A stretch of 64,000 bases of DNA from an uncultured Chlamydiae bacterium (GTDB lineage: Bacteria; Chlamydiota; Chlamydiia; Chlamydiales; SM23-39), in assembly GCA_963730605.1 (NCBI GenBank), contig CAVSSM010000001.1, positions 640,001 to 704,000 on the forward strand, read 5' to 3'. Positions 1 through 64,000 of this stretch are shown here, in pieces. Positions within the stretch are counted from its first letter, which is position 1. Each line of letters begins with the position of its first letter. Both the position numbers and the translations under genes were made by a program. The notes below the pieces were generated by a model. The model did no database searches, was not told the origin of the DNA, and worked only from the letters and a program-made list of their open reading frames with translations.

Positions 1-1
1 A

Positions 2-1264
2 TCCCACCTTCCCCATCATGTCCGTCCCGTCCTTTTTGAAAACCTTCCTAACCGCGACGCGAAAATCAAATTCTTGGTTACGACCGACGGCGATACGCGG
101 CTGACCCTGTTCCGGCAGATCGATGACGTTGAGCTGAAAAAAATTTTTGAACGGATGCCGACCGATGAAGCCGTATGGATCGTGGACGATATGCCGGAGA
201 GGCGTTTCCGCCGCTTGATGGCGGTGATCGACTCGAAAAAAGCGAGCCGGATCCGCGAGCTGAAAAAGCACGATCGCAAGAGCGCCGGCCGCCTCATGAC
301 CTCCGAATTTTTCGCGTTCACGATGGATATGACGATCGGGGAGGCGGCCGACTATATCCGGGACAACCCTAGGATCGATTTCACGAAGGGGATTTTCATC
401 CTGAACCATTCCGGCGAGCTGCAGGGGTACGTGCCTGCCCGCAACGTGATGATCAATCCTCTCACGACCCCGCTCCGCCAGGTGATGAGGCCCGTCTTGC
501 ACAAAGTCACCGCCGAAGCGACCCGGGAAGAGGTGATCGATATCGTCGAGCGCTACAAGATCGCCTCCCTGCCTGTCGTCGATATCGACAACTATCTCAT
601 CGGCGTCATCGCTCATGAAGACATCGTCGAGGCGCTGGAAGATTTGGCGGACGAGACGATCGCCAAGATGGCGGGTACGAATAACAAGTTCACGTCCCAC
701 GATCCGATCTTGCGCCGCTTCTTGACGAGAGCCCCCTGGCTTTTGGTGACTCTTCTCGCCGGGCTCCTAAACGTCGGCGTGATGTCCTCATTTCAAAAAT
801 ACGAGGGGGGAGTTTTGACGTTTGCCCTCTTTTTCGTCCCCTTAATCAATGGAATGTCCGGGACGATCGGGCTGCAATGCAGCACGGTTCTAGTGCGCAT
901 CATGGCCATGGGAGGGCTTTCTGCGGGCAGCCGCAGGGAGACACTTGTCAAAGAGCTCTTGAGCGGCCTTTTTACGGGCCTCATCTTCGGCATCGGCTGC
1001 GGCCTACTCGTCTATCTCTTCGATACGCTGGGCGGGGGCGTTGGGCCGGCCGCTCCGATCGCAGTCGGGGCGATCGTCGGGTTCGGCCTTATCGGGGGCT
1101 GTACAGCGGGCACGCTTCTTGGCGTCTTTTCGCCGCTTTTTTTCTCCCGGATCGGCGTCGATCCGGCCATTTCGGCTGGCCCCATCGTGACCGCCTTCAA
1201 CGATTTCTTGTCCATGACCATCTATTTTGTAATCGCTCTCGGCATCAGCAATTTGTTTTTTTAA
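2..1264 (+). CDS. mgtE: Magnesium transporter MgtE (5' end runs off the window)
   Basis: Frame open from base 2; N domain, CBS pair (SAGRLMT...LPVVD), RAPWLL motif, TM region with VDPAISAGPIVT. Confidence 0.93.
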   Translation, partial: SHLPHHVRPVLFENLPNRDAKIKFLVTTDGDTRLTLFRQIDDVELKKIFERMPTDEAVWIVDDMPERRFRRLMAVIDSKKASRIRELKKHDRKSAGRLMTSEFFAFTMDMTIGEAADYIRDNPRIDFTKGIFILNHSGELQGYVPARNVMINPLTTPLRQVMRPVLHKVTAEATREEVIDIVERYKIASLPVVDIDNYLIGVIAHEDIVEALEDLADETIAKMAGTNNKFTSHDPILRRFLTRAPWLLVTLLAGLLNVGVMSSFQKYEGGVLTFALFFVPLINGMSGTIGLQCSTVLVRIMAMGGLSAGSRRETLVKELLSGLFTGLIFGIGCGLLVYLFDTLGGGVGPAAPIAVGAIVGFGLIGGCTAGTLLGVFSPLFFSRIGVDPAISAGPIVTAFNDFLSMTIYFVIALGISNLFF

Positions 1265-1328
1265 CTCTCATTTTTTTGCATTGAATTTTTGCTAAAGTTT
1301 CAGTACACTTGGGAATGGAGCATTTCTT

Positions 1329-1649
1329 ATGAATTCCCGCACTCCTAGGCACTTTGACGGCACCCGTTCCCCCGGCGTAAAAATCGAGGAACTCTTGCCC
1401 GATCTATTGGCAAAGATCCGTAGGAATTCCGAAATTCCGAGGGAAGCGGTGTTCCGAGAATGGGCTCTTCTTATGGGAGAAAAATTGGCTGGGATGACAG
1501 AGCCCGTCTCTTTTGAAGACGGGGTATTGACGGTCGCTCTGAAAAGTTCGATGCTCTATAGTTTGCTCCGGGTGCATGAAAAGCCCCGACTGCTCAGGAA
1601 GCTCCAAGAAAAATTCCAGGTCAAGGACCTCGTGTTCAAGATCGGGTGA
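1329..1649 (+). CDS. DUF721/DciA-family protein
   Basis: 106 aa with [23 protein letters not shown] pattern; directly upstream of gyrB. Confidence 0.75.
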
Positions 1650-1657
1650 GGCAAGGC

Positions 1658-4143
<2,486 letters not shown>

Positions 4144-4153
4144 GAGAGAGCCT

Positions 4154-6611
4154 ATGTCCTATACGAAAGATGAAGTCATCGTTCCCCGCAATGTCGAAGA
4201 AGAGATGAAGGAAAGCTACCTTCGCTACTCGATGTCGGTCATCATCTCCCGGGCCCTTCCCGATGTGCGCGATGGGCTAAAGCCCTCCCAGCGGCGTATC
4301 CTCTATGCGATGCGGCAGCTGAATTTGACCCCGGGCGCCAAACACCGAAAATGCGCGAAAATCTCCGGCGACACGTCCGGCGATTACCACCCTCACGGCG
4401 AGACGGTGATTTATCCAACGCTTGTCCGCATGGCCCAGGATTGGGCGATGCGCTATACGCTTGATCAACGGGCAAGGAAACTTCGGATCGATCGACGGCG
4501 ATCCTCCTGCCGCGATGCGTTATACCGAAGCGCGCCTCACCCATGCCGCGATGGCCCTCATGGAAGATCTCGACAAAGAGACCGTCGAGATGATCCCCAA
4601 CTATGACGAGACGAAGACCGAGCCGACGGTATTTCCCGCGAAATTTCCGAATCTGCTCTGCAACGGCTCTTCTGGGATTGCAGTCGGTATGGCGACGAAT
4701 ATCCCTCCCCATAACTTTGACGAGCTCGATCGCCGCGACGATCTTGTGCTCGACAATCGCAGCGCCAGCCATCGACGAGATCATGAAGGTGATGCCCGGG
4801 CCCCGACTTTCCGACAGGCGGCGTCATCTGCGGCTACCGGGGCATCAAAGAAGCCTACCATACAGGCCGAGGCAAGATCATCCTTCGCGCGCTCGTTACG
4901 AGTGGAAGACCTGCCGAATCAGCGGCAGCAGATCATCGTCGATGAGATCCCCTACAACGTCAACAAATCGAGTCCTCATCAAGCGGATCGCCGACCTGAT
5001 CAATGAAAAAGTGATCACCGGCCTCTCCGATATCCGCGATGAATCGGACAAAGACGGGATGCGGATCGTCCTCGAGCTCAAACGGGGCGAGATTCCCGAT
5101 GTGACGATCAACCAGCTCTATAAAAATACCGATCTTCAGGTGACGTTCGGCTGCAACATGCTCGCGCTCGACAAGCGGCTTGCCGCGCACGATGAATATC
5201 AAGCATTTCATCGGCGCGTGGATCGACCACCGGATCGAAGTCATCCGCCGCCGCACCCGCTTCGAGCTTGCCAAAGCAGAAGCCCGCGCCCATATTTTAG
5301 AAGGGTATCTCAAAGCGCTCGACCATCTCGACGAAGTGGTCAAGATCATCCGCGCATCGGAAAACCGCGACGCAGCCCGGACCGAATTGATGGTCCGCTT
5401 TGCCTTATCGGAAAGACAGGCCAACGCCGTCCTCGACCTTCGCCTCTACCAACTGACTGGTCTCGAAGCGGAAAAGATCGAAGCCGAATACAAAGACCTT
5501 CTTGCGAAAGATCGCCCATTTCAAAGCGATCCTCGCGCTGAGGCGATGGTCCGCGACATCATCCGCGAAGAGCTTGAAGAGATCGAAAAAAGCGCTGAAA
5601 TCGGAGCGGAAGACCAAGATCATCGCCGCCGAAGGGGAATTCCAGATGGAAGACCTGATCGCCGACGAACAGGTGGTGATCACCATTTCCAATGACGACT
5701 ACATCAAGCGGATGCCGATCGATACCTTCCGCGAGCAGCGACGCGGCGGCGCCGGCGTCGTCGGCATGGAGATGAAGAAAGAAGCCGACATCCTGAAAAA
5801 CATCTACGTCGCTTCGACCCACGAATATCTCCTCATCTTCACAAACCATGGCCGATGCTATTGGACCAAAGTTTGGCAGATCCCGGAAGCGGGACGCCGC
5901 ACCAAAGGGCGACCGATCATCAATCTTCTCGAAGATTTGCGCGAAAATGAAAAAGTCGCCGCGATCTTCAAAGTGCGCAATTTCGAAGAGGAGGCTTGCA
6001 TCCTTCTTGCGACGTTGAAAGGGGTCGTGAAAAAGACCGAGCTATCGGCGTTCAGCAATCCGCGACGCAAAGGGGTCTATGCCCTCAATATCGACGAAGG
6101 CGACGAGCTGATCGCTGCGCGGATGACCCATCCCGGCCAGCAGATCATGATCTTTACCAAGAACGGCATGGCTGTCCGGTTTGACGAAAGCCTTGTCCGC
6201 CCCATCGGCCGAGTTGGCCGCGGCGTGCGCGGGGTCACGCTTAAAAATGAGAAAGACGATAAAGTCGTCGGCTGCGAAGTGGTCAACGCCGGACGAAACG
6301 ATCCTCATCGTCTGTGAAAACGGCTTCGGCAAACGATCCAATGTCGAAGATTTCCGCCAAACGAACCGCGGCGGCGTCGGCGTCCGTTCGATCATCACCT
6401 CCGAGCGGAACGGCATGGTCGTCGCGGCTCTCAGCGTGACCGATACCGATAGCGTTCTTCTCATGTCGCGGAAGGGCAAGCCGTCCGCATCCCGATGCGC
6501 GATGTCCGCGTCATGGGCCGATCGACCCAAGGAGTGCGCCTCGTCAATGTGAAAGGGGATAACGACATGGTCGTCGGCGCTCAGAAAATCGAAGCGATCG
6601 CGGAAGAGTAA
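4154..6611 (+). CDS. gyrA: DNA gyrase subunit A, broken by multiple single-base frameshifts
   Basis: [33 protein letters not shown], catalytic AAMRYTEAR, GyrA box QRRGGAG and beta-pinwheel repeats spread over several frames. Confidence 0.93.
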
Positions 6612-6612
6612 A

Positions 6613-6776
6613 TATACCGCGCCCACTCATTTTGAGTGAATTTCGTTGAGCGCCTTTTACGCCCCAGCGCATTGCTCGATCTTGCTAACATCCTAAAGTT
6701 TACGGCGATCTCCGCAACGCTACTGGAGCGCAAAATCCGCTATCAAAATTCACACAACCTAAGCGGGCGCGGTATA
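6613..6776. mobile_element. 164-bp palindromic MITE, family A, copy 1
   Basis: Ends TATACCGCGCCC / GGGCGCGGTATA; nested internal inverted arms; closely similar reverse copy at 43767-43930. Confidence 0.9.
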
Positions 6777-7107
6777 GAAAAATCAGGGCTCTGCCCTGAC
6801 CCGCCAAAGGCTGCGGAAATACAAAAAAGATTTTTTTGTGCGGAGCAGATCCTTTGGAATCTTGGGATGAAGATGACGCTCAGGATTAGTCTTTAGGCTC
6901 TAGAGAAATATCCTATAGTCCGTTTTAAAAAAATCTGCAAAACGCTTCGCCGTTATCATTCATATTATTCTAAGTCTTTCATTATCAAATATTTTGCTTT
7001 TTACTCAATGCATTGAGTAAAATTGCTCAATGGATTGAGCAAATGGGTAATAGCTTGATTTTCAAACTCTTGATGAAGCGGCTGGGGGAGCCTAGAGGGT
7101 TCATTCC

Positions 7108-7728
7108 ATGACGCGCGGCATTTTCATTACCATCGAGGGCGGGGAAGGAGCGGGCAAGACGACCCTGATCGAGAGCCTCTATAAGCACCTTGTTGAAGCA
7201 GGACGGCAAGTCCTAAAAACTCGAGAGCCAGGCAGCACGCCCCTTGGGGAAGAGATCCGCAACATCCTGCTTCACCATAAGGGCCCTGTTTCTCCCTACA
7301 CGGAACTTTCCCTTTTCCTCGCCTCGCGCGCCCAGCATATCTCCGAATTGATCGCTCCCGCCCTAGAGGCAGGCATTGTCGTTCTTTGCGACCGGTTCAA
7401 CGATTCGACGATCGCCTACCAAGGGATGGCCCGCGGGCTTGGGATGGAAAAAGTCGCTTCCTTTTGTGAGTTCATATGTGCGGGATTGGAGCCAAATCTA
7501 ACCCTTTATCTCGATATTGATCCAAAACAGGGGATTTCCCGAGCGAAAAAGACCCATTCATTGGATCGGATCGAGGCTGAGGACCTCGTTTTCCATGCCA
7601 AGATCCGCAAGGGGTTTCTCGCCCTCCACAAAAAATATCCCCATCGCTTCCATCTGATCGATGCCGATCAATCATCTGTTGCGGTTTTTCGGGAGGCACT
7701 GGCGTTGCTGAGGCCCTTATTCCATTAA
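7108..7728 (+). CDS. tmk: Thymidylate kinase
   Basis: FITIEGGEGAGKTT P-loop, TREPG, LCDRF.DST.AYQG. Confidence 0.96.
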   Translation: MTRGIFITIEGGEGAGKTTLIESLYKHLVEAGRQVLKTREPGSTPLGEEIRNILLHHKGPVSPYTELSLFLASRAQHISELIAPALEAGIVVLCDRFNDSTIAYQGMARGLGMEKVASFCEFICAGLEPNLTLYLDIDPKQGISRAKKTHSLDRIEAEDLVFHAKIRKGFLALHKKYPHRFHLIDADQSSVAVFREALALLRPLFH

Positions 7729-8048
7729 GAGACTTTACGAACTTTGTTTCTGTCGATTTACCCTTCCTTTTCTTAACTTGCGGTTCCCTTGTTCGAATAT
7801 GCTTGGAATGAGCAACTTGTATACAAATTGATTCTTAGGAATTTAAGAAGAAAAAGATTTTCGAATATGGGGATTTTTTCTTTACTTTCTCATTCATTGG
7901 GATCTGGCCGTTTTTACGCGATAAAATGTTGGTTGTCAGTAACTTATTTTTGTTTTTTGGTTATTAGCAATATTAAATATCTTTTGAATTAAATATATAA
8001 ATTCGTTATAATTAATATGAATAATAAATAAAATAACTGGAGATTAAT

Positions 8049-10422
8049 ATGAGCTTTGAAGTAAAAGCAAGCGTTGGAGTACAAGAAACAGTATGGCGAG
8101 CTCTAAGAAACTGTGTGTCTAAGCACGCCAACACAGTACTTCCTGTCAGCGCAACCGTTTCTATTGTTGCGGGTACTACTGCAGGCGCTGTTATTGCTAC
8201 GGCTCCGATACTAGCGAGTGCAACAATAGTTACGGTAGCTTTAGGTGGAGTTGCAGCTATGTTTTTTGCGGTAGGAACGCAATTATTCCCGCTCAAAAAA
8301 ATGGAAACAGTGGATGCTAAATCGAGTACTATAAACGATTATTTCCTCGATACTACTACTCAGCTCTATGTTGAAAAACTCAATTTTAATACGGAAGAAA
8401 CTCGCAAATCAGCTGAAAAAGTTTTTAAAGATGTTCGGGCTGTCGATCAAGAAGCTCTCTACAATTCCATTAACAATGCAAAGTTTAAAATACGTGAAGA
8501 AAAAAGAATTAAGACAGTTCTTGATGCGACTGTGAACCTTCCAGCACCTGACAGAGCCGAATTTGTCAAGTTGCTAACTGAACTATATCAACCTAAAGAA
8601 TTTACAAATATTATAAATCTGCTCACAGATACTAATAATATTCCAAATCAAGCAGAAATACTAAGTATTCTCAAGCATTTAAAAGTTCTTAACGTGTCAG
8701 CTAGTGTAATAAATGGAGAGATAATAAAGTCTCTTGCGAAATTTACCGATGTTGATAAACGATTCAATATCGTCACATTGTTAAAAGATCTTGGATTAAA
8801 AAATGAGCCTATAGATGAAGCTCAAAGAGGAATTATCAATGGCATAAAATTCCTGAACAAATTTGATGAGGAAGGTGATAGAACAAACGTTGCTACTCGG
8901 ATAAAGAATCTTAAAATCCCAACGAATGATATGCCAAGCTTTATGACCGCTCTGGCAAACTCAATTCATGAATTAAATGACCTACATCATTTCTTAGACC
9001 AGGCTATGAAAATCAATGTGCCCGATAAAATCAAATGTGCTACTTATGCATGTTTAGCTGGCGTTGCTCAGAAAGAAAGAGAGGATTTTGTTCATTTTGC
9101 CAATCAATTATTGCAACCATCATTAAAAGACACCTCAAAATTGGATATCTTGAAAAAATTAGCGTCTATTCCTCCTCGAACTGAACATATTACACCAGCT
9201 CAAATTAAAAGAGCACGAGAAAATTTTGTAAATAAAGTGAAAAGAGATGAAGGTTTTTGTGAAATGATAGATATCTTAGGATTAGAGGCTACTTCATTCA
9301 ATTCTAAAGACTTATTAAAAATCGCTAAACAAATTCATAGTACAACATCAAAAGAAAAATTTCCTGATAAAGGTAGTGAAAATAGAGAGAAATTGCTGAA
9401 AATGGCCTACGATGTAATTAATAATTATGGGACGTTTAATGAATTCGAAAAGCATGTCATCCGTGCAATAGCTCCTAGGAGTGGTATGCTGTTTTTTACG
9501 TCGGATTCAATAAAGCAGAATGCATTTGAAACGTTATCTAAGTCGACTAAAGACCAGCAAAAATTATTTAACCTTATTATAAATCAGAAACGGATGGATG
9601 ATGTGGATGATGTAATCGATTTTGCGAAAGCCATCAATACGATACCAAAAAATGCATTTTTAAAAAATGAATTATTTGATTTTGATAAATTGAATACTAA
9701 TGAATTAAAAAAACTACTTGATAAATTAACTGATAAACAGTGCGCTGTCGTTATTCAGTATTTGGCAAATTTAATAGATTTAAATACAATTAATTTAGAT
9801 ATAAATACAATTTCCAAGATTAATACTGCTATCACTCGTAATATGAGTACAACTTTTCTCGAGTCAATACTGGACGTGCTAGACCTAAGTGCGGCGAGCG
9901 CGCCGGGGGGGGGGCAGCAGTGGTACCAGTGCCAGCGCCAGTGCCAGGAGCAGTGCCAGCAGTGGTACCAGTACCAGTGCCAGCGCCAGGAGCAGTGCCA
10001 GGAGCAGTGCCAGGAGCAGTGCCAGGAGCAGTGCCAGGAGCAGTGCCAGGAGCAGTGCCAGGAGCAGTGCCAGGAGCAGTGCCAGCAGTGGTACCAGCGC
10101 CAGCGCCAGGAGCAGCGCCAGGAGCAGGAGGAGGACCACCACCGCAGCCACCGCAGCTACAGCAGCCACCGCAGCCAGCAGCTACCAGCGCCAGCAGCCA
10201 CCGCAGCTAGCGCCAGCAGCCACGCAGACCCCACCGCAGCCACCGCAGCTACAGCAGCCACCGCAGCCACCGCAGCTACAGCAGCCACCGCAGCCACCGC
10301 AGCTACAGCAGCCACCGCAGCCTACAGCAGCCACCACAGCCGCAAGTAGCCAGACAAACATGGTGGCACTCCCTACAAACATGGTGGCACTCCCTAGTGA
10401 AATTTTTGGACAACAATTTTAG
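8049..10422 (+). CDS. Large AT-rich Inc/effector-like protein with a repetitive C-terminus; frame ambiguous after the G10 run (annotated frame stops at 10349)
   Basis: Long hydrophobic stretch at about aa 28-82, helical body, then GC-rich tandem repeats; alternative frames give (VPGA)n and (PPQPPQLQQ)n ending at 10422. Confidence 0.6.
9915..10342 (+). repeat. Tandem repeats: 12-bp GTGCCAGGAGCA array followed by 9/27-bp CCACCGCAG(CCACCGCAGCTACAGCAG) array
   Basis: Directly visible periodicity; preceded by G10 at 9905-9914. Confidence 0.92.
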
Positions 10423-10497
10423 CGGGTGATGTGTATGCCGCTGCAATGAGAGCATCGGCATATTTCTAGACTCATTTTTTTCAAAACTTCTTCAAAG

Positions 10498-10531
10498 AAA
10501 AAAATCCTTCCATTCGGAAGGGTTTTTTTTT
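10498..10531. terminator. Intrinsic terminator, probably bidirectional
   Basis: AAAAAAAATCCTTCC-ATTC-GGAAGGGTTTTTTTTT between convergent genes. Confidence 0.75.
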
Positions 10532-10651
10532 GTCTTATTCACTGCTGAGAGCTGTCGTATCTATCGGCAAGGCCGGGTGCTGTTTCCCACCAGGGCTCGC
10601 CGGAGAACAATACGGTATCGCCATGGCGGAAGACCCGGTAGGTTATGCCTA

Positions 10652-11092
10652 TCAGGTGGGGTCGAAAACAGAAATGAAAGGATTTTCTCCATATTGCAAA
10701 ATTTTCTCATCTGCGGTAACCAATACCGCATCTTCTTCATAAGCGCTAGCAATAAGTATCCGGTCTGCAGGGTCTCCATGAATCAGCCCTGGCAATCGAT
10801 TGCTAAGAATGGCTACTTCAAACGAAATTTCGGAAATCAATATGCCAGGTAATTCAACCCATTGTTTTAGCCAATCAGTCATTTCCATATCCAAAACAAT
10901 CCTTTTTCTTTCTACAAGCATGGAGATTTCCCAAACTGAAATGGGAGAAATGAGTAAATGCTCTCGCTGCTTAGCATTTTGAATGGCTTTTCTGGTAGGT
11001 GGCGTAATGATTGGGTTGCCCCCCGCTATCCAAATCCAAACATGGGTATCTAGAAGAAGTTTATGCTGTTTTACTTCCTTAACGTGTGGCAT
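10652..11092 (-). CDS. vapC: PIN-domain (VapC-type) toxin
   Basis: LLLDTHVWIW, ISPISVWEI, HGDPADRILIASA, LVTAD; overlaps the end of the antitoxin. Confidence 0.9.
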   Translation of the reverse strand: MPHVKEVKQHKLLLDTHVWIWIAGGNPIITPPTRKAIQNAKQREHLLISPISVWEISMLVERKRIVLDMEMTDWLKQWVELPGILISEISFEVAILSNRLPGLIHGDPADRILIASAYEEDAVLVTADEKILQYGENPFISVFDPT

Positions 11093-11309
11093 CCCACACC
11101 TCATCAATTGGAGAAATAATGTCTCCAACGATATGCACAGTGCCCTTCATTCTACCGAACAAAACACCTTCATCTTCTTCAATAGGGATTAACTGAGCGA
11201 TGGGTTTGTTTCTTTTAGTGATGATAATTTTTCGTTTTGTCCTTTGTACTCTATCCATCAACTTGAGACAATGCGCCTTAAATTTACCAGCTTGCACATA
11301 TTCAGTCAT
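11079..11309 (-). CDS. Phd/YefM-family antitoxin
   Basis: AGKFKAHCLKLMDRV...IIITKRNKPIAQLIPI; immediately upstream of the PIN toxin. Confidence 0.9.
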   Translation of the reverse strand: MTEYVQAGKFKAHCLKLMDRVQRTKRKIIITKRNKPIAQLIPIEEDEGVLFGRMKGTVHIVGDIISPIDEVWDATR

Positions 11310-11328
11310 AAAACACCCATGTCACATA

Positions 11329-11349
11329 TGGTCATATTATCATGACCAT
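11329..11349. promoter_or_regulatory. Candidate TA autoregulatory operator
   Basis: Inverted repeat ATGGTCAT-N6-ATGACCAT just upstream of the antitoxin start. Confidence 0.5.
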
Positions 11350-11497
11350 GATTTTCGATCAACAAGATTTGTAAGACACTGACTGCAAGGTGGGTTAATA
11401 CCTCAATTTTGCGAAAAATTTCGCGCTCAAAACAATACTCAAGCGTTGATTTGACAATTCATAGGAAATATTTGAGGTTTGGGTTATTGGTATATTC

Positions 11498-14176
11498 ATG
11501 CCAACGGAAGAAGAAAAAAGGCTCGATGCGGCAAGGCTGCAAAATGCCACGTGGAGGAACTGGGGTCCCTATCTGAGCGAGCGGCAATGGGGGACCGTCC
11601 GAGAAGATTACAGCGCGAACGAAGACGCGTGGAACTACTTGACCCATGACCAGGCCCGCTCCCGCGCCTACCGGTGGGGAGAGGATGGAATCGCGGGCAT
11701 CTCGGACTTCAAGCAAAGGCTCTGTTTTGCGATCGCTCTCTGGAATGGCAAAGACCCGATCTTGAAGGAGAGGCTTTTCGGCTTAAGCGGAAGCGAGGGC
11801 AACCATGGCGAAGACGTCAAAGAATACTATTTTTACCTCGATAACCTCCCAAGCCACGCCTACATGAAGATGCTCTACAAATACCCTCAAGAGGCGTTTC
11901 CCTATGAGGATTTGATCGCGGAGAATAGGAGGCGGGGACGGGGCGATTTCGAATATGAACTCTTAGATACGGGGATTTTCAATGAGGATCGATATTTCGA
12001 CGTCTTCGTCGAATATGCGAAAGCATCTGTCGATGACATGCTGATCCGGATCACTGCCCTAAACCGCGGCAACGATAGCGCGATGCTCCACCTCTTGCCG
12101 ACGCTTTGGTTTCGCAACACGTGGAGTTGGGCTAAGGATTCGCCGAAACCGATGCTTTCCCTGAAGGGGGCCGCAGCGCAAGCCGAGCATAAAGAGCTGG
12201 GATCTTATTATTTGTATGCGGAAAAGCCGAAAGTTTGGCTTTTTACCGAAAATGAGACGAACAAAAAGAGGCTTTTTAGCGTTGAAAACGAAACTCCTTA
12301 TGTCAAAGACGCGTTTCATGAATATGTCGTGCATGGCAACAAGAGCGCGGTGAACCCAGAACAGTGGGGCACCAAAGCGGCCGCCCATTTTACGATCGAG
12401 GCGCCGCCAGGGAAGGACGTTGTGGTGCGGCTCCGCTTGAGCAAAGAAGGGAATCTCAAAGATCCTTTTGGGAAGTCTTTTGGAGAGGTCTTTGCCGCGA
12501 GGCTTCAGGAAGCAGACGATTTTTATAAGGGCGTCACACCGTTTTCTCTTCCGGAGGATATGCGAAATGTCCAAAGACAAGCCTTTGCCGGCATGCTCTG
12601 GAATAAGCAGTACTATGAATACGATGTGGAGCAATGGCTAAAGGGAGATCCGGCAGAGCCGCCTCCCCCCTCGGACCGAAAGCAGGGCCGCAACAGCCAC
12701 TGGAAAATGCTGAGAGCCCAGAATATCTTCTCGATGCCGGACAATTGGGAATATCCTTGGTTTGCAGCCTGGGATTTGGCGTTCCACACGGTGACGTTTG
12801 CGCTGATCGATCCCGATTTTGCCAAGCATCAGCTCCTCCTTCTCACGAAGGAATGGATGATGCACCCTGACGGGCAGCTTCCGGCCTACGAATGGGATTT
12901 TGGCGACGTCAACCCGCCTGTTCACGCTTGGGCGGCTTTCCGAGTCTATCAGATCGAAGAAAAAAGAACGGGGCGGAGCGACAGAGCCTTCCTTGAAGAG
13001 ATCTTCCAAAAGCTCTGCCTGAATTTCACCTGGTGGGTCAACCGGAAAGACGCCGGCGGGCGGAATATTTTCGAGGGAGGGTTCCTGGGGCTCGACAATA
13101 TCGGCCCATTCGATCGGACGAAGGGTATCCCCGAAGGGGGGATGTTTCTCCAACCGGATGGGACAGGTTGGATGGGGATGTATTGCCTCAACCTCTTGCA
13201 GATCGCATTAGAGCTTGCGATCGAGGACCCGATCTATGACAGCATGGCGGCCAAGTTCTTGGAGCATTTCATCTTCATCGCAGACGCTATGAATAGCCAA
13301 GGAGAAGGGCTTTGGGATGAAGACGAAGGGTTTTACCACGGCCGTTTGATCTTGCCGGACGGACGGAACATCAAAACGCCTCAGGTGACCTTTGTCGGGG
13401 CGATCCCGCTCTTTGCGCTCGCGACCAGCGTCTCTTCCGATAAGCACCCTTTCCCCGAATACCGGAAACGGTTCCAATGGTTTATCGACCATCGGCCAGA
13501 GCTTGTCGCAAATATCGTAGAAAAGGTCGGGAAAGGGGCAAACGAGCGGATCCTCCTATGCCTTGCCGACCCGGATCAGATGCGTAAAGTATTGGAAAAA
13601 GTCCTCGACGAAGAGCAGATGTTCAGCTCGTTTGGGATCCGCTCGGTTTCGAAGAAGCTGGGCAAAGAGCCCTATGTCTTGAACCTAGACGGGAAAGAAT
13701 ACAGGCTCGATTACGAGCCGGGCGAATCGACAATCCCGATGTTCGGCGGCAATTCGAATTGGAGAGGGCCAGTCTGGTTTCCTCTGAATTTCCTCATGAT
13801 CGAATCGATCCAAAAATACCATTTTTTCCTCGGCTCCGATTTTAAGGTCGAGTGTCCCAATGCCACGGGACATAAACTCAATCTTTGGGACGTTTCACAG
13901 GAGATCTCGCGGCGGCTGATGAATATCTTTCTGAAGGATGAAAAAGGGCGGAGGCCTCTTTATGGCCGGCTAGAGAAATTCCAAACCGATCCCCACTGGA
14001 AAGACTACATACTGTTTCACGAGTATTTCCATGGAGAAAACGGCGCAGGGCTCGGCGCCTCCGCACAGACGGGCTGGACCGGGCTGATTGCCAAGCTGAT
14101 CCATCAATATGGAGAATACGTCCTCGGCCATAAATCTCCCAGCCAGATCGAAAAAAAGCACTTAGGTGTTCTCTAG
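11498..14176 (+). CDS. GH63/MGH1-like glycoside hydrolase (glucosidase)
   Basis: WGPYLSERQWGTVREDYS, SMPD.WEYPWFAAWDLAFH, FGGNSNWRGPVWFPLN, FHEYFHGENGAGLGAS.QTGWT. Confidence 0.85.
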   Translation: MPTEEEKRLDAARLQNATWRNWGPYLSERQWGTVREDYSANEDAWNYLTHDQARSRAYRWGEDGIAGISDFKQRLCFAIALWNGKDPILKERLFGLSGSEGNHGEDVKEYYFYLDNLPSHAYMKMLYKYPQEAFPYEDLIAENRRRGRGDFEYELLDTGIFNEDRYFDVFVEYAKASVDDMLIRITALNRGNDSAMLHLLPTLWFRNTWSWAKDSPKPMLSLKGAAAQAEHKELGSYYLYAEKPKVWLFTENETNKKRLFSVENETPYVKDAFHEYVVHGNKSAVNPEQWGTKAAAHFTIEAPPGKDVVVRLRLSKEGNLKDPFGKSFGEVFAARLQEADDFYKGVTPFSLPEDMRNVQRQAFAGMLWNKQYYEYDVEQWLKGDPAEPPPPSDRKQGRNSHWKMLRAQNIFSMPDNWEYPWFAAWDLAFHTVTFALIDPDFAKHQLLLLTKEWMMHPDGQLPAYEWDFGDVNPPVHAWAAFRVYQIEEKRTGRSDRAFLEEIFQKLCLNFTWWVNRKDAGGRNIFEGGFLGLDNIGPFDRTKGIPEGGMFLQPDGTGWMGMYCLNLLQIALELAIEDPIYDSMAAKFLEHFIFIADAMNSQGEGLWDEDEGFYHGRLILPDGRNIKTPQVTFVGAIPLFALATSVSSDKHPFPEYRKRFQWFIDHRPELVANIVEKVGKGANERILLCLADPDQMRKVLEKVLDEEQMFSSFGIRSVSKKLGKEPYVLNLDGKEYRLDYEPGESTIPMFGGNSNWRGPVWFPLNFLMIESIQKYHFFLGSDFKVECPNATGHKLNLWDVSQEISRRLMNIFLKDEKGRRPLYGRLEKFQTDPHWKDYILFHEYFHGENGAGLGASAQTGWTGLIAKLIHQYGEYVLGHKSPSQIEKKHLGVL

Positions 14177-14232
14177 GGACTTCATGACCCTCTCTAGTTG
14201 CTCAAATAGCAAGTTCGTCGTATAATCGAAGG

Positions 14233-14970
14233 ATGAAGACTGATATTTTCAAAGAAATTGATTCTTTACAGAAAGAGATCAATTCTTATAGACCCTTAAA
14301 CGCTGATTTTATTAAACAGATCAAAGACTATTATAAAATTGGATTGACTTTTTCAAGCAACGCTCTAGAAGGAAATACCTTAACTGAATCAGAGACAAAA
14401 ATTGTTTTAGAGGAAGGGATCACGATCGGGGGAAAACCTCTCAAAGACCATCTTGAAGCCATTGGACATGCCGAGGCTTACGAGTTTCTCTACACAATAG
14501 TGAATAATAAACTCGTGCAGGAAAAGGAAATTCAACAACTTCACCATCTCTTTTACTTTCGGATCGATGAAAAAAATGCAGGAAAATATAGGTCAAGCAA
14601 AGCGATCATCACCGGGTCAAAGTATCCATTGCCAAAACCTGAAAATTTATCCCTGCTGATGAAGGAGCTCATCTCTCTCATCAACAAATTCAGGATGGAA
14701 CATCATCCCGTCAAAGCGGCTGCTCTAGCGCATAAGGAGTTTGTTTTTATCCACCCATTCATTGACGGAAATGGTCGAACCGGCAGACTTCTCATGAATG
14801 TGATTTTGCTCCAGGAAGGGTATAATATTGCGATCATCCCACCCATCACAAGAAGAGAGTATATCGAGGCTTTAGAACAAGCCCATATCAACGACCAAGA
14901 CTTCATCTCTTTCATTGCCCGCATGGTAAGAGAAACCCAAAAAGATTACCTTAGATTGTTTCTTAAGTAA
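14233..14970 (+). CDS. Fic-domain protein (AMP-transferase motif with N-terminal inhibitory motif)
   Basis: HPFIDGNGRTGR canonical Fic motif; SNALEGN matches (S/T)xxxE(G/N). Confidence 0.92.
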   Translation: MKTDIFKEIDSLQKEINSYRPLNADFIKQIKDYYKIGLTFSSNALEGNTLTESETKIVLEEGITIGGKPLKDHLEAIGHAEAYEFLYTIVNNKLVQEKEIQQLHHLFYFRIDEKNAGKYRSSKAIITGSKYPLPKPENLSLLMKELISLINKFRMEHHPVKAAALAHKEFVFIHPFIDGNGRTGRLLMNVILLQEGYNIAIIPPITRREYIEALEQAHINDQDFISFIARMVRETQKDYLRLFLK

Positions 14971-14982
14971 TTAAAGCGATTT

Positions 14983-15285
14983 CTAGGAAAGGGCAAGCGT
15001 TTCTTCATCGATCGGGTAGGCCTCGTCTCCAGCGTGGATGATAAGCCCTGGCATGATCTTCAACTTAGGGTACGTTTTGCGAAAAGAGGCAATCGATGAG
15101 GCATCTGAGCGATTGGGTTTTGCCTTGCACTTGACCTCTATTGGAAAAAACATCCCGTCCCGTTCTAGGAGTAGATCCAGCTCAGCGCCGCCATGGGATC
15201 GCCAATGATACATGTTCGCCTCCGATGTGGTGGCAAAAAGACTTTGGATAACATTCATGACCCATGTTTCAAAAAGGGCGCCCAT
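14983..15285 (-). pseudogene. C-terminal fragment of an AAA ATPase/DUF4143-type protein
   Basis: GALFETWV...YHWRS.GGAELDLLLE...PIEVK; the N-terminal ATPase domain is absent. Confidence 0.7.
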
Positions 15286-15429
15286 TTGGATTAAAGAGTC
15301 TTATGACATAACCTGTTTCGCGTTGTGCTCGTTTTCTGAAGGAAAATGAGTACAACGGGAATGGCTCGCTTAAGATTCCCTTCTGAAAAATCAAAGAATT
15401 TGTTAAAGTGGCTTAGCATCATCATTATC

Positions 15430-16335
15430 ATGTTCGAGTCGATCCTGGGAAATGAGCCGATCAAGGCTTACCTCCGCAAAGCTATTCTCGAAGAGCGCCT
15501 TCCCCATGCACTTCTATTCACGGGGCCGGACGGCGTCGGAAAAAGCCTTTTTGCGAGAGATTTGGCGATCCATTTGCTGGGAAGCCCAGCGAGAGTGGCA
15601 GCGGAGAACCATCCCGATTTTCACGTCATTCGACCGGAAGGGAAAAGCGGGCAGCATGCGATCGAGACGCTCCGCCGTATGATCGACGATGTGCATGCGT
15701 CCCCTTTCGAGGCAAAAGCCAAGGTTTTCCTCATCCACGACGCCCACCGGATGCAGCCAACGGCCGCGAACGCGCTTCTAAAGACGCTCGAAGAGCCCTC
15801 TTCCGATACGATCCTCATCCTCTTGACGAACGCGCCGCAAGAGATCTTGCCGACGATCGCGTCTCGCTGCAGCCTCCTCCGCTTTCAGCTTTTGTCCGAG
15901 AATGAAATCGGATCCCTTCTCACAGCAAAAGGGCTTCAGGACCATTTTGCGAAAAGGTCCCACGGCTCAGCCGGCAAGGCGTTCGATCTTGCAGTAAAGG
16001 CGCCGGTGGAAGATGCGCTCTTTCGCCTCCTTTCCGAAAAAAAGAGCTATCCGGAGTTATGCTTTGCTCTCGAGGAGATTGAGAAGGAAATCGAAGACGA
16101 GGACCCGGTCAAACACGCTTCCCATGTGGAGCACATTTTTGCCGCTGTGCTCATGTGGCACCGCGACCAAGTGGCAAGAAGCTGCGGGGCGTCCCTTTTT
16201 TTTCCCGATGCGCCAAAGCCGATGTATCCGCTCCCATCTTTACCTGAAATAGAGTGCCTCGTCGACGAGGCGAGATTAGCGGTTTCCCGGAACATCCGCC
16301 TTTCCGTTTGCCTCGAGCAAATTTTTCCTATTTGA
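15430..16335 (+). CDS. holB: DNA polymerase III subunit delta'
   Basis: LPHALLFTGPDGVGK, NHPDFH, AANALLKTLEEP, ILPTIASRC. Confidence 0.93.
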   Translation: MFESILGNEPIKAYLRKAILEERLPHALLFTGPDGVGKSLFARDLAIHLLGSPARVAAENHPDFHVIRPEGKSGQHAIETLRRMIDDVHASPFEAKAKVFLIHDAHRMQPTAANALLKTLEEPSSDTILILLTNAPQEILPTIASRCSLLRFQLLSENEIGSLLTAKGLQDHFAKRSHGSAGKAFDLAVKAPVEDALFRLLSEKKSYPELCFALEEIEKEIEDEDPVKHASHVEHIFAAVLMWHRDQVARSCGASLFFPDAPKPMYPLPSLPEIECLVDEARLAVSRNIRLSVCLEQIFPI

Positions 16336-16382
16336 TAACTTTTATGGTCGGGCACTAGTATGAGGTTTTTGGTGCATAAAGC

Positions 16383-19300
16383 GTGCGAACCTCTCCATTT
16401 TTGCAAGTTTTGATCGCATTGGCAGCTCTTCCTGCCTATGCAACCACCTGGTCGGTGACTTCGAATTCTGATAACGAATCGCTAACCACAGGGACTCATG
16501 CAGGAAGCCTCCCCTGGTGCATTTTGAACGCAGCCGCTGGAGATACGATTGACTGTCATGCGATCTCTCCGACTACTACCATTACGCTTACCAAATCATT
16601 GCCGGCTCTTCCCGTATCGCTGACCATCACGGGCGATGGCATGAATGTCAATGTGGTTACGATTACAGGAGGGGGATTTGCAGCCTTTCAGACGGCCGCC
16701 GGTACTTCTATCATATCGCGTTTTACCTTAACGGGTTGCGCATCGACGGGAGGGGCGGGCGGTAGCGGAACCTATGGCGGCGGCGGCGGCGCGGGCGGCG
16801 GCGGCGGGCTTTATCTCCACAAGGGAACCAACGTAACGATCAATACCATCGTCTTTAACACGAACATGGCGACCGGTGGCGCCGGTGGCGCCGCGGGAGC
16901 GAACGGCAGCGGCGGCGGCGGCGGCGGATTTGGGGGCGGCGCTGGAGGAGCCTCGGCCGCTACGACGGGAGGAGGAGGAGGAGGAGGTTTTAGCAATGGG
17001 GGGCCCGGAGGAGCGGGGACAGTCGCCGGCACTACAGGCACATTCTTAGGGGGAGGCGGTGGCGGCGGCGGCAACGCGGCGGGCAACGGCGCAAATAATC
17101 AAGGAACGCTGAACCCTGCCAATAAATTTGCCGGAGGGACTTCTGCTGCCGGAGTTGGCGGCGGAGGCGGCGCGGGGGACGCAGCCGCAGGGGGCAATGG
17201 CAGCTCGACGAATGGAGGAAATGGGGGAGTAGGGATTGGATCCGATTCGAATTTCGGCGGCGGGGGAGGCGGCGGCGGGGGAGCCGCGGGAGGACCGGGG
17301 GGAGCCGGAGTGGGCGGCGGCGGCGGGGGGGGAGGAGCGGTGACGGGCGGATCAGGGGGAAGCTCCACTTTTGGCGGGGGGGGCGGCGGCGGAACCGCTC
17401 CAGGAAACGGGGGATTCGGCGGCGGCGGCGGCGGCGGCGTCACGGCGGGGGTCACAGCGTTCGGGGGAGGCTCTGGAGGAGCAGGGACAACCGCGGGGGG
17501 CGGGGGCGGCGCTGGAATGGGGGGCGCTATTTTCGTCGGCAATACTGCAATATTACAAGTCAATGACGGGATGTCGTTTGCTGGAAATACAGCCATGGGC
17601 GGCGCTGCGGGAGCGGGCGGGGGCGCCGCAGTGGGTACGGGATATGGCCCTGACCTATTTCTTCAATCGGGAGGGACCGTCAATTTCGTCTTGATGTCTG
17701 CCAACCTGACGATCTCGACTGCGATCCAAAGCGATAACGGACTTGGCGGCGGCACGGGGGGCGGCATCACCTTAAGAGGCACGAAAACATTGATCCTATC
17801 CGGAGCCAATACCTACACAGGAGGGACAACAATCACCTCCGGGACGCTGCAAATCAATAGCGACCAGGCTCTCGGCAGCAGTTTGTATGGCCTTACGATC
17901 GCAAACGGGACTCTTCAGACAACAATGGCTTTGACAACGGCCCGCCCGATTACTTTAACTGGGGCAGCGAACCTGGATACCCAAGGATACCCTGTCACTC
18001 TCTCCGGCAATCTGACGGGGAGCGGATCTTTCACCGTGTTAAGTTCCATGGGCGGCGGCTCGACGGTCACTTTATCCGGAGCCAATACTTACAGCGGAGG
18101 GACCACGGTCGGAGCCACCATGACTCTGACAGGGACGACGACCTCTCTCCAAGGCAATATCGCCCTTGCGGCCACAACTTCCACTTTGACATTCAACCAG
18201 ACGAGTAACGGCACCTACAGCGGCAGTATAAGTGGCGCCGGCAACTTGAACATCATAGGCGGCAGCGGCACGGTGCAAATCACCGGGAGCAGTCCAGGTT
18301 TTACGGGGCCTGTCATGATCGCCTCTGGCAACACTCTGCAAATAGACGGATCGCTGCAGAACAGCTCCCTTGTGACCGTCCCCTCCGGGGCGGCTTTAAC
18401 TGGGACCGGCACCGTTGGACCCACACAAAATTCGGGGACGATCAGTCCAGGCGATAGCGGCGGGACGGGAACGATCAGTATGAACGGTACTCTAACCCTA
18501 ATGGCCAGCTCGCAGCTCCAAATTGCAGTGCCTCCGAGCGGCCAGAGCGGCTTAGTAGCGGTAGCAGGCACGGCTGCCCTTAACGGGTCGGTCCTTTTCA
18601 ACACCTCATCGGGCGGTTTTTTCGGATTCAGCAAAAGCTATCTTTTCCTCTCTTCCGCCGGGCTTGGCGGCACGACCTTTTCCAGCTTCTCGTTCACGAA
18701 TCCTTCTTTCATGGGCACTGTTACCTATAGCGCTACAGACGCCTTTCTTATCTTGACGAACGCCGCGCCGTTTGCCGGCTTTCAATTCTACACCGCAAAT
18801 GAGCGGCATGTCGGCAACTATTTAGACGCGTTGAATGCCGCCGGGGTCATCAATCCTGCTCTTGCCGACATCGTCAATTCGATGGACGGCTTCACCACCG
18901 CACAGGTGAACGACGCCCTCGACCAAATGCATCCGGCGATTTACAGCGCTTTAATCGGCGGGCTCCAACCGTCGGTCGGCGGACAGCTTCTTTCGCTCTT
19001 TCATCGGCGTCCCTATCTTCCCTGCGGATGCTGTCCTCAAACTGTCCGCCTCTGGGCCACTCCCATGGGCAACTGGCTAAGAGAGGGAAACCTGGGAGAA
19101 CAGACGGCTTATGTTGCCCAGACTCGCGGCGTCTGCCTCGGCTTCGACGGGGCCATTGGAGAAAATTGGAGTCTTGGAATCGGAGCAGCATGGAATGAGG
19201 CCTCCCTCCTTTGGCAGAGGAACCGCGGCACCGGAACCGTCCATAAATATCTCGCGGCGCTTTATTCCGATTTTTTCATGGAATGCCTCTACATGCAGGC

Positions 19301-19898
19301 TTTCTACTGCGGCTTTTCCGCGTATGGCGGAGTAGACCGCAATCGTATCGCGCGCCATATTGAATTCTCCACGAATAACCTCCACGCAAAGGGCCATTTC
19401 TCTTCCCTCGATTTCGGGGGACAAGTATCTACCGCTTATCTTTTCGGATCGCCCTATTGCTTCCTCTATCCTTACGCCAACGGCGATTTTTTCTTCTTCC
19501 GGGGGGGGGGAATTTCTGAAACGGGAGCGGACGCTCTCAACCTGAACATCAATTCCCATGTGAGCAGCACGGTGAGATGCGAAGCAGGGCTCGGACTCCA
19601 GGTTCAAGATGCGAACTGGGCCGAGACGGTCTGCGTCTCTCCAATGTTCGAACTAGGTTGGGCCATAGAGCTTCCAATCAACCGCCCGGCCTACCATTCC
19701 CGCTTTGCCGGAGAGCCTTTCGGATTCGAGGCCAAAGGATGGGACCATACCTTCCAGATGTTCACGGTTGACGCAGGGCTCAAAATCACCATCTACAGCT
19801 TTACCTTGTCGGGGGAATATCGGACCGAAATGGCCCTCGACGGCCGGGACAATTTCTGGGATCAGCGAGGCAACCTCACTTTGGGATACGCGTGGTGA
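16383..19898 (+). CDS. Autotransporter with Gly-rich passenger and autotransporter-associated beta-strand repeats
   Basis: Signal-peptide-like N-terminus; ~300 aa poly-Gly region; two LSGANTY(T/S)GGTT repeats; barrel-like C-terminus ending in aromatic W (NLTLGYAW). Confidence 0.85.
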   Translation: MRTSPFLQVLIALAALPAYATTWSVTSNSDNESLTTGTHAGSLPWCILNAAAGDTIDCHAISPTTTITLTKSLPALPVSLTITGDGMNVNVVTITGGGFAAFQTAAGTSIISRFTLTGCASTGGAGGSGTYGGGGGAGGGGGLYLHKGTNVTINTIVFNTNMATGGAGGAAGANGSGGGGGGFGGGAGGASAATTGGGGGGGFSNGGPGGAGTVAGTTGTFLGGGGGGGGNAAGNGANNQGTLNPANKFAGGTSAAGVGGGGGAGDAAAGGNGSSTNGGNGGVGIGSDSNFGGGGGGGGGAAGGPGGAGVGGGGGGGGAVTGGSGGSSTFGGGGGGGTAPGNGGFGGGGGGGVTAGVTAFGGGSGGAGTTAGGGGGAGMGGAIFVGNTAILQVNDGMSFAGNTAMGGAAGAGGGAAVGTGYGPDLFLQSGGTVNFVLMSANLTISTAIQSDNGLGGGTGGGITLRGTKTLILSGANTYTGGTTITSGTLQINSDQALGSSLYGLTIANGTLQTTMALTTARPITLTGAANLDTQGYPVTLSGNLTGSGSFTVLSSMGGGSTVTLSGANTYSGGTTVGATMTLTGTTTSLQGNIALAATTSTLTFNQTSNGTYSGSISGAGNLNIIGGSGTVQITGSSPGFTGPVMIASGNTLQIDGSLQNSSLVTVPSGAALTGTGTVGPTQNSGTISPGDSGGTGTISMNGTLTLMASSQLQIAVPPSGQSGLVAVAGTAALNGSVLFNTSSGGFFGFSKSYLFLSSAGLGGTTFSSFSFTNPSFMGTVTYSATDAFLILTNAAPFAGFQFYTANERHVGNYLDALNAAGVINPALADIVNSMDGFTTAQVNDALDQMHPAIYSALIGGLQPSVGGQLLSLFHRRPYLPCGCCPQTVRLWATPMGNWLREGNLGEQTAYVAQTRGVCLGFDGAIGENWSLGIGAAWNEASLLWQRNRGTGTVHKYLAALYSDFFMECLYMQAFYCGFSAYGGVDRNRIARHIEFSTNNLHAKGHFSSLDFGGQVSTAYLFGSPYCFLYPYANGDFFFFRGGGISETGADALNLNINSHVSSTVRCEAGLGLQVQDANWAETVCVSPMFELGWAIELPINRPAYHSRFAGEPFGFEAKGWDHTFQMFTVDAGLKITIYSFTLSGEYRTEMALDGRDNFWDQRGNLTLGYAW

Positions 19899-19900
19899 GA

Positions 19901-20815
19901 TTAAATCAACTTGCCGGACCAGCCGAGTTTTTTGCGCAGTGTCGAAAAGTATTCGTGTCTGTGGAGGTTGACGATTTTGAAGGGTTGGATGGAGCGTTGG
20001 ATGGAGACGGAGTCGCCGCTTTTGAGGGGCATGGCGTCGAGGCCGTCGGCGCGCACGTCGATGGGATCGTAGGGGGAGGCGTACCGGATTTCGATTTTCC
20101 GGTCGGCGGTGAGGACGATCGGGCGGTTGGAAATCGTGTGTGGGCAGATGGGGGTGATAACGATGGCGTCGAGGGTAGGGGCTAGGATGGGCCCTCCAGC
20201 TGCGAGCGAATAGGCGGTGGATCCGGTGGGGGTGGCGACGATGATTCCGTCGGCGAGGAAGGTGTTGATATAGACGTCGTCTACTTGGATCGCAAGTTCG
20301 ATGAGGCTGTAGTTGTTTGCGCGGTGGAAGACGATATCGTTAACGGCGCGCAGGCGTCCTCCGCGTCGCGGGGCCCCCGCCGACGCATCGTCGGAAGGGG
20401 TGGCAGAGGCGTCGAGGTCCCCGAAGACGCCTCGTCTTTGGGGTAGATTTGCTTCTAGGGCGAGACGTTTATCGACGGTATAGGCGCCGCTCAAAAGGTC
20501 GGAGAGGCTGGGGAAGATGTCGGCGGCGGGGACGTCGGCCATAAATCCAAGGTGGCCCAAGTTGATCCCGAGGATGGGAGCGTCGAGATGCGAATATTGG
20601 TGGCTGATCCTGAGAAGCGTCCCGTCGCCGCCCATGGAGATGAGGAAATTGATCTCGCTGGGATCGACGCTGGATAGGGGCGCGGCGCCGATCGATTTGG
20701 CTTTCTCATCTTCCGCGGCGACGTCGATGCCTTTCGAGACGAGGAATTCCCTGATCTGAATCGCCAGTTCAAAGGAGTGCTTTTTCTTTTCGTTCGGAAA
20801 GAGCGCTATGATCAT
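19901..20815 (-). CDS. nadK: NAD kinase with a ~25-aa repeat-derived insertion
   Basis: [16 protein letters not shown] motif, [21 protein letters not shown]. Confidence 0.95.
20370..20444. repeat. Two copies of the ~30-bp hairpin repeat, in frame inside nadK
   Basis: GGGGCCCCCGCCGACGCATCGTCGGAAGGGGTGG and GGTCCCCGAAGACGCCTCGTCTTTGGGGT. Confidence 0.85.
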
Positions 20816-22673
20816 GAAAGGAAAACTCCTGCAAAAGCCTTGCCGCGATTGATTCGGCGTCCAAGCCTAATTCTCGCATAAGTTCGGGATTGCTGCCAAA
20901 TTGAACCCAGGTATCGGGGATGCCGATGTTCACAACTTCGACCTCCCTATGGCCGTTTTGGATCAGGAAGTTGTTGAATATCATCCCTAAGCCGCCATTC
21001 AGGGCATGCTCTTCGATGGTCGCGGCAAAACGGTGGGTGGCGAGAAGCTCTGTTAAGATTGCCGTGTCGAGAGGTTTTACGAAAACGGGATCGACGACCG
21101 TGGCGACGATCCCTTTGGGTTGGAGGAGGTCTCTGACTTTTAAGGCTGTTTGACATGTGTGGCCGAGGGCGATGAGAAGGAGGTCATTCCCGCGCGCGAG
21201 GATTTCTGCTTGGCCCGGGCGGCGGACCTTCAGCGGCAGGTCGGACTCTTCCGTCTCGAGATTGGGATAGCGGATCGCAGAGGGCTTGCCCCAGCCGAAA
21301 CTGCTCTCGAGGAGTTCTTTTAAGATGTGGCCGTCGCGCGGCTGGGCGATGATCATGTTCGGCATCGCGTTGAGAAAGCTTATATCGTAAATGCCATGAT
21401 GGGTGCTTCCGTCAGGACCGGAGATGAAAGAGCGGTCGAGGGCGAAAACGACCGGCAGCTCCTGCATGCAGACGTCTTGGAAGAGGTTGTCCAACGCTCT
21501 TTGGAGGAAGGTCGCGTAGATGCAGACGACGACCCGCTTTTTACTCTTGTAGGAAAGCCCGCCAGCGAAGGTGACGGCATGTCCTTCTGCGATGCCGACA
21601 TCAAGACACCGCTCTGGATAGCGGAGCATAAAATCGTCGAGACATGATCCGGCCGGCATCGCAGGGGTGATGCAGACGAGATCGGGGTCGCGCTCTGCCA
21701 TTTTCAGAATGTGGCGGCCGAAGATTTTGGGGAAGGTTGGCTTAGTGGAAGGGGAGGGGAGGATCTTGCCGCTGCAAAGGTCGAACGGCCGAACGCCATG
21801 GTAGGGAGTGGGGTTGGCGATCGCGATCGGCATCCCTTTTCCTTTGACGGTCATCACGTGGAGAAGAACAGGGCGGGTAGCTTCGCGTAAATTCTCCAAG
21901 GTGCGGACAAGAGTTTGGATATGATGGCCGTCGATCGGACCTACGTAGGAGAGGCCGAACTCTTCAAAGAAGGGGGCCGGGCTGACTAGGTTTTTTATCG
22001 ATTCCGTGATTTTTTTTCCCAAATGCTCAAGGGTCGATCCATAACCTGGGATTTTGGAAAGAAGTTCCTGAATTTCCGAATAGACGCGGTTGGCAAGAGG
22101 ATTGCTGAGAAGGCGGCTTAAAATGTTTTTAATGTTGCCAACGTTTTTGGAGATGGACATTGCGTTGTCATTGAGGATGGCGATGAACCGGGGCAGATGT
22201 TTGGGCACGTTGTTGAGGGCTTCCAAGGTCAGTCCGCAGGTGAGAGAGGCGTCTCCGATGATCGGGATCACGTGCTCTTCTCCTAGCGTTAGATCGCGGG
22301 CTTTGGCTACTCCCAGAGCGAGAGAAAAAGCTGTCCCGGCATGTCCGGCGAAAAAATGGTCGTGTTCCGATTCTTTAGGGTGGGTAAATCCGCAGAGCCC
22401 CTTGTATTTACGGATCTTGTCGAAGCGGCTGTTGCGGCCCGTTAGGAGCTTATGGGTATAGGATTGGTGGCTGACGTCGAAGATGAATTTATCGCGGGGA
22501 GAATCGAAAACCCTGTGGAGGGCGATCGTCAGTTCCACCATGCCAAGATTGGAAGAGAGGTGGCCTCCATTGACCGAGAGCACCTCGATGATCCGGCTGC
22601 GGATCTCCTTGGCGAGCTCATCGAGCTCAGCCCAAGAAAAATTCTTTAGCTCCGATGGACAATCCGTGATCAA
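20769..22673 (-). CDS. dxs: 1-deoxy-D-xylulose-5-phosphate synthase
   Basis: [53 protein letters not shown]. Confidence 0.97.
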
Positions 22674-22936
22674 AAGGGGACTTCCTCTCCGGAAAAGAGG
22701 GCGGTTTTAGGGGTCTGGTCGGGGTTGAGAATCGTAATGCCTTCCGCCCCTTTGGAGATCGCCTCGATCTTTTGTTCGGCAGCTTTTAGGAGCGTTTCGC
22801 AGTGGCGCATGAGTTTTTCCCCTTTTTCAAAAAGGCCGAGCGATTCCTGAAGAGAAAGGGTTCCCGAGTTCATCTTTTCCAAAATGGATTGAAGTTGGTC
22901 GAAGGCCTTCTCGAAGGTAAGATTGTCTGGGTTCAT
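22670..22936 (-). CDS. xseB: Exonuclease VII small subunit
   Basis: [30 protein letters not shown]; follows xseA. Confidence 0.93.
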
Positions 22937-24213
22937 GGGTTCTTTATCTCTTTTGCCACCGCGGTGACATGGCCGTCATGCAGCCTGGCGATGAAGGTTT
23001 GGTTGGGTTGCAAAGACTTGGCTGAAAGGATAATCGAAGAGTCCTTTTCCATGAAGAGGATTGCATATCCTTTTTTGAGAACGTTATTGGGATTTAGAGA
23101 TCGGAGGTGTTCCCAAACCGCGGCAAGCCTTTCTCTTTTTTGGGAGACAATCATCTTGGCGGCGAATGTCATACGCCCTTCCAGAGGAGCGAAGCGATCA
23201 GAGAAATTTTTCACGCGCTCGCGGGGATCGAGCGCCCTTAACGCAAGGCGGGCGGAGTCGAGCTGTTGCATAGGCTGAGAGAGGATCGAAAGAGGAAAGC
23301 GGAAAATTGGGTGGGTCTTAAGCGCAAGGAGCCTTTCTTTTGCGTTGCCGAACTTGTGCCGGATAAATTGCCTGCCCGCTTGGACGGAACTCGAGAGCGC
23401 TTGGAGCAGATTGGCTTGCTCGGCAATCACGATTTCCGCCGCGGCGGAAGGGGTGGGAGCGCGCACATCGGCGACCCAGTCGGCCATCGTAAAGTCGGTC
23501 TCGTGGCCGACCGCCGAAATGACCGGGATTTTTGATTCGAAAATCGCTTTTGCCACGATCTCTTCGTTAAAAGCCCATAGGTCTTCAATGCTCCCGCCCC
23601 CTCTTGCTACGATCATGACATCGACGAGGTTCATCTGGTTGAATTCGGCAATGGCGCGGGCAATCTCCTGTGGGGCTTTATCGCCTTGGACCCGCACTGG
23701 GTTCAAGAGCAAATGAAAATTTGGAAATCGCCTTTTTAGTACATTCAAGATGTCCTTGATGACAGCCCCGGTTGGGCTCGTCACGACCCCGATCCGTTTA
23801 GGAAATTTAGGAAGCGGTTTTTTTTTCTCCGGGTCGAACCAGCCGCGTGAGGCGAGCTCAACTTTCAGCTGATGGAATTTCATAAGCAGCTCCCCCATGC
23901 CGAGGAATTGGAGTTCCCGAACAATGACCTGGTACTGGCCGCGAGGTGCATAAAGGCTAAGCTCGCCGGTTGCGATCACCTGGTCGCCGTCTTTCGGCAT
24001 CCTGGAGAGACGCGCTGCGCTTCCGCGGAAGAGGACGGCCGATACCTGGGCGCCCGCGTCTTTCATGCTAAAATAGAGATGGCCGGAGGATTGCAGCTTG
24101 AAATTGCTGATCTCTCCTTTGACCGAAAGGCCGCGAAAATTTGGCTCGAGGACCATTTTGATTGCGGCAGTCAGTTCGGATACGGTCAAAATTTGCATGA
24201 ACCTATCTTCCAA
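22933..24213 (-). CDS. xseA: Exonuclease VII large subunit
   Basis: GEISNF..SSGHLYFS.KD, RGGGSIEDLWAFNEE, SAVGHETD, RAPTPSAAAE. Confidence 0.96.
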   Translation of the reverse strand: MEDRFMQILTVSELTAAIKMVLEPNFRGLSVKGEISNFKLQSSGHLYFSMKDAGAQVSAVLFRGSAARLSRMPKDGDQVIATGELSLYAPRGQYQVIVRELQFLGMGELLMKFHQLKVELASRGWFDPEKKKPLPKFPKRIGVVTSPTGAVIKDILNVLKRRFPNFHLLLNPVRVQGDKAPQEIARAIAEFNQMNLVDVMIVARGGGSIEDLWAFNEEIVAKAIFESKIPVISAVGHETDFTMADWVADVRAPTPSAAAEIVIAEQANLLQALSSSVQAGRQFIRHKFGNAKERLLALKTHPIFRFPLSILSQPMQQLDSARLALRALDPRERVKNFSDRFAPLEGRMTFAAKMIVSQKRERLAAVWEHLRSLNPNNVLKKGYAILFMEKDSSIILSAKSLQPNQTFIARLHDGHVTAVAKEIKNP

Positions 24214-24527
24214 TTCTTAATGATTTATTTATGGTCGATTTTGAGGCGATTTTTCGTCGTCGACCGCCCAAAGTAAATATCGGGACGGTGATCTTTACGA
24301 GGGCGGAGGCGCGAAAAGCGCCCAAAAGCGTGCCGTAAAGGGATCGTGAAGAATTGGAGGATAGGTTCATATAGCCTGGGTGAATTTTCAACCAAGCCGT
24401 TATATAAATGCAATCTTCCTTGCCAATAGCGCCCGCGTCCGTTATTCTAATAGGAGTTTTTGAGTAGGAAAATGTCGCGAAAAAGGGGCCTCGTAGTCGC
24501 ATCGACTATGGGGAAAAAAATCCGACT

Positions 24528-25274
24528 GTGATCGGCAACTGGAAGATGCATAAGACTGCCCGGGAAGCGGTCGATTTCATCGAATCGATCCTCCCCTTGG
24601 TCGAAGGGTGTCAAGTCAATCTTTTCCTTGCCGTCCCGTTTACCTCGATCCAGCCTGCGGCGAGCGCGGCGAGAAATACGCCGATCGTCATCGGCGCCCA
24701 GAATATGCACGATGCGCGGGAAGGGGCCTTCACTGGCGAGATCGCCGGCCTCATGCTCAAAGAGGCGGGAGCTTCGTTTGCGATCTTGGGCCATTCGGAG
24801 CGGCGCACTCTATTTGGCGAAGGGGAAGAGATAGTCCAGAAAAAAGTCATGCGGGCGCTTGCCGACGATTTGACCCCCGTCCTTTGCATTGGAGAGACGC
24901 TCGAGGAGAGGGAATCGGGCAAGACGGAAAAAGTTTTAAAAAGGCAGCTCTCTGCCGTTCACGGGATCGGGAAAGGGGATGCGGGGAAAATCATTCTGGC
25001 TTACGAGCCCGTTTGGGCGATCGGGACAGGAAAGTCGGCCACCGCTGAAACCGCCCAGGCAGCCCATGCTCTGATCCGTTCAGAGCTCGCCCATTTGTTC
25101 GGCAAGCAGACTGCAAACCTCATCCCGATCCTTTACGGCGGATCGGTCAGCCCAGACAACGCCCCTCATTTTATGGCGAAGGGCGATATCGACGGCCTTC
25201 TTGTCGGAGGCGCTGCCCTCGATCCCCTCTCGCTCGCCGCCATCGTCAAACATTCAACCGAGAAAAAAGCATGA
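24528..25274 (+). CDS. tpiA: Triosephosphate isomerase
   Basis: GNWKM, GAFTGEI, GHSERR, AYEPVWAIGTG, YGGSV. Confidence 0.97.
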   Translation: MIGNWKMHKTAREAVDFIESILPLVEGCQVNLFLAVPFTSIQPAASAARNTPIVIGAQNMHDAREGAFTGEIAGLMLKEAGASFAILGHSERRTLFGEGEEIVQKKVMRALADDLTPVLCIGETLEERESGKTEKVLKRQLSAVHGIGKGDAGKIILAYEPVWAIGTGKSATAETAQAAHALIRSELAHLFGKQTANLIPILYGGSVSPDNAPHFMAKGDIDGLLVGGAALDPLSLAAIVKHSTEKKA

Positions 25275-25576
25275 CCCTTCTATTTTATCTTCTCCTTTTC
25301 CTTTTCCTCTTTGTTTCCGTCATCCTTTGTTTCGTGATCTTGATCCAAGAAGCGAAGAGCTTAGGGTTGGGGGCCTCCTTCGGCGGCGACACGAGCGATT
25401 CGCTCTTCGGGACATCGACGGCGGAAGTCTTGAAAAGGTTCACGGCCATCCTCTCTGGCGTCTTCCTGATCGGTTGCCTTATCCTCTCCCTTTGGAGCGG
25501 AAGCCTTGGACGAAGGGCGCAAAGCAGCTTTATTCCCATCGAAATCCCGCAGCCAACACCCGTAACTCCTGAATGA
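25271..25576 (+). CDS. secG: Preprotein translocase subunit SecG
   Basis: Two TM segments around ILIQE.KS.GLGASFGG; follows tpiA. Confidence 0.9.
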   Translation: MTLLFYLLLFLFLFVSVILCFVILIQEAKSLGLGASFGGDTSDSLFGTSTAEVLKRFTAILSGVFLIGCLILSLWSGSLGRRAQSSFIPIEIPQPTPVTPE

Positions 25577-26106
25577 AACTTCGCCTCCACTACTATGGCG
25601 ATCCCGTCTTGAGGACCAAGGCGAGGATCATCGTTGAAATCACTCCCGAAATCATTCAGCTTAGCTCAGACATGATGGCGTTCATGATCGAGCATAATGG
25701 CGTCGGCCTCGCCGGCCCGCAAGTGGGCAAGCTCCTCCGCATTTATGTTTTCCGCGACGAATGGCTTAATGCGAATGGGCAATATGAGCTAGGGAGCCCC
25801 CAGGTTGCCATCAATCCGGTCCTCTCCTCCCCATCCAAAGAGATGGAATCGATGCTGGAAGGATGCTTATCCCTGCCGAACCTCCACATTAAAGTGAGCC
25901 GCCCGAAGAAGATCCATATTCGCTATCAGAATCTGAAAGGGGAGTTCATTGAACAAGACCTTGAAGGGTTTATCGCCCGCGTCAATATGCATGAAAACGA
26001 CCACCTAAATGGCGTCCTCCATATCGACCGGGCAAGTCCCAAAGACCGCAAGGCGCTCGAATCTGAACTTCAGAAAATCAAACAAAAATATTCCCCATCG
26101 AGCTGA
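25573..26106 (+). CDS. def: Peptide deformylase
   Basis: GVGLAGPQVG, EGCLS, HENDHLNG. Confidence 0.96.
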   Translation: MKLRLHYYGDPVLRTKARIIVEITPEIIQLSSDMMAFMIEHNGVGLAGPQVGKLLRIYVFRDEWLNANGQYELGSPQVAINPVLSSPSKEMESMLEGCLSLPNLHIKVSRPKKIHIRYQNLKGEFIEQDLEGFIARVNMHENDHLNGVLHIDRASPKDRKALESELQKIKQKYSPSS

Positions 26107-27128
26107 TGCGCCCAGCAGCGTTGAATACTGGCCTAGAATTTCATGCGCTCGACCATATCGCCCCGCTCGCCGCGGCGCTCCACATGCCGCTGATTACGAC
26201 CGAAGAGCGGAATTTCGAATTAGCCCGGCGCTATTACCCGCAAATCGAAGTTCGGCACATGCCCGATCTAGAATCAAAACTCTCATCTCTCGCTGTTGAG
26301 TTCGATGCCCTTTTCGAGTGTAAATACTGGGCGCCGCATCTCAAATCGCTATTCCAAGAGCTTTATGGGAAAAAGATGCGACTTGTCTTTTGCCCGCATG
26401 GGCAATCGGACAAAGGTTTTATCGCTCCTCTTTTAGCTCCCTATGCAGGACAAGATATCGTTCTTCTCTATGGCGATCTCCACATCCAAATATTGAAAGA
26501 CCTCCAACTCTGGCCAGCGATCTCGAACTATGCGATCATAGGCAACTATCGGCTCCCATTTTATCAAAAATACCAGTCATTTTATGACGCCCTCTTAGAG
26601 AGGGAAGTTCCGGTCGACAAAAAAAATCGAACCCTCCTTTACGCCCCTACCTGGCAAGACGGCGAGGGTGGAAGCTCCTTTTTTCGATATGGGCCAAAGA
26701 TCATTTCCGAGCTGCCCAACGACTGGAACCTGATCGTCAAGGTCCACCCGCTTTTAGAGCAAAGGGATCCGGCCCATTTCTATTCCTGCGCCGTCCAATT
26801 GGAGAAAAAGCCGAATGCGATCCTCATCCATGAATTTCCTCTTGTCTATCCGCTCCTAGCCATTGCGGACGCCTATCTCGGAGACTCTTCGTCTGTCGGC
26901 TATGACTTTCTTTATTTCGAGAGGCCGATCTATTTTCTTCCAACAGGGCGGCCGACAAGGCTCCACTCCTCTGGCCGGGTCATCGATCCGGACAAACCGA
27001 TCTATTCCCAACTCGAGTCCTCCAACCCGTATAGGGAGGAGCAAAGGGCTCTTTACACCTATGCTTTTGGCAAGCCAATCGACGAAGAGACTTTGCGCGC
27101 CCGCATTGAGAGAGTGTCTACAATGTGA
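26106..27128 (+). CDS. CDP-glycerol glycerophosphotransferase-like protein
   Basis: LLYAPTW, VKVHP and DSSSVGYDFLYFERPI motifs typical of TagB/TagF-like proteins. Confidence 0.7.
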   Translation: MRPAALNTGLEFHALDHIAPLAAALHMPLITTEERNFELARRYYPQIEVRHMPDLESKLSSLAVEFDALFECKYWAPHLKSLFQELYGKKMRLVFCPHGQSDKGFIAPLLAPYAGQDIVLLYGDLHIQILKDLQLWPAISNYAIIGNYRLPFYQKYQSFYDALLEREVPVDKKNRTLLYAPTWQDGEGGSSFFRYGPKIISELPNDWNLIVKVHPLLEQRDPAHFYSCAVQLEKKPNAILIHEFPLVYPLLAIADAYLGDSSSVGYDFLYFERPIYFLPTGRPTRLHSSGRVIDPDKPIYSQLESSNPYREEQRALYTYAFGKPIDEETLRARIERVSTM

Positions 27129-27234
27129 GGTTCTGTCGATTTTTCGGTTCTTTTGAGCCGATTTTCGATTCAAGACTTGGGGGGCAATATCGACAACAGT
27201 ACATAGCCCCCATATTTTTACTCCCAATATTGTG

Positions 27235-27408
27235 TATAACCTGAGTTTTGGGTTCATTTGTCTATGAGATTCAAGGATATTTCGAGCATATTTTTGCGCT
27301 TTGGAGCCGAGAGCAATATCGGGACGAGCATCTTGCCGAGGCGAAAAGTCAAAAAGATGCCGAAAGAAATTGAAGCTCAGGCAAATGAACCCAAAACTCA
27401 GGTGTATA
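27235..27408. mobile_element. 174-bp TA-bounded MITE with long terminal inverted repeats
   Basis: ACCTGAGTTTTGGGTTCATTTGTCT ... AGGCAAATGAACCCAAAACTCAGGT (24/25 match), TATA at both ends. Confidence 0.88.
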
Positions 27409-27484
27409 CTGTTCCCGCTCAAAAAGTGTGAATCTGCTGGCGTCGGGCAGCCACTGAATTTGTGATCCGCCTGTATCGCTAAAA

Positions 27485-28195
27485 TTATAATGAAGCCGTC
27501 CGAATCCTGACAGCGACTTGTTCGTGGAAGGCGTTGTAGGCGATGTACTCTGCCTGGAATCCGTACTTTTCCAAAAATTCCTCAAATGCCTTGAACTCGT
27601 GATTGCGGAAATTCGGGTAGTTGTAGAACTCATCAAATAAAATGATCGTCTTGTCGACCATCTTCGGCCCAAGGAGATCGAGGCCTTGGGCTGCCGATTC
27701 ATAAATATCGCTATCGATGTGGAGGAAGGCGATCGGCTCGTCATGGAGCTCGAGGAACTTTGGCAGCGTTTCAGAAAACCATCCCTGTCTCAATTCGACA
27801 TTGAGCAAAAAAGAAGGAAGGGGCTCTCCTTTTGGCCAAGCAAATAGAGTTCCTGGGATGAGGAGGTCGCCTCGATCCCAGTCAATGGGCAGCCCCTGAT
27901 AGGAGTCGAAGGTGTAGATGGTTTTTCGGGGATTGAGGGCAGCGAGGAAGTTCGTCGTCCTGCCTTTGTATGTGCCCAGCTCGATAAAGAGCCCGTCTAC
28001 TGCGACCTGATCGGATGCGTAGCGAAAGATCTCGGCATCCGATTCAAAGGCTTTTCCTTTGGAGAGCACCGTCTTGACGAATTCGGCCGCATCGGCATTG
28101 GCCAGGAAGTGCCGGTTGCCTGGGTCCGTGTGAAGCACTTGGCTGCCGTCGAGGCCAAAGCCCGACCCGCCAAATAGGGAAAGGGAGCTTTTCAT
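27485..28195 (-). CDS. Class I SAM-dependent methyltransferase (TylF/MycF-like)
   Basis: IELGTYKGRT, FDSYQGLP, GWFSETLP, AFLHIDSDIYES, ILFDEFYNYP. Confidence 0.85.
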   Translation of the reverse strand: MKSSLSLFGGSGFGLDGSQVLHTDPGNRHFLANADAAEFVKTVLSKGKAFESDAEIFRYASDQVAVDGLFIELGTYKGRTTNFLAALNPRKTIYTFDSYQGLPIDWDRGDLLIPGTLFAWPKGEPLPSFLLNVELRQGWFSETLPKFLELHDEPIAFLHIDSDIYESAAQGLDLLGPKMVDKTIILFDEFYNYPNFRNHEFKAFEEFLEKYGFQAEYIAYNAFHEQVAVRIRTASL

Positions 28196-28974
28196 TCCAG
28201 GCGCGCGAGTCCCTTTTGCCGGCTCTTTTCGAACATCCATCTAAAAAGGATAAGAGAGAGGGTCAGATAAACGACATTGAGAGCCATGCTGATCCAGAAA
28301 TAGGAAAATGGACAGCATCCCGTGGTGAGGATTTGTCTCATCCCTTGGAAAATATAGGTTGTGGGCAGGCACCAAGCAATCGCCCTTGCCCATGCGGGAA
28401 GAACATCGAGCGGATAAAAGACGGCGCTGAAAGGGGCGAAAAGGAAGGCGATCATCCAGGCGAGCATCTCGATCTTATGGCCCCAGTATATGATCGCCGA
28501 GGACGAGAGAAAGCTGATTGTCCATCCGAAAATGATGAGTGAGGCAGCGAAGGGGATAAAGGCCCAGCCGACGGTAAAGACGTTCAAGGAATAGAGGAGA
28601 AAGACGACGACCCCGCCAAAGGCAATCGTAATCATCAATTTGGCCAGGCTCAAAAGGAGCATGCCCGCAATCCATTCAGAAATTTTCAAAGGCGTCGAAA
28701 AGAGGTTGACGAGATTTCTCTGCCAAAATTCTTGCAGCAGGTTGACCGAGATATCGACCGAGCCTCGCCACGCGATCTGCCAGAAAATCAGCCCCGTCAT
28801 CAAAATGAGAGGGAGGTTATTGATTTCGCTTGTCCGTTGGATCCAGACGGAGGTCAGTCCCCAAATCAGAATGTCGACAAAGGGCCAGTAAAAAATATCG
28901 GAGAGTTGGTGAAGCCCTTTTTTTGCGACGTAGAAGTAGCGGCAATAAACGCCCATGATCCTGGACCAGCTCAT
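28192..28974 (-). CDS. ABC-2 type transporter permease
   Basis: About 6 TM segments; SAVFYPLDVLPAWAR..A..LPTTY; coupled to the ATPase gene. Confidence 0.88.
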   Translation of the reverse strand: MSWSRIMGVYCRYFYVAKKGLHQLSDIFYWPFVDILIWGLTSVWIQRTSEINNLPLILMTGLIFWQIAWRGSVDISVNLLQEFWQRNLVNLFSTPLKISEWIAGMLLLSLAKLMITIAFGGVVVFLLYSLNVFTVGWAFIPFAASLIIFGWTISFLSSSAIIYWGHKIEMLAWMIAFLFAPFSAVFYPLDVLPAWARAIAWCLPTTYIFQGMRQILTTGCCPFSYFWISMALNVVYLTLSLILFRWMFEKSRQKGLARLE

Positions 28975-29894
28975 TGATTTTTCTCCACGATTTTCAGGAA
29001 ATAGGCCTCCAGGGAGGGCTCTTTGATTTGAATGCTTGCGTAAGAAACGCCATCCTGCATGAGCTCGTTGAGAAACGGAGGGATGTCCTTTTCATCGAGG
29101 GAAAGTTCGATCACCCGGTGTTCCAGCTTGTATTGAACCCCTCTTTTTTCGGCCAGCGCGATCGTCCGTTTCATCCCATCGGTGATGGTCAGGCGGAGCT
29201 GATAAGAGGAGACGCTCTTGGCCAGATTCTCCGGAAGGTCGTCGGCAATCACGGATCCGTTTTTCAAAAAAATCGTCCGGTCGCAAAGTTCCGCGACCTC
29301 TTCCATCTTGTGAGAAGTAAAGAGGATCGAAAGCCCTGTTTTTTCCCTCTGCTCCAAAAGAAATTTACAGACGTCGAGCGATACGTCGGGGTCGAGCGAT
29401 GCCGTCGGCTCGTCGAGGAGGGCCACTCTGGGCTCGGTAAAGAACGCTTTCACGAGCATCAGCCGCGTGATTTGACCGGCCGATAGCGAGGAGACGGGCT
29501 TGTCTTTTTTGTCGTAGATGCCAAACCGTTCGAGAAGAGGCGTCGTCTTCGACTCGATGTCGGCAACGCTATAAAATTTGCCGAAGCAGCGGAGATTCTC
29601 CGATATGGTCAAAATGTAGGGAAGACTCGTATAGGTGCTGGCAAACGAGACCTGCTGCATGATCTCGGAGCGGTGGCGGAAGAAATTTTTCCCAAAGTAC
29701 TCGATCTCTCCCGATGTGACTCCCAGGGTGCCGAGCAGCATCTGGATGGTGGTCGTCTTGCCGGAGCCGTTGGGCCCCAGCAACCCAAGAATCTCTCCTT
29801 CTTTCAAATCGAAAGAGATTCCATTGACTGCGATGAAAGGTTTCTTTTTTCCGTAGACCTTCTTGAGGTTCTTTACGGATAATACAGGGGTCAT
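28971..29894 (-). CDS. ABC transporter ATP-binding protein
   Basis: GPNGSGKTT, LSAGQ, LLDEPT, SH switch. Confidence 0.93.
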   Translation of the reverse strand: MTPVLSVKNLKKVYGKKKPFIAVNGISFDLKEGEILGLLGPNGSGKTTTIQMLLGTLGVTSGEIEYFGKNFFRHRSEIMQQVSFASTYTSLPYILTISENLRCFGKFYSVADIESKTTPLLERFGIYDKKDKPVSSLSAGQITRLMLVKAFFTEPRVALLDEPTASLDPDVSLDVCKFLLEQREKTGLSILFTSHKMEEVAELCDRTIFLKNGSVIADDLPENLAKSVSSYQLRLTITDGMKRTIALAEKRGVQYKLEHRVIELSLDEKDIPPFLNELMQDGVSYASIQIKEPSLEAYFLKIVEKNQ

Positions 29895-29917
29895 AAGGCC
29901 AATATTATATAGGAATG

Positions 29918-32275
29918 TTATTTTCTAATCAAATTAAGTTGCCAAGTAAATCGGTCGTCTTTGTCTGTATGGCGATAGGAAAGACGGAGTTTTAGCGAGG
30001 TGGCGATCCAGGTGAAAAGGTCGAGTTGAAATTCGTTATAGGGATCTTCGGTCGATCGGAGAAACCCGTGATGGGACTGGAAATGGCATTCCCAAAAAGG
30101 GGAGAGACGGACAAAAATGTCGGTGAGGAGGGTCAGCCTCCGGTCGGAAAGAGGCGAGGCGAGAAGGTCGCTTTCCGAACGGGTGACGTCGAGGATGAAA
30201 TTTTCATGGTCCGCTTTGCGCCAGTCGTATTGGGAACGGTAGCGCGCTTCCAGGCTAAGCGCAATATTTTCATTGATCGTCCAACGACACCGGGCGTTCA
30301 TGAAGTCGTCCACATGATTCCGGAAGTTCCATGCGTTATGGAAGGATAGATAGACGGAAGCGAGGCGCCATTCGAGCCAAAGGTAGAGGCGGGGGATGAA
30401 CTGGGGAATGGTTGGGTTGGAAAAAAATGCGTTTGCATAGAGATCGGCCGTAAACCACGGTTCAAACACTTTGCTGACTTTTGTAAAAGTAAGACTGCGG
30501 ACCCCTCCCTGGATCTGGTTGATTTGGTTGTAGCCGTCCATGATCGAAAAGATATAGTGGTCATCGGGCCTGACTGTCGGACGGGTCAGGGCCAAAAACC
30601 CGGCATAAGGTTCGATGACATGCTGATTCTGGGAGTAGGACCTAACTCCTCTTGCGGCGAGGTCGGCCCCATAGACAAGGAGGCCAAGGGCTTTTGAGTT
30701 ATGCGATGCGCTATTGGTATAGAGCGTCCCGATCCCGCCGACGTTCGGGGTGAAGGTGACAGGGCCCCAATGGAAAGGGCGATGGAGCCTTTCCCGGATT
30801 TCAATACGCCCCGAGCGGTAATCCATGGGAGGCTTGAGGGTGGGCGTCGTGGCGAGCTGGTCAGAATAGGCGAAATCGAGGTAGGAGGCCTTTAGGAAGA
30901 GGCTAGACAGGATGCCGGTCGGCCCTAAGGTCATGGGTAGCAGATTGAGATAAAAAGTCGGCAAGTCTTGTTTGATCGACTCGAATGTGTTTAACCTAGG
31001 CCGGGCTTTAAAATTGGCGATGCAAAGCGGCGCCGCATGGTAAGCCCAAAAAAGGGTCTGCTGGGCTGTGCCGATTTCGAAATCTTCGCTCCTAAAATCG
31101 CTTGGCATCCGCACATCGCTATATTTATCCCAAGTCAATGCGGTATTGGTCCTCCCATCCTGGCTGCGCCAGTGATGAGCTCCTTCTAAGCGGAAACGGA
31201 ATTGTTTATTGGGCGCTGTTTCGAGCCGGTCTGTTCCTACATAGCTCCGTGTAACGAAGATGCTTTGCCCGTCCGGAGGGAAATATTCGCTTTCGATGGC
31301 TCCTCCCCAACCGGAGCTCCAACGGTATTCCACTCTTCCGAACAGGGCAAAATCACGCCAAGAATAAAGCTGATAGCGCATCCCGGCCCGCAAACCTTGG
31401 CCTCTATCCCAGTTGAGGAAATACCGGACGATCGGATCGCGGTTGCTTTTTTTCAGGTTCAATTTAAAGGAGGGGAGCCAAAAGGTGGGGATTTTATATA
31501 GGCGAAACGCGATGTTTTTCGCGATGAAAAGATCGGAGCTCTTAGCCTCAATGCGGCTCGCATGAAGGTCCCAATCGCTGTCTTTGTTTTCCGAGGCTGT
31601 AATGGAAGCGTTTTCCACCTCATAGCTGCCGTCGGCGTTCAATTCGATCCTCTCTCCCGAGATATACCAAAGGCTGAAAAACGTTTTTCCTTTGAACACG
31701 ACTCCAGTATTTGTCAGGAAATCGTATTCCAGCCTCTCGCCGACAAACACCCGATCTTTGTACTGGATCATCAAGTCGCCGGACGCTTCGATCCGATGTA
31801 TACTGTACGCGGTTGGCTTTTTAAAATTTGGACGGGCTGCGACTTCGTCAAATCGATCTGCTCCGCGAGAAAAACGGTCCATCCGAGGACCGTTTTTCTC
31901 GATTCCGCAGTCCTCGGAAATATTGCCTTCGGATATTTCCTTCGCCCCGTCCCCAAAAACGATGCGTTGTTTGGGGGCCCCTGGGGAGGTCGGTCGGACC
32001 GCTTCACTTCGATTTTGCTTTGTCTCGCTTGCGTCCAAATTTAAAAATCCTTCCCGCGTACAGTATATCTCCTGCCGATCTTCTTTTTTGCGGGTATATT
32101 CGATCTCCCTTGCTTGGATCCGGAGGTCTTTTGCTTTCACCACCCCTCCTTCATCGGTATAGATGACGCCGTTTCGGTAGGTGGGATTCCTCAAGTCGAT
32201 GACGACTCCCGAAGCGAAACAGTATCTCGCCGAAAGGCAGGCGCCAAGGAAAAGAAGAGTGAGGAGCGTTCGCAT
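29918..32275 (-). CDS. lptD: LptD/OstA-like outer-membrane protein with an 89-aa element-derived insertion
   Basis: Signal peptide, beta-jellyroll-like N-terminus (IEASGD, GERLEYDFLTNTG), long aromatic-rich barrel-like C-terminus. Confidence 0.65.
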   Translation of the reverse strand: MRTLLTLLFLGACLSARYCFASGVVIDLRNPTYRNGVIYTDEGGVVKAKDLRIQAREIEYTRKKEDRQEIYCTREGFLNLDASETKQNRSEAVRPTSPGAPKQRIVFGDGAKEISEGNISEDCGIEKNGPRMDRFSRGADRFDEVAARPNFKKPTAYSIHRIEASGDLMIQYKDRVFVGERLEYDFLTNTGVVFKGKTFFSLWYISGERIELNADGSYEVENASITASENKDSDWDLHASRIEAKSSDLFIAKNIAFRLYKIPTFWLPSFKLNLKKSNRDPIVRYFLNWDRGQGLRAGMRYQLYSWRDFALFGRVEYRWSSGWGGAIESEYFPPDGQSIFVTRSYVGTDRLETAPNKQFRFRLEGAHHWRSQDGRTNTALTWDKYSDVRMPSDFRSEDFEIGTAQQTLFWAYHAAPLCIANFKARPRLNTFESIKQDLPTFYLNLLPMTLGPTGILSSLFLKASYLDFAYSDQLATTPTLKPPMDYRSGRIEIRERLHRPFHWGPVTFTPNVGGIGTLYTNSASHNSKALGLLVYGADLAARGVRSYSQNQHVIEPYAGFLALTRPTVRPDDHYIFSIMDGYNQINQIQGGVRSLTFTKVSKVFEPWFTADLYANAFFSNPTIPQFIPRLYLWLEWRLASVYLSFHNAWNFRNHVDDFMNARCRWTINENIALSLEARYRSQYDWRKADHENFILDVTRSESDLLASPLSDRRLTLLTDIFVRLSPFWECHFQSHHGFLRSTEDPYNEFQLDLFTWIATSLKLRLSYRHTDKDDRFTWQLNLIRK
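31799..32067. mobile_element. 269-bp palindromic element (family B) inserted in frame in the lptD-like gene
   Basis: TATACTGTACGCGG / CCGCGTACAGTATA; inner TTTTAAAATTTGGACG / CGTCCAAATTTAAAAA; 269 minus TA = 267 bp = 89 codons. Confidence 0.9.
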
Positions 32276-32327
32276 TCAGGAAATGATAGGAGGGATTAAC
32301 TTTTCAAGGAAAGAGATTCAGCATCCC

Positions 32328-34010
32328 TCATTCCGTTGCGCGCATGAGGAGGCCCATGAGGGCGTAGCGGTTTGCGGGAGGGCTGAACTGGATCGCCTCG
32401 AGAAGGAAGGCGATGCTCTTTTCATCGCGCCGGTTGGCAATCGAGAGAAAAGATTCGATGAGAAGCCGAGACGTCTCTTCTGGGCTTAGGACATAGTCGG
32501 ATTGATCGAGGCGGAATTTCCAGGGCAAAAGCGGGCGGAGGCGGATTAGCTCTTCATGCTTTTGCCGCATGACCCAGTGGTTCACGTACTCTTCATAGGG
32601 CCCCTCCACATTTAAACGGAAGAGAGCCAGATGGCAATAGTCCCGGATCAGCGGGGCTGCAATTTTTTTTGTGCCCTCTTTCAAAAGTGCGATCGCTTCT
32701 TCTGTCCTGAGATTTTCAAGAAGAGAGATCAGGGCAGGCACAAGATCGTTTTGCTGCCTGGAGAAGATCGCCTCGGCAAGGCGCAAGAAATGCTCCTCGT
32801 GCAGATGGATCGCTTCGCGTAAAAAATGCTCTCTCATCGCAAGGGAAAACCCGAGATTGAGAGTCGGGTCCTTGGCCCGAAGTTCTGCTGAAGGGATCGC
32901 TTTGATAGCCATTTGTGTGCGGCCCACTGAGGAAAAAGGATGGAACGCGAGGCCGCGCCCATCTTCGATTAAGATTTCGGCCAAGGGAGTTAGGCAGCGG
33001 GGATCGCGCCTCTGCAAGAGGGCGACGGCGGCGTTGATGCGCACTTGCAGGTCGGCAGACTGAATAAGCTCTGAGAGGATTTTTTCAGAATCTTCGATTT
33101 CTCCTAGAGAGGCAATCGCGAAAAGATTCTTTTTTTGGGCCATCTCAAAGATCGCTGGAACATGGCTCCTGTCCCCCAAATGGAAAAGGGCAAGGGCAGC
33201 TGCGAGACGAACGGAGTCGATCGAGGAGAGGGCAAGTTTTTTAAGTTTGAGCGAAGAGGCTCCGTCTTTAAGAGCGCCGACTGCATAGGCGGCTGCTTCC
33301 AACTCAGCGATTTGAGCGTGAGTGAGCCGTTTTCTTAAAAGAGGAAGAAAATCATCGCGGCCGCTTCTCGCGACATTGAGGATCGATTCGATCCGTACTT
33401 GGGGATCGGGGTCCTCGATCAACCGGCGCAGCGCTAAGGTGGCCTCGCTCGTCCCGTGCAAGGCAAAGAAGGAAGGGAAATAGGGTTTAAAAATGGGAGG
33501 AAGACGGAACATTAGCCCTTCGATCTGGCCGACCGCAAGGGGGTGTTTTTTTTGGGCGAGATAAAAAGCCGCTTCCATCCGGGTCGAGAGAAAATCGGAA
33601 CTCATGGCGCGGTTCAAAAGATCTCCGGTCCGGTCGTCTTCGAACCCGGCAATAAAATGAAGCGCCAGCAACTGGATTTGCGGATCGGGATGGGTAAGTC
33701 CCGTTTCTAGAATTTCCAAAGCTCCCGCAGAGCCAGATAGCCCGGCTCCAAAAAGGGTCATCATAAAGACTTGGGGCTCGGCCGTTTGGATTCCTTTTTG
33801 CAAGAGGATGAGACCCATCCGCTGGAGCGCTTCGAAATCGTGCCGTCCGCTTTGTTCAGAATATTCCCGATACCTTCCGAAAGCCTCCTCGATCTGATTT
33901 TGCTGCATCAAGTAAAGGGCATGGAGCTTGATTTCCTCGTCGCTTGTTCTTGCGAAGAGGGGCAGCGCAGCGGCCATCGCTATAATGCACAGTCCTTTAA
34001 AAAATCCCAT
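32328..34010 (-). CDS. HEAT-repeat protein, probably exported
   Basis: Repeated D...VR..AA.AL units; signal-like N-terminus from ATG at 34010. Confidence 0.8.
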   Translation of the reverse strand: MGFFKGLCIIAMAAALPLFARTSDEEIKLHALYLMQQNQIEEAFGRYREYSEQSGRHDFEALQRMGLILLQKGIQTAEPQVFMMTLFGAGLSGSAGALEILETGLTHPDPQIQLLALHFIAGFEDDRTGDLLNRAMSSDFLSTRMEAAFYLAQKKHPLAVGQIEGLMFRLPPIFKPYFPSFFALHGTSEATLALRRLIEDPDPQVRIESILNVARSGRDDFLPLLRKRLTHAQIAELEAAAYAVGALKDGASSLKLKKLALSSIDSVRLAAALALFHLGDRSHVPAIFEMAQKKNLFAIASLGEIEDSEKILSELIQSADLQVRINAAVALLQRRDPRCLTPLAEILIEDGRGLAFHPFSSVGRTQMAIKAIPSAELRAKDPTLNLGFSLAMREHFLREAIHLHEEHFLRLAEAIFSRQQNDLVPALISLLENLRTEEAIALLKEGTKKIAAPLIRDYCHLALFRLNVEGPYEEYVNHWVMRQKHEELIRLRPLLPWKFRLDQSDYVLSPEETSRLLIESFLSIANRRDEKSIAFLLEAIQFSPPANRYALMGLLMRATE

Positions 34011-34573
34011 AGGTTGATTTTCACCTTGAGCAGCAAACGGTATACCGGCTGCAATGGCAGCCCCATGATGTTGTAATAGCACCCCTCGATTCTTTTGACA
34101 ATCAAGCTGCCCCCTTTTTGGATCGCATAAGACCCGGCTTTATCCAAAGGGCCGAAGTGGCGGTGGTAGGTATGGATTTGATCCTGAGTCAGTTCATGAA
34201 ATTCAACAACCGTTACCGCCCCATCGGTAAAGAGCTCCTTATTTTTCATGACGCAGATGCCGGTGTGGACCTCATGAACTTTGCCGGAGAGCTCTGAGAG
34301 CATGGCGCTCGCCTCTTCCATCGTCTCAGGCTTGAGAAAAAGACGCCCCCCTTGGAATACGACCGTATCGGCTGTCAATATCGTCTGGTTGGGATGCCGC
34401 TCGGCAAGGCTCATCGCCTTCCGTTTTGCGACCTCTTGGCCATACGCCGCGGGATCACCCTTGAAGAGGACTTGCGACTCATCGAAATCGGGAGAGACTT
34501 GGGCGAAGGGAAGCGAAAAATAGGAGAGGATTTCGCGGCGCCTGGGGGATGTGGAGCCTAAGATCAGTTCCAT
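33980..34573 (-). CDS. maf: Maf-family nucleoside triphosphate pyrophosphatase
   Basis: LILGSTSPRRREIL, ADTVV, KP, DKAGSYAIQ, G.YYNIMGLP. Confidence 0.95.
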   Translation of the reverse strand: MELILGSTSPRRREILSYFSLPFAQVSPDFDESQVLFKGDPAAYGQEVAKRKAMSLAERHPNQTILTADTVVFQGGRLFLKPETMEEASAMLSELSGKVHEVHTGICVMKNKELFTDGAVTVVEFHELTQDQIHTYHRHFGPLDKAGSYAIQKGGSLIVKRIEGCYYNIMGLPLQPVYRLLLKVKINLWDFLKDCAL

Positions 34574-34674
34574 TTTCCACTAGAATGCCAGATCCCGGCC
34601 GCCACGTCAAAATATGTCTTTCCGAGAAATAAAGGCTAGAGTGTGGTAGAATAGGAGGGAACAAAGGGGTATTT

Positions 34675-35190
34675 ATGACCGTTTCTCAGGTAAAAAGCCG
34701 CCCGAATCCACCCTCCTCCCTAGGTGCCTTGGCAAAGCCAAAACCTCATCAGGGACCTCAGGGACTTGCTCAAATGCCAGACCGCCTGGAGCCACGACAA
34801 ACGGGGCCTCAAGAGCCTCCCAGTTTTTTCAAGGAATTCCTTTTCAAACCGCTTTTCCGAGTGATTAAATTCCTGATCCGGGGCATTTTTACTTTCATCG
34901 ATTTTCTTCGGAACGTCTCTTTCGAAGAAACCCCGGAACCAGCCATCAATCGGGAGGGGTTCCTTGACCGTCTTTCCCGCGCGCCTACTCCTGAGATGAT
35001 CTTCCACCAATTCGAAGAGATCTATACTACGGCAGAGCAAACCTTAGTCTATCACGCCATAGGCGAAGCTCACCCCTCCAAAACCTCTTGGAAAGAGGCG
35101 TTCTGGAACCGGTCGCCTCAAGAGAATATCGCCCTCGGCCGCCACCTCATCCGGCAAAACCCCTTTCTCTTACGGGACTATTTGACCTGA
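34675..35190 (+). CDS. Hypothetical protein
   Basis: 171-aa ORF with upstream purine-rich RBS; no recognised motif. Confidence 0.6.
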   Translation: MTVSQVKSRPNPPSSLGALAKPKPHQGPQGLAQMPDRLEPRQTGPQEPPSFFKEFLFKPLFRVIKFLIRGIFTFIDFLRNVSFEETPEPAINREGFLDRLSRAPTPEMIFHQFEEIYTTAEQTLVYHAIGEAHPSKTSWKEAFWNRSPQENIALGRHLIRQNPFLLRDYLT

Positions 35191-35196
35191 CAAAAA

Positions 35197-35287
35197 GGTC
35201 TATCCCAAATATTGAATCGTTCCAACTCCTAAGAGGGTGTTAACAGTCTCTAAGCTTTTCATCCCATTAAAGTGTTTGGGATAGTCC
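35197..35287. repeat. 91-bp segment bounded by inverted repeats (MITE remnant?)
   Basis: GGTCTATCCCAAA ... TTTGGGATAGTCC (12/13 match); no clear target duplication. Confidence 0.5.
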
Positions 35288-35413
35288 GTTCTATTTGGTT
35301 ATCAGTGATATATGACTATTTTTCGATTTTTAAACAAAAAAAATAAAGTATAAATAAATTACTTAATTATTGTAAAATAATAGCATGATACAGTAAATAT
35401 AATTGATGATTTT

Positions 35414-35908
35414 ATGTCTATTATTCATATAAACACCACATCATCTCCAGCCACGGGCTGGAAGACATCAGCACTCTTTCAAGAGGCCCGCTGGAGAGAA
35501 GTAGCCAAAAAAATAGGATGCTTTGCTCTTACAACGCTTGTTGTTGTAGGGACATTAGCGTGTCTTGTATTTATCCCAGGAGCTCCTTTATACGCCCTAG
35601 CAGGAACTGCTATTCTTTTAGGATTGACTGGGTCGCTGACCGGGACTGCGGCTGTTGTTGCAGCGGTAGGCATGTCTCTGGGTACGTACACTTTTTGGAA
35701 CGGGGCGTTTGCTTTGGGTGCTATTTTAGGCGAAAGGACAAGGCATGACGCAGATGAGGCTATTCAGGAGCAAGAACCCCCTGCTGTTCAGGAGCAAAAA
35801 CCCCCTGCTGTTCAGGAGCAAGAACACCCTTGGAAGGGGTATTCGAAAGGAGCGCGTTATTCGGACGGAATGACGTACATGATGCCCTCGCTACCTCAAG
35901 AAAAATGA
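35414..35908 (+). CDS. Inc-like membrane protein with a 24-bp C-terminal tandem repeat (QEQ[E/K]PPAV)
   Basis: AT-rich upstream region, long hydrophobic segment at about aa 34-105, repeat at 35763-35830. Confidence 0.6.
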   Translation: MSIIHINTTSSPATGWKTSALFQEARWREVAKKIGCFALTTLVVVGTLACLVFIPGAPLYALAGTAILLGLTGSLTGTAAVVAAVGMSLGTYTFWNGAFALGAILGERTRHDADEAIQEQEPPAVQEQKPPAVQEQEHPWKGYSKGARYSDGMTYMMPSLPQEK

Positions 35909-35953
35909 GATCAACCAACACGGTGATTTTTAGCGGATCCACGCAGAAAGTTT

Positions 35954-37873
35954 TTACTCTTCTCCCGACTTCTTCTTGTTTTTCTTTGGGAGGAGAGGCG
36001 CGGTCCTCGCGGTGAGATCGACCCAGATGGGAGAGCTCCATGCGATATGGCCATCTTTCTGTATGGCGCGAAGATAATAATAAACAAACGGCGGCCTGCC
36101 AGGCGGCCCGTCAAGCGCGATTTGACCAAGAAGTTCGGTGTCGTCGATTTCGAATTCACATTTTTCTTCTATGAGCGGCAGATTGCGGAAAATTTTTCCA
36201 TTGCGGATCAGCGCCACCTCGGTAAGGGGCTGGGTACCGATGCAGTAGCCGGTGATGTGGCGGTTGAATTCGAGGCCTGGGCGGACTTTCGTGTCGGTTT
36301 CCACTCCCATGGAAAATCCTGCCAGATTGAGGCCGAGGATGATCCTTTCCCCCGTTGTCGCAAAGCAGGATCTGGCGGAAAGCGCTTCGATGAGAGAGGC
36401 GCGGCTATGCTCTTTGGCCAAGATCGCTGTGAGTCCTGGGGAATATTGCGTTTGGTCAGTCTCAAATAAGTGGCTGTAGCAGCCTCGGTCGTCGTAGCCG
36501 CCCGCGACGAATCCAAAACGGCATCCTTTATTTAATGCTTTGACGAGCGATCCTTCTGCAGATTCGGCAATACCCCCTTTGCCGCTGTTGATCGGCCGGA
36601 AGTTTCCTTCTTTGGCAGCGCATTCAGAGGACCCCCAAGCATTATACATCTCGGCGACTCTTTCAAATTCAGGATTGAAATCGGTGAAATTACAGAGGGT
36701 CGTCTTGCCCATTGAAAAACTGGGGATCGCGATCATCTCTTTCGGATTGTTGGTCTTGTAGATTTTTTTGAGGGAATTGTTCTTCGTGTCTTTTTTTCTC
36801 AAGATATGTTTCATGTCTTTCGAGTAGATGAAATGGCGGAGCCCCTCTTCGCCCGGATCTCCCATCCATTGGAATCCTAACATCGCGACGAAGCGGTCGT
36901 CTTCGTTGAACTCGGCGATCTGCTGGCTCATCATCTTCCACTGATCATTGGGCGTCTCTTCTTCGCTGTCGAAAGAAGAAATCGCGTAGAACTGCAGCGC
37001 TTTGTCATCGCGGACATGCCTGAGGAACGCTTCGATGTTCTCAGAAGAATCGACGCGGTCCGATTCTCCATGCAAAAGACCCCAGTAAAGGTTGGTCGCC
37101 CCTTCGGGCAAGCATTTGATGGGGGCTGAAAAGAAGGTGCTGTTCGATTTGAGGTTGCGCAGTTGAATCTTATAGATGCCCGGTTCGTTGAAGTAGAGGT
37201 TGGGAAGGGCGATAAATCCGGTCTCAGGAACAAAGAGCTTCCAATTGAGGTTTTCCCGAAGATGCTGATACGACAGGTCGATCAGCGTCCCTTCCGGGGC
37301 ATTCGACGTCAAATTCCCATAAACGTCTTCGAAACGGACGATGACGTCGAAGCGCTTATTGCGAGTTACGATCGAAGGAGCGATGATCCGCAAGGTCTGT
37401 AATTGATTGCCTCTTACGTCGAGATAGAACGTCTCGGGCTCTTTGTAATCCCCTTTCCCTTTCGGATCGATGTACAGAAGAAACGGCCGCTTTCTTTGGA
37501 CCAGTTTTTGGCAAAGGCTTCCTCTTTTAGGATCCCTTTCCGGATTGCCCATGTGGATTGAAAAATTGTCTCCCGGTTTCAGTTCTGTCGGCAGGATGAA
37601 TTCGAAAGAGGAGGTCAGGGTTTGAGGATGCTGCACCTCGACTCCGCTAACAGGAGCCTTGCTTCCAGAGATTTCCACCCAAATGAGATTGGCTTTTTCC
37701 TTCAGGTTCGTCTTCGGGATCATCCAATCGATCGGGCGGCCTTTGCTGCCCAAGTCGAACCGGATTTTCGTCCCCTTGGGGAGGTGGTTCGCGGTCGTAT
37801 AGATAAACTTCCAGTTGGAAGTTTCCCCGGCGAAAGCGGCTGGGGGTTCGCAATAGCAAATCGAACGGCGCAT
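35954..37873 (-). CDS. DUF3604-type (PHP-like) conserved chlamydial protein
   Basis: MRRSICYCEP start, LYWGLLHGES, EMYNAWGSSE, RFGFVAGG.DDRG, YYYLRA.Q.DGHIAWSSPIWVD. Confidence 0.75.
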   Translation of the reverse strand: MRRSICYCEPPAAFAGETSNWKFIYTTANHLPKGTKIRFDLGSKGRPIDWMIPKTNLKEKANLIWVEISGSKAPVSGVEVQHPQTLTSSFEFILPTELKPGDNFSIHMGNPERDPKRGSLCQKLVQRKRPFLLYIDPKGKGDYKEPETFYLDVRGNQLQTLRIIAPSIVTRNKRFDVIVRFEDVYGNLTSNAPEGTLIDLSYQHLRENLNWKLFVPETGFIALPNLYFNEPGIYKIQLRNLKSNSTFFSAPIKCLPEGATNLYWGLLHGESDRVDSSENIEAFLRHVRDDKALQFYAISSFDSEEETPNDQWKMMSQQIAEFNEDDRFVAMLGFQWMGDPGEEGLRHFIYSKDMKHILRKKDTKNNSLKKIYKTNNPKEMIAIPSFSMGKTTLCNFTDFNPEFERVAEMYNAWGSSECAAKEGNFRPINSGKGGIAESAEGSLVKALNKGCRFGFVAGGYDDRGCYSHLFETDQTQYSPGLTAILAKEHSRASLIEALSARSCFATTGERIILGLNLAGFSMGVETDTKVRPGLEFNRHITGYCIGTQPLTEVALIRNGKIFRNLPLIEEKCEFEIDDTELLGQIALDGPPGRPPFVYYYLRAIQKDGHIAWSSPIWVDLTARTAPLLPKKNKKKSGEE

Positions 37874-38009
37874 TCCAAAACTCCTTATCTGTATTATTGT
37901 GCCGCAAAAAGACCTTTGACGCAAGAACCTAAGGCGGCGTCTCGTTATTCTTAACAATGAACAGGACGAAAACCGGTATACTCAAAGAATATGAAGAATC
38001 GGGAATATG

Positions 38010-38248
38010 GCAAGGCTGCGGACACTTGAAAAAGCTCGGGGGTTCGAGCTTTTTCTAAGAAAGCAGCCCAGAATTTGAGCCAGGCTTTGCCGGCGCCGGG
38101 TCCGGGGTCCCCAAAAAACGCATCGTTTTTGGGGTGGGCCGTTGCAGCTCAACTTGAATAAGTTGAGCGCCGGGGTCCCCGAAGACGCAACGTCTTTGGG
38201 GTGGGGTGCAGGAGGGCTCAAAGGCTGTGGCTGCCCGACGCCGCCAGA
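38010..38248. repeat. Composite multi-hairpin element carrying two ~30-bp hairpin repeats
   Basis: Outer arms GCAGCCCAGAATTTGAGCC / GGCTCAAAGGCTGTGGCTGC; repeats at 38104-38137 and 38172-38204; extra hairpins GAAAAAGCTCG/CGAGCTTTTTC and GCTCAACTT/AAGTTGAGC. Confidence 0.75.
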
Positions 38249-38250
38249 AA

Positions 38251-38460
38251 ATGACCGCGACTGACTTTGGAAAAGTTTTTGGAGTCACGCATAGCGCTGT
38301 TTTAAGATGGGAGAACGAAGAGAGAAAGATCAGTCCTACCACAGAGTTTTACATTCTGTTATATGTACTCAATTGTTTACATGCAAAAGCAAAAGAGTTC
38401 CAAATTCTATATCACAAGGTGAAAATTGAGACTTTATCCAAAAAAATGATTCTGAGTTAA
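38251..38460 (+). pseudogene. XRE-type helix-turn-helix protein, probably truncated
   Basis: MTATDFGKVFGVTHSAVLRWEN..RKISP is HTH-like; its 5' side abuts the repeat composite. Confidence 0.55.
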
Positions 38461-38697
38461 TTGAAATTGATGCTTCGAAAGGCCTTCGGCTGGCTGATTA
38501 AACCGCACGCTTGATGCCCTTCCAGGAAAATCAATCGGATGAGGGCAGTTTTGCCCCACAACCGATTTTCGTGTCTCAGGCTACCAAAACTCTACGTCTT
38601 GGCATACGATCATCGGTTCTTGGGCAGTTTCTGAAAGCCGCAAGGCGCTCTGTCAGTAATTCTGCGCTCCATATCCAGTGTAGAGTGGGTGGATGCG

Positions 38698-40251
38698 CTA
38701 GAGCAAATAATTATTGGCTAATGCCCTGAATTCTTGGATCTGGGTGGTTTCCCAAGAGGGGGGACGGCCAAGCTCTTTGGCTAAAAGATGGGCTGCGGCG
38801 GGGGCGATTTCAAGTGCGGCTCTGGCGTCGAGGAAGAGGGAGCGAGTGCGGCGCGCGAGGACGTCTTCCAGGGTCCGCGCCATCTCGAAGCGGGCCGCCC
38901 AGACGATCTCTGCTGGGGTGTAGGGGAGGCGGGGATGGAGGGGCTGGCTCATAGAGGGATTTTGAGCAGCCAGGTCTTTGAGAAGATGCCGGTCTGAGCC
39001 GTAGGAGAGCCAGGCGTCGACGGGGTGAGCGCCTTCTTCATAGCCGTGGAGATGTAAATCGTGCGTGCGGCAGGGGATGTCGGGGAGATTGCCGATGGGA
39101 ATGGCCTTGTCGATGGTATCCTGGGCCATTTTTCGGTAGGTCGTCCATTTGCCGCCGGTGATGGTGACGAGGCCGGAAGGGGATACGAAAAGGGTGTGAC
39201 CGCGGGAGAGGGCGGCCGTATTTTCATTATCGGCGGCTTTTACAAGAGGCCTTAGCCCCGCAAATGCGCTTAAGACATTTTCTCTTTGCAGCGGTTTTGT
39301 CAAATAGCGCGCCGTCGTTTTGAGCAAGAAGGAGATCTCCTCTTCGAGCGGCTTTGGCTCCATTTGAATCTCGGGGACGGGCGTATCGGTCGTGCCGATG
39401 AGCACGTGCTTATGCCAGGGGACGAAAAAGAGGACGCGGTTGTCGTCGGTGTGGGGGATGATGATCGCGGTATCTGCCGGTAAATAGGAGCGGTCTACGA
39501 CCAGATGGACCCCTTGGCTTGGCGCTATGAGCGGAAGGCTTTTCGGATCGTCGAGGCGCCGGACGCCGTCGCTGAACACCCCGCCCGCATTGATGACGGC
39601 TTTGGCGCGAAGGCGAAAGGATTCCCCCGTCTCAAGATCGCGCGCGGCGACCCCTGCTGCCGCCCCATTAACTTTCAGCAATTCTATGACCGGAAAATAG
39701 TTGAGCAAGACGGCTCCATGGGTTGCCGCAGTTTGAGCGAGGCAGCAGGCGAGCCGGGCGTCGTCGAACTGACCGTCGTAATAGATCTTGCCTCCGCGAA
39801 GGTCTTGGGGTTCGAGAGTCGGAAAGCGGGAGAGCGTTTCTTCTTTGGAGAGATGGATCGATTGTTCGAGTCCCAGTTTTCCGGCAAGGAGATCGTAGAT
39901 TTTTACGCCGATGCCGTAAAAAGGGACTTCCCACCAATGGTAGTTTGGGATCAGAAACCCAAGGTGGCTGACGATGTGGGGCGCGTTTTGGCAAAGGAGG
40001 CCTCTTTCATGGAGGGCTTCAATCACGAGCGTCACGTTGCCTTGCTTCAAATACCGCAAACCCCCATGGATGAGCTTGGTGCTGCGGCTCGATGTCCCTT
40101 TGGCAAAATCGGATTGCTCTAGAAGAAGCGTTTTAAACCCTCGCGAAGCGGAGTCGACGGCGCATCCAAGGCCGGTTGCTCCGCCTCCGATGATGATCAG
40201 ATCCCAGCTCTTCTCTTTGCGGATCTCTTCGAGAAACGCTTCCCGCCTCAA
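38698..40251 (-). CDS. glpD: FAD-dependent glycerol-3-phosphate dehydrogenase
   Basis: [43 protein letters not shown]; likely TTG start overlapping the glpK stop (TTGA); the ORF extends to 40290. Confidence 0.95.
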
Positions 40252-41735
40252 CTTTCCCAACCTTTTGCGCATCGGATGGCGCGGTCCCATTTTTTTAAGA
40301 GCTTGCGCCGCACCGCGTCGTCCATCTGAGGGCGGAATTCCTTCTCAAGCCGCCAAGTGGCGGCGATCTCTTGCGGGCTTTTCCAAATCTTCACTGCTAG
40401 GCCGGCGAGAAATGCTGAACCAAGAGCCGTGAGCTCTTGATTTTTCGGCCGCAAAACGGGGATCCCCATCAGGTTGGACTGGAATTGCATCGCCAAATCG
40501 CTGGCCACGATCCCCCCGTCGACACGCAGTTCCGTTAAATCCATCCCCGCGTCATTTTCCATCGCGCGCAGAACGTCGGCCGCTTGATAGGCGATGCTCT
40601 CCAAAATCGCTCGAGCGATGTGGGCGCCTGTCGTTCCTCTCGAGATGCCCAATATCGTCCCGCGCGCGTAAGGATCCCAATGCGGGGCGCCGAGGCCGGT
40701 GAAAGCCGGCACGAAGAAAACGCCTCCGGTGTCGCGCACGCTGCCGGCCAAGGCGTCGATGTCGGAGCTTTTCTTAATGAGTCCGAGATTGTCGCGAAAC
40801 CACTGGATTGCCGTCCCTGCGTTGAATACGCTCCCTTCCAGGGCATAGTGTGTAACGCCGTCCATCTGCAAAGCGATCGTCGTGAGCAATTTGTTCTTTG
40901 AAATGACGGCTTTCTTGCCTGTATTCATCAAGATGAAACATCCTGTCCCATAGGTTCCTTTGGCCGTTCCTGGGTTGAAACAAGCCTGCCCGAAGAGGGC
41001 CGCCTGCTGGTCTCCGGCGATCCCGGCGATGGGGATCGCGGAAGAAAAAAGATGATTTCCCGTTTGCCCATAAATTTCGCTGCAAGAGCGCACTTCGGGC
41101 AAAATCGATTTCGGGATGTCGAGGATTTTTAAGAGCTCGTCATCCCACTCTCCGGTATGGATATTGAAAAGGAGAGTGCGGCTCGCATTCGTCGCATCGG
41201 TCGCATGCAGCTGCCCGTTCGTCAATTTCCAGATAAGCCAAGAATCGACCGTCCCAAATGCAAGGCGGCCCTCTTTTGCCAGTTTGCGGGCGCCTTGCAC
41301 ATGCTCTAAGAGCCAACTGATTTTCGTTCCTGAAAAATAAGGGTCGAGGAGGAGCCCTGTTTTCTCAATGAAAAGGGGTTCCATCCCTTGCTTTTTCAAT
41401 TGCTCGCAAATGTCGGTCGTCCGCCTGTCTTGCCAAACGATGGCCATGGCGATGGGCTTCGAGGTGTTCTTATCCCACAAGATCGTCGTTTCCCGTTGAT
41501 TCGTGATGCCGATCGCAGCGATGTCTTTTGGGGAGAGCGAGGCTTTGGCCATCGCCTCATTCGCGACGGAAAATTGAGAAGACCAGATTTCCTCAGGGTC
41601 GTGCTCGACCCATCCTGACGATGGGAAATGCTGTTGGAATTCCTTCTGAGCGATCGAGACTACGCTTCCTTGTTCATCGATGATCAATGAACGGGAAGAG
41701 GTAGTCCCTTGGTCTAGGGCAAGGATATAGCGCAT
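40248..41735 (-). CDS. glpK: Glycerol kinase
   Basis: [40 protein letters not shown]. Confidence 0.97.
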
Positions 41736-41801
41736 AGATTGGCTCTTTATTTTGTTTTATACCATTGACATGAAAAGTCAAATTGAAATAACAAGATCGT
41801 T

Positions 41802-42518
41802 ATGGAGATCTTTATCAGTGAATTCGTCGGGACGTGCATTTTGATGCTCCTTGGCAACGGAGTCGTCGCGAACGTCCTTCTCAAACAGACGAAGGGAAAT
41901 AGCAGCGGGTGGATCGTGATTTCGGCGGGATGGGGCTTTGCCGTTGGCATCGCTGTCTATTGCGGATGGATGAGCGGCGCCCATTTCAACCCCGCCGTGA
42001 CATTCGGCTTCGCGGTGATCGGGAAAACCCCATGGAGTCTCGTTCCGCTCTACTGGATCTCGCAACTTCTCGGCGCGATCGCGGGGCAGTTTTTAGTCTG
42101 GTGCAGTTATCTCTCCCATTGGTCCCAAACAAAGGACCCTACTTTGAAACTCCTTTGCTTTTCCACGAAGCCGGCCATTCGGCATAATGGCCTCAATTTC
42201 TTGACCGAGACGATCGCGACCGCGGTCTTGCTTCTCGGTATTCTCGTGATCTTCGACCCACACAACGCCATGACGGCCTCGCTCGGGCCGTATCTCATCG
42301 GCATTTTGATCTTCAGCATCGGCCTTTCGCTTGGCGGGCCGACTGGGTTTGCCATCAACCCGGCCCGCGACCTCGGCCCCCGCATCCTCCACTGTTTTCT
42401 CCCGATCGGGAACCGGGGATCAACGGAGTGGGATTATGCCTGGATCCCCATCTTAGCGCCGCTTGTCGGCGGAACGCTTGGCGCACTTGTTTATCGCGCT
42501 TTCCTTGCTGGATTCTGA
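41802..42518 (+). CDS. glpF: Glycerol uptake facilitator (MIP family)
   Basis: SGAHFNPAVT and AINPARDLGPR (aquaglyceroporin NPARD). Confidence 0.95.
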   Translation: MEIFISEFVGTCILMLLGNGVVANVLLKQTKGNSSGWIVISAGWGFAVGIAVYCGWMSGAHFNPAVTFGFAVIGKTPWSLVPLYWISQLLGAIAGQFLVWCSYLSHWSQTKDPTLKLLCFSTKPAIRHNGLNFLTETIATAVLLLGILVIFDPHNAMTASLGPYLIGILIFSIGLSLGGPTGFAINPARDLGPRILHCFLPIGNRGSTEWDYAWIPILAPLVGGTLGALVYRAFLAGF

Positions 42519-42558
42519 AAATCATGGTCCATGATTTAATGTAGGGACTAATCGGCTA

Positions 42559-42830
42559 TTAAAGCTCGCAGCGCTGTCCTTTAGCGACTAATTTTTGGCG
42601 AAGATCGGCCGCTTTCTCGCGGATCAAACTCTCTGCACTTTTGGAGCCCTCTGTTGCAGCGTTGAGGGCAACTTCATATCCTTGATCTCGATCAACTAAT
42701 TTCCCAAAGAGATCGATCCCCTGACTATGGCGGATCTCGTCAGTGCTTTTGCAAGCCTCGGTTGCAGAGCTGATGGCGGCTTCATAACCTTGGCCTTGAT
42801 CGACCAATTTTCCGAGGAGGTCGGATCGCA
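42559..42830 (-). pseudogene. Fragment of a helical-repeat protein
   Basis: Two similar units L.GKLVD..QGYE.A...ATE..KS; no convincing N-terminus. Confidence 0.5.
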
Positions 42831-43022
42831 TGGGTCTTAAGATCCACGCTTTTGAAAGCCGTCGAAAAGCGGCCAAAATAATCCAAAAACTCGGGCGTTC
42901 CCTCACTTTGTAGACACCCTCTCAATCTGTATGGAAAAATTTTTATTCGGGAATTTGTTGACTTAAAATTTAATTATGTAGATGCTTGGTTTTTTGCCAA
43001 TTAATTTTTATTATGAGGTTTT

Positions 43023-43784
43023 ATGTGTTCTCTCATTGCGAGCGCAACAAATCCTAATCTTGGGGCACTATCTTTAGCTAATGAACATTTGAATCGGGTC
43101 GTAGAAAAAATGGGCGCTTTAGGGCAATTTTCAGTGACTGAGTATGATCCGAATCCCATAAACATGCACAACAAAGGGATAAAAAACCAGATGAGAATCG
43201 GTGAGAAAATGGCTGATGTTCTAAATGGAGGCAATACCGAATTTACTGTTCAATCAGCGCTTGGACTTATGGCCCATGAAGTTGCTCATAGAATATTAAA
43301 ACACAATGAACAAACCATTGCATTTTTGCTTGAATCGCAAGGTATTCCTGTCAAATCGTTAGATGACCTGGTAGAAGTTTTATCAGGAACTCCTGAGACA
43401 CAGTCAGCAAAACGTCTTTTCATAGATTACCACAATTGGGCATCAGGAGAGACTCCAGAAAGTGTAGAGAAGCTTATAAACTCAGTGAATCAAAAAATAT
43501 CAGAATTTTATCGGAATCAAGAAAAGGAAGCGGATCTTCTTACAATGAGAGACTCCTATCTTGCACGAGGACTCAGAGACTATTTTGTAAGAATCATCGA
43601 AAATTGCGAAAAAAATCCTGAATTTCACTGCTCTGTCTCCTATGTGGATGATGAAAAACATCCATCGACAGTTAGCCGCATTCACTATATGACTCGTGCG
43701 CTTTGTCAAGAGTATCCAGAAGAAAATAGTGATATTTGCCCCGATACAGACTCGCGATATGGAAGCTATACTGCGACCGCTTAG
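43023..43784 (+). CDS. M48-like zinc metallopeptidase; stop codon supplied by the adjacent MITE
   Basis: AHEVAH (HExxH), E.EAD and HPS..SR motifs. Confidence 0.7.
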   Translation: MCSLIASATNPNLGALSLANEHLNRVVEKMGALGQFSVTEYDPNPINMHNKGIKNQMRIGEKMADVLNGGNTEFTVQSALGLMAHEVAHRILKHNEQTIAFLLESQGIPVKSLDDLVEVLSGTPETQSAKRLFIDYHNWASGETPESVEKLINSVNQKISEFYRNQEKEADLLTMRDSYLARGLRDYFVRIIENCEKNPEFHCSVSYVDDEKHPSTVSRIHYMTRALCQEYPEENSDICPDTDSRYGSYTATA

Positions 43785-43930
43785 GTTGTGTGAATTTTGA
43801 CAGCGGATTTTGCGTTCCAGTAGCATTGCGGAGATCGCCGCAAACTTCAGTATGTTAGCAAGATCGAGCAATGCGCTGGGGCGCAAAAGGCGCTCAACAA
43901 AATTCACTCAAACTGAGTGGGCGCGGTATA
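43767..43930. mobile_element. 164-bp palindromic MITE, family A, copy 2 (reverse orientation)
   Basis: Reverse complement closely matches 6613-6776; same length; TATA ends. Confidence 0.9.
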
Positions 43931-44074
43931 TTCAACTTGCCCAGTATTGGACTTATCCTACCGCTGATAAGCCAAGGTGGGCGGCTAAATTTTTAAACTA
44001 GACATAAATTTCGAGAGCTGATATAATAATGAATTAAAATAATATTATTTAACTTTATTATTATAGGATTTTCT

Positions 44075-44872
44075 ATGATGTCATCGACGCCTGTTTCTGG
44101 TATGTTTTCTCAAGTCCAAGATACGCTACAATTCTATTGTAGCACCTCGATTGTTCAATCGTTTCTCAATTCGGATCAAAATAAAAAAATGAGAGAATTA
44201 TGGGATAGTTTTGCTAGCAAACATAGCCAAATAAATGGCGGCGGGCCGTCTTTAGGCGGAAGCAATGCTCCTGATAGTTGCTCGATGCATTTTGATTATC
44301 TTGCAATCTACAAAGATGTCTTTTTTTCGGCAGATGGCGTGAGCTGTGAAGGCGATTATTATGAGAAACTCCGATGCGAGTTAGTGGAAAAAAAGTCTTG
44401 GGGCAGTCACAACATATTGTCTACTTGCGACTGGGAAGCCGAGATTTGTTATAGTGAAAAACCAAAAGATAATCTGATATGCGTGAAGAATACGGTTAAA
44501 TTCGATCTAGATGACTCTAAAACGCAAGGGATTCCCCAAGAAGCTCCAGAGGTAATAGCTAAAGAACTTGTACAAGATCCGAGAAGCGCTCTCTCTTCTC
44601 AAGCAACGTCGAACAAGATACCAAATACCCCTCCCTCCTCACCAACTACAACAACACCAGTAAGGACTCTAGCAGTAGGCGCTGGCGCTGCAAGCACGGC
44701 CTATTTTGCTTATAAAGCCTATAAAGAAATTCGCAGCATTTATGAAGGAAAAGAGCAGGCAAAGGAAACGCCAAACAAATCCAAGGAAAAAGCTTCCGGT
44801 TGGCGAGCTGTAGGGTATGCCGCGGCGGCGATTGGCTCGGGCGCATTTACCGTCTACGCAATCAAAATTTGA
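44075..44872 (+). CDS. Hypothetical protein with two C-terminal hydrophobic segments
   Basis: 265-aa ORF behind an AT-rich spacer; Cys-rich N half, Pro/Thr linker. Confidence 0.65.
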   Translation: MMSSTPVSGMFSQVQDTLQFYCSTSIVQSFLNSDQNKKMRELWDSFASKHSQINGGGPSLGGSNAPDSCSMHFDYLAIYKDVFFSADGVSCEGDYYEKLRCELVEKKSWGSHNILSTCDWEAEICYSEKPKDNLICVKNTVKFDLDDSKTQGIPQEAPEVIAKELVQDPRSALSSQATSNKIPNTPPSSPTTTTPVRTLAVGAGAASTAYFAYKAYKEIRSIYEGKEQAKETPNKSKEKASGWRAVGYAAAAIGSGAFTVYAIKI

Positions 44873-44881
44873 GAGGCCTAA

Positions 44882-45151
44882 TTATCGCCGTTTCGTTTTT
44901 TTTCCAGCGGCAATTTTGCTCATGTGCTTCATCACTCTTCTTTTGCCGCTGTGAACAAGCCTTTTCACGCCCGATTTCTTTTTGTGAAAGGCCCTTTTTA
45001 CATTGTTTTCGAACTCATTCAATGTGTTCATCGCATTTTTTTTGATCGTATTTCCTTTTTTGGTCGTGAACAGCATCGCTGATACGGCCCCGATCGTGCT
45101 GCCGAGCATCGCGCCCAGCATAAAATTTCTTCCCGGATGTTTCTTTTTCAT
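44882..45151 (-). CDS. YtxH-like protein
   Basis: FMLGAMLGSTIGAVSAMLFTTKKG...K pattern. Confidence 0.7.
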   Translation of the reverse strand: MKKKHPGRNFMLGAMLGSTIGAVSAMLFTTKKGNTIKKNAMNTLNEFENNVKRAFHKKKSGVKRLVHSGKRRVMKHMSKIAAGKKTKRR

Positions 45152-45155
45152 ATTC

Positions 45156-45440
45156 TTATCTCCATTGTTTCCATAAGGTAACTCCCAGTGCCGCAAGCAT
45201 CATGAGGTCGGCTAAATGGCCCTTTTTGGGGATGCCCTTCATGAGTTCCTCAAAAGCGGCGTTTTTTTCTCTTAAGTCGCTCTTTTTGAGAAACTCTCCC
45301 ACTTTGGCCACGATTTTCCCGATCCTTTTGAAAAAGAGCTTCTTTTGCTTATGCGTTGCCCGCAAGAGATACAAAGCGCTGCCGCTAAGAAGGCCCCCAA
45401 TCACGAAACCGAGAATAAGCTTGTCTAAATCATTTCCCAC
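45156..45440 (-). CDS. Small membrane-anchored hypothetical protein
   Basis: LILGFVIGGLLSG N-terminal TM; translationally coupled in a three-gene cluster. Confidence 0.6.
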   Translation of the reverse strand: MGNDLDKLILGFVIGGLLSGSALYLLRATHKQKKLFFKRIGKIVAKVGEFLKKSDLREKNAAFEELMKGIPKKGHLADLMMLAALGVTLWKQWR

Positions 45441-45780
45441 GGCGCTTCACCGCATATTTAATTTTGTTGAAAAGGTCCAAGCTCGTGCCCACCCACTCTA
45501 CGATTTCCGATACTGTCCCCGAAGAATCTCTTTGCCGTTTTCCTTTTGCAAGCGCTTTTAAAGGGTTGAATACAAGGTCTAAAGAGTCCGCTTTGGATTT
45601 GATGTCGGTGACGAGCGCATCGAGCTTTTTCATCAGCTCGACCGCTTCCATAGAGACCTTGTGGAAATCCTCTTTGGCTTTTTCGAGGGTCTTTTGGGTT
45701 CTCAATAGGAGGATGACCGAACAGGTCATGCCGGCAAGAAGGGCGAAGGCGATTAAAGCGACTGATATTTCGATAGTCAT
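45430..45780 (-). CDS. DUF948/YtxG-like protein
   Basis: N-terminal TM followed by coiled coil; precedes the YtxH-like gene. Confidence 0.6.
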   Translation of the reverse strand: MTIEISVALIAFALLAGMTCSVILLLRTQKTLEKAKEDFHKVSMEAVELMKKLDALVTDIKSKADSLDLVFNPLKALAKGKRQRDSSGTVSEIVEWVGTSLDLFNKIKYAVKRRGK

Positions 45781-45882
45781 TTTTTATTCACTTAATTTCT
45801 AACTTTATTATTATATAAATGACTTAATTTGTAAATTTTGTTAATCAAGTAGCTTGTTATAAATAACATCGTTTGGAAGATT

Positions 45883-47205
45883 TTAAGAGCTTAACTCTGT
45901 TTTTTGACGAGGCTGGATCTTGATTTTCTTGATCGACCGCTCGTTCGAGGAGAGGACTTCGAGGTCGAACTCGTCATGGGAGAGGCGCCAGCCTTTGGAG
46001 GGAATCGTCCCAGCGCAGTGGTAGACGTAGCCCCCGATCGTCTCATATTCGGGATTGGGAGGGATCTTGAGGCCGAGGCGCTCCTCGATGTCGTGGATCG
46101 TCATCTTGGCGTCGACGATCCAGCCGCCGCCCGGCACTTCCCAAAATTCGTGTTCTTCTCCGACATCGTACTCGTCTTCGATCTCTCCGACAAGCTCTTC
46201 CAAAATGTCTTCGATCGTCACGATCCCTTCCGTCCCGCCGTATTCATCGACGATGATCGCCATGTGGATCTGCTTATTGCGGAACTCCTGGAGGAGCTGG
46301 GTGATCTTCTTATTTTCGGGGGCGTACAAGACAGGTTTGGCGATGGTCTGGAGCGGTTCTTTGAGATCCTGGTTGGGGTTGACGTAGCATTTAAGCAGGT
46401 CTTTATAGAGAACGACGCCCAAGATCTGATCGAGAGACTCGCGGTAGATGGGGATGCGGCTATACCCTTCCGCCGCAAAGAGCGGGGCCGCTTCCTGGAT
46501 CGTCGTATCGGCCGCGAGGGCATAGACATCGACGCGGGGGACCATGATCTCTTTCCCTACCCTTTCTTTGAAATTGATGAAGGAAGCGATCAGCCTTTGG
46601 TCAGTCGGGGCCAGGTGTTGTTGGAGATCCGATTCACTGATCATTTCGCGCAATTTCGCTTTGTCGGTGAGAAGGTCTTCTCCCTCAAGAGGGGCTTTCT
46701 TGAAGAGCGTCTGGTGTAATTGCAAAAGGAGCCCGACCAAAGGAAAAAGGAGTGTGAGGTAGATCGAGGCGAAGGGAGCTGCGAATTTCAACATGGGACG
46801 GATCCAAGCATTGGCCATCGTCCGGGCCAAGAAGTCCGCAAGTAGCGACACGGCGATGATGATTGCTCCGATCGCGAGCAGTGGGACCCAATCTCTTAAG
46901 CCAGAGATTTGGGAGATCATCGCCTTAAAATAGGAAATGCGTTCCACCAGAAAGAAAAAGGCGCACGTTGCATAAGCCAGTTGGAAGATGTGATTGGTCA
47001 ATGATATCGCAAAATAGAGATTCTCCCATTCGTTTTTTGGGAAAATCGATTTGAGGATCGAGCGGAAAAAGAAAAAGGGACGGCGCGGGGCGCGGAAGAT
47101 TTCCTTGGCCTTGAACTTGCCAAGGCGAATCAACGCAGAGGTGCAAATCGTCAAACATACAGTTCCAAACAAAAAAAACAGGGCAAGAATGAGGAGTTCG
47201 CTCAT
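45883..47205 (-). CDS. Hemolysin/CorC family protein (CNNM TM + CBS pair + CorC_HlyC)
   Basis: KEIMVPRVD, GYSRIPIY, MAIIVDEYGGTEGIVTIEDILEELVGEIEDEYD, YETIGG. Confidence 0.92.
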   Translation of the reverse strand: MSELLILALFFLFGTVCLTICTSALIRLGKFKAKEIFRAPRRPFFFFRSILKSIFPKNEWENLYFAISLTNHIFQLAYATCAFFFLVERISYFKAMISQISGLRDWVPLLAIGAIIIAVSLLADFLARTMANAWIRPMLKFAAPFASIYLTLLFPLVGLLLQLHQTLFKKAPLEGEDLLTDKAKLREMISESDLQQHLAPTDQRLIASFINFKERVGKEIMVPRVDVYALAADTTIQEAAPLFAAEGYSRIPIYRESLDQILGVVLYKDLLKCYVNPNQDLKEPLQTIAKPVLYAPENKKITQLLQEFRNKQIHMAIIVDEYGGTEGIVTIEDILEELVGEIEDEYDVGEEHEFWEVPGGGWIVDAKMTIHDIEERLGLKIPPNPEYETIGGYVYHCAGTIPSKGWRLSHDEFDLEVLSSNERSIKKIKIQPRQKTELSS

Positions 47206-47786
47206 GGAGTGATTTTTAATTTAAGCTGTTTGAGATGATCCATACACTTTTTCTCCATTTTGCGCATCGATCGTTTCGCATTGGGCTCAATATCATCGTA
47301 GCCAATCAGGTGGAGGATGCCATGGATGAGATAGAGAAGAGTCTCTTCATAGGGGCGGGCGGGATCGAAGCGTTGCGCCGCAAGAGGGCAGATAAAAATA
47401 TCCCCCAAATATACCGCGCGCGTCCAGTCTTGACAGGTTCTGACCGGCTGCGACTTTGCAGAATCGATCCTCGTCGTCGCCCTTCCCAATTCGGGAATGG
47501 TGCTCCTCCTGCGAATCAATTCTGCTTTGTCTCGCGCGGTCATAACATGCCAATCCTGACCGCGCGCAGTATGTACCGCGTCGACTGGAAAGGAGATGCA
47601 ATCGGTCAGGCTTGGGTCGTTAAAGAATTCAACATGTAGCTGGCAGATTTTTTTCTCAGAGACAAAATAAACAGAGATTTCTTCGCACTGAATGCGAAGA
47701 AATGAACACAACCCCCCTAATACTCTTCGAACGGAGCTTTTAGAAATGGGGAGAGCCTTTTGTCGATTGTATATATTGAAGTTCAC
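47202..47786 (-). CDS. ybeY: rRNA maturation endoribonuclease YbeY with a 54-aa element-derived insertion
   Basis: TDCISFP...LGDIFIC and HGILHLIGYDD motifs, separated by an extra 54 aa. Confidence 0.92.
   Translation of the reverse strand: MNFNIYNRQKALPISKSSVRRVLGGLCSFLRIQCEEISVYFVSEKKICQLHVEFFNDPSLTDCISFPVDAVHTARGQDWHVMTARDKAELIRRRSTIPELGRATTRIDSAKSQPVRTCQDWTRAVYLGDIFICPLAAQRFDPARPYEETLLYLIHGILHLIGYDDIEPNAKRSMRKMEKKCMDHLKQLKLKITP
47410..47573. mobile_element. 164-bp palindromic element (family B) inserted in frame in ybeY
   Basis: TATACCGCGCG / CGCGCAGTATG ends; 164 minus 2 = 162 bp = 54 codons; core shared with the lptD and mpg elements. Confidence 0.88.
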
Positions 47787-47941
47787 GCTACAGGGGTTTT
47801 AGGCAGCCCGGTCACTTTTGTATTTTGACCGTCAACCCATCTTCCGAGTTTGCGAAGCATGTCGACCCTCTCGAAGCGCTTGAGAACGTTCCGCTTTTTT
47901 CCGCCTTTATTGGTTTTGCCGTAGCTCGTGTGTCTGCTCAT
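47783..47941 (-). CDS. PVC-superphylum small basic protein (52 aa, absent from the ORF track)
   Basis: Hand translation MSRHTSYGKTNKGGKKRNVLKRFERVDMLRKLGRWVDGQNTKVTGLPKTPVA; GTGA overlap with ybeY. Confidence 0.88.
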   Translation of the reverse strand: MSRHTSYGKTNKGGKKRNVLKRFERVDMLRKLGRWVDGQNTKVTGLPKTPVA

Positions 47942-47947
47942 AGTTTT

Positions 47948-48121
47948 TTATCCAATTTTTGGGATGAAACGGTTAGGGGTGGAGGCGCCATTCACGGCGT
48001 TTTCATGGGGTTTATAGCCCAATTCCAGCGCATCTCTCTTCGACCCGGTCTTTGGGGAAGGGGGACGAGGCCGGCGAGGCGAAACATGTCTGTCTTTGCC
48101 TTGTTTGCTCATTCGTGTCAT
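47948..48121 (-). CDS. Small basic chlamydial protein (57 aa, absent from the ORF track)
   Basis: Hand translation MTRMSKQGKDRHVSPRRPRPPSPK...YKPHENAVNGASTPNRFIPKIG; GGA-type RBS; resembles the small ORF I recall at this position in Chlamydia. Confidence 0.7.
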   Translation of the reverse strand: MTRMSKQGKDRHVSPRRPRPPSPKTGSKRDALELGYKPHENAVNGASTPNRFIPKIG

Positions 48122-48204
48122 AGGAATCTCCAGTACAGGGCATTATTATGGACAATTTGGCAAATCCTTGCCAGTAACTTCCTAAGATCCTGGATACAAG
48201 TATC

Positions 48205-48639
48205 TTAAGATCTTGATTCGAGAGACATCTTGGCTTGTTTATAGGCGTTGAAGCGTAAACCGGAAAGACTTTTTTTATTCGGCGCAGTGAGGTCTTCGAA
48301 CTCATAGATGATTTTAAATCCGGAAAGAAGAAGCGGGGTGGGGCAGAGGTTAAAGGCGAAGTGGGCCTGGTTGACGTTTGATTTGGTCTGAGTAATGGCA
48401 ATCCGCTCCTGGGTCGGATCAGAGCCGGCGCTGTGGGGCAAAAAGCTCGTTTCGGGGAATTTCCAAAGAAGCTCGTCTACAAAATGCAAGGCTTTATCAT
48501 CGTCGACAAAGAATAGGATGGACTCTTTTTTGCCAAAGTGGGCGCGCGCGGTTTCGGCGATCCTTTTGAATTTAGCGGCAATCTCCGCGACCTGGAAAAA
48601 GACGACGCGGGTTAGGGATAAATCTTCATGAAAGGTCAT
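48205..48639 (-). CDS. holC: DNA polymerase III subunit chi
   Basis: VDELLWKFPETSFLPH motif; C-terminal RF.AYK. Confidence 0.8.
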   Translation of the reverse strand: MTFHEDLSLTRVVFFQVAEIAAKFKRIAETARAHFGKKESILFFVDDDKALHFVDELLWKFPETSFLPHSAGSDPTQERIAITQTKSNVNQAHFAFNLCPTPLLLSGFKIIYEFEDLTAPNKKSLSGLRFNAYKQAKMSLESRS

Positions 48640-49270
48640 CTTTGCCCTCCGAAGGGGTCTTTAGCGAATGGATGAGGCCGCAGGAGACGAGGTATTTTAC
48701 GGCCTCCTCATTGGTCATGTCGATCTTATACACGTCTTCTTCGGGAAGAAGGAAAAGAAAACCGGTGATCGGATGGGGGGCCGTTGGAGCGAACACCGAG
48801 ACAAGGGGCGCTTTCACTGTATTCTTGATCTCTTCGGCCACTTCGCCGGCTTGGAAGCCGATGGAATAGGTCGGCCGATGGGGGAATGGGAACATCACAG
48901 GTTGTTTGAAGGCTTTTTTCCCATCCAAGGAAAAGAGGGCGGCGATCACATCGCGGCTTATTTTATAAACGGTCTTGATCAAAGGGATCCGCGATAAAAT
49001 GGTACTGGTTCCAGAAATGATGTTTTTGATGATGAACCACCTGGCGACGACTCCCAGAAGAAAAATGAAAATCACAAGAAGGATGAGAGCCAGGATGCGG
49101 GAAATGAAAACGATCAACCCCTGGGGAAGATGGACCTTTGCCAAGATATGCGCTTCGATGAGATTCACGAAGGGAGAAGTAAAAAGCTCGACAAGGAAGA
49201 AGATCACCATGATCGTAAGAACAAGAGGGAGCAGGAGAGCAAGACCCGTAATGAGGTATTTTTTGATCAT
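48626..49270 (-). CDS. DUF502 membrane protein (paralog 2)
   Basis: KKYLITGL..LLPL.LT, RIPLIKTVY, VFAPTAPHPITGF, EEAVKY.VSCG. Confidence 0.88.
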   Translation of the reverse strand: MIKKYLITGLALLLPLVLTIMVIFFLVELFTSPFVNLIEAHILAKVHLPQGLIVFISRILALILLVIFIFLLGVVARWFIIKNIISGTSTILSRIPLIKTVYKISRDVIAALFSLDGKKAFKQPVMFPFPHRPTYSIGFQAGEVAEEIKNTVKAPLVSVFAPTAPHPITGFLFLLPEEDVYKIDMTNEEAVKYLVSCGLIHSLKTPSEGKDDLS

Positions 49271-49887
49271 GAGTTACCCCCTTCTGTTTCAGGTTGGATC
49301 ACAGCGCAGGAGACGACGTATTTGATCGCGTCCTCCGTTTTCATCTTGAGGTAAATCAGGTCCGATTTGCTGCACATGACGAGATACCCTGTCGTTGGAT
49401 TGGGAGTCGTGGGGAGAAAGACCGAGACCATCTCGGTGTCGATGGAGTGGGAGCAGGTTCCGGGAGCATCGCTTGCAATCAGGCCGATGCAATAGGCGCC
49501 CGTATAAGGGAAATGAAGCAGAACCACTTGCTTGAAGGATTGTTTTTGGGGGTTGAATAACGCCAAGACAATATCTTTGGAGGTTCTATAGACTTTGTTC
49601 ACAAGGGGGATCTTATACAAAATCTGATCGCCGAACTCGATCAGCCGGTTGAAAAAATAACGTCTAGCGACGAATCCGAGAAACAAAGTAAAGAGGAATA
49701 AGACGATCAGGATGCAGATCTCGCTGATCACATGGGCTGGCCCCGGGGGCACGTGCAAGGAACTGAAGAAAGAGACGGCGACCCCTGCGAAGGGCTTTGT
49801 TAAAAATTTGACGACTGCGGCAATGACCCAAAATGTTACGGCCAGCGGCAGCAGTGTAACGAGCCCCGCAAAGAAATACTTCTTCAT
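49267..49887 (-). CDS. DUF502 membrane protein (paralog 1)
   Basis: KKYFFAGL..LLPL.VT, KIPLVNKVY, VFLPTTPNPTTGY. Confidence 0.88.
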   Translation of the reverse strand: MKKYFFAGLVTLLPLAVTFWVIAAVVKFLTKPFAGVAVSFFSSLHVPPGPAHVISEICILIVLFLFTLFLGFVARRYFFNRLIEFGDQILYKIPLVNKVYRTSKDIVLALFNPQKQSFKQVVLLHFPYTGAYCIGLIASDAPGTCSHSIDTEMVSVFLPTTPNPTTGYLVMCSKSDLIYLKMKTEDAIKYVVSCAVIQPETEGGNS

Positions 49888-49911
49888 CTCTTCATGATGG
49901 CGGCAGGGTTG

Positions 49912-50661
49912 TTATTTGGCAACCTTCGCGACGAACCGATAGGGAAGATCCACGCATTCTTCCGCGTAATCGATCCCGATGCGTGGAGTGGTTTGGAACT
50001 CTTTGATCTTGATTCCAGGCGCGATCCAAACCGCTTCCGATTCCGAATCGAGCGGGATCCCTGTGAGCCGAACGGTAATGCCGAGGGCAGCCGTCAAGGC
50101 TCCAGGGCCGCCTGTAAGCGTTGGGTCAAGCCGGGTTTTCTTTCGCCTTTGCATCATGATCTCGATGCCGTGGGTCGGCTGTATCGTCCGGACGAGGATC
50201 CCATGAGGGACGCCGGCATCTCCGGTGACGACGTTGAAAAGGGCGTGGATTCCATAGCAAAGATAGACGTAGGCGACGCCGCCTTGCCGGTACAGCACTT
50301 CCGTTCTAGGCGTCCTCCGCCCTCCATAGGCATGGCTCGCTTTGTCTTCCACTCCTGCGTAGCTTTCGGTCTCGGTGATGATCCCGCCGGTCAGATGTCC
50401 GTCGATGCGGGTAAAGAGACTGCAGCCAAGCAGGTTCTTCGCCGCTTCAACGACATCGGGATTCCGAAAGACAAGACGCTCTAACCCCGCCCTCCAAATA
50501 GATGACAAATGGCTTGCTGCGGCTTTGTCATATCGATCCTCTTCGCTCGCCTTGGCTTTAAGCAATGGCCTTCGCTCATACGGAACGCTTCGCTTCGATC
50601 TGACTTTCACACCCCTTCCGACGATGCGTCGGTGGGGACCCCGTGCGCCTTGCTGAGCCAT
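49912..50661 (-). CDS. mpg: 3-methyladenine DNA glycosylase (MPG/AAG family); first ~60 aa encoded by an inserted element
   Basis: ITETESY, YVYLCYGIH, GPGALT.ALGI, TPRIGI. Confidence 0.9.
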   Translation of the reverse strand: MAQQGARGPHRRIVGRGVKVRSKRSVPYERRPLLKAKASEEDRYDKAAASHLSSIWRAGLERLVFRNPDVVEAAKNLLGCSLFTRIDGHLTGGIITETESYAGVEDKASHAYGGRRTPRTEVLYRQGGVAYVYLCYGIHALFNVVTGDAGVPHGILVRTIQPTHGIEIMMQRRKKTRLDPTLTGGPGALTAALGITVRLTGIPLDSESEAVWIAPGIKIKEFQTTPRIGIDYAEECVDLPYRFVAKVAK

Positions 50662-50691
50662 TTGTTGCCACCTCTTTGAATGCCGGGGTTA
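50482..50691. mobile_element. 210-bp TA-bounded palindromic element (family B) at the rnr-mpg junction
   Basis: TAACCCCG / CGGGGTTA ends, CAAATGGCT / AGCCATTTG arms, GCTGCGGCTTTGTCATATCGATCCTC core; nested hairpin repeat at 50610-50642. Confidence 0.85.
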
Positions 50692-52833
50692 GTAACCGCG
50701 ATCTTTCTTTTGGGCTGGGCGGGTGGGGGGAGGGGGGATAATGGACCATTCTGTTTGTTGGAGGGTATAGTCGATGCGATCCAAACGGACGAATATGGTT
50801 TGGCCGACCGCGTAGCTTCTTCCGGACCTCGAGCCGCGGAGCGTCATCGCTTGAGGATTGAATTCGAAATAGTCGTTGCCGATTTGAGAGATGTGCAAGG
50901 AGGCTTCGAGATCGAAAAAGGAAACTTCGAAAAAGAGGGCAAACGGTTTGATGCGGGTGACTGTTGCCTGATAGGGGCGCGTCAAGTCTTCGGCGAAATA
51001 AGTTCCGGCAAGCCGGAGTTTTTTCAAAAGCTTGACCGAGCTTTCGGCCCTAAAGGAGACTCTCTCCTTTTCTGAGCATTTTAAGGCGATGGCGTCCAAA
51101 TCGGCATCGTCTGGCAGTTCATCGCAAAGAAGCCGCTGGATGATCAGGTCGGTGTAGCGCCGGATGGGGCTCGTGAAATGGCAGTAATGCTCGAGCGCCA
51201 AACCGTAATGGCCGATATTTTCTGGCGAATAGGCGGCAAGCCTCATGCTCCGGATGAAGCTGATCGAGAGTTGGGAGAGCAGGGGTGAGTCCTTCGCATC
51301 TTGGAAGAGTTTTTGGATGTCGCGGTGAGTGGGATCGGCAGGAAGCTTAAACCCTAGAGTTCTCGCAAATGCGTAAAAGTCTTTAAACGATTCGGCAGAC
51401 GGCTCTTCATGGACCCGGTAGATAAGAGTTTTGCCTTGGCGCTGGAGATGGGATGCCGCAATCTCATTGGCCTTGAGCATGAACTCTTCAATCATCTGAT
51501 GGGTGATATCGTATTCGATCCTCTCGATCCGAAGAGGGATGCCATCTTTGTCGACAATTAGGACGTTATCAGGCATGGAAAAATCGATGCTGCCGCGCTC
51601 GAACCTTTTCCGCTTCAAAATATGGCAGAGCTCCACCATCAGCTCCAGCAGGCTGGAATGGGGCGATTTTTCCTTTTTCTCGAGGACGGCCATGGCTTCT
51701 TTGTAAGTGAAACGCTTGCGGCTTTTGATCACGGTGCGTCGGATCTCATAGCGGATCATATTGCCGTCCCCATCGAACTCGGCGAGAACCGATTGGGCGA
51801 GCCTCTTCACATTGGCTTTCAGGCTGCAGAGCTCGTTGGAGAGCTCTTCGGGCAGCATCGGGACGCACTGACCGGGAAAATAGGTCGAATTGCATCTCTC
51901 AAAGCTTTCCGTATCGAGGTGGCTTCCCGGAAGAACGTAGTGGGCGACATCGGCGATATGGACGCCGAGATGATAATGTCCCTCGCTATCTCGGGTAAGC
52001 GATATGGCGTCGTCGTAATCGCGGGCTGTATCGGGATCGATCGTAACGCATTCGAATCCGGTCAGATCGAGCCGGTTTTTACACTCTTTGACCGAAACCT
52101 TGGCCCCGTAGGCTCTTGCCTCCTCGATCGCTTCCACGGAAAAGCCGTCCGGCAGATCGAACTCGGCAATGGCCGCTTCGGTGTCGATCGAAGGATCGGA
52201 GATGTTGCCGATCATGCGGGTCAGCGTTGCCTCCACAAGGTCCGATTCACCGCCCCAAGAAACGATCTTACAAATGACCCGGTCTCCCTCTTCCAACGTT
52301 ATCCCTTTGCTGGCCTTAAGCAAAATAAGTTTATCTGATCCCAATAAAGGAGAAAACGCCTTGTAGCCCCGCCCCGATTTGCCTACGACCGTTCCCGCCA
52401 AAGAGGTGCGGCTCCTTTTCAAGATGGCGATGACGGTCCCTTCGGGCCCTTTTACGGTGACAATGGGTTCGATTTCGATTTCGACCTCGTCCCCGTCGAC
52501 CGCATCGTTCAACCTCTGTTTCGGGATAAAGACATCGGGACCCGCGGCGTTCTTGACGAAGCCGAACCCTTTCGGATGGACGCTGATCGTCCCGGTCACC
52601 AAGGCCGCTCCGTTCGGCGCCGTATATTTATTGTTTTGGAGCACGAGGGCTTTGTCCTCGATCAATTGTCCCAAAACGACCTTCAATCGGTCTCGATGGA
52701 TGGGAGCGACTGCAAGCTGTTCGACGAGTTCTTCGTAAGTGGCCGGTTTGTAGCGTCTTCCTTGGATGAACTGGAGGATGGTCTTTGCGAGGTTTTGGGA
52801 GAGCTTCTCCCCCTTCTTTCTTCTGGATTTCAT
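50689..52833 (-). CDS. rnr: Ribonuclease R
   Basis: Cold-shock domains (HPKGFGFV), TIDPDTARDYDDA, HFTSPIRRYTDL, C-terminal S1 domain. Confidence 0.95.
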   Translation of the reverse strand: MKSRRKKGEKLSQNLAKTILQFIQGRRYKPATYEELVEQLAVAPIHRDRLKVVLGQLIEDKALVLQNNKYTAPNGAALVTGTISVHPKGFGFVKNAAGPDVFIPKQRLNDAVDGDEVEIEIEPIVTVKGPEGTVIAILKRSRTSLAGTVVGKSGRGYKAFSPLLGSDKLILLKASKGITLEEGDRVICKIVSWGGESDLVEATLTRMIGNISDPSIDTEAAIAEFDLPDGFSVEAIEEARAYGAKVSVKECKNRLDLTGFECVTIDPDTARDYDDAISLTRDSEGHYHLGVHIADVAHYVLPGSHLDTESFERCNSTYFPGQCVPMLPEELSNELCSLKANVKRLAQSVLAEFDGDGNMIRYEIRRTVIKSRKRFTYKEAMAVLEKKEKSPHSSLLELMVELCHILKRKRFERGSIDFSMPDNVLIVDKDGIPLRIERIEYDITHQMIEEFMLKANEIAASHLQRQGKTLIYRVHEEPSAESFKDFYAFARTLGFKLPADPTHRDIQKLFQDAKDSPLLSQLSISFIRSMRLAAYSPENIGHYGLALEHYCHFTSPIRRYTDLIIQRLLCDELPDDADLDAIALKCSEKERVSFRAESSVKLLKKLRLAGTYFAEDLTRPYQATVTRIKPFALFFEVSFFDLEASLHISQIGNDYFEFNPQAMTLRGSRSGRSYAVGQTIFVRLDRIDYTLQQTEWSIIPPPPTRPAQKKDRGY

Positions 52834-52836
52834 TAT

Positions 52837-52999
52837 TAACCCGCTGTGCAAATATGAGACATTTCTTCAGGACGTAGATTGTCCATCTCTGCGTTGCCCT
52901 GCTTCGACAACCCACTTCGGGGTTGCCTGCATCGGGCGCCTTGATCTGAACAATCTCCGTTTACCTGCATAAATTGTCTCCTATTTGCGTAGCGGGTTA
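52837..52999. mobile_element. 163-bp TA-bounded MITE directly upstream of rnr
   Basis: TAACCCGCTGTGCAAATATGAGACA ... TGTCTCCTATTTGCGTAGCGGGTTA (22/25 match). Confidence 0.88.
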
Positions 53000-53162
53000 T
53001 ACGGCACCCGGTCAGCTTTGGTGAATTTTGGTGAGCATCTTTTGCGCCCCAGCGCATTGCTCGCACTCGCAAACTTTTTAAGTTTCCTTCGTGTCTCCGC
53101 AACGCTACTGGGACTCAAAATCTGCTGCCAAAATTCACCAAATCTAAATCGCGCACCGTATA
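52998..53162. mobile_element. 165-bp palindromic MITE, family A, diverged copy 3
   Basis: TATACGG / CCGTATA ends; shares CGCCCCAGCGCATTGCTCG and CTCCGCAACGCTACTGG with copy 1; shares its left TA with the previous element. Confidence 0.85.
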
Positions 53163-53279
53163 GTAGCATCGATCATAGGGAAAGGAGGGAATCTGAGCAA
53201 GGGAAGAAATTCCACGACAAATTCCCTGAGTCTCATGAGTAATTGAAATTTAAATTATGCCACTTTGTTGGCAAACACA

Positions 53280-54134
53280 TCACAATTCCCCATGTCTTTT
53301 TTTTTCTATGTATACAGACGACTCATCTTTCAGTCGATTGACAGCATCTTGCGCAACCTCGTTGGCAGGATCTCTGCTGAGCACAAATTCATAGTCGGCT
53401 AAAGCTTCTGTTTCTTGTCCTAGAGACACTAGAATTTTGGCTCTTTCTAACCTGTACGGAATGGATTCCTCAATTGCTTTGGTGATCTCCTCGATATCGA
53501 AAAACTTCTGGGGGGTTCGCACCTTTTGATATTCCTCAATTATCACATTCTTTCGAATTGATTTCAGTCGATTGACAGCATCTTGCGCAACCTCGTTGGC
53601 AGGATGTCTGCTGAGCACAAATTCATAGTCGGCTAAAGCTTCTGTTTCTTTTCCTCGAGCCAACAGAATTTTGGCTCTGTCTAACCTGTAGTGAATGGCC
53701 TCTGGAAATTCCTCAAGTGCTTTGTTGAGCTTCTTGATATCGTTGAGCTTCTGGGGGACGGTGGTCCTTGTGATAATTCTTGTGTCTCTTTTGCGTAGAT
53801 CTATTTTGCTGAGCCCCTCGATATCATCGTGGAATGGCGGGGGACATGCACGAAGAGCGTTAACTTCTTGATTATCAGGAGAGTTTAAGTTTTCTTCGGT
53901 TTCCACAAGTGATTGAGCTTGAATGGCGGATTCATTTTCATGCAATTTCCCTGGAGTTGGAGGAGGTCTGAGTCCCCGCAGACAGCTGCTCACGAAACCG
54001 GGCATCCACGCGAGCGCTTGGCCCATTACAGTAAGCCCTATAATAGATATGGGATCGGAGACTCTAAAATATTTAGTAGCCAGTCCTGTGATCCCTATTC
54101 CGACTCCAATTTTTGCTGCTGTATTAAAGGTCAT
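53280..54134 (-). CDS. Membrane-anchored protein with two TPR-like modules
   Basis: Hydrophobic N-terminus; 2x YRL.RAKIL...G.ETEALADYEFVLSR.PANEVAQDAVNRLK. Confidence 0.75.
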   Translation of the reverse strand: MTFNTAAKIGVGIGITGLATKYFRVSDPISIIGLTVMGQALAWMPGFVSSCLRGLRPPPTPGKLHENESAIQAQSLVETEENLNSPDNQEVNALRACPPPFHDDIEGLSKIDLRKRDTRIITRTTVPQKLNDIKKLNKALEEFPEAIHYRLDRAKILLARGKETEALADYEFVLSRHPANEVAQDAVNRLKSIRKNVIIEEYQKVRTPQKFFDIEEITKAIEESIPYRLERAKILVSLGQETEALADYEFVLSRDPANEVAQDAVNRLKDESSVYIEKKRHGEL

Positions 54135-55281
54135 AACATCCTAATCCTGTTTGCGTGAATTGATTTCAGTCGCTTGACAGCATCTTGCGCAACCTGGTTG
54201 GCAGGATAGCTGCTGAGCACAAATTCATAGTCGGCTAAAGCTTCTGTTTCTTTTTTTTGAGACAACAGAATTTCGGCTCTTTCTAACCTGTAGTGAGTGG
54301 CCCCTGGAAATTTCTCAAGTGCTTTGTTAAGCTTCTCGATATCGTAAAGCTTCGGGGGTGGAGGTGGAAGCTTCAGTATCTCGATATCATAAAACTTCGG
54401 CGGTGAAGGTCTGAGGGAGGCAGTACCTGCATCAAGACGGGTAAGACTGCCAGATGTAAAATATTTAGAAAAATCATGATTAACTCCGTAGATGAAAACT
54501 ACTGTTCGTCCCTTGTTTTCTGGTTTGTCCATAAACGCTTGAATCTCATGCATCAAAGCAATCTCTCGGCGATCAATTATTAGAGGCGATAGAATAGAGC
54601 TGTGAGGGTCTATGTTGCCTTTTGCAAATTCTTCCATTACCCGAATGTGAATTTCATGGTTAGTTTCTGGATCGATCGACCGGTGTAATGATTTGATTTT
54701 TCCAAGAAAATGTAGTGTCTGAGCGGCGCCAAACTCAGTAAGAAATTCTTTTTGATCTTGATCCCAAGATCCCTCTTTTTCGGAATTCCCAAAGGGAAGA
54801 ATATTTTAGCGATCTCTGCAAAAGGCCCATTGTAATCTTCGCTATTTTCTGTCAAAGATTCTGCAAAAATCGCGGCATCAGGATACAGCATGAGTTGCTC
54901 TGCGATGCGGGCTTGTGAATTCCAGTGTCTTTCAAAGGTAATTGGATCGTTTTTTAAAGGATGTCGATGGAATTGAGGAATATGTATGAAATTACCTTCA
55001 ATAAGTTTGTGGTTGTTAATATATGCAGAAAAACATTCGCTCATTGAATTCGCGATGTTTGTTAGATCTTGAAAATGCAGTGGGTTTCCAGGATCGACAG
55101 AAATTGGATGCACTTTCTGATTAAGACTCTCAGTCGGGACAGAAACAACAGGTGTCCAGATTTTTTCGGAGAGAGAAGATGGAATATTCGAAGACAGTGG
55201 ATTGGAAAACTGAAGGTAATCGGGTAATGGACAAACATGGATATTTGGAAAATCTGCTTTTAAACAAGCGGTACCGCTCAT
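54131..55281 (-). CDS. Hypothetical protein with a C-terminal TPR-like module, split by one frameshift near 54778
   Basis: The frame of the 54131-54637 ORF stays open upstream (KEGSWDQDQKEFLTEFGAAQ...) to a T5 run at 54776-54780, where it can join the 55281 ORF. Confidence 0.65.
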
Positions 55282-55351
55282 AAAAACCTCATTTTTGATT
55301 CATATATCTTACATCATTTTATTTATTTTTTCAATTATTAAAATATATACA

Positions 55352-55438
55352 CAGCAATTCCCGCTGATTCTCCTATGGAGACCCCCGAAAAGTTTACGAA
55401 AAAACCGCCCATTTTCCATAGAGGAGAGGGAATTGCTG
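55352..55438. mobile_element. 87-bp MITE with 11-bp TIR and 12-bp target-site duplication
   Basis: CAGCAATTCCC / GGGAATTGCTG flanked by AAAATATATACA at 55340-55351 and 55439-55450. Confidence 0.88.
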
Positions 55439-55523
55439 AAAATATATACATGCAGTACAATTAAATTTTTTATTTTATATCTATGTGTGGTGTGGCGAAG
55501 AGCAGAAATTTCAAGTTTGCGTA

Positions 55524-56126
55524 TTACACCCCTCGGGCAGCGAGAGAGGCTTTTAGGCCGGCAACGCCGGTGAAGATTTCGCTGTCTAGGCCGATTTTTC
55601 GGGCCCCCTCGACGAACTCTGGTATGTCATCGGTATAGAAACATTCGGTGGGATCGCACCCGGCTTTCGATAAGGCGTGGAGGAAGATCTGCGGGGAGGG
55701 TTTCAGGGCGCCGACTTTATAGGAGAGGACGAAGTCATCGAAAAGGCTGAGCACAGGGTAATCGGCATGGACGCGGTTGTAGTGGCACTCGGAGGTGTTG
55801 GAAAGAAGGATAAGCCGCAATTTTTGGTTTTTTAAGTGCTCGACGAGCGGGAAAAGGGTCGTGTTCGGGGTGAAAATATCGGATAAAGCGTCCAAAAGGG
55901 CGCGCGAAGCAAAGAGCTTTGGCGAGCGGCTTTTAAAAATATGGATAAGGTGGGCGGTATCGATCTCCCCCATTTCATAAAAATCCTGGATCTTCTCATC
56001 GATGAGGATTTTCTGGATCGCATCGGGAGAGAGGCCTGTACATTCGGCCACTTGGGCGTACATCTTGGGACGGCTGAAAAAGACAAGGACGTTTCCCAAG
56101 TCGAAAAAGATCGTTTTCAGCATCAC
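55524..56126 (-). CDS. HAD-family phosphatase (YihX-like)
   Basis: FFDLGNVL, LLSNT, KP, FYTDD. Confidence 0.9.
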   Translation of the reverse strand: MMLKTIFFDLGNVLVFFSRPKMYAQVAECTGLSPDAIQKILIDEKIQDFYEMGEIDTAHLIHIFKSRSPKLFASRALLDALSDIFTPNTTLFPLVEHLKNQKLRLILLSNTSECHYNRVHADYPVLSLFDDFVLSYKVGALKPSPQIFLHALSKAGCDPTECFYTDDIPEFVEGARKIGLDSEIFTGVAGLKASLAARGV

Positions 56127-56133
56127 GCTTTCC

Positions 56134-56982
56134 TCATGTTTTTCGAGTATAGCTAAGAAGAGTATTTTGGAGGAGCATGGCGATAGTCATCGGGCCGACG
56201 CCGCCGGGAACGGGAGTGATGTGGGATGCGACACTGGATACTTCAGCGAAATCGACGTCGCCCGCGAGCTTGCCGTTTTCTAGCCGGTTGATCCCTACGT
56301 CGATGACGGTTGCTCCCGGACGGACCATGTCTTTTGTGACAAAGCGAGGCTTTCCGATGGCGGCCACAAGAATGTCGGCGGTCCTCGCAATGTCAACGAG
56401 ATGTTCCGACTGGCTGTGCGCAATCGTTACGGTGGCATTGCAATGGGGCTTTTTTTGCACCAAGATGGCGGCTAAGGGCTTGCCGACAATATTGCTGCGG
56501 CCGATGATGACCACCCGTTTCCCAACGACCGGAATCCGGCTGGATTCGAGAAGGACTTTGATCCCGTGGGGCGTGCAGGGGAGAAACCCACTGTCATCTC
56601 CGAGGAGCATTTTGCCAACGTTGAGCGGATGGAAGCCGTCGACGTCTTTTTCGGGATCGATTGCGAGCATGACGGCTTTTTCGTCGATTTGCTGAGGCAA
56701 AGGAAGCTGGACGAGAATGCCGTCGACTCCAGGATCGGAATTGAGCGAGTGGATATGGGCAAGGAGAACTTCTTGGGATACCAAGGCAGGCAGCTCGAGC
56801 AAGGAAGAGTCGATCCCGGTCGAGCCGCAGGCTTTTTTCTTTGAGGCGACATAGACTTTAGAAGCGGGGTTTTTTCCCACTAGGATGAATGCGAGGCGAG
56901 GTTTTCGCCCTTTCATGCCAGACACTTTCTTTTCCATCTCAAGATAAAGAGAGTGGGCAAGGGCTTTTCCGTCGACGATCAT
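56134..56982 (-). CDS. folD: Methylenetetrahydrofolate dehydrogenase/cyclohydrolase
   Basis: GILVQLPLP, KDVDGFHP, PCTP, GRSNIVGKP, TPVPGGVGPMT. Confidence 0.97.
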   Translation of the reverse strand: MIVDGKALAHSLYLEMEKKVSGMKGRKPRLAFILVGKNPASKVYVASKKKACGSTGIDSSLLELPALVSQEVLLAHIHSLNSDPGVDGILVQLPLPQQIDEKAVMLAIDPEKDVDGFHPLNVGKMLLGDDSGFLPCTPHGIKVLLESSRIPVVGKRVVIIGRSNIVGKPLAAILVQKKPHCNATVTIAHSQSEHLVDIARTADILVAAIGKPRFVTKDMVRPGATVIDVGINRLENGKLAGDVDFAEVSSVASHITPVPGGVGPMTIAMLLQNTLLSYTRKT

Positions 56983-56985
56983 TTG

Positions 56986-57924
56986 TTATCCGAAACTCGC
57001 ATTATTGAGAATTTTGAGTAAGGGGTCGTGGATATGGCCGTTTGTAGCGAGGATCGGATTTTTTCCATGAGCTAAAAAGGGGGTTTTGTCCCAATGGGTG
57101 ACCCTTCCTCCCGCCTCGGCAACGAGAAGCTGTCCTGCGGCACAGTCCCAAGGACTCAAGCTCACTTCGAAAAAACCTTCGAAATGGCCAGCCGCCGTAT
57201 AGGCGAGATCCAGGGCCGCCGAGCCGAGCCGGCGAATCGGGACGCCGAGCTTGAGGACGTCGATGAAATGATCGATGCAATGGAAAGGGTTGTCAGCAAG
57301 ATTATAGGGGAATCCTGTCGCTAATATCGATTCTTCGAGCCTTAAAACAGGCGAGACGCGGATGGGCTCGCCGTTCAAAAAGGCACCGTTGCCCAATTCT
57401 GCGACAAAAAGCTCATGATGGAGAGGCTGATAGACGACCCCGGTTTGGATCTGCCCGTTTTTCTCAAGCGCGATGCTGACTGAGAAGATGGGGATGCCGT
57501 GGGCGAAATTGACCGTGCCGTCTAGGGGATCGATGATCCAGAGGAGGTCATCTTCTCCCCAAAGACGATGCGTCTTTGGGGGCCCCTCCTCTTTTTCCTC
57601 TTCTTCTCCCCAAAGACGATGCGTCTTTGGGGGCCCCTCCTCTTTTTCCTCTTCTTCTCCCCAAAGACCATGCGTCTTTGGGGGCCCCGGTCCCGTAGCG
57701 CCGCTCTCTTCGGCAAGAAAGCGGGAGCCGGGGTCTATTTGCTTGAGCGCGCCGATGATGCTTTTTTCGGCTTTGATGTCATAGTCGGTGACGAGATTGT
57801 GCCTCCCTTCTTTCGAAGAGATGGTAAAACTCGTCCTGAACCCTTTGCGGAGAATAACGCCTGCCTCCAAAGCGGCGTCGATCGCTGCAAGTGTCAGGCG
57901 CGAGAATGTTTCTTTTTTAACCAA
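56986..57924 (-). CDS. suhB: Inositol monophosphatase (SuhB family) with a ~46-aa repeat insertion
   Basis: LVTDYD, LAEES, WIIDPLDGTVNF, RRLGSAALDL, WDCAAG; start uncertain (TTG at 57924). Confidence 0.92.
   Translation of the reverse strand: MVKKETFSRLTLAAIDAALEAGVILRKGFRTSFTISSKEGRHNLVTDYDIKAEKSIIGALKQIDPGSRFLAEESGATGPGPPKTHGLWGEEEEKEEGPPKTHRLWGEEEEKEEGPPKTHRLWGEDDLLWIIDPLDGTVNFAHGIPIFSVSIALEKNGQIQTGVVYQPLHHELFVAELGNGAFLNGEPIRVSPVLRLEESILATGFPYNLADNPFHCIDHFIDVLKLGVPIRRLGSAALDLAYTAAGHFEGFFEVSLSPWDCAAGQLLVAEAGGRVTHWDKTPFLAHGKNPILATNGHIHDPLLKILNNASFG
57551..57688. repeat. 51-bp tandem repeat (2.7 units), each unit containing the ~30-bp hairpin, in frame in suhB
   Basis: TCTTCTCCCCAAAGACGATGCGTCTTTGGGGGCCCCTCCTCTTTTTCCTCT at 57551, 57602 and 57653. 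Confidence 0.93.
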
Positions 57925-58418
57925 AATAACACCCAATAACGGCGAGCTTTGCCCCAAAGATAGAGGAATCCCGAAAAGCAAATCCAAGCGTAGATCGCGT
58001 CGATCAGGGACGTTGCCAGCCAGTCGATGACGACCCATTGTCCGGAAATAGAGACTCTTCTGTCAAAGAGAAAAAGGAAAAAGATCTGGAGAATGGAAAC
58101 AAGGAGAGAGGCAAATGAGGCAAATACCGTCAGATGAAGGGGGCGGTCGTAGAGAAAACGGTTCCGGAAACGAAATAAAACGGCTGCGGCCAAGGTATAA
58201 GAGATCGGATAGAGGCCGAAAGGAAAATCGGATAGAAGATCGACAAGGACTCCAGCCGCCGCTGCTCCTAGTAGAGGTTTGAAGAGGTCTTTTTGGGAAG
58301 GCGAGAGCAAGACAGCGAGAGCGATCCAAGGAACAAAGGCGTTTAGAGGAACGCCTGGCACGTCCACCCCTTGTAGGAACAAGACGGCCGTAGAGAGGGC
58401 AAAAGAGAAAATCAGCAT
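57894..58418 (-). CDS. MreD-like integral membrane protein
   Basis: About 5 TM segments with AGVLVDLLS..PFGL pattern. Confidence 0.6.
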   Translation of the reverse strand: MLIFSFALSTAVLFLQGVDVPGVPLNAFVPWIALAVLLSPSQKDLFKPLLGAAAAGVLVDLLSDFPFGLYPISYTLAAAVLFRFRNRFLYDRPLHLTVFASFASLLVSILQIFFLFLFDRRVSISGQWVVIDWLATSLIDAIYAWICFSGFLYLWGKARRYWVLFWLKKKHSRA

Positions 58419-59434
58419 GTTGTACGATTCTTAATACAGCTCTTCACGAGCGAGGCGTTTTCAGCGAGGAGCTGGTGCCATTTCCAAGCCGACTCGATGA
58501 GGATGGGAAGCTCTGAGAGTTTTGGAGTCCATCCGAGGAGCTCTTTGGCTCTCGTATTGTCCGCAGTCAAGTTCGAGGGCTCGCCCGCGCGGGACCGCTC
58601 CAATCGGACAGGGAGCGTCTTGCCGCAGAACTTTTGCACTGCGTCGATGATCTCCAGGACGGAATGACCGGTGCCGGTGCCGAGATTGATTTGGGCGCTT
58701 GTATTTTTCTCCATTAACAGTCTCAGCGCGCTGACGTGGGCGTCGGCAATGTCTTGGATATGGATGTAATCGCGCACAGCGCTGCCGTCCTCGGAGGGAA
58801 AATCGGTGCCGTAGACGACGATCTCTTTCTTGACGCCTAAGGCCGCTTGGATGACCGAAGGGATCAGGTGCGTTTCCGGATCATGGTTTTCCCCGATCTC
58901 CGTTTGAAGGTCAGCTCCGGCGATATTGAAATACCTCAAGGCGATCGACCGGATTCCAAAAGCGGTTTCGAAATCGGAGATCATTTGCTCGACCATCCAC
59001 TTCGATCTTCCGTAAGGGTTGATCGGCCCGATCGGATGCGCTTCGGTCATGGGGACTTGTTTGGGCTGGCCATAGACGGCGCATGTGCTGGAGAAGACGA
59101 GATAAGGAATTTTGCACTCTTGCATCGCTTCCAGAAGGCAAAGCGAGCCGGTTAAATTATTTCTATAATACTTGCCGGGGTCGGCCATCGATTCGATAAC
59201 GAGGGCCGATGCGGCAAAGTGGAGGACCGCTTTTGGACTAAATTTTTTGAAGGTCTCAATCAGTTTTTCCTTTTCGGAGAGGTCGGCCTGGACGAAAGGG
59301 CCCCACTTTACGGCATAGGCATGCCCTGTAGAGAGGTTGTCATAAGCGACTGGGAGAAATCCTGCAAGAGCGAGAGTCTTGCAAACTTGGGAACCGATGT
59401 ACCCGGCCCCGCCCGTGACGATGATGGCATCCAT
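58412..59434 (-). CDS. galE: UDP-glucose 4-epimerase
   Basis: VTGGAGYIGS, FSSTCAVYG, YGRSK, LRYFN, RDYIHI.D. Confidence 0.95.
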   Translation of the reverse strand: MDAIIVTGGAGYIGSQVCKTLALAGFLPVAYDNLSTGHAYAVKWGPFVQADLSEKEKLIETFKKFSPKAVLHFAASALVIESMADPGKYYRNNLTGSLCLLEAMQECKIPYLVFSSTCAVYGQPKQVPMTEAHPIGPINPYGRSKWMVEQMISDFETAFGIRSIALRYFNIAGADLQTEIGENHDPETHLIPSVIQAALGVKKEIVVYGTDFPSEDGSAVRDYIHIQDIADAHVSALRLLMEKNTSAQINLGTGTGHSVLEIIDAVQKFCGKTLPVRLERSRAGEPSNLTADNTRAKELLGWTPKLSELPILIESAWKWHQLLAENASLVKSCIKNRTTC

Positions 59435-59547
59435 ACGATCCCATTATACGCATCGAAGAATTATTTAATAATCCAGAGATCATCGAGGCTTCGAGCGATC
59501 CCAGAAACCCATGCCCGCCTGGGGCGGGCTGGAGATTTTCCCTACGC

Positions 59548-59928
59548 TTACTCTTTCAGTGCGAGGCTTGTGGCACCGCCGAGGGCAGAGAGTCCCAAAG
59601 CAGTACAAGCGGCATAGGTAGTGATTGGGGCGACAGTAGTCGCCAAATGCCAGAGAGCCACCATAGCTGCTTTGCCGGCGACCGGAGCTAATAATGCTCC
59701 TATCCCATGTGTCGCTAAAATAGTAAAAATAAAAGCGGTGAGCGCAAGTAAAACACCTAGGGAACCAAATGCGGCAAAAGCGACGCTTGCGACTTTTCGG
59801 GCGATTCTCGCGGCATTCGATGTTTGCGGCTGAATCTGCAACTCGTTCTGGCGAACAGCCTGTTGGTAGGTAACCGCTTGCGAGGAGTCACCTGAGGAAA
59901 CTGTAGAATTAAGGTTTTTAAGGCTCAT
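59548..59928 (-). CDS. Inc-like small hydrophobic protein
   Basis: Ser/Gln-rich N-terminus followed by long hydrophobic segments; AT-rich upstream region. Confidence 0.55.
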   Translation of the reverse strand: MSLKNLNSTVSSGDSSQAVTYQQAVRQNELQIQPQTSNAARIARKVASVAFAAFGSLGVLLALTAFIFTILATHGIGALLAPVAGKAAMVALWHLATTVAPITTYAACTALGLSALGGATSLALKE

Positions 59929-60118
59929 AATATTATCCTTTTTATTATAATAGTTTTCAATAACGCAATAATATTAATATATCCGTACATTTATTTCAAC
60001 TTAATAAATTCATATCCATTGTTTTTCCAATGTGTTATAAAAATTTTCCTTTTTGTAAAAATTGGTAAATTATTTATTTAATAAATAAATAAGCTTAAGC
60101 TATGCTACAATAATAATC

Positions 60119-61036
60119 ATGATATCAATCAATTGTATATATAATTATTTTTTCCAACTTCCTAACCAAACGACGGCGGAAGAAAATAAAAAAGATTTTA
60201 TTACGGAAAACTGCCGTGCTTGCCGCGAAATCAGAGACTCCTTCCATACCCATGACCCTGGAGAGCCGCCGCAGTGCCCAACCGGCATCTTTGACGTTTT
60301 GCGCGGCTTCCCATGGAGCTGTCTTGGGCCTCGCAAGGTAGTCCAAGGGAAAATCGACGAGATCCAACAACAATCGGCAGCCAAAGCGAAAAAAGCCCTG
60401 ATCATTGAGGCCAATGGCGGATGGACCGATTTTCCGCTCCTTAGCGATATCCCAAAAATACGCTGCCTAGCCCAAACCCATTCTATCGAGTATTATCCCA
60501 TATCGAGTCAGGAAGACTTTTTCCGCATGTTGAAAAAGTTGCCAAAGGAGCGGCTCTACGATTGCCTCTGGATTCGAGGCCATGGGAACCAGACCGGCGT
60601 TTTTTTGGGCAAGCTCCATTTTATGCAGCATATGAACCGCTACAAGACCCTCCATTTTCCCTATCACATCCAAATCCTTGCTGAAAAAATCCGGAAAGGG
60701 GGCAAAGTGATTTTTGAAAGCTGCAATGTAGGAAGCGGCAAGATGAATTGCGCGAAATCCTTTTCAAGACTATGCCCCGACACTACGGTCTATGCATCTA
60801 AAACCTTGCATCACGCGATTTGGGGATTGACGATGCGCAGCAACGGAATCCCCCATTTCAAGAGCCCCTTCGGTTTCACTTCGACGCGGATCTATCAGAG
60901 GGGACGCAAGATCGTCTCCTCGCCCATAAATTTTGATGGAGCAAACCGGCAATCAGAGGGGCCCCTCCCGGAAGCTCAAGCAGACGCTCGTGGAAAGAGT
61001 CCTCGAACTGCCCCAACTTCTCTTCCACCCCTTTGA
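60119..61036 (+). CDS. Hypothetical protein with a possible His-Gly/Ser-Cys cysteine-peptidase-like dyad (DUF4347-like)
   Basis: LWIRGHG ... VIFESCNVG.G spacing. Confidence 0.55.
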   Translation: MISINCIYNYFFQLPNQTTAEENKKDFITENCRACREIRDSFHTHDPGEPPQCPTGIFDVLRGFPWSCLGPRKVVQGKIDEIQQQSAAKAKKALIIEANGGWTDFPLLSDIPKIRCLAQTHSIEYYPISSQEDFFRMLKKLPKERLYDCLWIRGHGNQTGVFLGKLHFMQHMNRYKTLHFPYHIQILAEKIRKGGKVIFESCNVGSGKMNCAKSFSRLCPDTTVYASKTLHHAIWGLTMRSNGIPHFKSPFGFTSTRIYQRGRKIVSSPINFDGANRQSEGPLPEAQADARGKSPRTAPTSLPPL

Positions 61037-61772
61037 TTCCATACAATGCCACGGCCGTTGGCTTTTGAAGCGCTGCGTCTCGTTGACTATTTTTCCCCAA
61101 AACCTCTTTGCTTGCTGTGGCGTCTAAAAGGTCGTCGAGAAATTGGAAAGCGAGCCCGATTTCGAATCCAAGGCTGGTGATAAGAGGGAAGACCGTTTCA
61201 GGCGCCTCCGCAGCCACAGCCCCGAATTGCAGGCTCGCGGCGAGGAGAGCTCCCGTTTTGCCGCGGTGCATCTCCAAAAGGGCCGCTTCCTCGATTTGCC
61301 TTCCTGCCGAGCTGATATCGGCTGCCTGCCCTCCGAGCATCCCTTTGGATCCTGCGGCGAAGGCGAGGATTTGACTCAAGCGGAGCCTTTGTTCGGAGGT
61401 GAGTTTTGGGGCGCTGCCGATCACTTCGAACGAGTAAGTCAAGAGATAATCTCCCGCAAGAAGGGCGATCCCTTCCGGAAAAACCTTGTGGAGAGTCGGC
61501 CTGCCGCGGCGCAAATCGTCGTCGTCCATGCAGGGCAGGTCGTCATGAATGAGGGAATAGGCATGAACCATTTCGATCGCACAGGCTGGATCGAGGGCTT
61601 TTTCCAGGTCGCCGCCGAAAGTCGCCGCCGTTGCGAGGACAAGAGCGGGCCGCAGCCTTTTTCCTTGCGAGAGCAGAGAATATCTGGCGGCAGCATAGAG
61701 GGCAATGGAAGAATCGGGGATCAGTCCATCGAGGCGTTGATTCACCCGCTGGATGAGAGTTTCAGAGAGCAT
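60876..61772 (-). CDS. ispA: Polyprenyl (farnesyl/geranylgeranyl) diphosphate synthase
   Basis: GKRLRP, SLIHDDLPCMDDDDLRRGRPT, GQ..D, KT, FQFLDDLLD. Confidence 0.93.
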   Translation of the reverse strand: MLSETLIQRVNQRLDGLIPDSSIALYAAARYSLLSQGKRLRPALVLATAATFGGDLEKALDPACAIEMVHAYSLIHDDLPCMDDDDLRRGRPTLHKVFPEGIALLAGDYLLTYSFEVIGSAPKLTSEQRLRLSQILAFAAGSKGMLGGQAADISSAGRQIEEAALLEMHRGKTGALLAASLQFGAVAAEAPETVFPLITSLGFEIGLAFQFLDDLLDATASKEVLGKNSQRDAALQKPTAVALYGIKGVEEKLGQFEDSFHERLLELPGGAPLIAGLLHQNLWARRRSCVPSDRSASK

Positions 61773-63114
61773 GGATCTGATCCGGAGCTCCGATGGAGAT
61801 GTAATCGAAGCCAAACTTTTTCATCTCTTCGGGCCTGTATTGATTGCGCCCATCGAAAAGAGCAAGTCCCTTCATGGCTTTTACGACCGCGGAAAAATCT
61901 ACAAGGCGGAACTGCTTCCATTCCGTGATCAAGGCAATGGCATGGGTCCCTGCCGCGGCATCGGATTCGCTCTTGCACCATACGATCTCAGGATGCTCGC
62001 CGAGGATTTTTTTCGCATTATCCATTGCGACCGGATCGAAGAGGCGGACATGGGCGCCCTGCTTTAAAAGAAGGTCTATCACGGTCAAAGACGGCGCTTC
62101 ACGCATATCGTCCGTATCGGGTTTGAAAGAAAGCCCCCAGATTGCAATCGTTTTGCCGGACAGGCCCCCCCGAAGAGAAAAATAGCCGGCCATTTGCTTA
62201 GGAAGAAGCTTCTTTTGACGTTCGTTGACTAAGTCAGCCGCCTGTAGAAGCATCGACTCGGCGCCAGCCGACTTCGCGATCGCCATAAGGGCGCGGATAT
62301 CTTTAGGGAAACAGGAGCCGCCGTAGCCAACCCCAGGATAGAGAAAATTGGGCCCGATCCGGGGATCGGTTCCTATACCGATGCGCACTTCATTGACATT
62401 GGCGCCAACTTTTTTGCAAATGTCGGCCATCTCATTCATGAATGAGATCCGAGTGGCCAGCATCGCATTTGCGGCGTATTTGGTCATTTCCGCCGAGCGG
62501 ATATCCATCAGGATCATCCGGTCTGCCTCGCCCTCTTGAAAAAATGGGGCGTAGATCTCTTTCATGATCCTCTCGGGCTCAAGCGCATCTCTCCCGATCA
62601 CGACACGGTCGGGGGCCAAACAATCTTGGATGGCGGCGCCTTCTTTGAGGAATTCCGGATTTGATACGACATCGAAGGCAGCGTCCGAATTTTTCCTTTG
62701 CAACACCTCCCTGACCAAGGCTAACACGCGATCGGCAGTGCCAACGGGAACGGTCGATTTATTCACGAGCACAGTGTAGCCGGTCAAATGCTCTGCGATT
62801 TGACGAGCCGCATCTTCCAGGTAGGAAATATTGCATGAGCCATCCTCATTCGATGGGGTAGGAACAGCGATGAAGCAGGCAGATGCGGAGGGTACCGCGG
62901 ACCGATAATCGGAGGTAAATTTCAATCGTCCCAGCCGCACATTTCTTTTCACGATCTCCTCCAACCCAGGCTCATAGATGGGAAGTTGGCCGCGGAGGAG
63001 CTTTTCGATTTTTTCCCGATCGATATCGAGACAATGTACAGAGTGGCCTTTGTCAGCAAAGCAGGCTCCAGTAACGAGTCCCACGTAACCGGTCCCTATC
63101 ATCACGATTTCCAT
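61762..63114 (-). CDS. ugd: UDP-glucose/GDP-mannose dehydrogenase
   Basis: IGTGYVGLV, KSTVPVGT, SNPEFLKEG, GYGGSCFPKD, FKPDTDDMRE. Confidence 0.95.
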   Translation of the reverse strand: MEIVMIGTGYVGLVTGACFADKGHSVHCLDIDREKIEKLLRGQLPIYEPGLEEIVKRNVRLGRLKFTSDYRSAVPSASACFIAVPTPSNEDGSCNISYLEDAARQIAEHLTGYTVLVNKSTVPVGTADRVLALVREVLQRKNSDAAFDVVSNPEFLKEGAAIQDCLAPDRVVIGRDALEPERIMKEIYAPFFQEGEADRMILMDIRSAEMTKYAANAMLATRISFMNEMADICKKVGANVNEVRIGIGTDPRIGPNFLYPGVGYGGSCFPKDIRALMAIAKSAGAESMLLQAADLVNERQKKLLPKQMAGYFSLRGGLSGKTIAIWGLSFKPDTDDMREAPSLTVIDLLLKQGAHVRLFDPVAMDNAKKILGEHPEIVWCKSESDAAAGTHAIALITEWKQFRLVDFSAVVKAMKGLALFDGRNQYRPEEMKKFGFDYISIGAPDQIHAL

Positions 63115-63126
63115 CTAAACTCCATG

Positions 63127-63732
63127 TTAATAAGCCCCTTTCGGGAAAATCATTCGGATCGCTGTTTGCAAGATCACACGGATATCGAGCCAAAAGGATC
63201 TGTGGTCGACATAAAATTCTTCGAGTTGAATGCGCTCATTCAACGTGAAGCAGTTTCTCCCTTTGACGATCCAGAGGCTGGTCAGTCCAGGCCGGACCGA
63301 GAGGATTTTCGGGGCTTTTTCTTTCAGATAGTGGACGACCTCGTCCCGCGTCAAGGGGCGGGGGCCGACAAGACTCATGTCTCCAAGAAGGACGTTGATG
63401 AATTGGGGAAGCTCGTCGAGCGAGGTCTTGCGCAGCCATTTTCCGACCGATGTAATGCGGGGGTCTGCCTTTAACTTGTAGTAGGTTTTCCATTCCTGCA
63501 TGAGGATGGGGTTGCTGGCAAGGAGGGTCTGTAATTTCAGGTCGGCGTCGGAGTGCATCGTTCTGAATTTCAGGCAACCGAACGGCTTTCCATCTTTGCC
63601 GACGCGCGAGTGGGCGTAGAAAATGGGGCCGGGGGATGAGAGCTTCACCGCAGCGGCGCATACGAGAAAGAAGGGAGCGGCTAAAACCAGTATGGCGAGA
63701 CTGAATAGTACATCAAAAAAGCGTTTAACCAT
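63127..63732 (-). CDS. Bacterial sugar transferase (phosphoglycosyltransferase)
   Basis: KRFFD, KFRTM, DPRIT.VG.WLRKTSLDELPQF.NVL.GDMSLVGPRP, RPGLT. Confidence 0.93.
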   Translation of the reverse strand: MVKRFFDVLFSLAILVLAAPFFLVCAAAVKLSSPGPIFYAHSRVGKDGKPFGCLKFRTMHSDADLKLQTLLASNPILMQEWKTYYKLKADPRITSVGKWLRKTSLDELPQFINVLLGDMSLVGPRPLTRDEVVHYLKEKAPKILSVRPGLTSLWIVKGRNCFTLNERIQLEEFYVDHRSFWLDIRVILQTAIRMIFPKGAY

Positions 63733-63800
63733 AAGGGATCGAAGGTATCTCAAAAAAGAAATTTCCGCAACGGGGCTATTCCTTTTAGTGAGAGGCCAAC

Positions 63801-63917
63801 ATGCACCACAGAGACACGGAGAAAGAAGAGGCAGCACAGAGAGAAAAAATTTGCTTTTTTGCGAGGGCAAAAAAGCAGTTGCATCCTCTGTGCTACCTCT
63901 CTCCCTTTGTGGTGCAT
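63801..63917. repeat. ~117-bp nested palindrome (REP/MITE-like) upstream of the sugar transferase
   Basis: ATGCACCACA/TGTGGTGCAT, AGAGGCAGCACAGAG/CTCTGTGCTACCTCT, TGCTTTTTTGC/GCAAAAAAGCA. Confidence 0.78.
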
Positions 63918-63943
63918 TTGTGTGTCTATGGTTTATTTTTTTC

Positions 63944-64000
63944 CTATCCGCAGATGAGCTTGCCGGAGGCGAGGTGGTAGGTTTTGCTGCAGCAGCGAGC
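63944..64000 (-). CDS. Possible 3' end of a gene entering from beyond the window (ABC ATPase-like tail)
   Basis: Reads ARCCSKTYHLASGKLICG-stop; only 19 codons visible. Confidence 0.3.
   Translation of the reverse strand, partial: ARCCSKTYHLASGKLICG

Follow-up and report, generated by a model that had tools for sequence, protein, structure and literature searches.

A window of 64,000 nucleotides from an uncultured chlamydial genome, the whole stretch of DNA analyzed here, carries TA-bounded hairpin elements both between genes and inside them, raising the question of what these elements are, what carried them there, and how some came to lie in frame within conserved proteins. In-frame palindromic insertions have so far been a Rickettsia curiosity for which the reviews consulted name no mobilizer. 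A search of the full-text literature, which takes in few subscription papers, turned up no account of elements like these from chlamydiae, although they may be listed in the supplement of a 183,232-genome MITE census (PMC11602168). We argue that they are very probably non-autonomous IS630-type MITEs of several families, tolerated in frame where purging spares them.

Hairpin elements in the window

The initial annotation reported eight self-complementary elements, E1 to E8. All eight are present where it placed them and are predicted to form long hairpins (best-strand z of -6.6 to -15.1 against 30 dinucleotide shuffles). Some boundaries had to be corrected: E2, given as 27235-27408, runs from about 27237 to 27405, because the TATA at its supposed right end belongs to a shortened element of another family that starts at 27405; E6, given as 50482-50691, extends to 50694, and its opposite end lacks 3 bases relative to congener G003; and E5 has one damaged end, with CA in place of TA. 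The list was also incomplete, having overlooked a 175-bp MITE at 24197-24371, the further elements or remnants at 27109-27212, 27405-27486, 37977-38250 and 42861-42922, together with hairpin cassettes lying free in nadK and in an inositol monophosphatase gene. A candidate at 63860-63917 is a weak pair of short hairpins, nothing more. Features are given below, with a strand where one is assigned.

6613..6776: E1, 164-bp MITE, intergenic, directly 3' of the gyrA stop; same family as E4
20369..20444, minus strand: free hairpin cassette pair, in frame in nadK (19901-20815)
24197..24371: 175-bp hairpin MITE of neither the TATAC nor the TAACC type; T6 end cluster (14 copies), z -15.3
27109..27212: shortened MITE that overlaps the stop codon of a gene at 26106-27128
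27237..27405: E2, 169-bp MITE, intergenic; youngest large family
27405..27486: shortened TATAC-type MITE adjoining E2
29918..32275, minus strand: CT351-family outer-membrane beta-barrel gene (NF052235), host of E3
31799..32067: E3, multi-hairpin MITE of 269 bp, adding 89 in-frame codons to the CT351-family gene
37977..38250: TATAC-type MITE, its right end decayed, with two hairpin cassettes in the interior
42861..42922: half copy from the family of the shortened MITE at 27109
43767..43930: E4, 164-bp MITE, forming the last codons and stop of an M48-like gene (43023-43784)
47202..47786, minus strand: ybeY (PF02130 and TIGR00043 above cut-off), host of E5
47410..47573: E5, 164-bp MITE, in frame in ybeY, adding 54 codons in a loop between two strands
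50482..50694: E6, TAACCC-type MITE at the overlap of rnr and mpg (mpg, 49912-50661)
52837..52999: E7, 163-bp TAACCC-type MITE, just 5' of the rnr ATG
52998..53162: E8, 165-bp MITE, a subfamily of E1/E4, sharing its TA with E7
57548..57700, minus strand: tandem array of three 51-bp hairpin cassettes, lying in frame within an inositol monophosphatase gene (56986-58038)

Five elements of 163-165 bp had been described as having very different interiors. This holds for E5 and E7, which are unrelated to E1/E4/E8 (49-53% identity), but not for the other three of the five, which form one family: E1 and E4, which lie in opposite orientation, share 93% identity, and E8 shares 76-78% with both. The effects ascribed to these elements on genes stand. 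Inserts of 162 and 267 bp, from the two elements internal to genes, leave the reading frame intact. The M48-like gene ends at a stop codon within E4, and E6 contains both the stop codon of rnr and the one in-frame start that mpg has upstream of its domain. The host of E3, called lptD at first, is an LptD-like gene of the CT351 family (NF052235, E 5.5e-76, below the curated cut-off).

Empty sites and TA duplication

Empty sites in close relatives establish that the elements were inserted with duplication of TA. The site of E1 is a single TA in G003, the 24197-24371 site is likewise empty there, and E6 is present in G003 and absent from G006. Eleven of 12 in-frame whole-element inserts tested are absent from congeners, with empty orthologous sites in ybeY, the CT351-family gene, uppP, the genes for an E1 dehydrogenase and an E2 acyltransferase (enzyme names), recD2, folC and loci L074, L083, L085 and L079; the twelfth, L072, is shared with G003. 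The count leaves aside seven of the 20 internal calls, drawn from L067, L068, L069, L070, L071, L073, L080, L082 and L084 less those near gene starts. Several G003 orthologs have an empty coding site without TA, so that later substitution must be assumed, and the uppP insert has non-TA ends and thus belongs to another class. Across orthologs, the E5 segment is missing from 20 of 21 YbeY proteins and that of E3 from all 21 CT351-family proteins covering the site, which rules out ancient protein loops in either gene. Among the joints listed when four short-read DNA assemblies were compared with 31300-51200, none skips a whole element; the list leaves out nine joints and the cover is thin, so this says nothing on current mobility.

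Could the hosts be dead genes, or could the inserts be artifacts that arose when the long-read metagenome bin was assembled? Completeness of the assembly is 83%, and in the window gyrB/gyrA is broken up into several frames, perhaps through indel errors. We consider this explanation very improbable, however: frames are open through all inserts, flanks share 79-95% identity with their G003 orthologs, inserts of this kind recur in many assemblies made independently, and short-read contigs match the E5 junction and the entire E6 with zero differences, although these runs may be the source samples.

At shared sites, element interiors gain and lose hairpin cassettes. The interior cassettes of E6 differ between G000 and G003, and the L072 site shows a 72-bp in-frame difference between the same two genomes. 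The nadK cassette recurs within 51 MITE interiors, and nadK of G003 and G007 lacks the cassette pair; the inositol monophosphatase cassettes encode three 17-residue repeats, and orthologs in five congeners skip query residues 118-162.

Families and abundance across the genome

The elements are short and multi-copy, have terminal inverted repeats and lack a transposase of their own, as expected of MITEs. About 280 MITE regions (282 counted), in several families, make up 2.5% of the genome, and a genome-wide count of inverted-repeat pairs bounded by TA and no longer than 400 bp gives 188, versus 4 in shuffled DNA. E1 has 27 near-full-length genome matches, the E2 family 26 copies at 98-100% identity, E3 three copies (every one within called frames), E7 seven copies at 97-100%, and E8 five at 98-100% with 22 more at 76-79%; E5 and E6 have one full copy each and clear relatives. 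The E2 end pattern is present in 39 of 401 genomes, and relatives of the elements are labeled Chlamydiae or Rhabdochlamydiaceae, with some "Verrucomicrobiae". The lineage had been credited with a family of its own; there are many families, common to at least two chlamydial families of genomes.

With genes called by a Markov gene caller, 20 of the 282 repeat regions lie inside genes, against 64% of TA sites, and the two largest families (25 and 20 copies) have no gene-internal copy. The suggestion that the elements build new protein sequence is borne out only as to the open frame, and the coding copies are a filtered minority. Self-removing elements of the intron or intein type would be expected to lie out of frame in intact conserved genes, or to leave joined forms in RNA; a flank scan returned eight sites, which on inspection comprise four in frame and four at gene junctions. 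An apparent enrichment of damaged TA ends in coding copies (3 of 8 intact at both ends) was dropped, given the small set and mis-bounded elements among the non-coding copies.

Candidate IS630 mobilizers

A search for insertion sequences with matching ends recovered complete IS630 elements. One, on a metagenome contig (L258, 1175 bp, with HTH and DDE_3 domains), matches the right end of E1 at 28 of 28 bases and the ends of E4 at 26/28 and 24/28. Another, in genome G203 (L373, 1118 bp, with a 349-codon frame and TAACCC ends), matches the ends of E7 at 18-19/28, and the ends of E6 resemble it. A resident 1121-bp IS630 is present in 14 copies and matches the end clusters T4, T9 and T10 at 20-22/26. 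Copies of IS630 carry TA at varied sites. From these ends we infer that E1/E4/E8 were probably mobilized by L258-type transposases, E6/E7 by the L373 type, and T4/T9/T10 by the resident IS630. E3 and E5 match L258 at 17/28 and 15-16/28, respectively. A scan of 30 loci and 11 neighboring frames revealed no cognate transposase for E2-type ends. Transposases matching E1/E4/E8 and E6/E7 were not found in this assembly, itself 83% complete, where searches gave either nothing or a best identity of 36%. Two further resident IS630 types, B and C, have CTAG and GTAC contexts and, compared by eye, match no window element.

Inserts in proteins: passengers, adaptations, or a translatable lineage

The E5-bearing YbeY is predicted to keep the fold of solved YbeY with an intact core, the insert being disordered (pLDDT <50). 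G002 carries an unrelated hairpin element at the identical ybeY codon, and P0004, a 95%-identical relative of the E3 host, has a shorter in-frame version of E3. One insert peptide is found in 64 proteins, many of unrelated families, a behavior like that of Rickettsia palindromic elements (RPEs), as the initial annotation had proposed; not every family is widespread in proteins, the recD2-insert peptide having 5 hits among 99 candidates. NCBIfam holds RPE peptide models. Insert peptides gave no relevant hit in NCBIfam (eight searched) or Pfam (three searched), Rfam had no match in the window and one tRNA only on the elements of seven loci, and a plasmid collection had no match to the insert family; the elements thus match no repeat family described in these libraries.

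The inserts are most likely tolerated passengers rather than adaptations. A functional peptide or RNA hairpin, acting as a shared binding or degradation tag or in RNase III-type control of transcript stability, could account for the peptide recurring in 64 proteins, for conservation of the E3 insert at 93% in one relative, where the remainder of the protein stands at 95%, and for most families folding better on one strand. We regard this as improbable, because the host proteins are functionally unrelated, different families and frames yield unrelated peptides even at one ybeY codon, close orthologs dispense with the inserts, and among elements between co-oriented genes the stronger-folding strand shows no preference for the transcribed strand.

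A third reading, to which we give rather less than even chances, is that some families are themselves selected to stay translatable: copies sheltered in genes would persist and seed later bursts, with codon-multiple length and an open frame being heritable. The family that gave rise to the E1-dehydrogenase insert has 32 complete copies in 11 GTDB genomes. Net length is a multiple of three in 30 of them, spread over nine length classes from 164 to 299 bp, and in 17 of the 19 that lie outside long frames; of these 19, 13 keep the same frame open. More broadly, an open frame is present in 25 of the 36 end clusters, where hairpin-preserving shuffles predict 10.3, although clusters and copies are related, so that such counts are overstated. 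Third positions of the insert frame vary most (synonymous share 0.35 versus 0.25, p 0.04), and the antisense frame with the same third positions gives 0.46 versus 0.29 (p 0.002). Against this, six frames were tried on only 16 pairs of observed copies, and hairpin constraints can mimic codon patterns. Moreover, coding context accounts for 13 of the 32 copies, the wider end pattern in metagenomes is codon-multiple in 23 of 44 copies and gene-internal in 1 of 44, and the two largest families of this genome stay out of genes altogether. Tentatively, environmental chlamydiae may harbor IS630-mobilized MITE lineages selected to remain translatable, which retain codon-multiple length and an open frame even when they lie between genes, swap cassettes in frame and hit the same permissive codons independently; if so, they constitute an RPE-like system with candidate transposases, in which the long-open question of how palindromic elements enter proteins and remodel them becomes directly testable.

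Tolerated MITEs remain the preferred explanation. We posit that IS630-family transposases, suggested by the matching ends, would act in trans to excise the elements and insert them at TA, duplicating it. Most intragenic insertions would be purged, and survivors would come from families with a net length divisible by three and a stop-free frame, in loops, domain linkers or near gene ends. There they would be read through, as their open frames suggest, as 54-107 extra residues. Once inserted, the elements go on gaining or losing cassettes, a process that probably involves recombination among copies.

The chlamydial elements represent a case independent of Rickettsia, from a second phylum of intracellular bacteria. 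They come with complete IS630 elements that share their ends, with recent bursts of copies, with empty alleles in near relatives and with natural insertion sites, dozens of them, in core enzymes. This makes it possible to examine how selfish DNA gives proteins new loops, provides a natural map of insertion-tolerant sites, and accounts for unannotated inserts of 54-107 residues in chlamydial proteins that Pfam and NCBIfam models leave uncovered.

Comparison with known systems

RUP of Streptococcus pneumoniae, Correia/NEMIS of Neisseria and ERIC of enterobacteria, as described in PMC2229807, share with the chlamydial elements terminal inverted repeats, TA at both ends and a long RNA hairpin, and for RUP, as here, the mobilizer was inferred from IS630 ends. 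RUP is confined to spacers between genes and carries stops in each of its six frames, and ERIC and the 107-bp form of Correia yield fusions, according to the same source. Compared with these accounts, the chlamydial elements differ in lying inside core enzymes in many genomes, and in comprising, within one genome, MITE sets of at least three IS630 clades. Pneumococcal BOX consists of exchangeable cassettes between fixed ends; set beside this general description, chlamydial interiors are likewise cassette-built, but their cassettes are hairpins and also occur alone inside genes. BOX is named as ORF-bearing in PMC10969869. QMITE1 and QMITE2 of Coxiella burnetii are MITEs as well, and in this intracellular bacterium, too, they overlap the ends of genes and code for peptides, but as PMC5896051 presents them they have variable direct repeats rather than TA, and mostly terminal overlaps rather than internal in-frame insertions.

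The closest parallel is with RPEs, which the literature at hand describes as palindromic repeats of 100-300 bp in an obligate intracellular bacterium, in several families (PMC10969869, PMC2229807, PMC3767692); in both systems part of the copies lie in frame in unrelated conserved genes and encode a recurring peptide. Nearly half of RPEs lie inside genes in R. conorii (PMC10969869), a share well above the 20 of 282 seen here, and an RPE insert in Rickettsia gmk is translated in an active enzyme (PMC2229807). Their target duplication is tabulated as unknown (PMC2229807), whereas the chlamydial elements show TA duplication and have IS630 counterparts with matching ends. The host is chlamydial, as its CT351-family gene indicates, rather than Rickettsia or a close relative; interiors are modular; and no Pfam, NCBIfam or Rfam model is matched. 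The chlamydial elements thus work like RPEs, yet they probably form a separate lineage of IS630-type MITEs.

Hairpin elements and their copy number

All eight stretches singled out in the initial annotation, E1 to E8, are long imperfect hairpins (best-strand z-scores of -6.6 to -15.1) lying where it had placed them in the window (C1:640001-704000 of the G000 assembly, which comprises 12 contigs and 2.22 Mb and is 83% complete), and the finding as a whole is well supported. The proposed TA boundaries hold for the elements generally, the exception being one end of E5, where CA stands instead. A de novo scan recovered 188 TA-bounded inverted-repeat pairs of at most 400 bp in G000 versus 4 in shuffled DNA; 234 paired-end elements fall into 38 end clusters, and about 2.5% of the genome is covered by repeats. 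Near-full-length genome matches number 27 each for E1 and E4 (76-100% identity), 26 for E2 (98-100%), 3 for E3, 7 for E7 (97-100%), 27 for E8 (5 of them at 98% or more) and 1 each for E5 and E6, which also have partial relatives. The view that five elements share a length of 163-165 bp despite very different interiors does not survive for three of them: E1, E4 and E8 constitute a single family (identities 93%, 76% and 78%), so the five similar lengths stem from three families.

The genome also contains, at many sites, more hairpin families of 150-190 bp with non-TA-type ends. Elsewhere in the window, gyrB and gyrA are broken into several overlapping frames (2427-6317), through indel errors in the long reads or because the copy is decaying; two long frames without a Pfam match (8049-10349 and 16383-19898) carry tandem repeats of 9 and 12 bases as well as glycine-rich ones; and a 202-bp repeat is common to three adjacent genes at 53280-55281 (three copies, 73-91%), the first of which has TPR matches.

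Insertion into genes and between them

Insertion is demonstrated by empty orthologous sites. The E1 site is empty in the congener G003, with a single TA. The initial annotation had named orthologs of ybeY and of lptD, the latter here matched to the CT351 family, as the place where ancient protein loops would show; the ybeY insert (E5) is absent from 20 of 21 aligned relatives, G003 among them (83-92% identity), and the CT351-family insert (E3) from all 21 orthologs covering the site (22 aligned). In the remaining ybeY relative, G002, that tyrosine codon has a different 167-bp hairpin at its TA. The family of this hairpin has at least 80 matches listed in G002, in either orientation, but is absent from G000, G001, G003 and G006, so that two independent insertions at one codon would be the simplest reading.

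Twelve whole-element in-frame inserts were checked against congeners; one (locus L072) is also present in G003, and the other eleven have an empty site in congeners.

In-frame inserts with an empty site in congeners
ybeY
CT351-family gene
uppP (ends non-TA)
E1 dehydrogenase
E2 acyltransferase
recD2
folC (after codon 2)
L074
L083, sulfatase
L085, O-antigen-ligase-like (after codon 5)
L079, TLC-like (after codon 2)

Because its ends are non-TA, the uppP insert is of another class. At the O-antigen-ligase-like gene, G003 (L386) has a different MITE just upstream, where G000 has none. Placed by our own gene caller, the 282 repeat regions of at least 100 bp divide into 178 between genes, 84 across gene ends and 20 inside genes; called genes hold 64% of TA sites, compared with these 20 of 282 regions.

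Modular interiors

The interiors of the elements vary by cassette. At L072, a 72-bp in-frame cassette present in G000 is missing in G003; E6 is common to both genomes, yet with different cassettes; in a CT351-family protein at 95% identity the E3 insert is shortened with the frame kept; and in two copies from other genomes the interior is inverted between the arms. These changes probably arose by recombination between copies. One 25-bp hairpin cassette has 102 occurrences versus one in shuffled DNA, half of the copies (51) within paired-end elements and 51 outside. Free copies lie in frame in nadK and, as a triplicate, in the inositol monophosphatase gene, and congeners lack them at both places. 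Tandem arrays of this cassette are found at C7:8766-9085 (at least 8 copies) and C1:317547-318081 (at least 5).

Predicted effects on host proteins

The predicted YbeY model (mean pLDDT 71.5, from a 6-sequence alignment) matches solved YbeY structures and has a confident core and a low-confidence segment, residues 69-124, that corresponds to the insert; the length of this loop is variable among other chlamydiae. The E2 acyltransferase insert is located between the lipoyl and E3-binding domains. E6, at the rnr/mpg overlap, took away the frame from an upstream ATG, used or usable for mpg in G006, and, as proposed earlier, the ATG within E6 is the likely mpg start. Near the start of mpg in G006 (L231) lies a separate 172-bp hairpin, which is from another family and includes a stop in the frame of mpg. 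Two further genes, kdsB and one of 474 residues, gain about 53 C-terminal residues from elements placed where a stop and a start overlap (C1:727328-727485 and C2:162362-162524 of G000).

Spread and frame retention

A profile of four insert peptides, applied to 3596 candidates, found the E1-dehydrogenase-type peptide in 64 proteins, 4 of them from G000 itself and a few more from very close relatives, at internal (37), N-terminal (15) and C-terminal (12) positions. The hosts, 29 of which were scanned, include MutS, CarA, DnaX-like and MenD-like proteins, PGK, transaldolase, RecC, Omp85, SufBD, a radical SAM enzyme and a P-type ATPase. Element homologues are labelled Chlamydiae or Rhabdochlamydiaceae, some Verrucomicrobiae by their depositors; together with the CT351-family match of the gene that holds E3, these labels give good support to a chlamydial host. 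The exact 32-base end pattern of the peptide family has 43 loci in 11 GTDB genomes, and DNA search places the family in at least 18 of 300 genomes, chiefly of two families, a floor because two candidates were scored per genome. Of 401 genomes, 39 have the E2 end pattern and 43 that of E6/E7 (reversed controls, 0); neither occurs in the 30 genomes of family f20, which to judge from genome size would probably be the Chlamydiaceae.

Might frame be retained by more than the filtering of single insertions? Among the 32 complete copies in the peptide family, 30 have a net length that is a codon multiple; outside long frames this holds for 17 of 19 copies, and in 13 of these 19 the same frame is still open; an open frame is present in 25 of 36 clusters versus 10.3 expected; and third positions are the most variable in the peptide family (16 pairs, six frames tested, four irregular copies dropped first), the two significant frames sharing third positions and hence giving one signal. 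A broader end pattern, however, yields codon multiples in only 23 of 44 copies and an internal position in 1 of 44, internal copies number 0 of 20 in the E1/E4 family and 0 of 25 in the E2 family, and copies are not independent of one another. We regard such additional retention as possible and lean slightly against it.

IS630 elements as probable mobilisers

The 29 DDE_3 matches of G000 represent three types of IS630. The resident type A (1121 bp, 14 copies, an intact 347-residue frame, TA at varied sites) has ends that agree with clusters T9 and T10 in 22 of 26 bases and with T4 in 20-21 of 26, and that match none of the window's eight elements. Searching metagenomes with a generalised form of the ends gave 73 loci, among them L258, which is 1175 bp long and has HTH and DDE_3 frames. 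One of its ends equals the right end of E1 at 28 of 28 bases and agrees with E4 at 24-26, E8 at 17-21, and E3 and E5 at 15-17 of 28. When the phylum was scanned for the TAACCC pattern, L373 was recovered in G203 (1118 bp, a 349-codon IS630 frame), which matches the E7 ends at 18-19 of 28. Neither transposase was found in the 83%-complete G000 assembly. An IS with matching ends was recovered for E1, E4 and E8 (L258) and for E6 and E7 (L373); among the 30 loci read for the E2 ends, no cognate transposase was found. Ends and target together suggest that the elements belong to IS630, and the assignment of RUP rests on the same two features in the part of PMC2229807 consulted.

A type A copy (L105) contains, some 60 bases in from the right end, a stretch like the TAACCC-type end, possibly an older end. 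An IS of a different type (1244 bp) lies within a composite MITE at C1:446767-448344, and G000 also has several more IS types, 0.8-2 kb long.

Comparison with known systems

Our comparison draws on passages of PMC10969869, PMC2229807, PMC3767692, PMC9723776, PMC11602168 and PMC5896051. The word stem "chlamyd" is absent from the main text of both the review on MITEs and the MITE census (PMC11602168), and the available sections of the Rhabdochlamydia genome paper discuss IS expansion and not MITEs or palindromes. The chlamydial system works like the Rickettsia palindromic elements (RPE), as these are described in secondary passages, and to that extent the likeness first proposed stands; by the tested features the system is a set of IS630-type MITEs and not RPE. 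The Rickettsia precedent and the minority of coding copies lessen its weight. What goes beyond the ordinary MITE case is the combination of matching autonomous IS630 elements, many verified in-frame inserts in core genes, parallel insertion at the same codon and the exchange of cassettes in place.

What the first reader, a model, noticed from the sequence alone, without database searches (positions are those of the whole stretch)
31799..32067. LptD-like gene carries an 89-aa in-frame insertion from a nested, expanded element
Seen: a perfect 14-bp TIR with TA ends and a net addition of 267 bp. It shares GGCTGCGACTT...AATCGATC and TGCTTTGTCTCGC with the ybeY element but is about 105 bp longer. 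The middle holds extra hairpins (GAGAAAAACGGTCC/GGACCGTTTTTCTC) and one copy of the 30-bp hairpin repeat (31951-31981). Removing it restores KKEDRQEI-HRIEASGD. Inference: the elements grow by nesting modules while staying stop-free, here in the periplasmic part of a probable LPS-assembly protein.
Basis: partly seen in the sequence, partly recalled or inferred. Interest (0 to 1): 0.82.

Follow-up and report, generated by a model that had tools for sequence, protein, structure and literature searches.

The report
Growing mini-transposon inside chlamydial LptD
A 267-base hairpin-shaped DNA insertion sits in frame in the outer-membrane LPS-transporter gene of an uncultured chlamydia; it likely jumped in as a mini-transposon, differs by a 16-codon module from the same insertion in a close relative, and is predicted to add a floppy 89-residue loop to a protein that likely still works, much like the palindromic elements of Rickettsia.

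Summary
Confirmed. Window 31799-32067 is a 269-bp element (267 bp net) with perfect 14-bp TA-ended inverted repeats, in frame in the only lptD-like gene found in an environmental chlamydial genome (LptD fold, Foldseek E 1.7e-27). 127 of 128 aligned orthologs lack it. It has three 96-100% identical copies, all in frame in unrelated genes, within a family of at least 85 TATAC-ended hairpin elements whose ends resemble IS630 transposons. It equals a 176-bp sister plus two modules (48 and 45 bp net). New here: a 96%-identical ortholog has the same insertion without the 16-codon module, and two other shared loci differ in modules between relatives, so resident copies are remodelled in place. Since insertion, 0 of 24 changes hit 164 conserved columns; the insert is modelled as a disordered periplasmic loop. 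Weak points: gain versus loss at lptD is unresolved, close empty lptD alleles read ATC rather than ATA, the best-matching transposase is not in this assembly, modules are often not frame-preserving elsewhere, and expression is untested. Behaviour matches Rickettsia palindromic elements; this scan noted the same family before, here and in other chlamydial genomes. New variant of a known kind.

The parts
29918..32275 (-). lptD-like (CT351-family) outer-membrane protein gene, 785 aa with the insert; signal peptide-like N-terminus, beta-jellyroll, beta-barrel
   Evidence: ORF; AlphaFold2 model; Foldseek top hits all LptD; NCBIfam CT351_fam E 5.5e-76 below its cut-off, PRK03761 E 2.3e-4; single locus in G000
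31799..32067 (.). MITE-like palindromic element, 269 bp with both TA, 267 bp net = 89 codons read on the minus strand (residues 70-159)
31799..31834 (+). left arm; first 14 bp are the perfect terminal inverted repeat with TA; positions 8 and 9 carry changes private to this copy that are matched in the right arm
32032..32067 (+). right arm (83% complementary to the left over 36 nt; perfect over the last 14)
31835..31858 (+). conserved left core shared with the ybeY element and elements of related genomes
31858..31910 (+). module A: 53-bp hairpin with CTGC...GCAG ends, net +48 bp (16 codons), in place of 5 bp of the shorter sister; absent from the orthologous insertion in P0001
31911..31943 (+). 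central hairpin of the basic element
31944..31988 (+). module C: 45-bp unit around the hairpin repeat at 31951-31981; absent from the G003 sister; core found about 107 times in the genome, also alone and in tandem
32008..32028 (+). conserved right core shared with the ybeY element
47410..47573 (.). 164-bp cousin element in frame in ybeY, without modules A and C

Best explanation
The stretch is a gene-less, hairpin-forming element that sits in frame in the lptD-like gene and was likely moved there by an IS630-type transposase acting on its ends, and the cell likely tolerates it as an unfolded loop. Steps. (1) Shown: TA-ended inverted repeats, three near-identical copies at unrelated sites, empty orthologous sites. 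(2) Inferred: an IS630-family DDE transposase supplied in trans cut the element out or copied it and inserted it at a TA, duplicating it; at lptD the TA was the rare Ile codon ATA. (3) Shown: net length 267 and no stop in the gene's frame; inferred: this is a survival filter, since other outcomes in a needed single-copy gene would be purged. (4) Predicted: the 89 residues form a disordered loop at a strand-to-strand turn of the periplasmic jellyroll, a turn that varies between 5 and 12 residues in orthologs, so the LPS slide and barrel still fold. (5) Shown: the resident copy kept changing after insertion (module A present here, absent in P0001; paired changes in both arms). Inferred: modules move between related hairpins, most likely by recombination or gene conversion among the several hundred related repeats, and arms are kept complementary by arm-to-arm template switching.
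For: Element anatomy and folding. Three copies, same frame and orientation in three unrelated genes, plus a fourth host protein P0128 elsewhere. Empty orthologs: 127 of 128; contigs of public runs joining across the element (X3; X6, X7). TA target: orthologous empty sites read TA in 14 of 29 and 5 of 6 alignments between G000 and G003; the genome's own IS630a has TA at 3 of 3 testable empty paralogous sites. IS630 link: full-length IS630 elements in G023 (L159) and G007 (L148) end in repeats that match one end of 7 of 85 elements at 27 of 27 positions beyond the TATAC seed; the lptD copy matches 15 of 27 and its sisters 17 of 27, against a median of 8 for 1892 genomic TATAC sites; 6 of 112 distinct element ends equal the first 16 nt of IS630a. 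Host still constrained: 24 differences in 663 sites between G000 and P0001, none in 164 columns at least 90% conserved, mean conservation 0.45 versus 0.68, 0 of 20000 random draws as low; lptF/G and lpxC are present with open frames. Loop model: pLDDT under 50 only at 68-155, flanking strands 88-97; insert alone pTM 0.14. In-place remodelling: P0001 shares the site and two residues private to the lptD copy but lacks 16 aa; C1:495566 is 236 bp in G000 and 164 bp at the same site in G003, and C9:163601 differs in modules from its G003 ortholog. Arm correction: 4 of 7 changes private to the lptD copy form two compensating pairs, and P0001's residues allow a perfect intermediate arm.
Against: No close empty lptD allele shows TA: X3, X6, X7 and X5 read ATC, and the G003 empty sites of both sister genes read xTC; a prior synonymous change to a rare codon (ATA 8%, CTA 6%) has to be assumed three times, and 15 of 29 empty alignments were not TA, several poorly aligned. 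The best-matching IS630 (L159) gave no tblastx hit in G000 at 1e-8 (assembly 83% complete), and the lptD copy matches the resident IS630a at only 8-11 of 21 positions. Low pLDDT for the insert is expected from its lack of homologs and does not prove disorder. Direction of the module A change at lptD is weak, P0001 is known only as protein, and the two paralogous copies already have module A. Two G000/G003 loci hold different elements at the same site, so independent insertion at one TA can happen. No RNA or protein evidence that the insert is translated.
Confidence: 0.72

Rival explanations
1. Same mini-transposon, but modules A and C are themselves independent mobile hairpins that insert into resident elements through an enzyme of their own (for example a single-strand HUH-type transposase), so the LptD loop grew by a second transposition event.
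For: Module A (54 matches to a strict pattern, 23 inside catalogued elements; a few probably chance) also occurs alone; at C2:315885 it replaces 5 bp at the tip of a small hairpin that is empty in G003. In several sister pairs it replaces a 5-6 bp CCTCC(T)-like stretch without duplication. Module C core has about 107 matches in many contexts, with tandem arrays.
Against: No enzyme linked: the only Y1 transposase match in G000 is partial (E 3e-5) and no module was seen in its printed flanks. All three G000 copies carry nearly the same module A at the same place, which one gain followed by transposition or conversion explains more simply. Inner sequences of module A vary widely.
Confidence: 0.3
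2. The element entered lptD at full length (with A and C), and the P0001 lineage later lost module A by hairpin deletion or by conversion from an A-less copy; elements shrink as often as they grow.
For: The A+C form is itself mobile (3 loci in G000 and P0128). A single 48-nt deletion plus 2 substitutions reproduces P0001. A-plus and A-minus forms coexist in run X4. Several sister indels lie between direct copies of module C and look like deletions.
Against: P0001's junction is one substitution from the A-less ancestral junction. At C1:495566 the G003 allele has the standard 164-bp form with a junction also seen in a paralogous copy, which a simple deletion of the 236-bp form would not give.
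Confidence: 0.3
3. The element is removed at the RNA level (self-splicing or nuclease processing of the long hairpin), so normal-length LptD is made and the open frame is incidental.
For: The ends pair into a long stable stem as RNA; arm complementarity is maintained by paired changes.
Against: No Rfam family above chance. Stops are strongly depleted: 6 against a mean of 16.5, 0 of 3000 shuffles as low; 965 against about 1200 family-wide. All three copies keep the host frame, which splicing would not need.
Confidence: 0.06
4. The gene is decaying or the junction is an assembly artefact of a collapsed repeat.
For: P0123 looks like a chimera of the lptD flank, the body of one sister and the flank of another, so short-read assemblies do mis-join these repeats.
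Against: P0001, from another source and 96% identical, has the element at the same codon; a contig of run X1 runs from lptD 5 bases into the element (may be the source sample, so weak); substitutions avoid conserved columns and G000 departs from none of them.
Confidence: 0.03

Closest known systems
Rickettsia palindromic elements (RPE; Ogata et al. 2000, 2002; not read; seen as summarised in PMC2229807 parts 1-2 of 3, and passages of PMC10969869 and PMC3733652)
   Same: Gene-less palindromic repeat with terminal inverted repeats and a long stem, inserted in frame in conserved genes of an intracellular bacterium; the reviews report a tested host enzyme (Gmk) staying active.
   Different: No match to NCBIfam models in either open frame; longer (269 versus 105-150 bp); IS630-like ends with a candidate mobiliser; variable internal modules that change at a fixed locus; Chlamydiae, not Rickettsia.
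RUP of Streptococcus pneumoniae with IS630-Spn1 (as summarised in PMC2229807)
   Same: TA termini, TA target, ends resembling an IS630 of the same lineage.
   Different: RUP is intergenic with stops in all six frames according to the review; this element has two open frames and sits in genes; its end match to the candidate IS is partial (15 of 27).
Correia/NEMIS elements of Neisseria (as summarised in PMC2229807)
   Same: TA-ended MITE with size classes that differ by an internal segment of about 50 bp; the short class fuses in frame to genes.
   Different: In Correia the long class has stops in all frames; here the added modules keep the frame, are several in kind, and also occur outside the element.
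LptD (LPS translocon; Klebsiella 5iv9, 4q35, E. coli 9kn3) and chlamydial CT351 family NF052235
   Same: Jellyroll plus large barrel; best structural matches are all LptD; lptF/G and lpxC present.
   Different: About 11% identity; no Pfam hit; below NCBIfam cut-offs, as are insert-free orthologs; 89-residue insert; LPS transport not tested.

Membership tests
MITE (TA-ended, IS630-mobilised type) | Terminal inverted repeats with TA at both ends | tested here: met
   14-bp perfect repeat, 36-nt arms
MITE (TA-ended, IS630-mobilised type) | Short, no transposase, several dispersed copies | tested here: met
   269 bp; 3 copies at 96-100%; no family match for either open frame
MITE (TA-ended, IS630-mobilised type) | TA target duplication shown by empty sites | tested here: inconclusive
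   Family-wide TA in 14 of 29 and 5 of 6 empty orthologs; but for the three copies of this element close empty alleles read xTC
MITE (TA-ended, IS630-mobilised type) | Ends match an autonomous IS630 | tested here: inconclusive
   Sister subfamilies match IS630a of G000 and IS630 of G023/G007 closely; this element 15 of 27 and 8-11 of 21
MITE (TA-ended, IS630-mobilised type) | Mobilisation in trans by the transposase | not testable with these tools
   needs a transposition assay
Rickettsia palindromic elements | Palindromic repeat inserted in frame in conserved genes | tested here: met
Rickettsia palindromic elements | Sequence homology to RPE families | tested here: not met
Rickettsia palindromic elements | Insert is transcribed and translated, host protein active | not testable with these tools
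   no RNA holder listed; constraint on the host is indirect
LptD | N-terminal beta-jellyroll plus large beta-barrel fold | tested here: met
   model pLDDT 84.8; Foldseek E 1.7e-27, TM about 0.6 to full-length LptD
LptD | Sequence-profile membership above curated cut-off | tested here: not met
   PRK03761 19.5 bits of 683, CT351_fam 256 of 900; no Pfam hit; profile search finds only 7omm LptD, E 0.0016; insert-free orthologs also fall short
LptD | Rest of the LPS pathway in the genome | tested here: met
   two LptF/G and one LpxC over cut-off; LptA, LptC and LptE not searched
LptD | LPS transport with LptE and LptA | not testable with these tools
   needs complementation or biochemistry
REP/RAYT or other HUH-mobilised repeats (for modules A and C) | GTAG/CGTC end tag and a linked tyrosine transposase | tested here: not met
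   module ends are CTGC...GCAG and CCCC...GGGG; one partial Y1 match, no modules seen beside it

The most novel reading that the evidence does not exclude
A two-tier parasite builds protein sequence stepwise: an IS630-driven mini-transposon opens a tolerated loop in an essential outer-membrane transporter, and a separate class of roughly 50-bp mobile hairpins, which replace 5-6 bases without duplication and have no known enzyme, then inserts into that resident copy and lengthens the translated loop by 15-24 codons at a time.
Probability: 0.3. Interest if true: 0.78.

Novelty: new variant of a known kind. Interest (0 to 1): 0.55.

Why it matters
How selfish palindromes become part of proteins has been open since the Rickettsia elements, whose mobiliser is not named in the reviews read. 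Here a candidate enzyme class can be named, and alleles of one conserved gene capture several states: empty (P0122 and run contigs), element with one module (P0001, 73 aa) and element with two (this genome, 89 aa). That makes the origin and growth of a new protein segment directly testable. It also predicts that the periplasmic jellyroll of LptD, the LPS slide, accepts a large insertion at one turn, which is a usable tagging site if confirmed. The basic phenomenon is known, and this scan has met it repeatedly, so the gain is the in-place remodelling rather than the insertion itself.

Tried and rejected
Pfam gave no family for the host and single-sequence PDB search gave nothing; identity came from profile, Atlas and fold. 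Rfam gave only two chance-level matches. No match in plasmid records. No RNA holder listed: no evidence either way on expression. Run contigs do not span the filled locus. The G003 lptD locus is split at a contig end, so it gave no allele. The idea that the true target is TC replaced by the element was considered; I set it aside because empty sites family-wide are mostly TA and the exceptions in good alignments are largely synonymous positions, but it is not excluded for this subfamily. A position-weight comparison with IS630a did not single out this element. The first codon-model census was too crude (2 internal, 5 N-terminal read-through calls of 85) and is not used for counts. The Pfam scan of the two sister host genes failed on a frame slip and was not repeated: 'O-antigen ligase-like' rests on PF04932 for P0127 (name recalled), 'SprT-like' on a recalled HExxH motif. 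P0123 was rejected as a likely chimera. No complex prediction was run.

Full report
Setting. The window is G000:C1:640001-704000 of a 2.2-Mb, 83%-complete assembly. Named records holding the closest lptD relatives are mostly uncultured Chlamydiae. The genome is rich in insertion sequences: 29 DDE_3 (IS630) matches in three multi-copy groups, 24 DDE_Tnp_1 matches and one partial Y1 transposase. 344 of 578 short repeated regions fall in one connected similarity group.

Observation. Window 31799-32067 has a perfect 14-bp inverted repeat with TA at both ends, 36-nt arms at 83%, an inner 15-bp hairpin and folds with z of about -9. It lies in the 785-aa frame 29918-32275 on the minus strand, starting at the second base of codon 70. 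Removing 267 bp leaves 696 aa. In one search, 61 of 66 ortholog rows covered the site (10 are duplicates between two searches) and all lacked it. In alignment A2 (the window protein, 111 of the 120 listed of 326 hits, and 17 loci), 127 of 128 orthologs have 5-12 residues between the flanking strands, one has 84, and the window protein has 100. Nine listed hits were left out as partial or long; the three long ones I read have no insert there.

Host gene. No Pfam hit. NCBIfam gives the CT351 family (E 5.5e-76) and LptD (E 2.3e-4), both under cut-off, as for insert-free orthologs. The family profile finds only LptD 7omm in the PDB (E 0.0016); Atlas neighbours carry LptD families on 11-73% of members. 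The AlphaFold2 model (mean pLDDT 84.8) is a beta-rich N-terminal domain plus barrel, with pLDDT under 50 only at 68-155, between strands 57-64 and 158-172; its best structural matches are all LptD (E 1.7e-27). The N-terminal jellyroll is the periplasmic LPS slide (PMC4493717, passages). It is the only such locus found; lptF/G and lpxC are present. The insert alone gives no confident fold, which is weak evidence given a single sequence.

Copies. Three copies at 96-100% identity exist, all read in the same frame and orientation in unrelated genes: lptD, after codon 1 of a gene with an HExxH motif (C1:383409, where a change in the downstream TA creates a new ATG), and near the start of a PF04932 membrane-protein gene (C1:635793). 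G003 orthologs of both lack the element. A fourth protein, P0128, ends in the same peptide. A search seeded on TATAC ends gave 85 elements after removing two long palindromes and adding two known copies; a looser one gave 94, of which 15 read through frames at least 140 codons longer than the element (only some checked against orthologs). Most copies are therefore not in-frame. Stops are depleted: 6 in six frames against a mean of 16.5 (0 of 3000 shuffles as low; two or more open frames in 91 of 3000), and 965 against about 1200 across 85 non-independent elements; 48 of 85 have a 3n net length.

Mobiliser. The 14 identical 1121-bp IS630a copies begin and end with TATACC, show varied flanks, and have TA at 3 of 3 empty paralogous sites. 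Six of 112 distinct element ends equal its first 16 nt, but the lptD copy matches only 8-11 of 21. Among 30 IS630 loci of relatives, two, in G023 and G007, are full-length elements whose ends match another subfamily exactly (7 of 85 elements at 27 of 27); the lptD copy reaches 15 of 27 and its sisters 17 of 27, where 1892 genomic TATAC sites have a median of 8 and 110 reach 15, the elements' own ends included. The G023 transposase has no tblastx hit in G000 at 1e-8. Against 1.26 Mb of G003 (87% nucleotide identity), empty orthologous sites read TA in 14 of 29 and 5 of 6 alignments. Against my reading: all close empty alleles for the three copies of this element read xTC, so a synonymous change to a rare codon must be assumed each time (codon use). 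I give the IS630 link about 0.7.

Modules. A 176-bp sister in G003 has the same arms and cores but lacks module A (net 48 bp) and module C (45 bp). Both occur in many other elements and alone. P0001, 96% identical, has the element at the same codon, shares two residues private to the lptD copy, has module C and lacks the 16 residues of module A; P0122 in the same 90% cluster is empty. Run X4 holds A-plus and A-minus forms. At DNA level, of four filled sites shared with G003, one differs by a 72-bp module containing an A-type hairpin, one differs in inner modules, and two hold different elements. So resident copies change their modules. At lptD the direction is open: P0001's junction is one substitution from the A-less form and two from the best deletion product. 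Among 59 distinct sister indels of 20 bp or more, 28 are 3n, 19 are 3n+1 and 12 are 3n+2 (overlapping, some alignment artefacts), so frame-keeping is not built in. Module A tends to replace 5-6 bp without duplication; no enzyme was found for it.

After insertion. Between G000 and P0001, both filled, 24 of 663 sites differ outside the insert, none in 164 highly conserved columns, and the changes sit in variable columns (0 of 20000 draws as extreme); G000 departs from no such column, while six insert-free orthologs depart at 0-5. The gene is thus likely still functional. Four of seven changes private to the lptD copy form two compensating arm pairs, and P0001's residues permit a perfect intermediate arm (from protein only); arm-to-arm template switching is my inference from general knowledge of quasi-palindrome repair.

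Comparison and novelty. It works like a Rickettsia palindromic element and is built like an IS630-type MITE such as RUP; Correia elements give a precedent for a 50-bp optional module (PMC2229807 parts 1-2; PMC10969869 and PMC3733652 passages). It is not shown to be homologous to any of them. Searches found no description in Chlamydiae, within an open-licence library only. Earlier notes of this scan report the same family in this genome and others and in-frame repeats in LptD of other bacteria; my reading was set before seeing them and I tested the points I use. Verdict: real, a new variant of a known kind; interest 0.55, carried mainly by the allele series and in-place remodelling.

Noticed in passing
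G000:C1:383409-383677 (L162): Sister copy inserted after codon 1; a change in the downstream TA creates a new ATG right after the element, which could restore a near-native N-terminus.
   Followed up: partly
G000:C11:54199-54362 vs L241:1155-1417; G000:C7:4636-4953 vs L212: The same site holds different elements in G000 and G003, suggesting reused hot spots or wholesale replacement.
   Followed up: no
G000, families listed: Other 130-340 bp palindromic families have ends like other resident IS types (for example GAACCTATCC/GAGCCTATCC like the IS5-type element, TAACCTGAGTTTTG like the element at C9:129500-130660); one sits inside a transposase gene and elements nest in each other.
   Followed up: no
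G000:C1:317822-318046; window 57556-57688; G000:C7:8767-9010: Tandem arrays of the module C hairpin with periods of 45, 51 and 36 bp.
   Followed up: no
one search list: C1:144490, C1:495566, C2:111384, C2:152290 and the three 269-bp copies: Seven in-frame copies with long arms are all read in the same orientation and phase, giving a recurring Y-x-x-x-[ED]-G-F start; ybeY uses another phase.
   Followed up: no
window 31799-32067 translation: The insert brings two cysteines into the periplasmic domain, one from module A, while the host lacks the cysteine of the family's TTCENK motif (reads TASENK).
   Followed up: no
window about 32216-32231: A 9-bp in-frame addition in the signal-peptide region relative to close alleles (P0001, runs X3 and X6).
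   Followed up: no
P0123: 119-aa protein joining the lptD flank, one sister's body and another sister's flank; probably an assembly chimera.
   Followed up: partly
G000:C1:720293-720795, C10:9746-10434, C8:4113-4725: Near-perfect long palindromes of 500-700 bp inside gene-like sequence; may be assembly artefacts or real inversions.
   Followed up: no
G000:C1:286579-287916, C4:95-1432, C8:29864-31201: Three near-identical reverse-transcriptase frames with a YADD motif, like group II intron proteins (label recalled).
   Followed up: no

Follow-up and report, generated by a model that had tools for sequence, protein, structure and literature searches.

How can a conserved protein gene take up 54 additional codons and stay open? 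This question is raised by ybeY in a 64,000-nucleotide stretch of DNA from an uncultured Chlamydiae bacterium, the whole of which is called the window below. The explanation that we consider fairly probable is that a TA-targeting miniature transposon, likely moved by an IS630 transposase, inserted into a Tyr codon of ybeY and likely appears in the protein, which is otherwise intact, as a disordered surface loop of 54 residues. Palindromic elements that lie in frame within genes are a peculiarity familiar from Rickettsia, and both their mobiliser and their effect on fitness have been poorly tested. The lineage studied here offers a candidate transposase with matching ends, close relatives whose alleles are either filled or empty, one codon taken by two unrelated elements and a frame apparently opened by selection. 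This makes it testable, on a small protein and by standard complementation, whether such an insert is a neutral loop or a functional change. If a link to RNase R (see below) were true, mobile DNA would be tied to ribosome quality control.

The insertion in ybeY

The ybeY gene occupies 47202..47786 on the minus strand and encodes 194 aa including the 54-aa insert. Its product was recognized by the Pfam YbeY profile (81.7 bits), by TIGR00043 over its cut-off and by a structure model with its fold match. Homologues and related records are labelled Chlamydiales or Chlamydiota. The loop between the motifs TDCISFP and LGDIFIC comprises 59 residues here versus 5 in all four empty orthologues of the same genus (G003-G006) and in 107 of the 117 parsed homologues (120 listed). 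This means, 54 aa are extra. An earlier sequence-only reading had correctly located an additional in-frame segment between these motifs, with its coordinates, its first ten bases and its length of 164 bp, and had rightly assumed that the motifs are normally parted by a short loop.

The segment (47410-47573) starts with TATACCGCGC and is as long as the stretch 6613-6776. On the coding strand it reads CA/TAC...GTA/TA, i.e. an element of 160 bp (47412..47571, minus strand) plus one duplicated TA. The proposed equation of a 164-bp element with 54 aa has to be adjusted: 164 bp is the length with both TA copies, whereas the element proper is 160 bp long and the gene has gained a net 162 bp, which corresponds to 54 codons. 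The duplicated TA stems from a Tyr codon in the loop, whose empty form reads VDASY-LGD in G003 and L090. One copy (47410..47411) provides, on the coding strand, bases 1 and 2 of the regenerated Tyr codon. The second copy (47572..47573) now reads CA on this strand, which turns Tyr into His. The site is empty in G003-G006 and in L090-L093.

The element folds into one long hairpin (-92.7 kcal/mol, z -10.3, none of 200 shuffles as good) with a terminal stem of 12 bp. Its terminal inverted repeat arms are located at 47411..47422 and 47561..47572 (both plus strand), the latter being imperfect. The far end had been read as the inverted counterpart of the beginning; the inverse is present, but it carries 2 mismatches in 10 and CA instead of the second TA. 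A small hairpin mobile element lies in frame inside ybeY, and the insert is likely translated as a floppy 54-residue loop.

A multi-copy element family and a candidate IS630 mobiliser

A scan of the genome for paired hairpin ends yielded 101 loci compared to 1 in the shuffled genome. Among them are 85 elements with TATAC-type (TATAC...GTATA) ends that fall into many subfamilies; 26 are 164 bp long, and TA is found at 146 of the 170 ends. With blastn, 124 further partial or related loci were detected. One 164-bp MITE is intergenic (6613..6776, no strand assigned) and had been noted to share its first ten bases and its length with the segment in ybeY. The likeness in sequence is confined to the ends: blastn links the interior of the ybeY element to other loci, and the 6613 copy belongs to another subfamily with an unrelated interior. 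The subfamily of the ybeY element is shared with G105 (83-85% identity; 8 matches listed, 5 of them near full length) and G007 (89%), so that copies in both are 83-89% identical to the ybeY copy. A length of 164 bp is the commonest one in several subfamilies with unrelated interiors, both in this genome and in G002.

The genome contains 29 DDE_3 matches. An IS630 transposase of 352 aa (NF033545, 218 bits) is present in 14 equal-scoring copies, and the 13 copies examined end with TA/TACCGCTCGTGATT...GGGTA/TA. The IS630 end is identical over 16 bases to the start of one MITE subfamily and over 8 bases to the ybeY copy; TATACCGC from 47410 is the same as the left end of the 14-copy IS630 element. 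Other IS630 groups are also found in this genome, and pieces of IS630 transposases in G002 and G105. By analogy with the proposal for RUP in the available text of PMC2229807, the IS630 element is the likely mobiliser of the MITEs. The view that a mobile element landed in a tolerant loop, already put forward from the sequence, is supported by orthologous sites that are empty, by the duplicated TA, by the many copies of the family and by the IS630 partner.

Other origins were considered. For a RAYT/IS200-type mobiliser, there is a single, weak Y1_Tnp match, which lies within a degraded region that we take to be IS605-like. Rfam matches to the element are at chance level only, which does not argue for a known RNA family. 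The insert peptide has no match in NCBIfam at E values up to 10, a library that presumably contains models of the Rickettsia palindromic elements (RPEs). A length bias toward frame-keeping is not claimed, since 54 of the 85 copies but merely 18 of the 40 distinct lengths would keep the frame.

In-frame copies were also found in the genes for RecD2, PDH E1, a secretin, a hypothetical protein and one protein each of the CT351 and BacA families; for every one of these genes, an orthologue without the insert is present in G002 or G017. Further copies were found in FolC and the E2 acyltransferase. The element in the CT351-family outer-membrane protein gene is a 269-bp in-frame member of the same superfamily (31799..32067, minus strand; empty in G002). 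One insertion is common to this genome and G003 at the same place; it measures 236 bp here and 164 bp there and is in frame in both.

Several minor observations concern related or other insertions. In G002 (L213 13335-13660), two 164-bp elements are arranged in tandem with one TA between them, and a long ORF reads into the first. In this genome, a decayed copy of the same superfamily is fused to the C-terminus of KdsB (C1:727328-727485) and has a near-duplicate 14 kb away (C1:713609-713768). Short in-frame tandem repeats at C5:65877-66231 and C1:317547-318081 are related to an internal MITE module. A DnaB-like gene on contig C10 carries a 431-residue insertion that starts with Cys, ends with His-Asn, is absent in G002 and G017 and is, as we presume, intein-like. 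A protein of G038 shows a longer stretch as well.

Fold and catalytic residues of the interrupted YbeY

In a structure model based on a 113-sequence alignment, 135 of the 194 residues have a pLDDT of at least 90, and the best structural fold matches are YbeY structures. The insert is placed between the strands 63-67 and 124-132 with pLDDT values of mostly 44-54; AlphaFold scores low wherever alignment columns lack depth, and the attribute 'disordered' is therefore weakly tested by these values. A fold from the single sequence was uninformative (pLDDT 38.6). The model supports the notion that the YbeY fold is kept and that the insert is a low-confidence loop between two strands, as the suggested structure prediction was meant to clarify.

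The insert ends three residues before Asp129 (47400..47402, minus strand). According to an alignment of an empty orthologue with 1xm5, this residue corresponds to E. coli YbeY D85, which is described in the accessible part of PMC5101352 as a residue of the S11 interface. The metal-site motif HGILHLIGYDD is encoded at 47292..47324 (minus strand). It had been called intact. HGILH is indeed present; the position of the third His in the H3XH5XH triad, however, is taken by Asp in this protein as across the lineage (107 of 108 parsed homologues), leaving two-thirds of the canonical triad. In the same alignment, E. coli R59 and K61 face Phe and Asp in these chlamydial YbeYs. H114, H118, H124, R59 and K61 are required for YbeY RNase activity, as far as the available text of PMC5101352 goes. 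The loss of R59, K61 and the third His is a trait of the lineage that is not due to the insert, and chlamydial YbeYs devoid of equivalents of H124, R59 and K61 may be catalytically altered. Compared to canonical YbeYs (E. coli 1xm5, A. aeolicus 1oz9, S. aureus 7y7o), the protein shares profile, fold, the first two His and the D85 equivalent, but differs in the 54-aa loop insert and, like its chlamydial relatives, in the incomplete H3XH5XH plus R59/K61 set.

The residue before the TDC motif (residue 60, 47607-47609) is Leu in both insert-bearing proteins of the genus. Among 120 homologues, it is Leu in 5 and Pro in 98.

Recurrent insertions in ybeY of relatives

Among 103 genomes of the family, 94 have a YbeY match, and this match is split by an insert in three: this genome, G002 and G017. 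G002, a member of the same genus, carries a 167-bp TATAC...GTATA hairpin at the identical Tyr TA and has many such copies. Its element is unrelated to the one in the window: The best blastn match between both has an E value of 0.49, a global alignment gave a weak excess (5 of 200 shuffles), and the G002 element has no match in this genome at E 1e-3. In the tree, this genome falls into a 100/99 clade with four empty-site rows, and the AU test rejects a clade of this genome with G002 (p 0.0075; 23 rows, loop columns left out). In view of the unrelated DNA and the tree test, a single ancestral insertion is rejected. In G017, a 308-bp element is located at a different Tyr. In the YbeY protein P0122, helix 1 is followed by a peptide typical of one 164-bp subfamily, and in the chlamydial YbeYs P0139, P0148 and P0150, the loop that is filled here is, at the protein level, longer by 40-60 residues. 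A MITE-like peptide in the N-terminal extension of P0129 is probably due to an element just upstream of the true start.

A baseline for in-frame hairpin inserts was determined in 1.50 of ~2.0 Mb of G017 and 0.75 of ~1.8 Mb of G002, with the ybeY and rnr contigs included by choice. Apart from ybeY, 4 inserts were counted in 933 genes with 239,815 aligned residues, and 2 inserts in 672 genes with 171,249, which does not support the idea that the two genomes are broadly gene-invaded. At rates of 1.2-3.3 x 10^-5 per codon, two further ybeY insertions have a P of 0.001-0.07, a value that varies with the rate and the number of element-bearing genomes. The neighbouring 440-aa CNNM gene has no insert split among the matches listed (101 of 103 genomes matched, 46 weak rows outside the listing, read by eye). 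Judged against this baseline and in view of the small numbers, ybeY has probably been struck above average, and it looks like a recurrent landing place for hairpin elements. A literature search, with most subscription papers and supplements outside its scope, found no report of MITEs lying in frame within chlamydial genes or of repeated insertion into ybeY.

Insertions in rnr and a possible link to RNase R

The rnr gene, encoding RNase R, was picked as a control before inspection. It is matched in 102 of the 103 family genomes. Read by eye, two of these matches, those in G002 and G017, are interrupted by an in-frame insert; the remaining splits are due to contig ends, to one frameshift and to a gap of 42 bp in two frames. 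The inserts in G002 and G017 fold into hairpins (z about -16 and -15, respectively) and belong to other families. In the window, a composite insert of ~330 bp that is absent in G003 is located at the rnr start codon (52835..53166, minus strand). It consists of an outer hairpin element with a nested TATAC MITE (52998-53162) and creates two upstream ORFs of 62 and 44 aa. The second ORF ends two bases before the ATG at 52833, which suggests translational coupling.

These data allow an alternative to which we assign a small but appreciable probability: An insert that weakens YbeY would lead to unfinished 16S 3' ends that are destroyed by RNase R. Weak ybeY alleles might, with the same modest likelihood, persist mainly where an insertion dampens RNase R, so that elements accumulate in both genes. 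The pattern would fit, as exactly the only other ybeY-insert genomes, G002 and G017, have rnr inserts. At the background rates tried, P for both being struck is 0.7-5.5 x 10^-4. To this adds the insert at the rnr start in the window. G017 carries a further hairpin with TATAC ends, which interrupts the N-terminal part of RsgA in frame (L233 16035-16240). In B. subtilis, deletion of rnr suppresses the essentiality of the YbeY homologue, as stated in the available portion of PMC6144821. It is conceivable, if rather unlikely, that ybeY is a preferred sink for hairpin elements coupled to the invasion of RNase R, a natural counterpart of this suppressor pair that retunes ribosome quality control. 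The case comprises three genomes only, and a loss of activity by the inserts is a supposition. Furthermore, rnr and ybeY are 3-5 kb apart in this genome and G017, which makes a regional effect possible, although the CNNM neighbour is unsplit among the matches listed. Inserts near gene starts are common in this genome. Not all RNases were struck: PNPase and RNase III are insert-free in G002 and G017. Family-wide, 2 struck rnr genes in ~100 genomes are in line with the 0.9-2.4 expected from the background. The insertion of a miniature transposon into a tolerant loop is still preferred, although a pure sieve does not predict the shared rnr insertions.

Reading frame of the insert

Four sister copies from G105 and G007 were examined. 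In the frame imposed by ybeY, they have 2-3 stops, and they are mostly open in another frame. Codon 50 is TGA in each of them and codon 8 in three, whereas the ybeY copy has TGG at both positions (47424..47426 and 47550..47552, respectively, minus strand). Within bases 1-152, seven changes are private to the ybeY copy; two of them are exactly those that remove the stops. Random placement of seven changes opens the frame in 1.0% of 200,000 trials. This points to selection for a full-length protein, as suggested by the comparison with the sisters, though one G105 copy has TGG at codon 8 already and one of the two 'repairs' may hence be inherited. Against L090, a near-identical match of G003, the ybeY core has a dN of 0.061 and a dS of 0.395 (dN/dS ~0.15) and the part after the insert a dN of 0.039 and a dS of 0.372, values that cover the entire branch including the time before insertion. 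The low ratio and the change of two stops to Trp lend indirect support to a translation of the insert.

The removal of the stops in exactly the ybeY frame and the low dN/dS speak against a dead or dying gene with a frame that is open by chance, and a second full ybeY match is not present in the genome. The constraint on these chlamydial YbeYs may be unusual, as they have no equivalents of R59, K61 and H124. The hairpin might also be removed from the RNA, since long MITE hairpins elsewhere are substrates of RNase III or RNase E according to the accessible text of PMC10969869; plain excision of a hairpin would need a splicing machinery, and none was seen. Gene decay or hairpin removal is therefore improbable in our eyes.

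Choice of the insertion site

Slightly less credible still is a sequence-directed targeting, in which a flank resembling the element end picks the site. The insertion site shows an imperfect direct repeat of 9 bp (47410-47418 and 47572-47580, 162 bp apart), which represents the sole 7-of-7 extension beyond TA among the 85 copies, and the G002 element sits at the same codon. The repeat may, however, be the remnant of a deleted tandem copy. The G002 flank has no mimic of an element end, the flanks of the 85 family copies display a mild A/T lean only, and the empty gene offers 20-21 TA sites, with insertions known at three different sites.

A repeat collapsed into ybeY during assembly is hardly believable: Contigs of two runs (X1, X2) span the 47573 junction with 0 differences, and the copy is a singleton (next best 82% over 98 nt) with private frame-opening changes, but two other runs (X3, X4) enter the element at the 47410 junction by 5-6 nt only, too short for bridging, so that the proposed read check succeeded for one junction, with contigs of four runs all from one study that may be the source sample itself.

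Proposed course of events

According to the miniature-transposon explanation, a non-autonomous element would have been moved in trans by an IS630-family transposase that, as we infer, cut at TA with little further preference. The landing site would be a Tyr codon in the variable beta-hairpin loop of YbeY. With the two UGA stops of the subfamily in the ybeY frame, only a stop-free allele would keep the downstream metal-site helix. Either the donor was already stop-free or repair took place later, perhaps following a phase in which UGA was read through. A needed gene with a few length-tolerant loops would act as a sieve that retains frame-preserving insertions, which might explain why ybeY was struck repeatedly. 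The insertion would have put a 160-nt hairpin into the mRNA and an end of the insert three residues before the S11-contact Asp. Most likely, the insert is neutral to mildly harmful.

Comparison with known elements

The element has the features of a TA-targeting bacterial MITE of the RUP/ERIC class: It is short, lacks a transposase, has inverted repeats and a TA duplication with an empty site and belongs to a family dispersed in many copies. ERIC elements have TATAC...GTATA ends. ERIC/IRU is described in the available text of PMC2229807 as a single enterobacterial family of 127 bp with TA termini, a long stem-loop, some in-frame fusions and effects on mRNA stability. By this description, the chlamydial elements resemble ERIC in termini, stem-loop and in-frame fusions, but they form many subfamilies instead of one.

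RPEs are hairpins of ~150 bp that interrupt, in frame, conserved housekeeping genes in a bacterium living inside cells, and an RPE-bearing Gmk is translated and active (accessible parts of PMC2229807 and PMC10969869). The ybeY element, also an in-frame hairpin in a conserved protein gene, works like a Rickettsia RPE but is not one. It has no NCBIfam sequence link to RPEs at the peptide level, and its host is chlamydial, not rickettsial. Its relatives comprise many subfamilies with TATAC ends, and a candidate transposase with matching ends resides in the same genome. The frame read in the ybeY copy is a closed one in the sister copies, and one codon is occupied by independent elements. Of particular note are the independent double insertion, the apparently opened frame and the possible rnr link.

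RUP from S. pneumoniae, as portrayed in the available text of PMC2229807, is 107 bp long, lies between genes or within IS genes and has no open frame among the six. Its TA target duplication and its ends in common with a resident IS630 element (IS630-Spn1) are matched by the chlamydial elements, the ends over 16 bases in one subfamily and over 8 in the ybeY copy. The chlamydial elements differ in having open frames and in residing in housekeeping genes.
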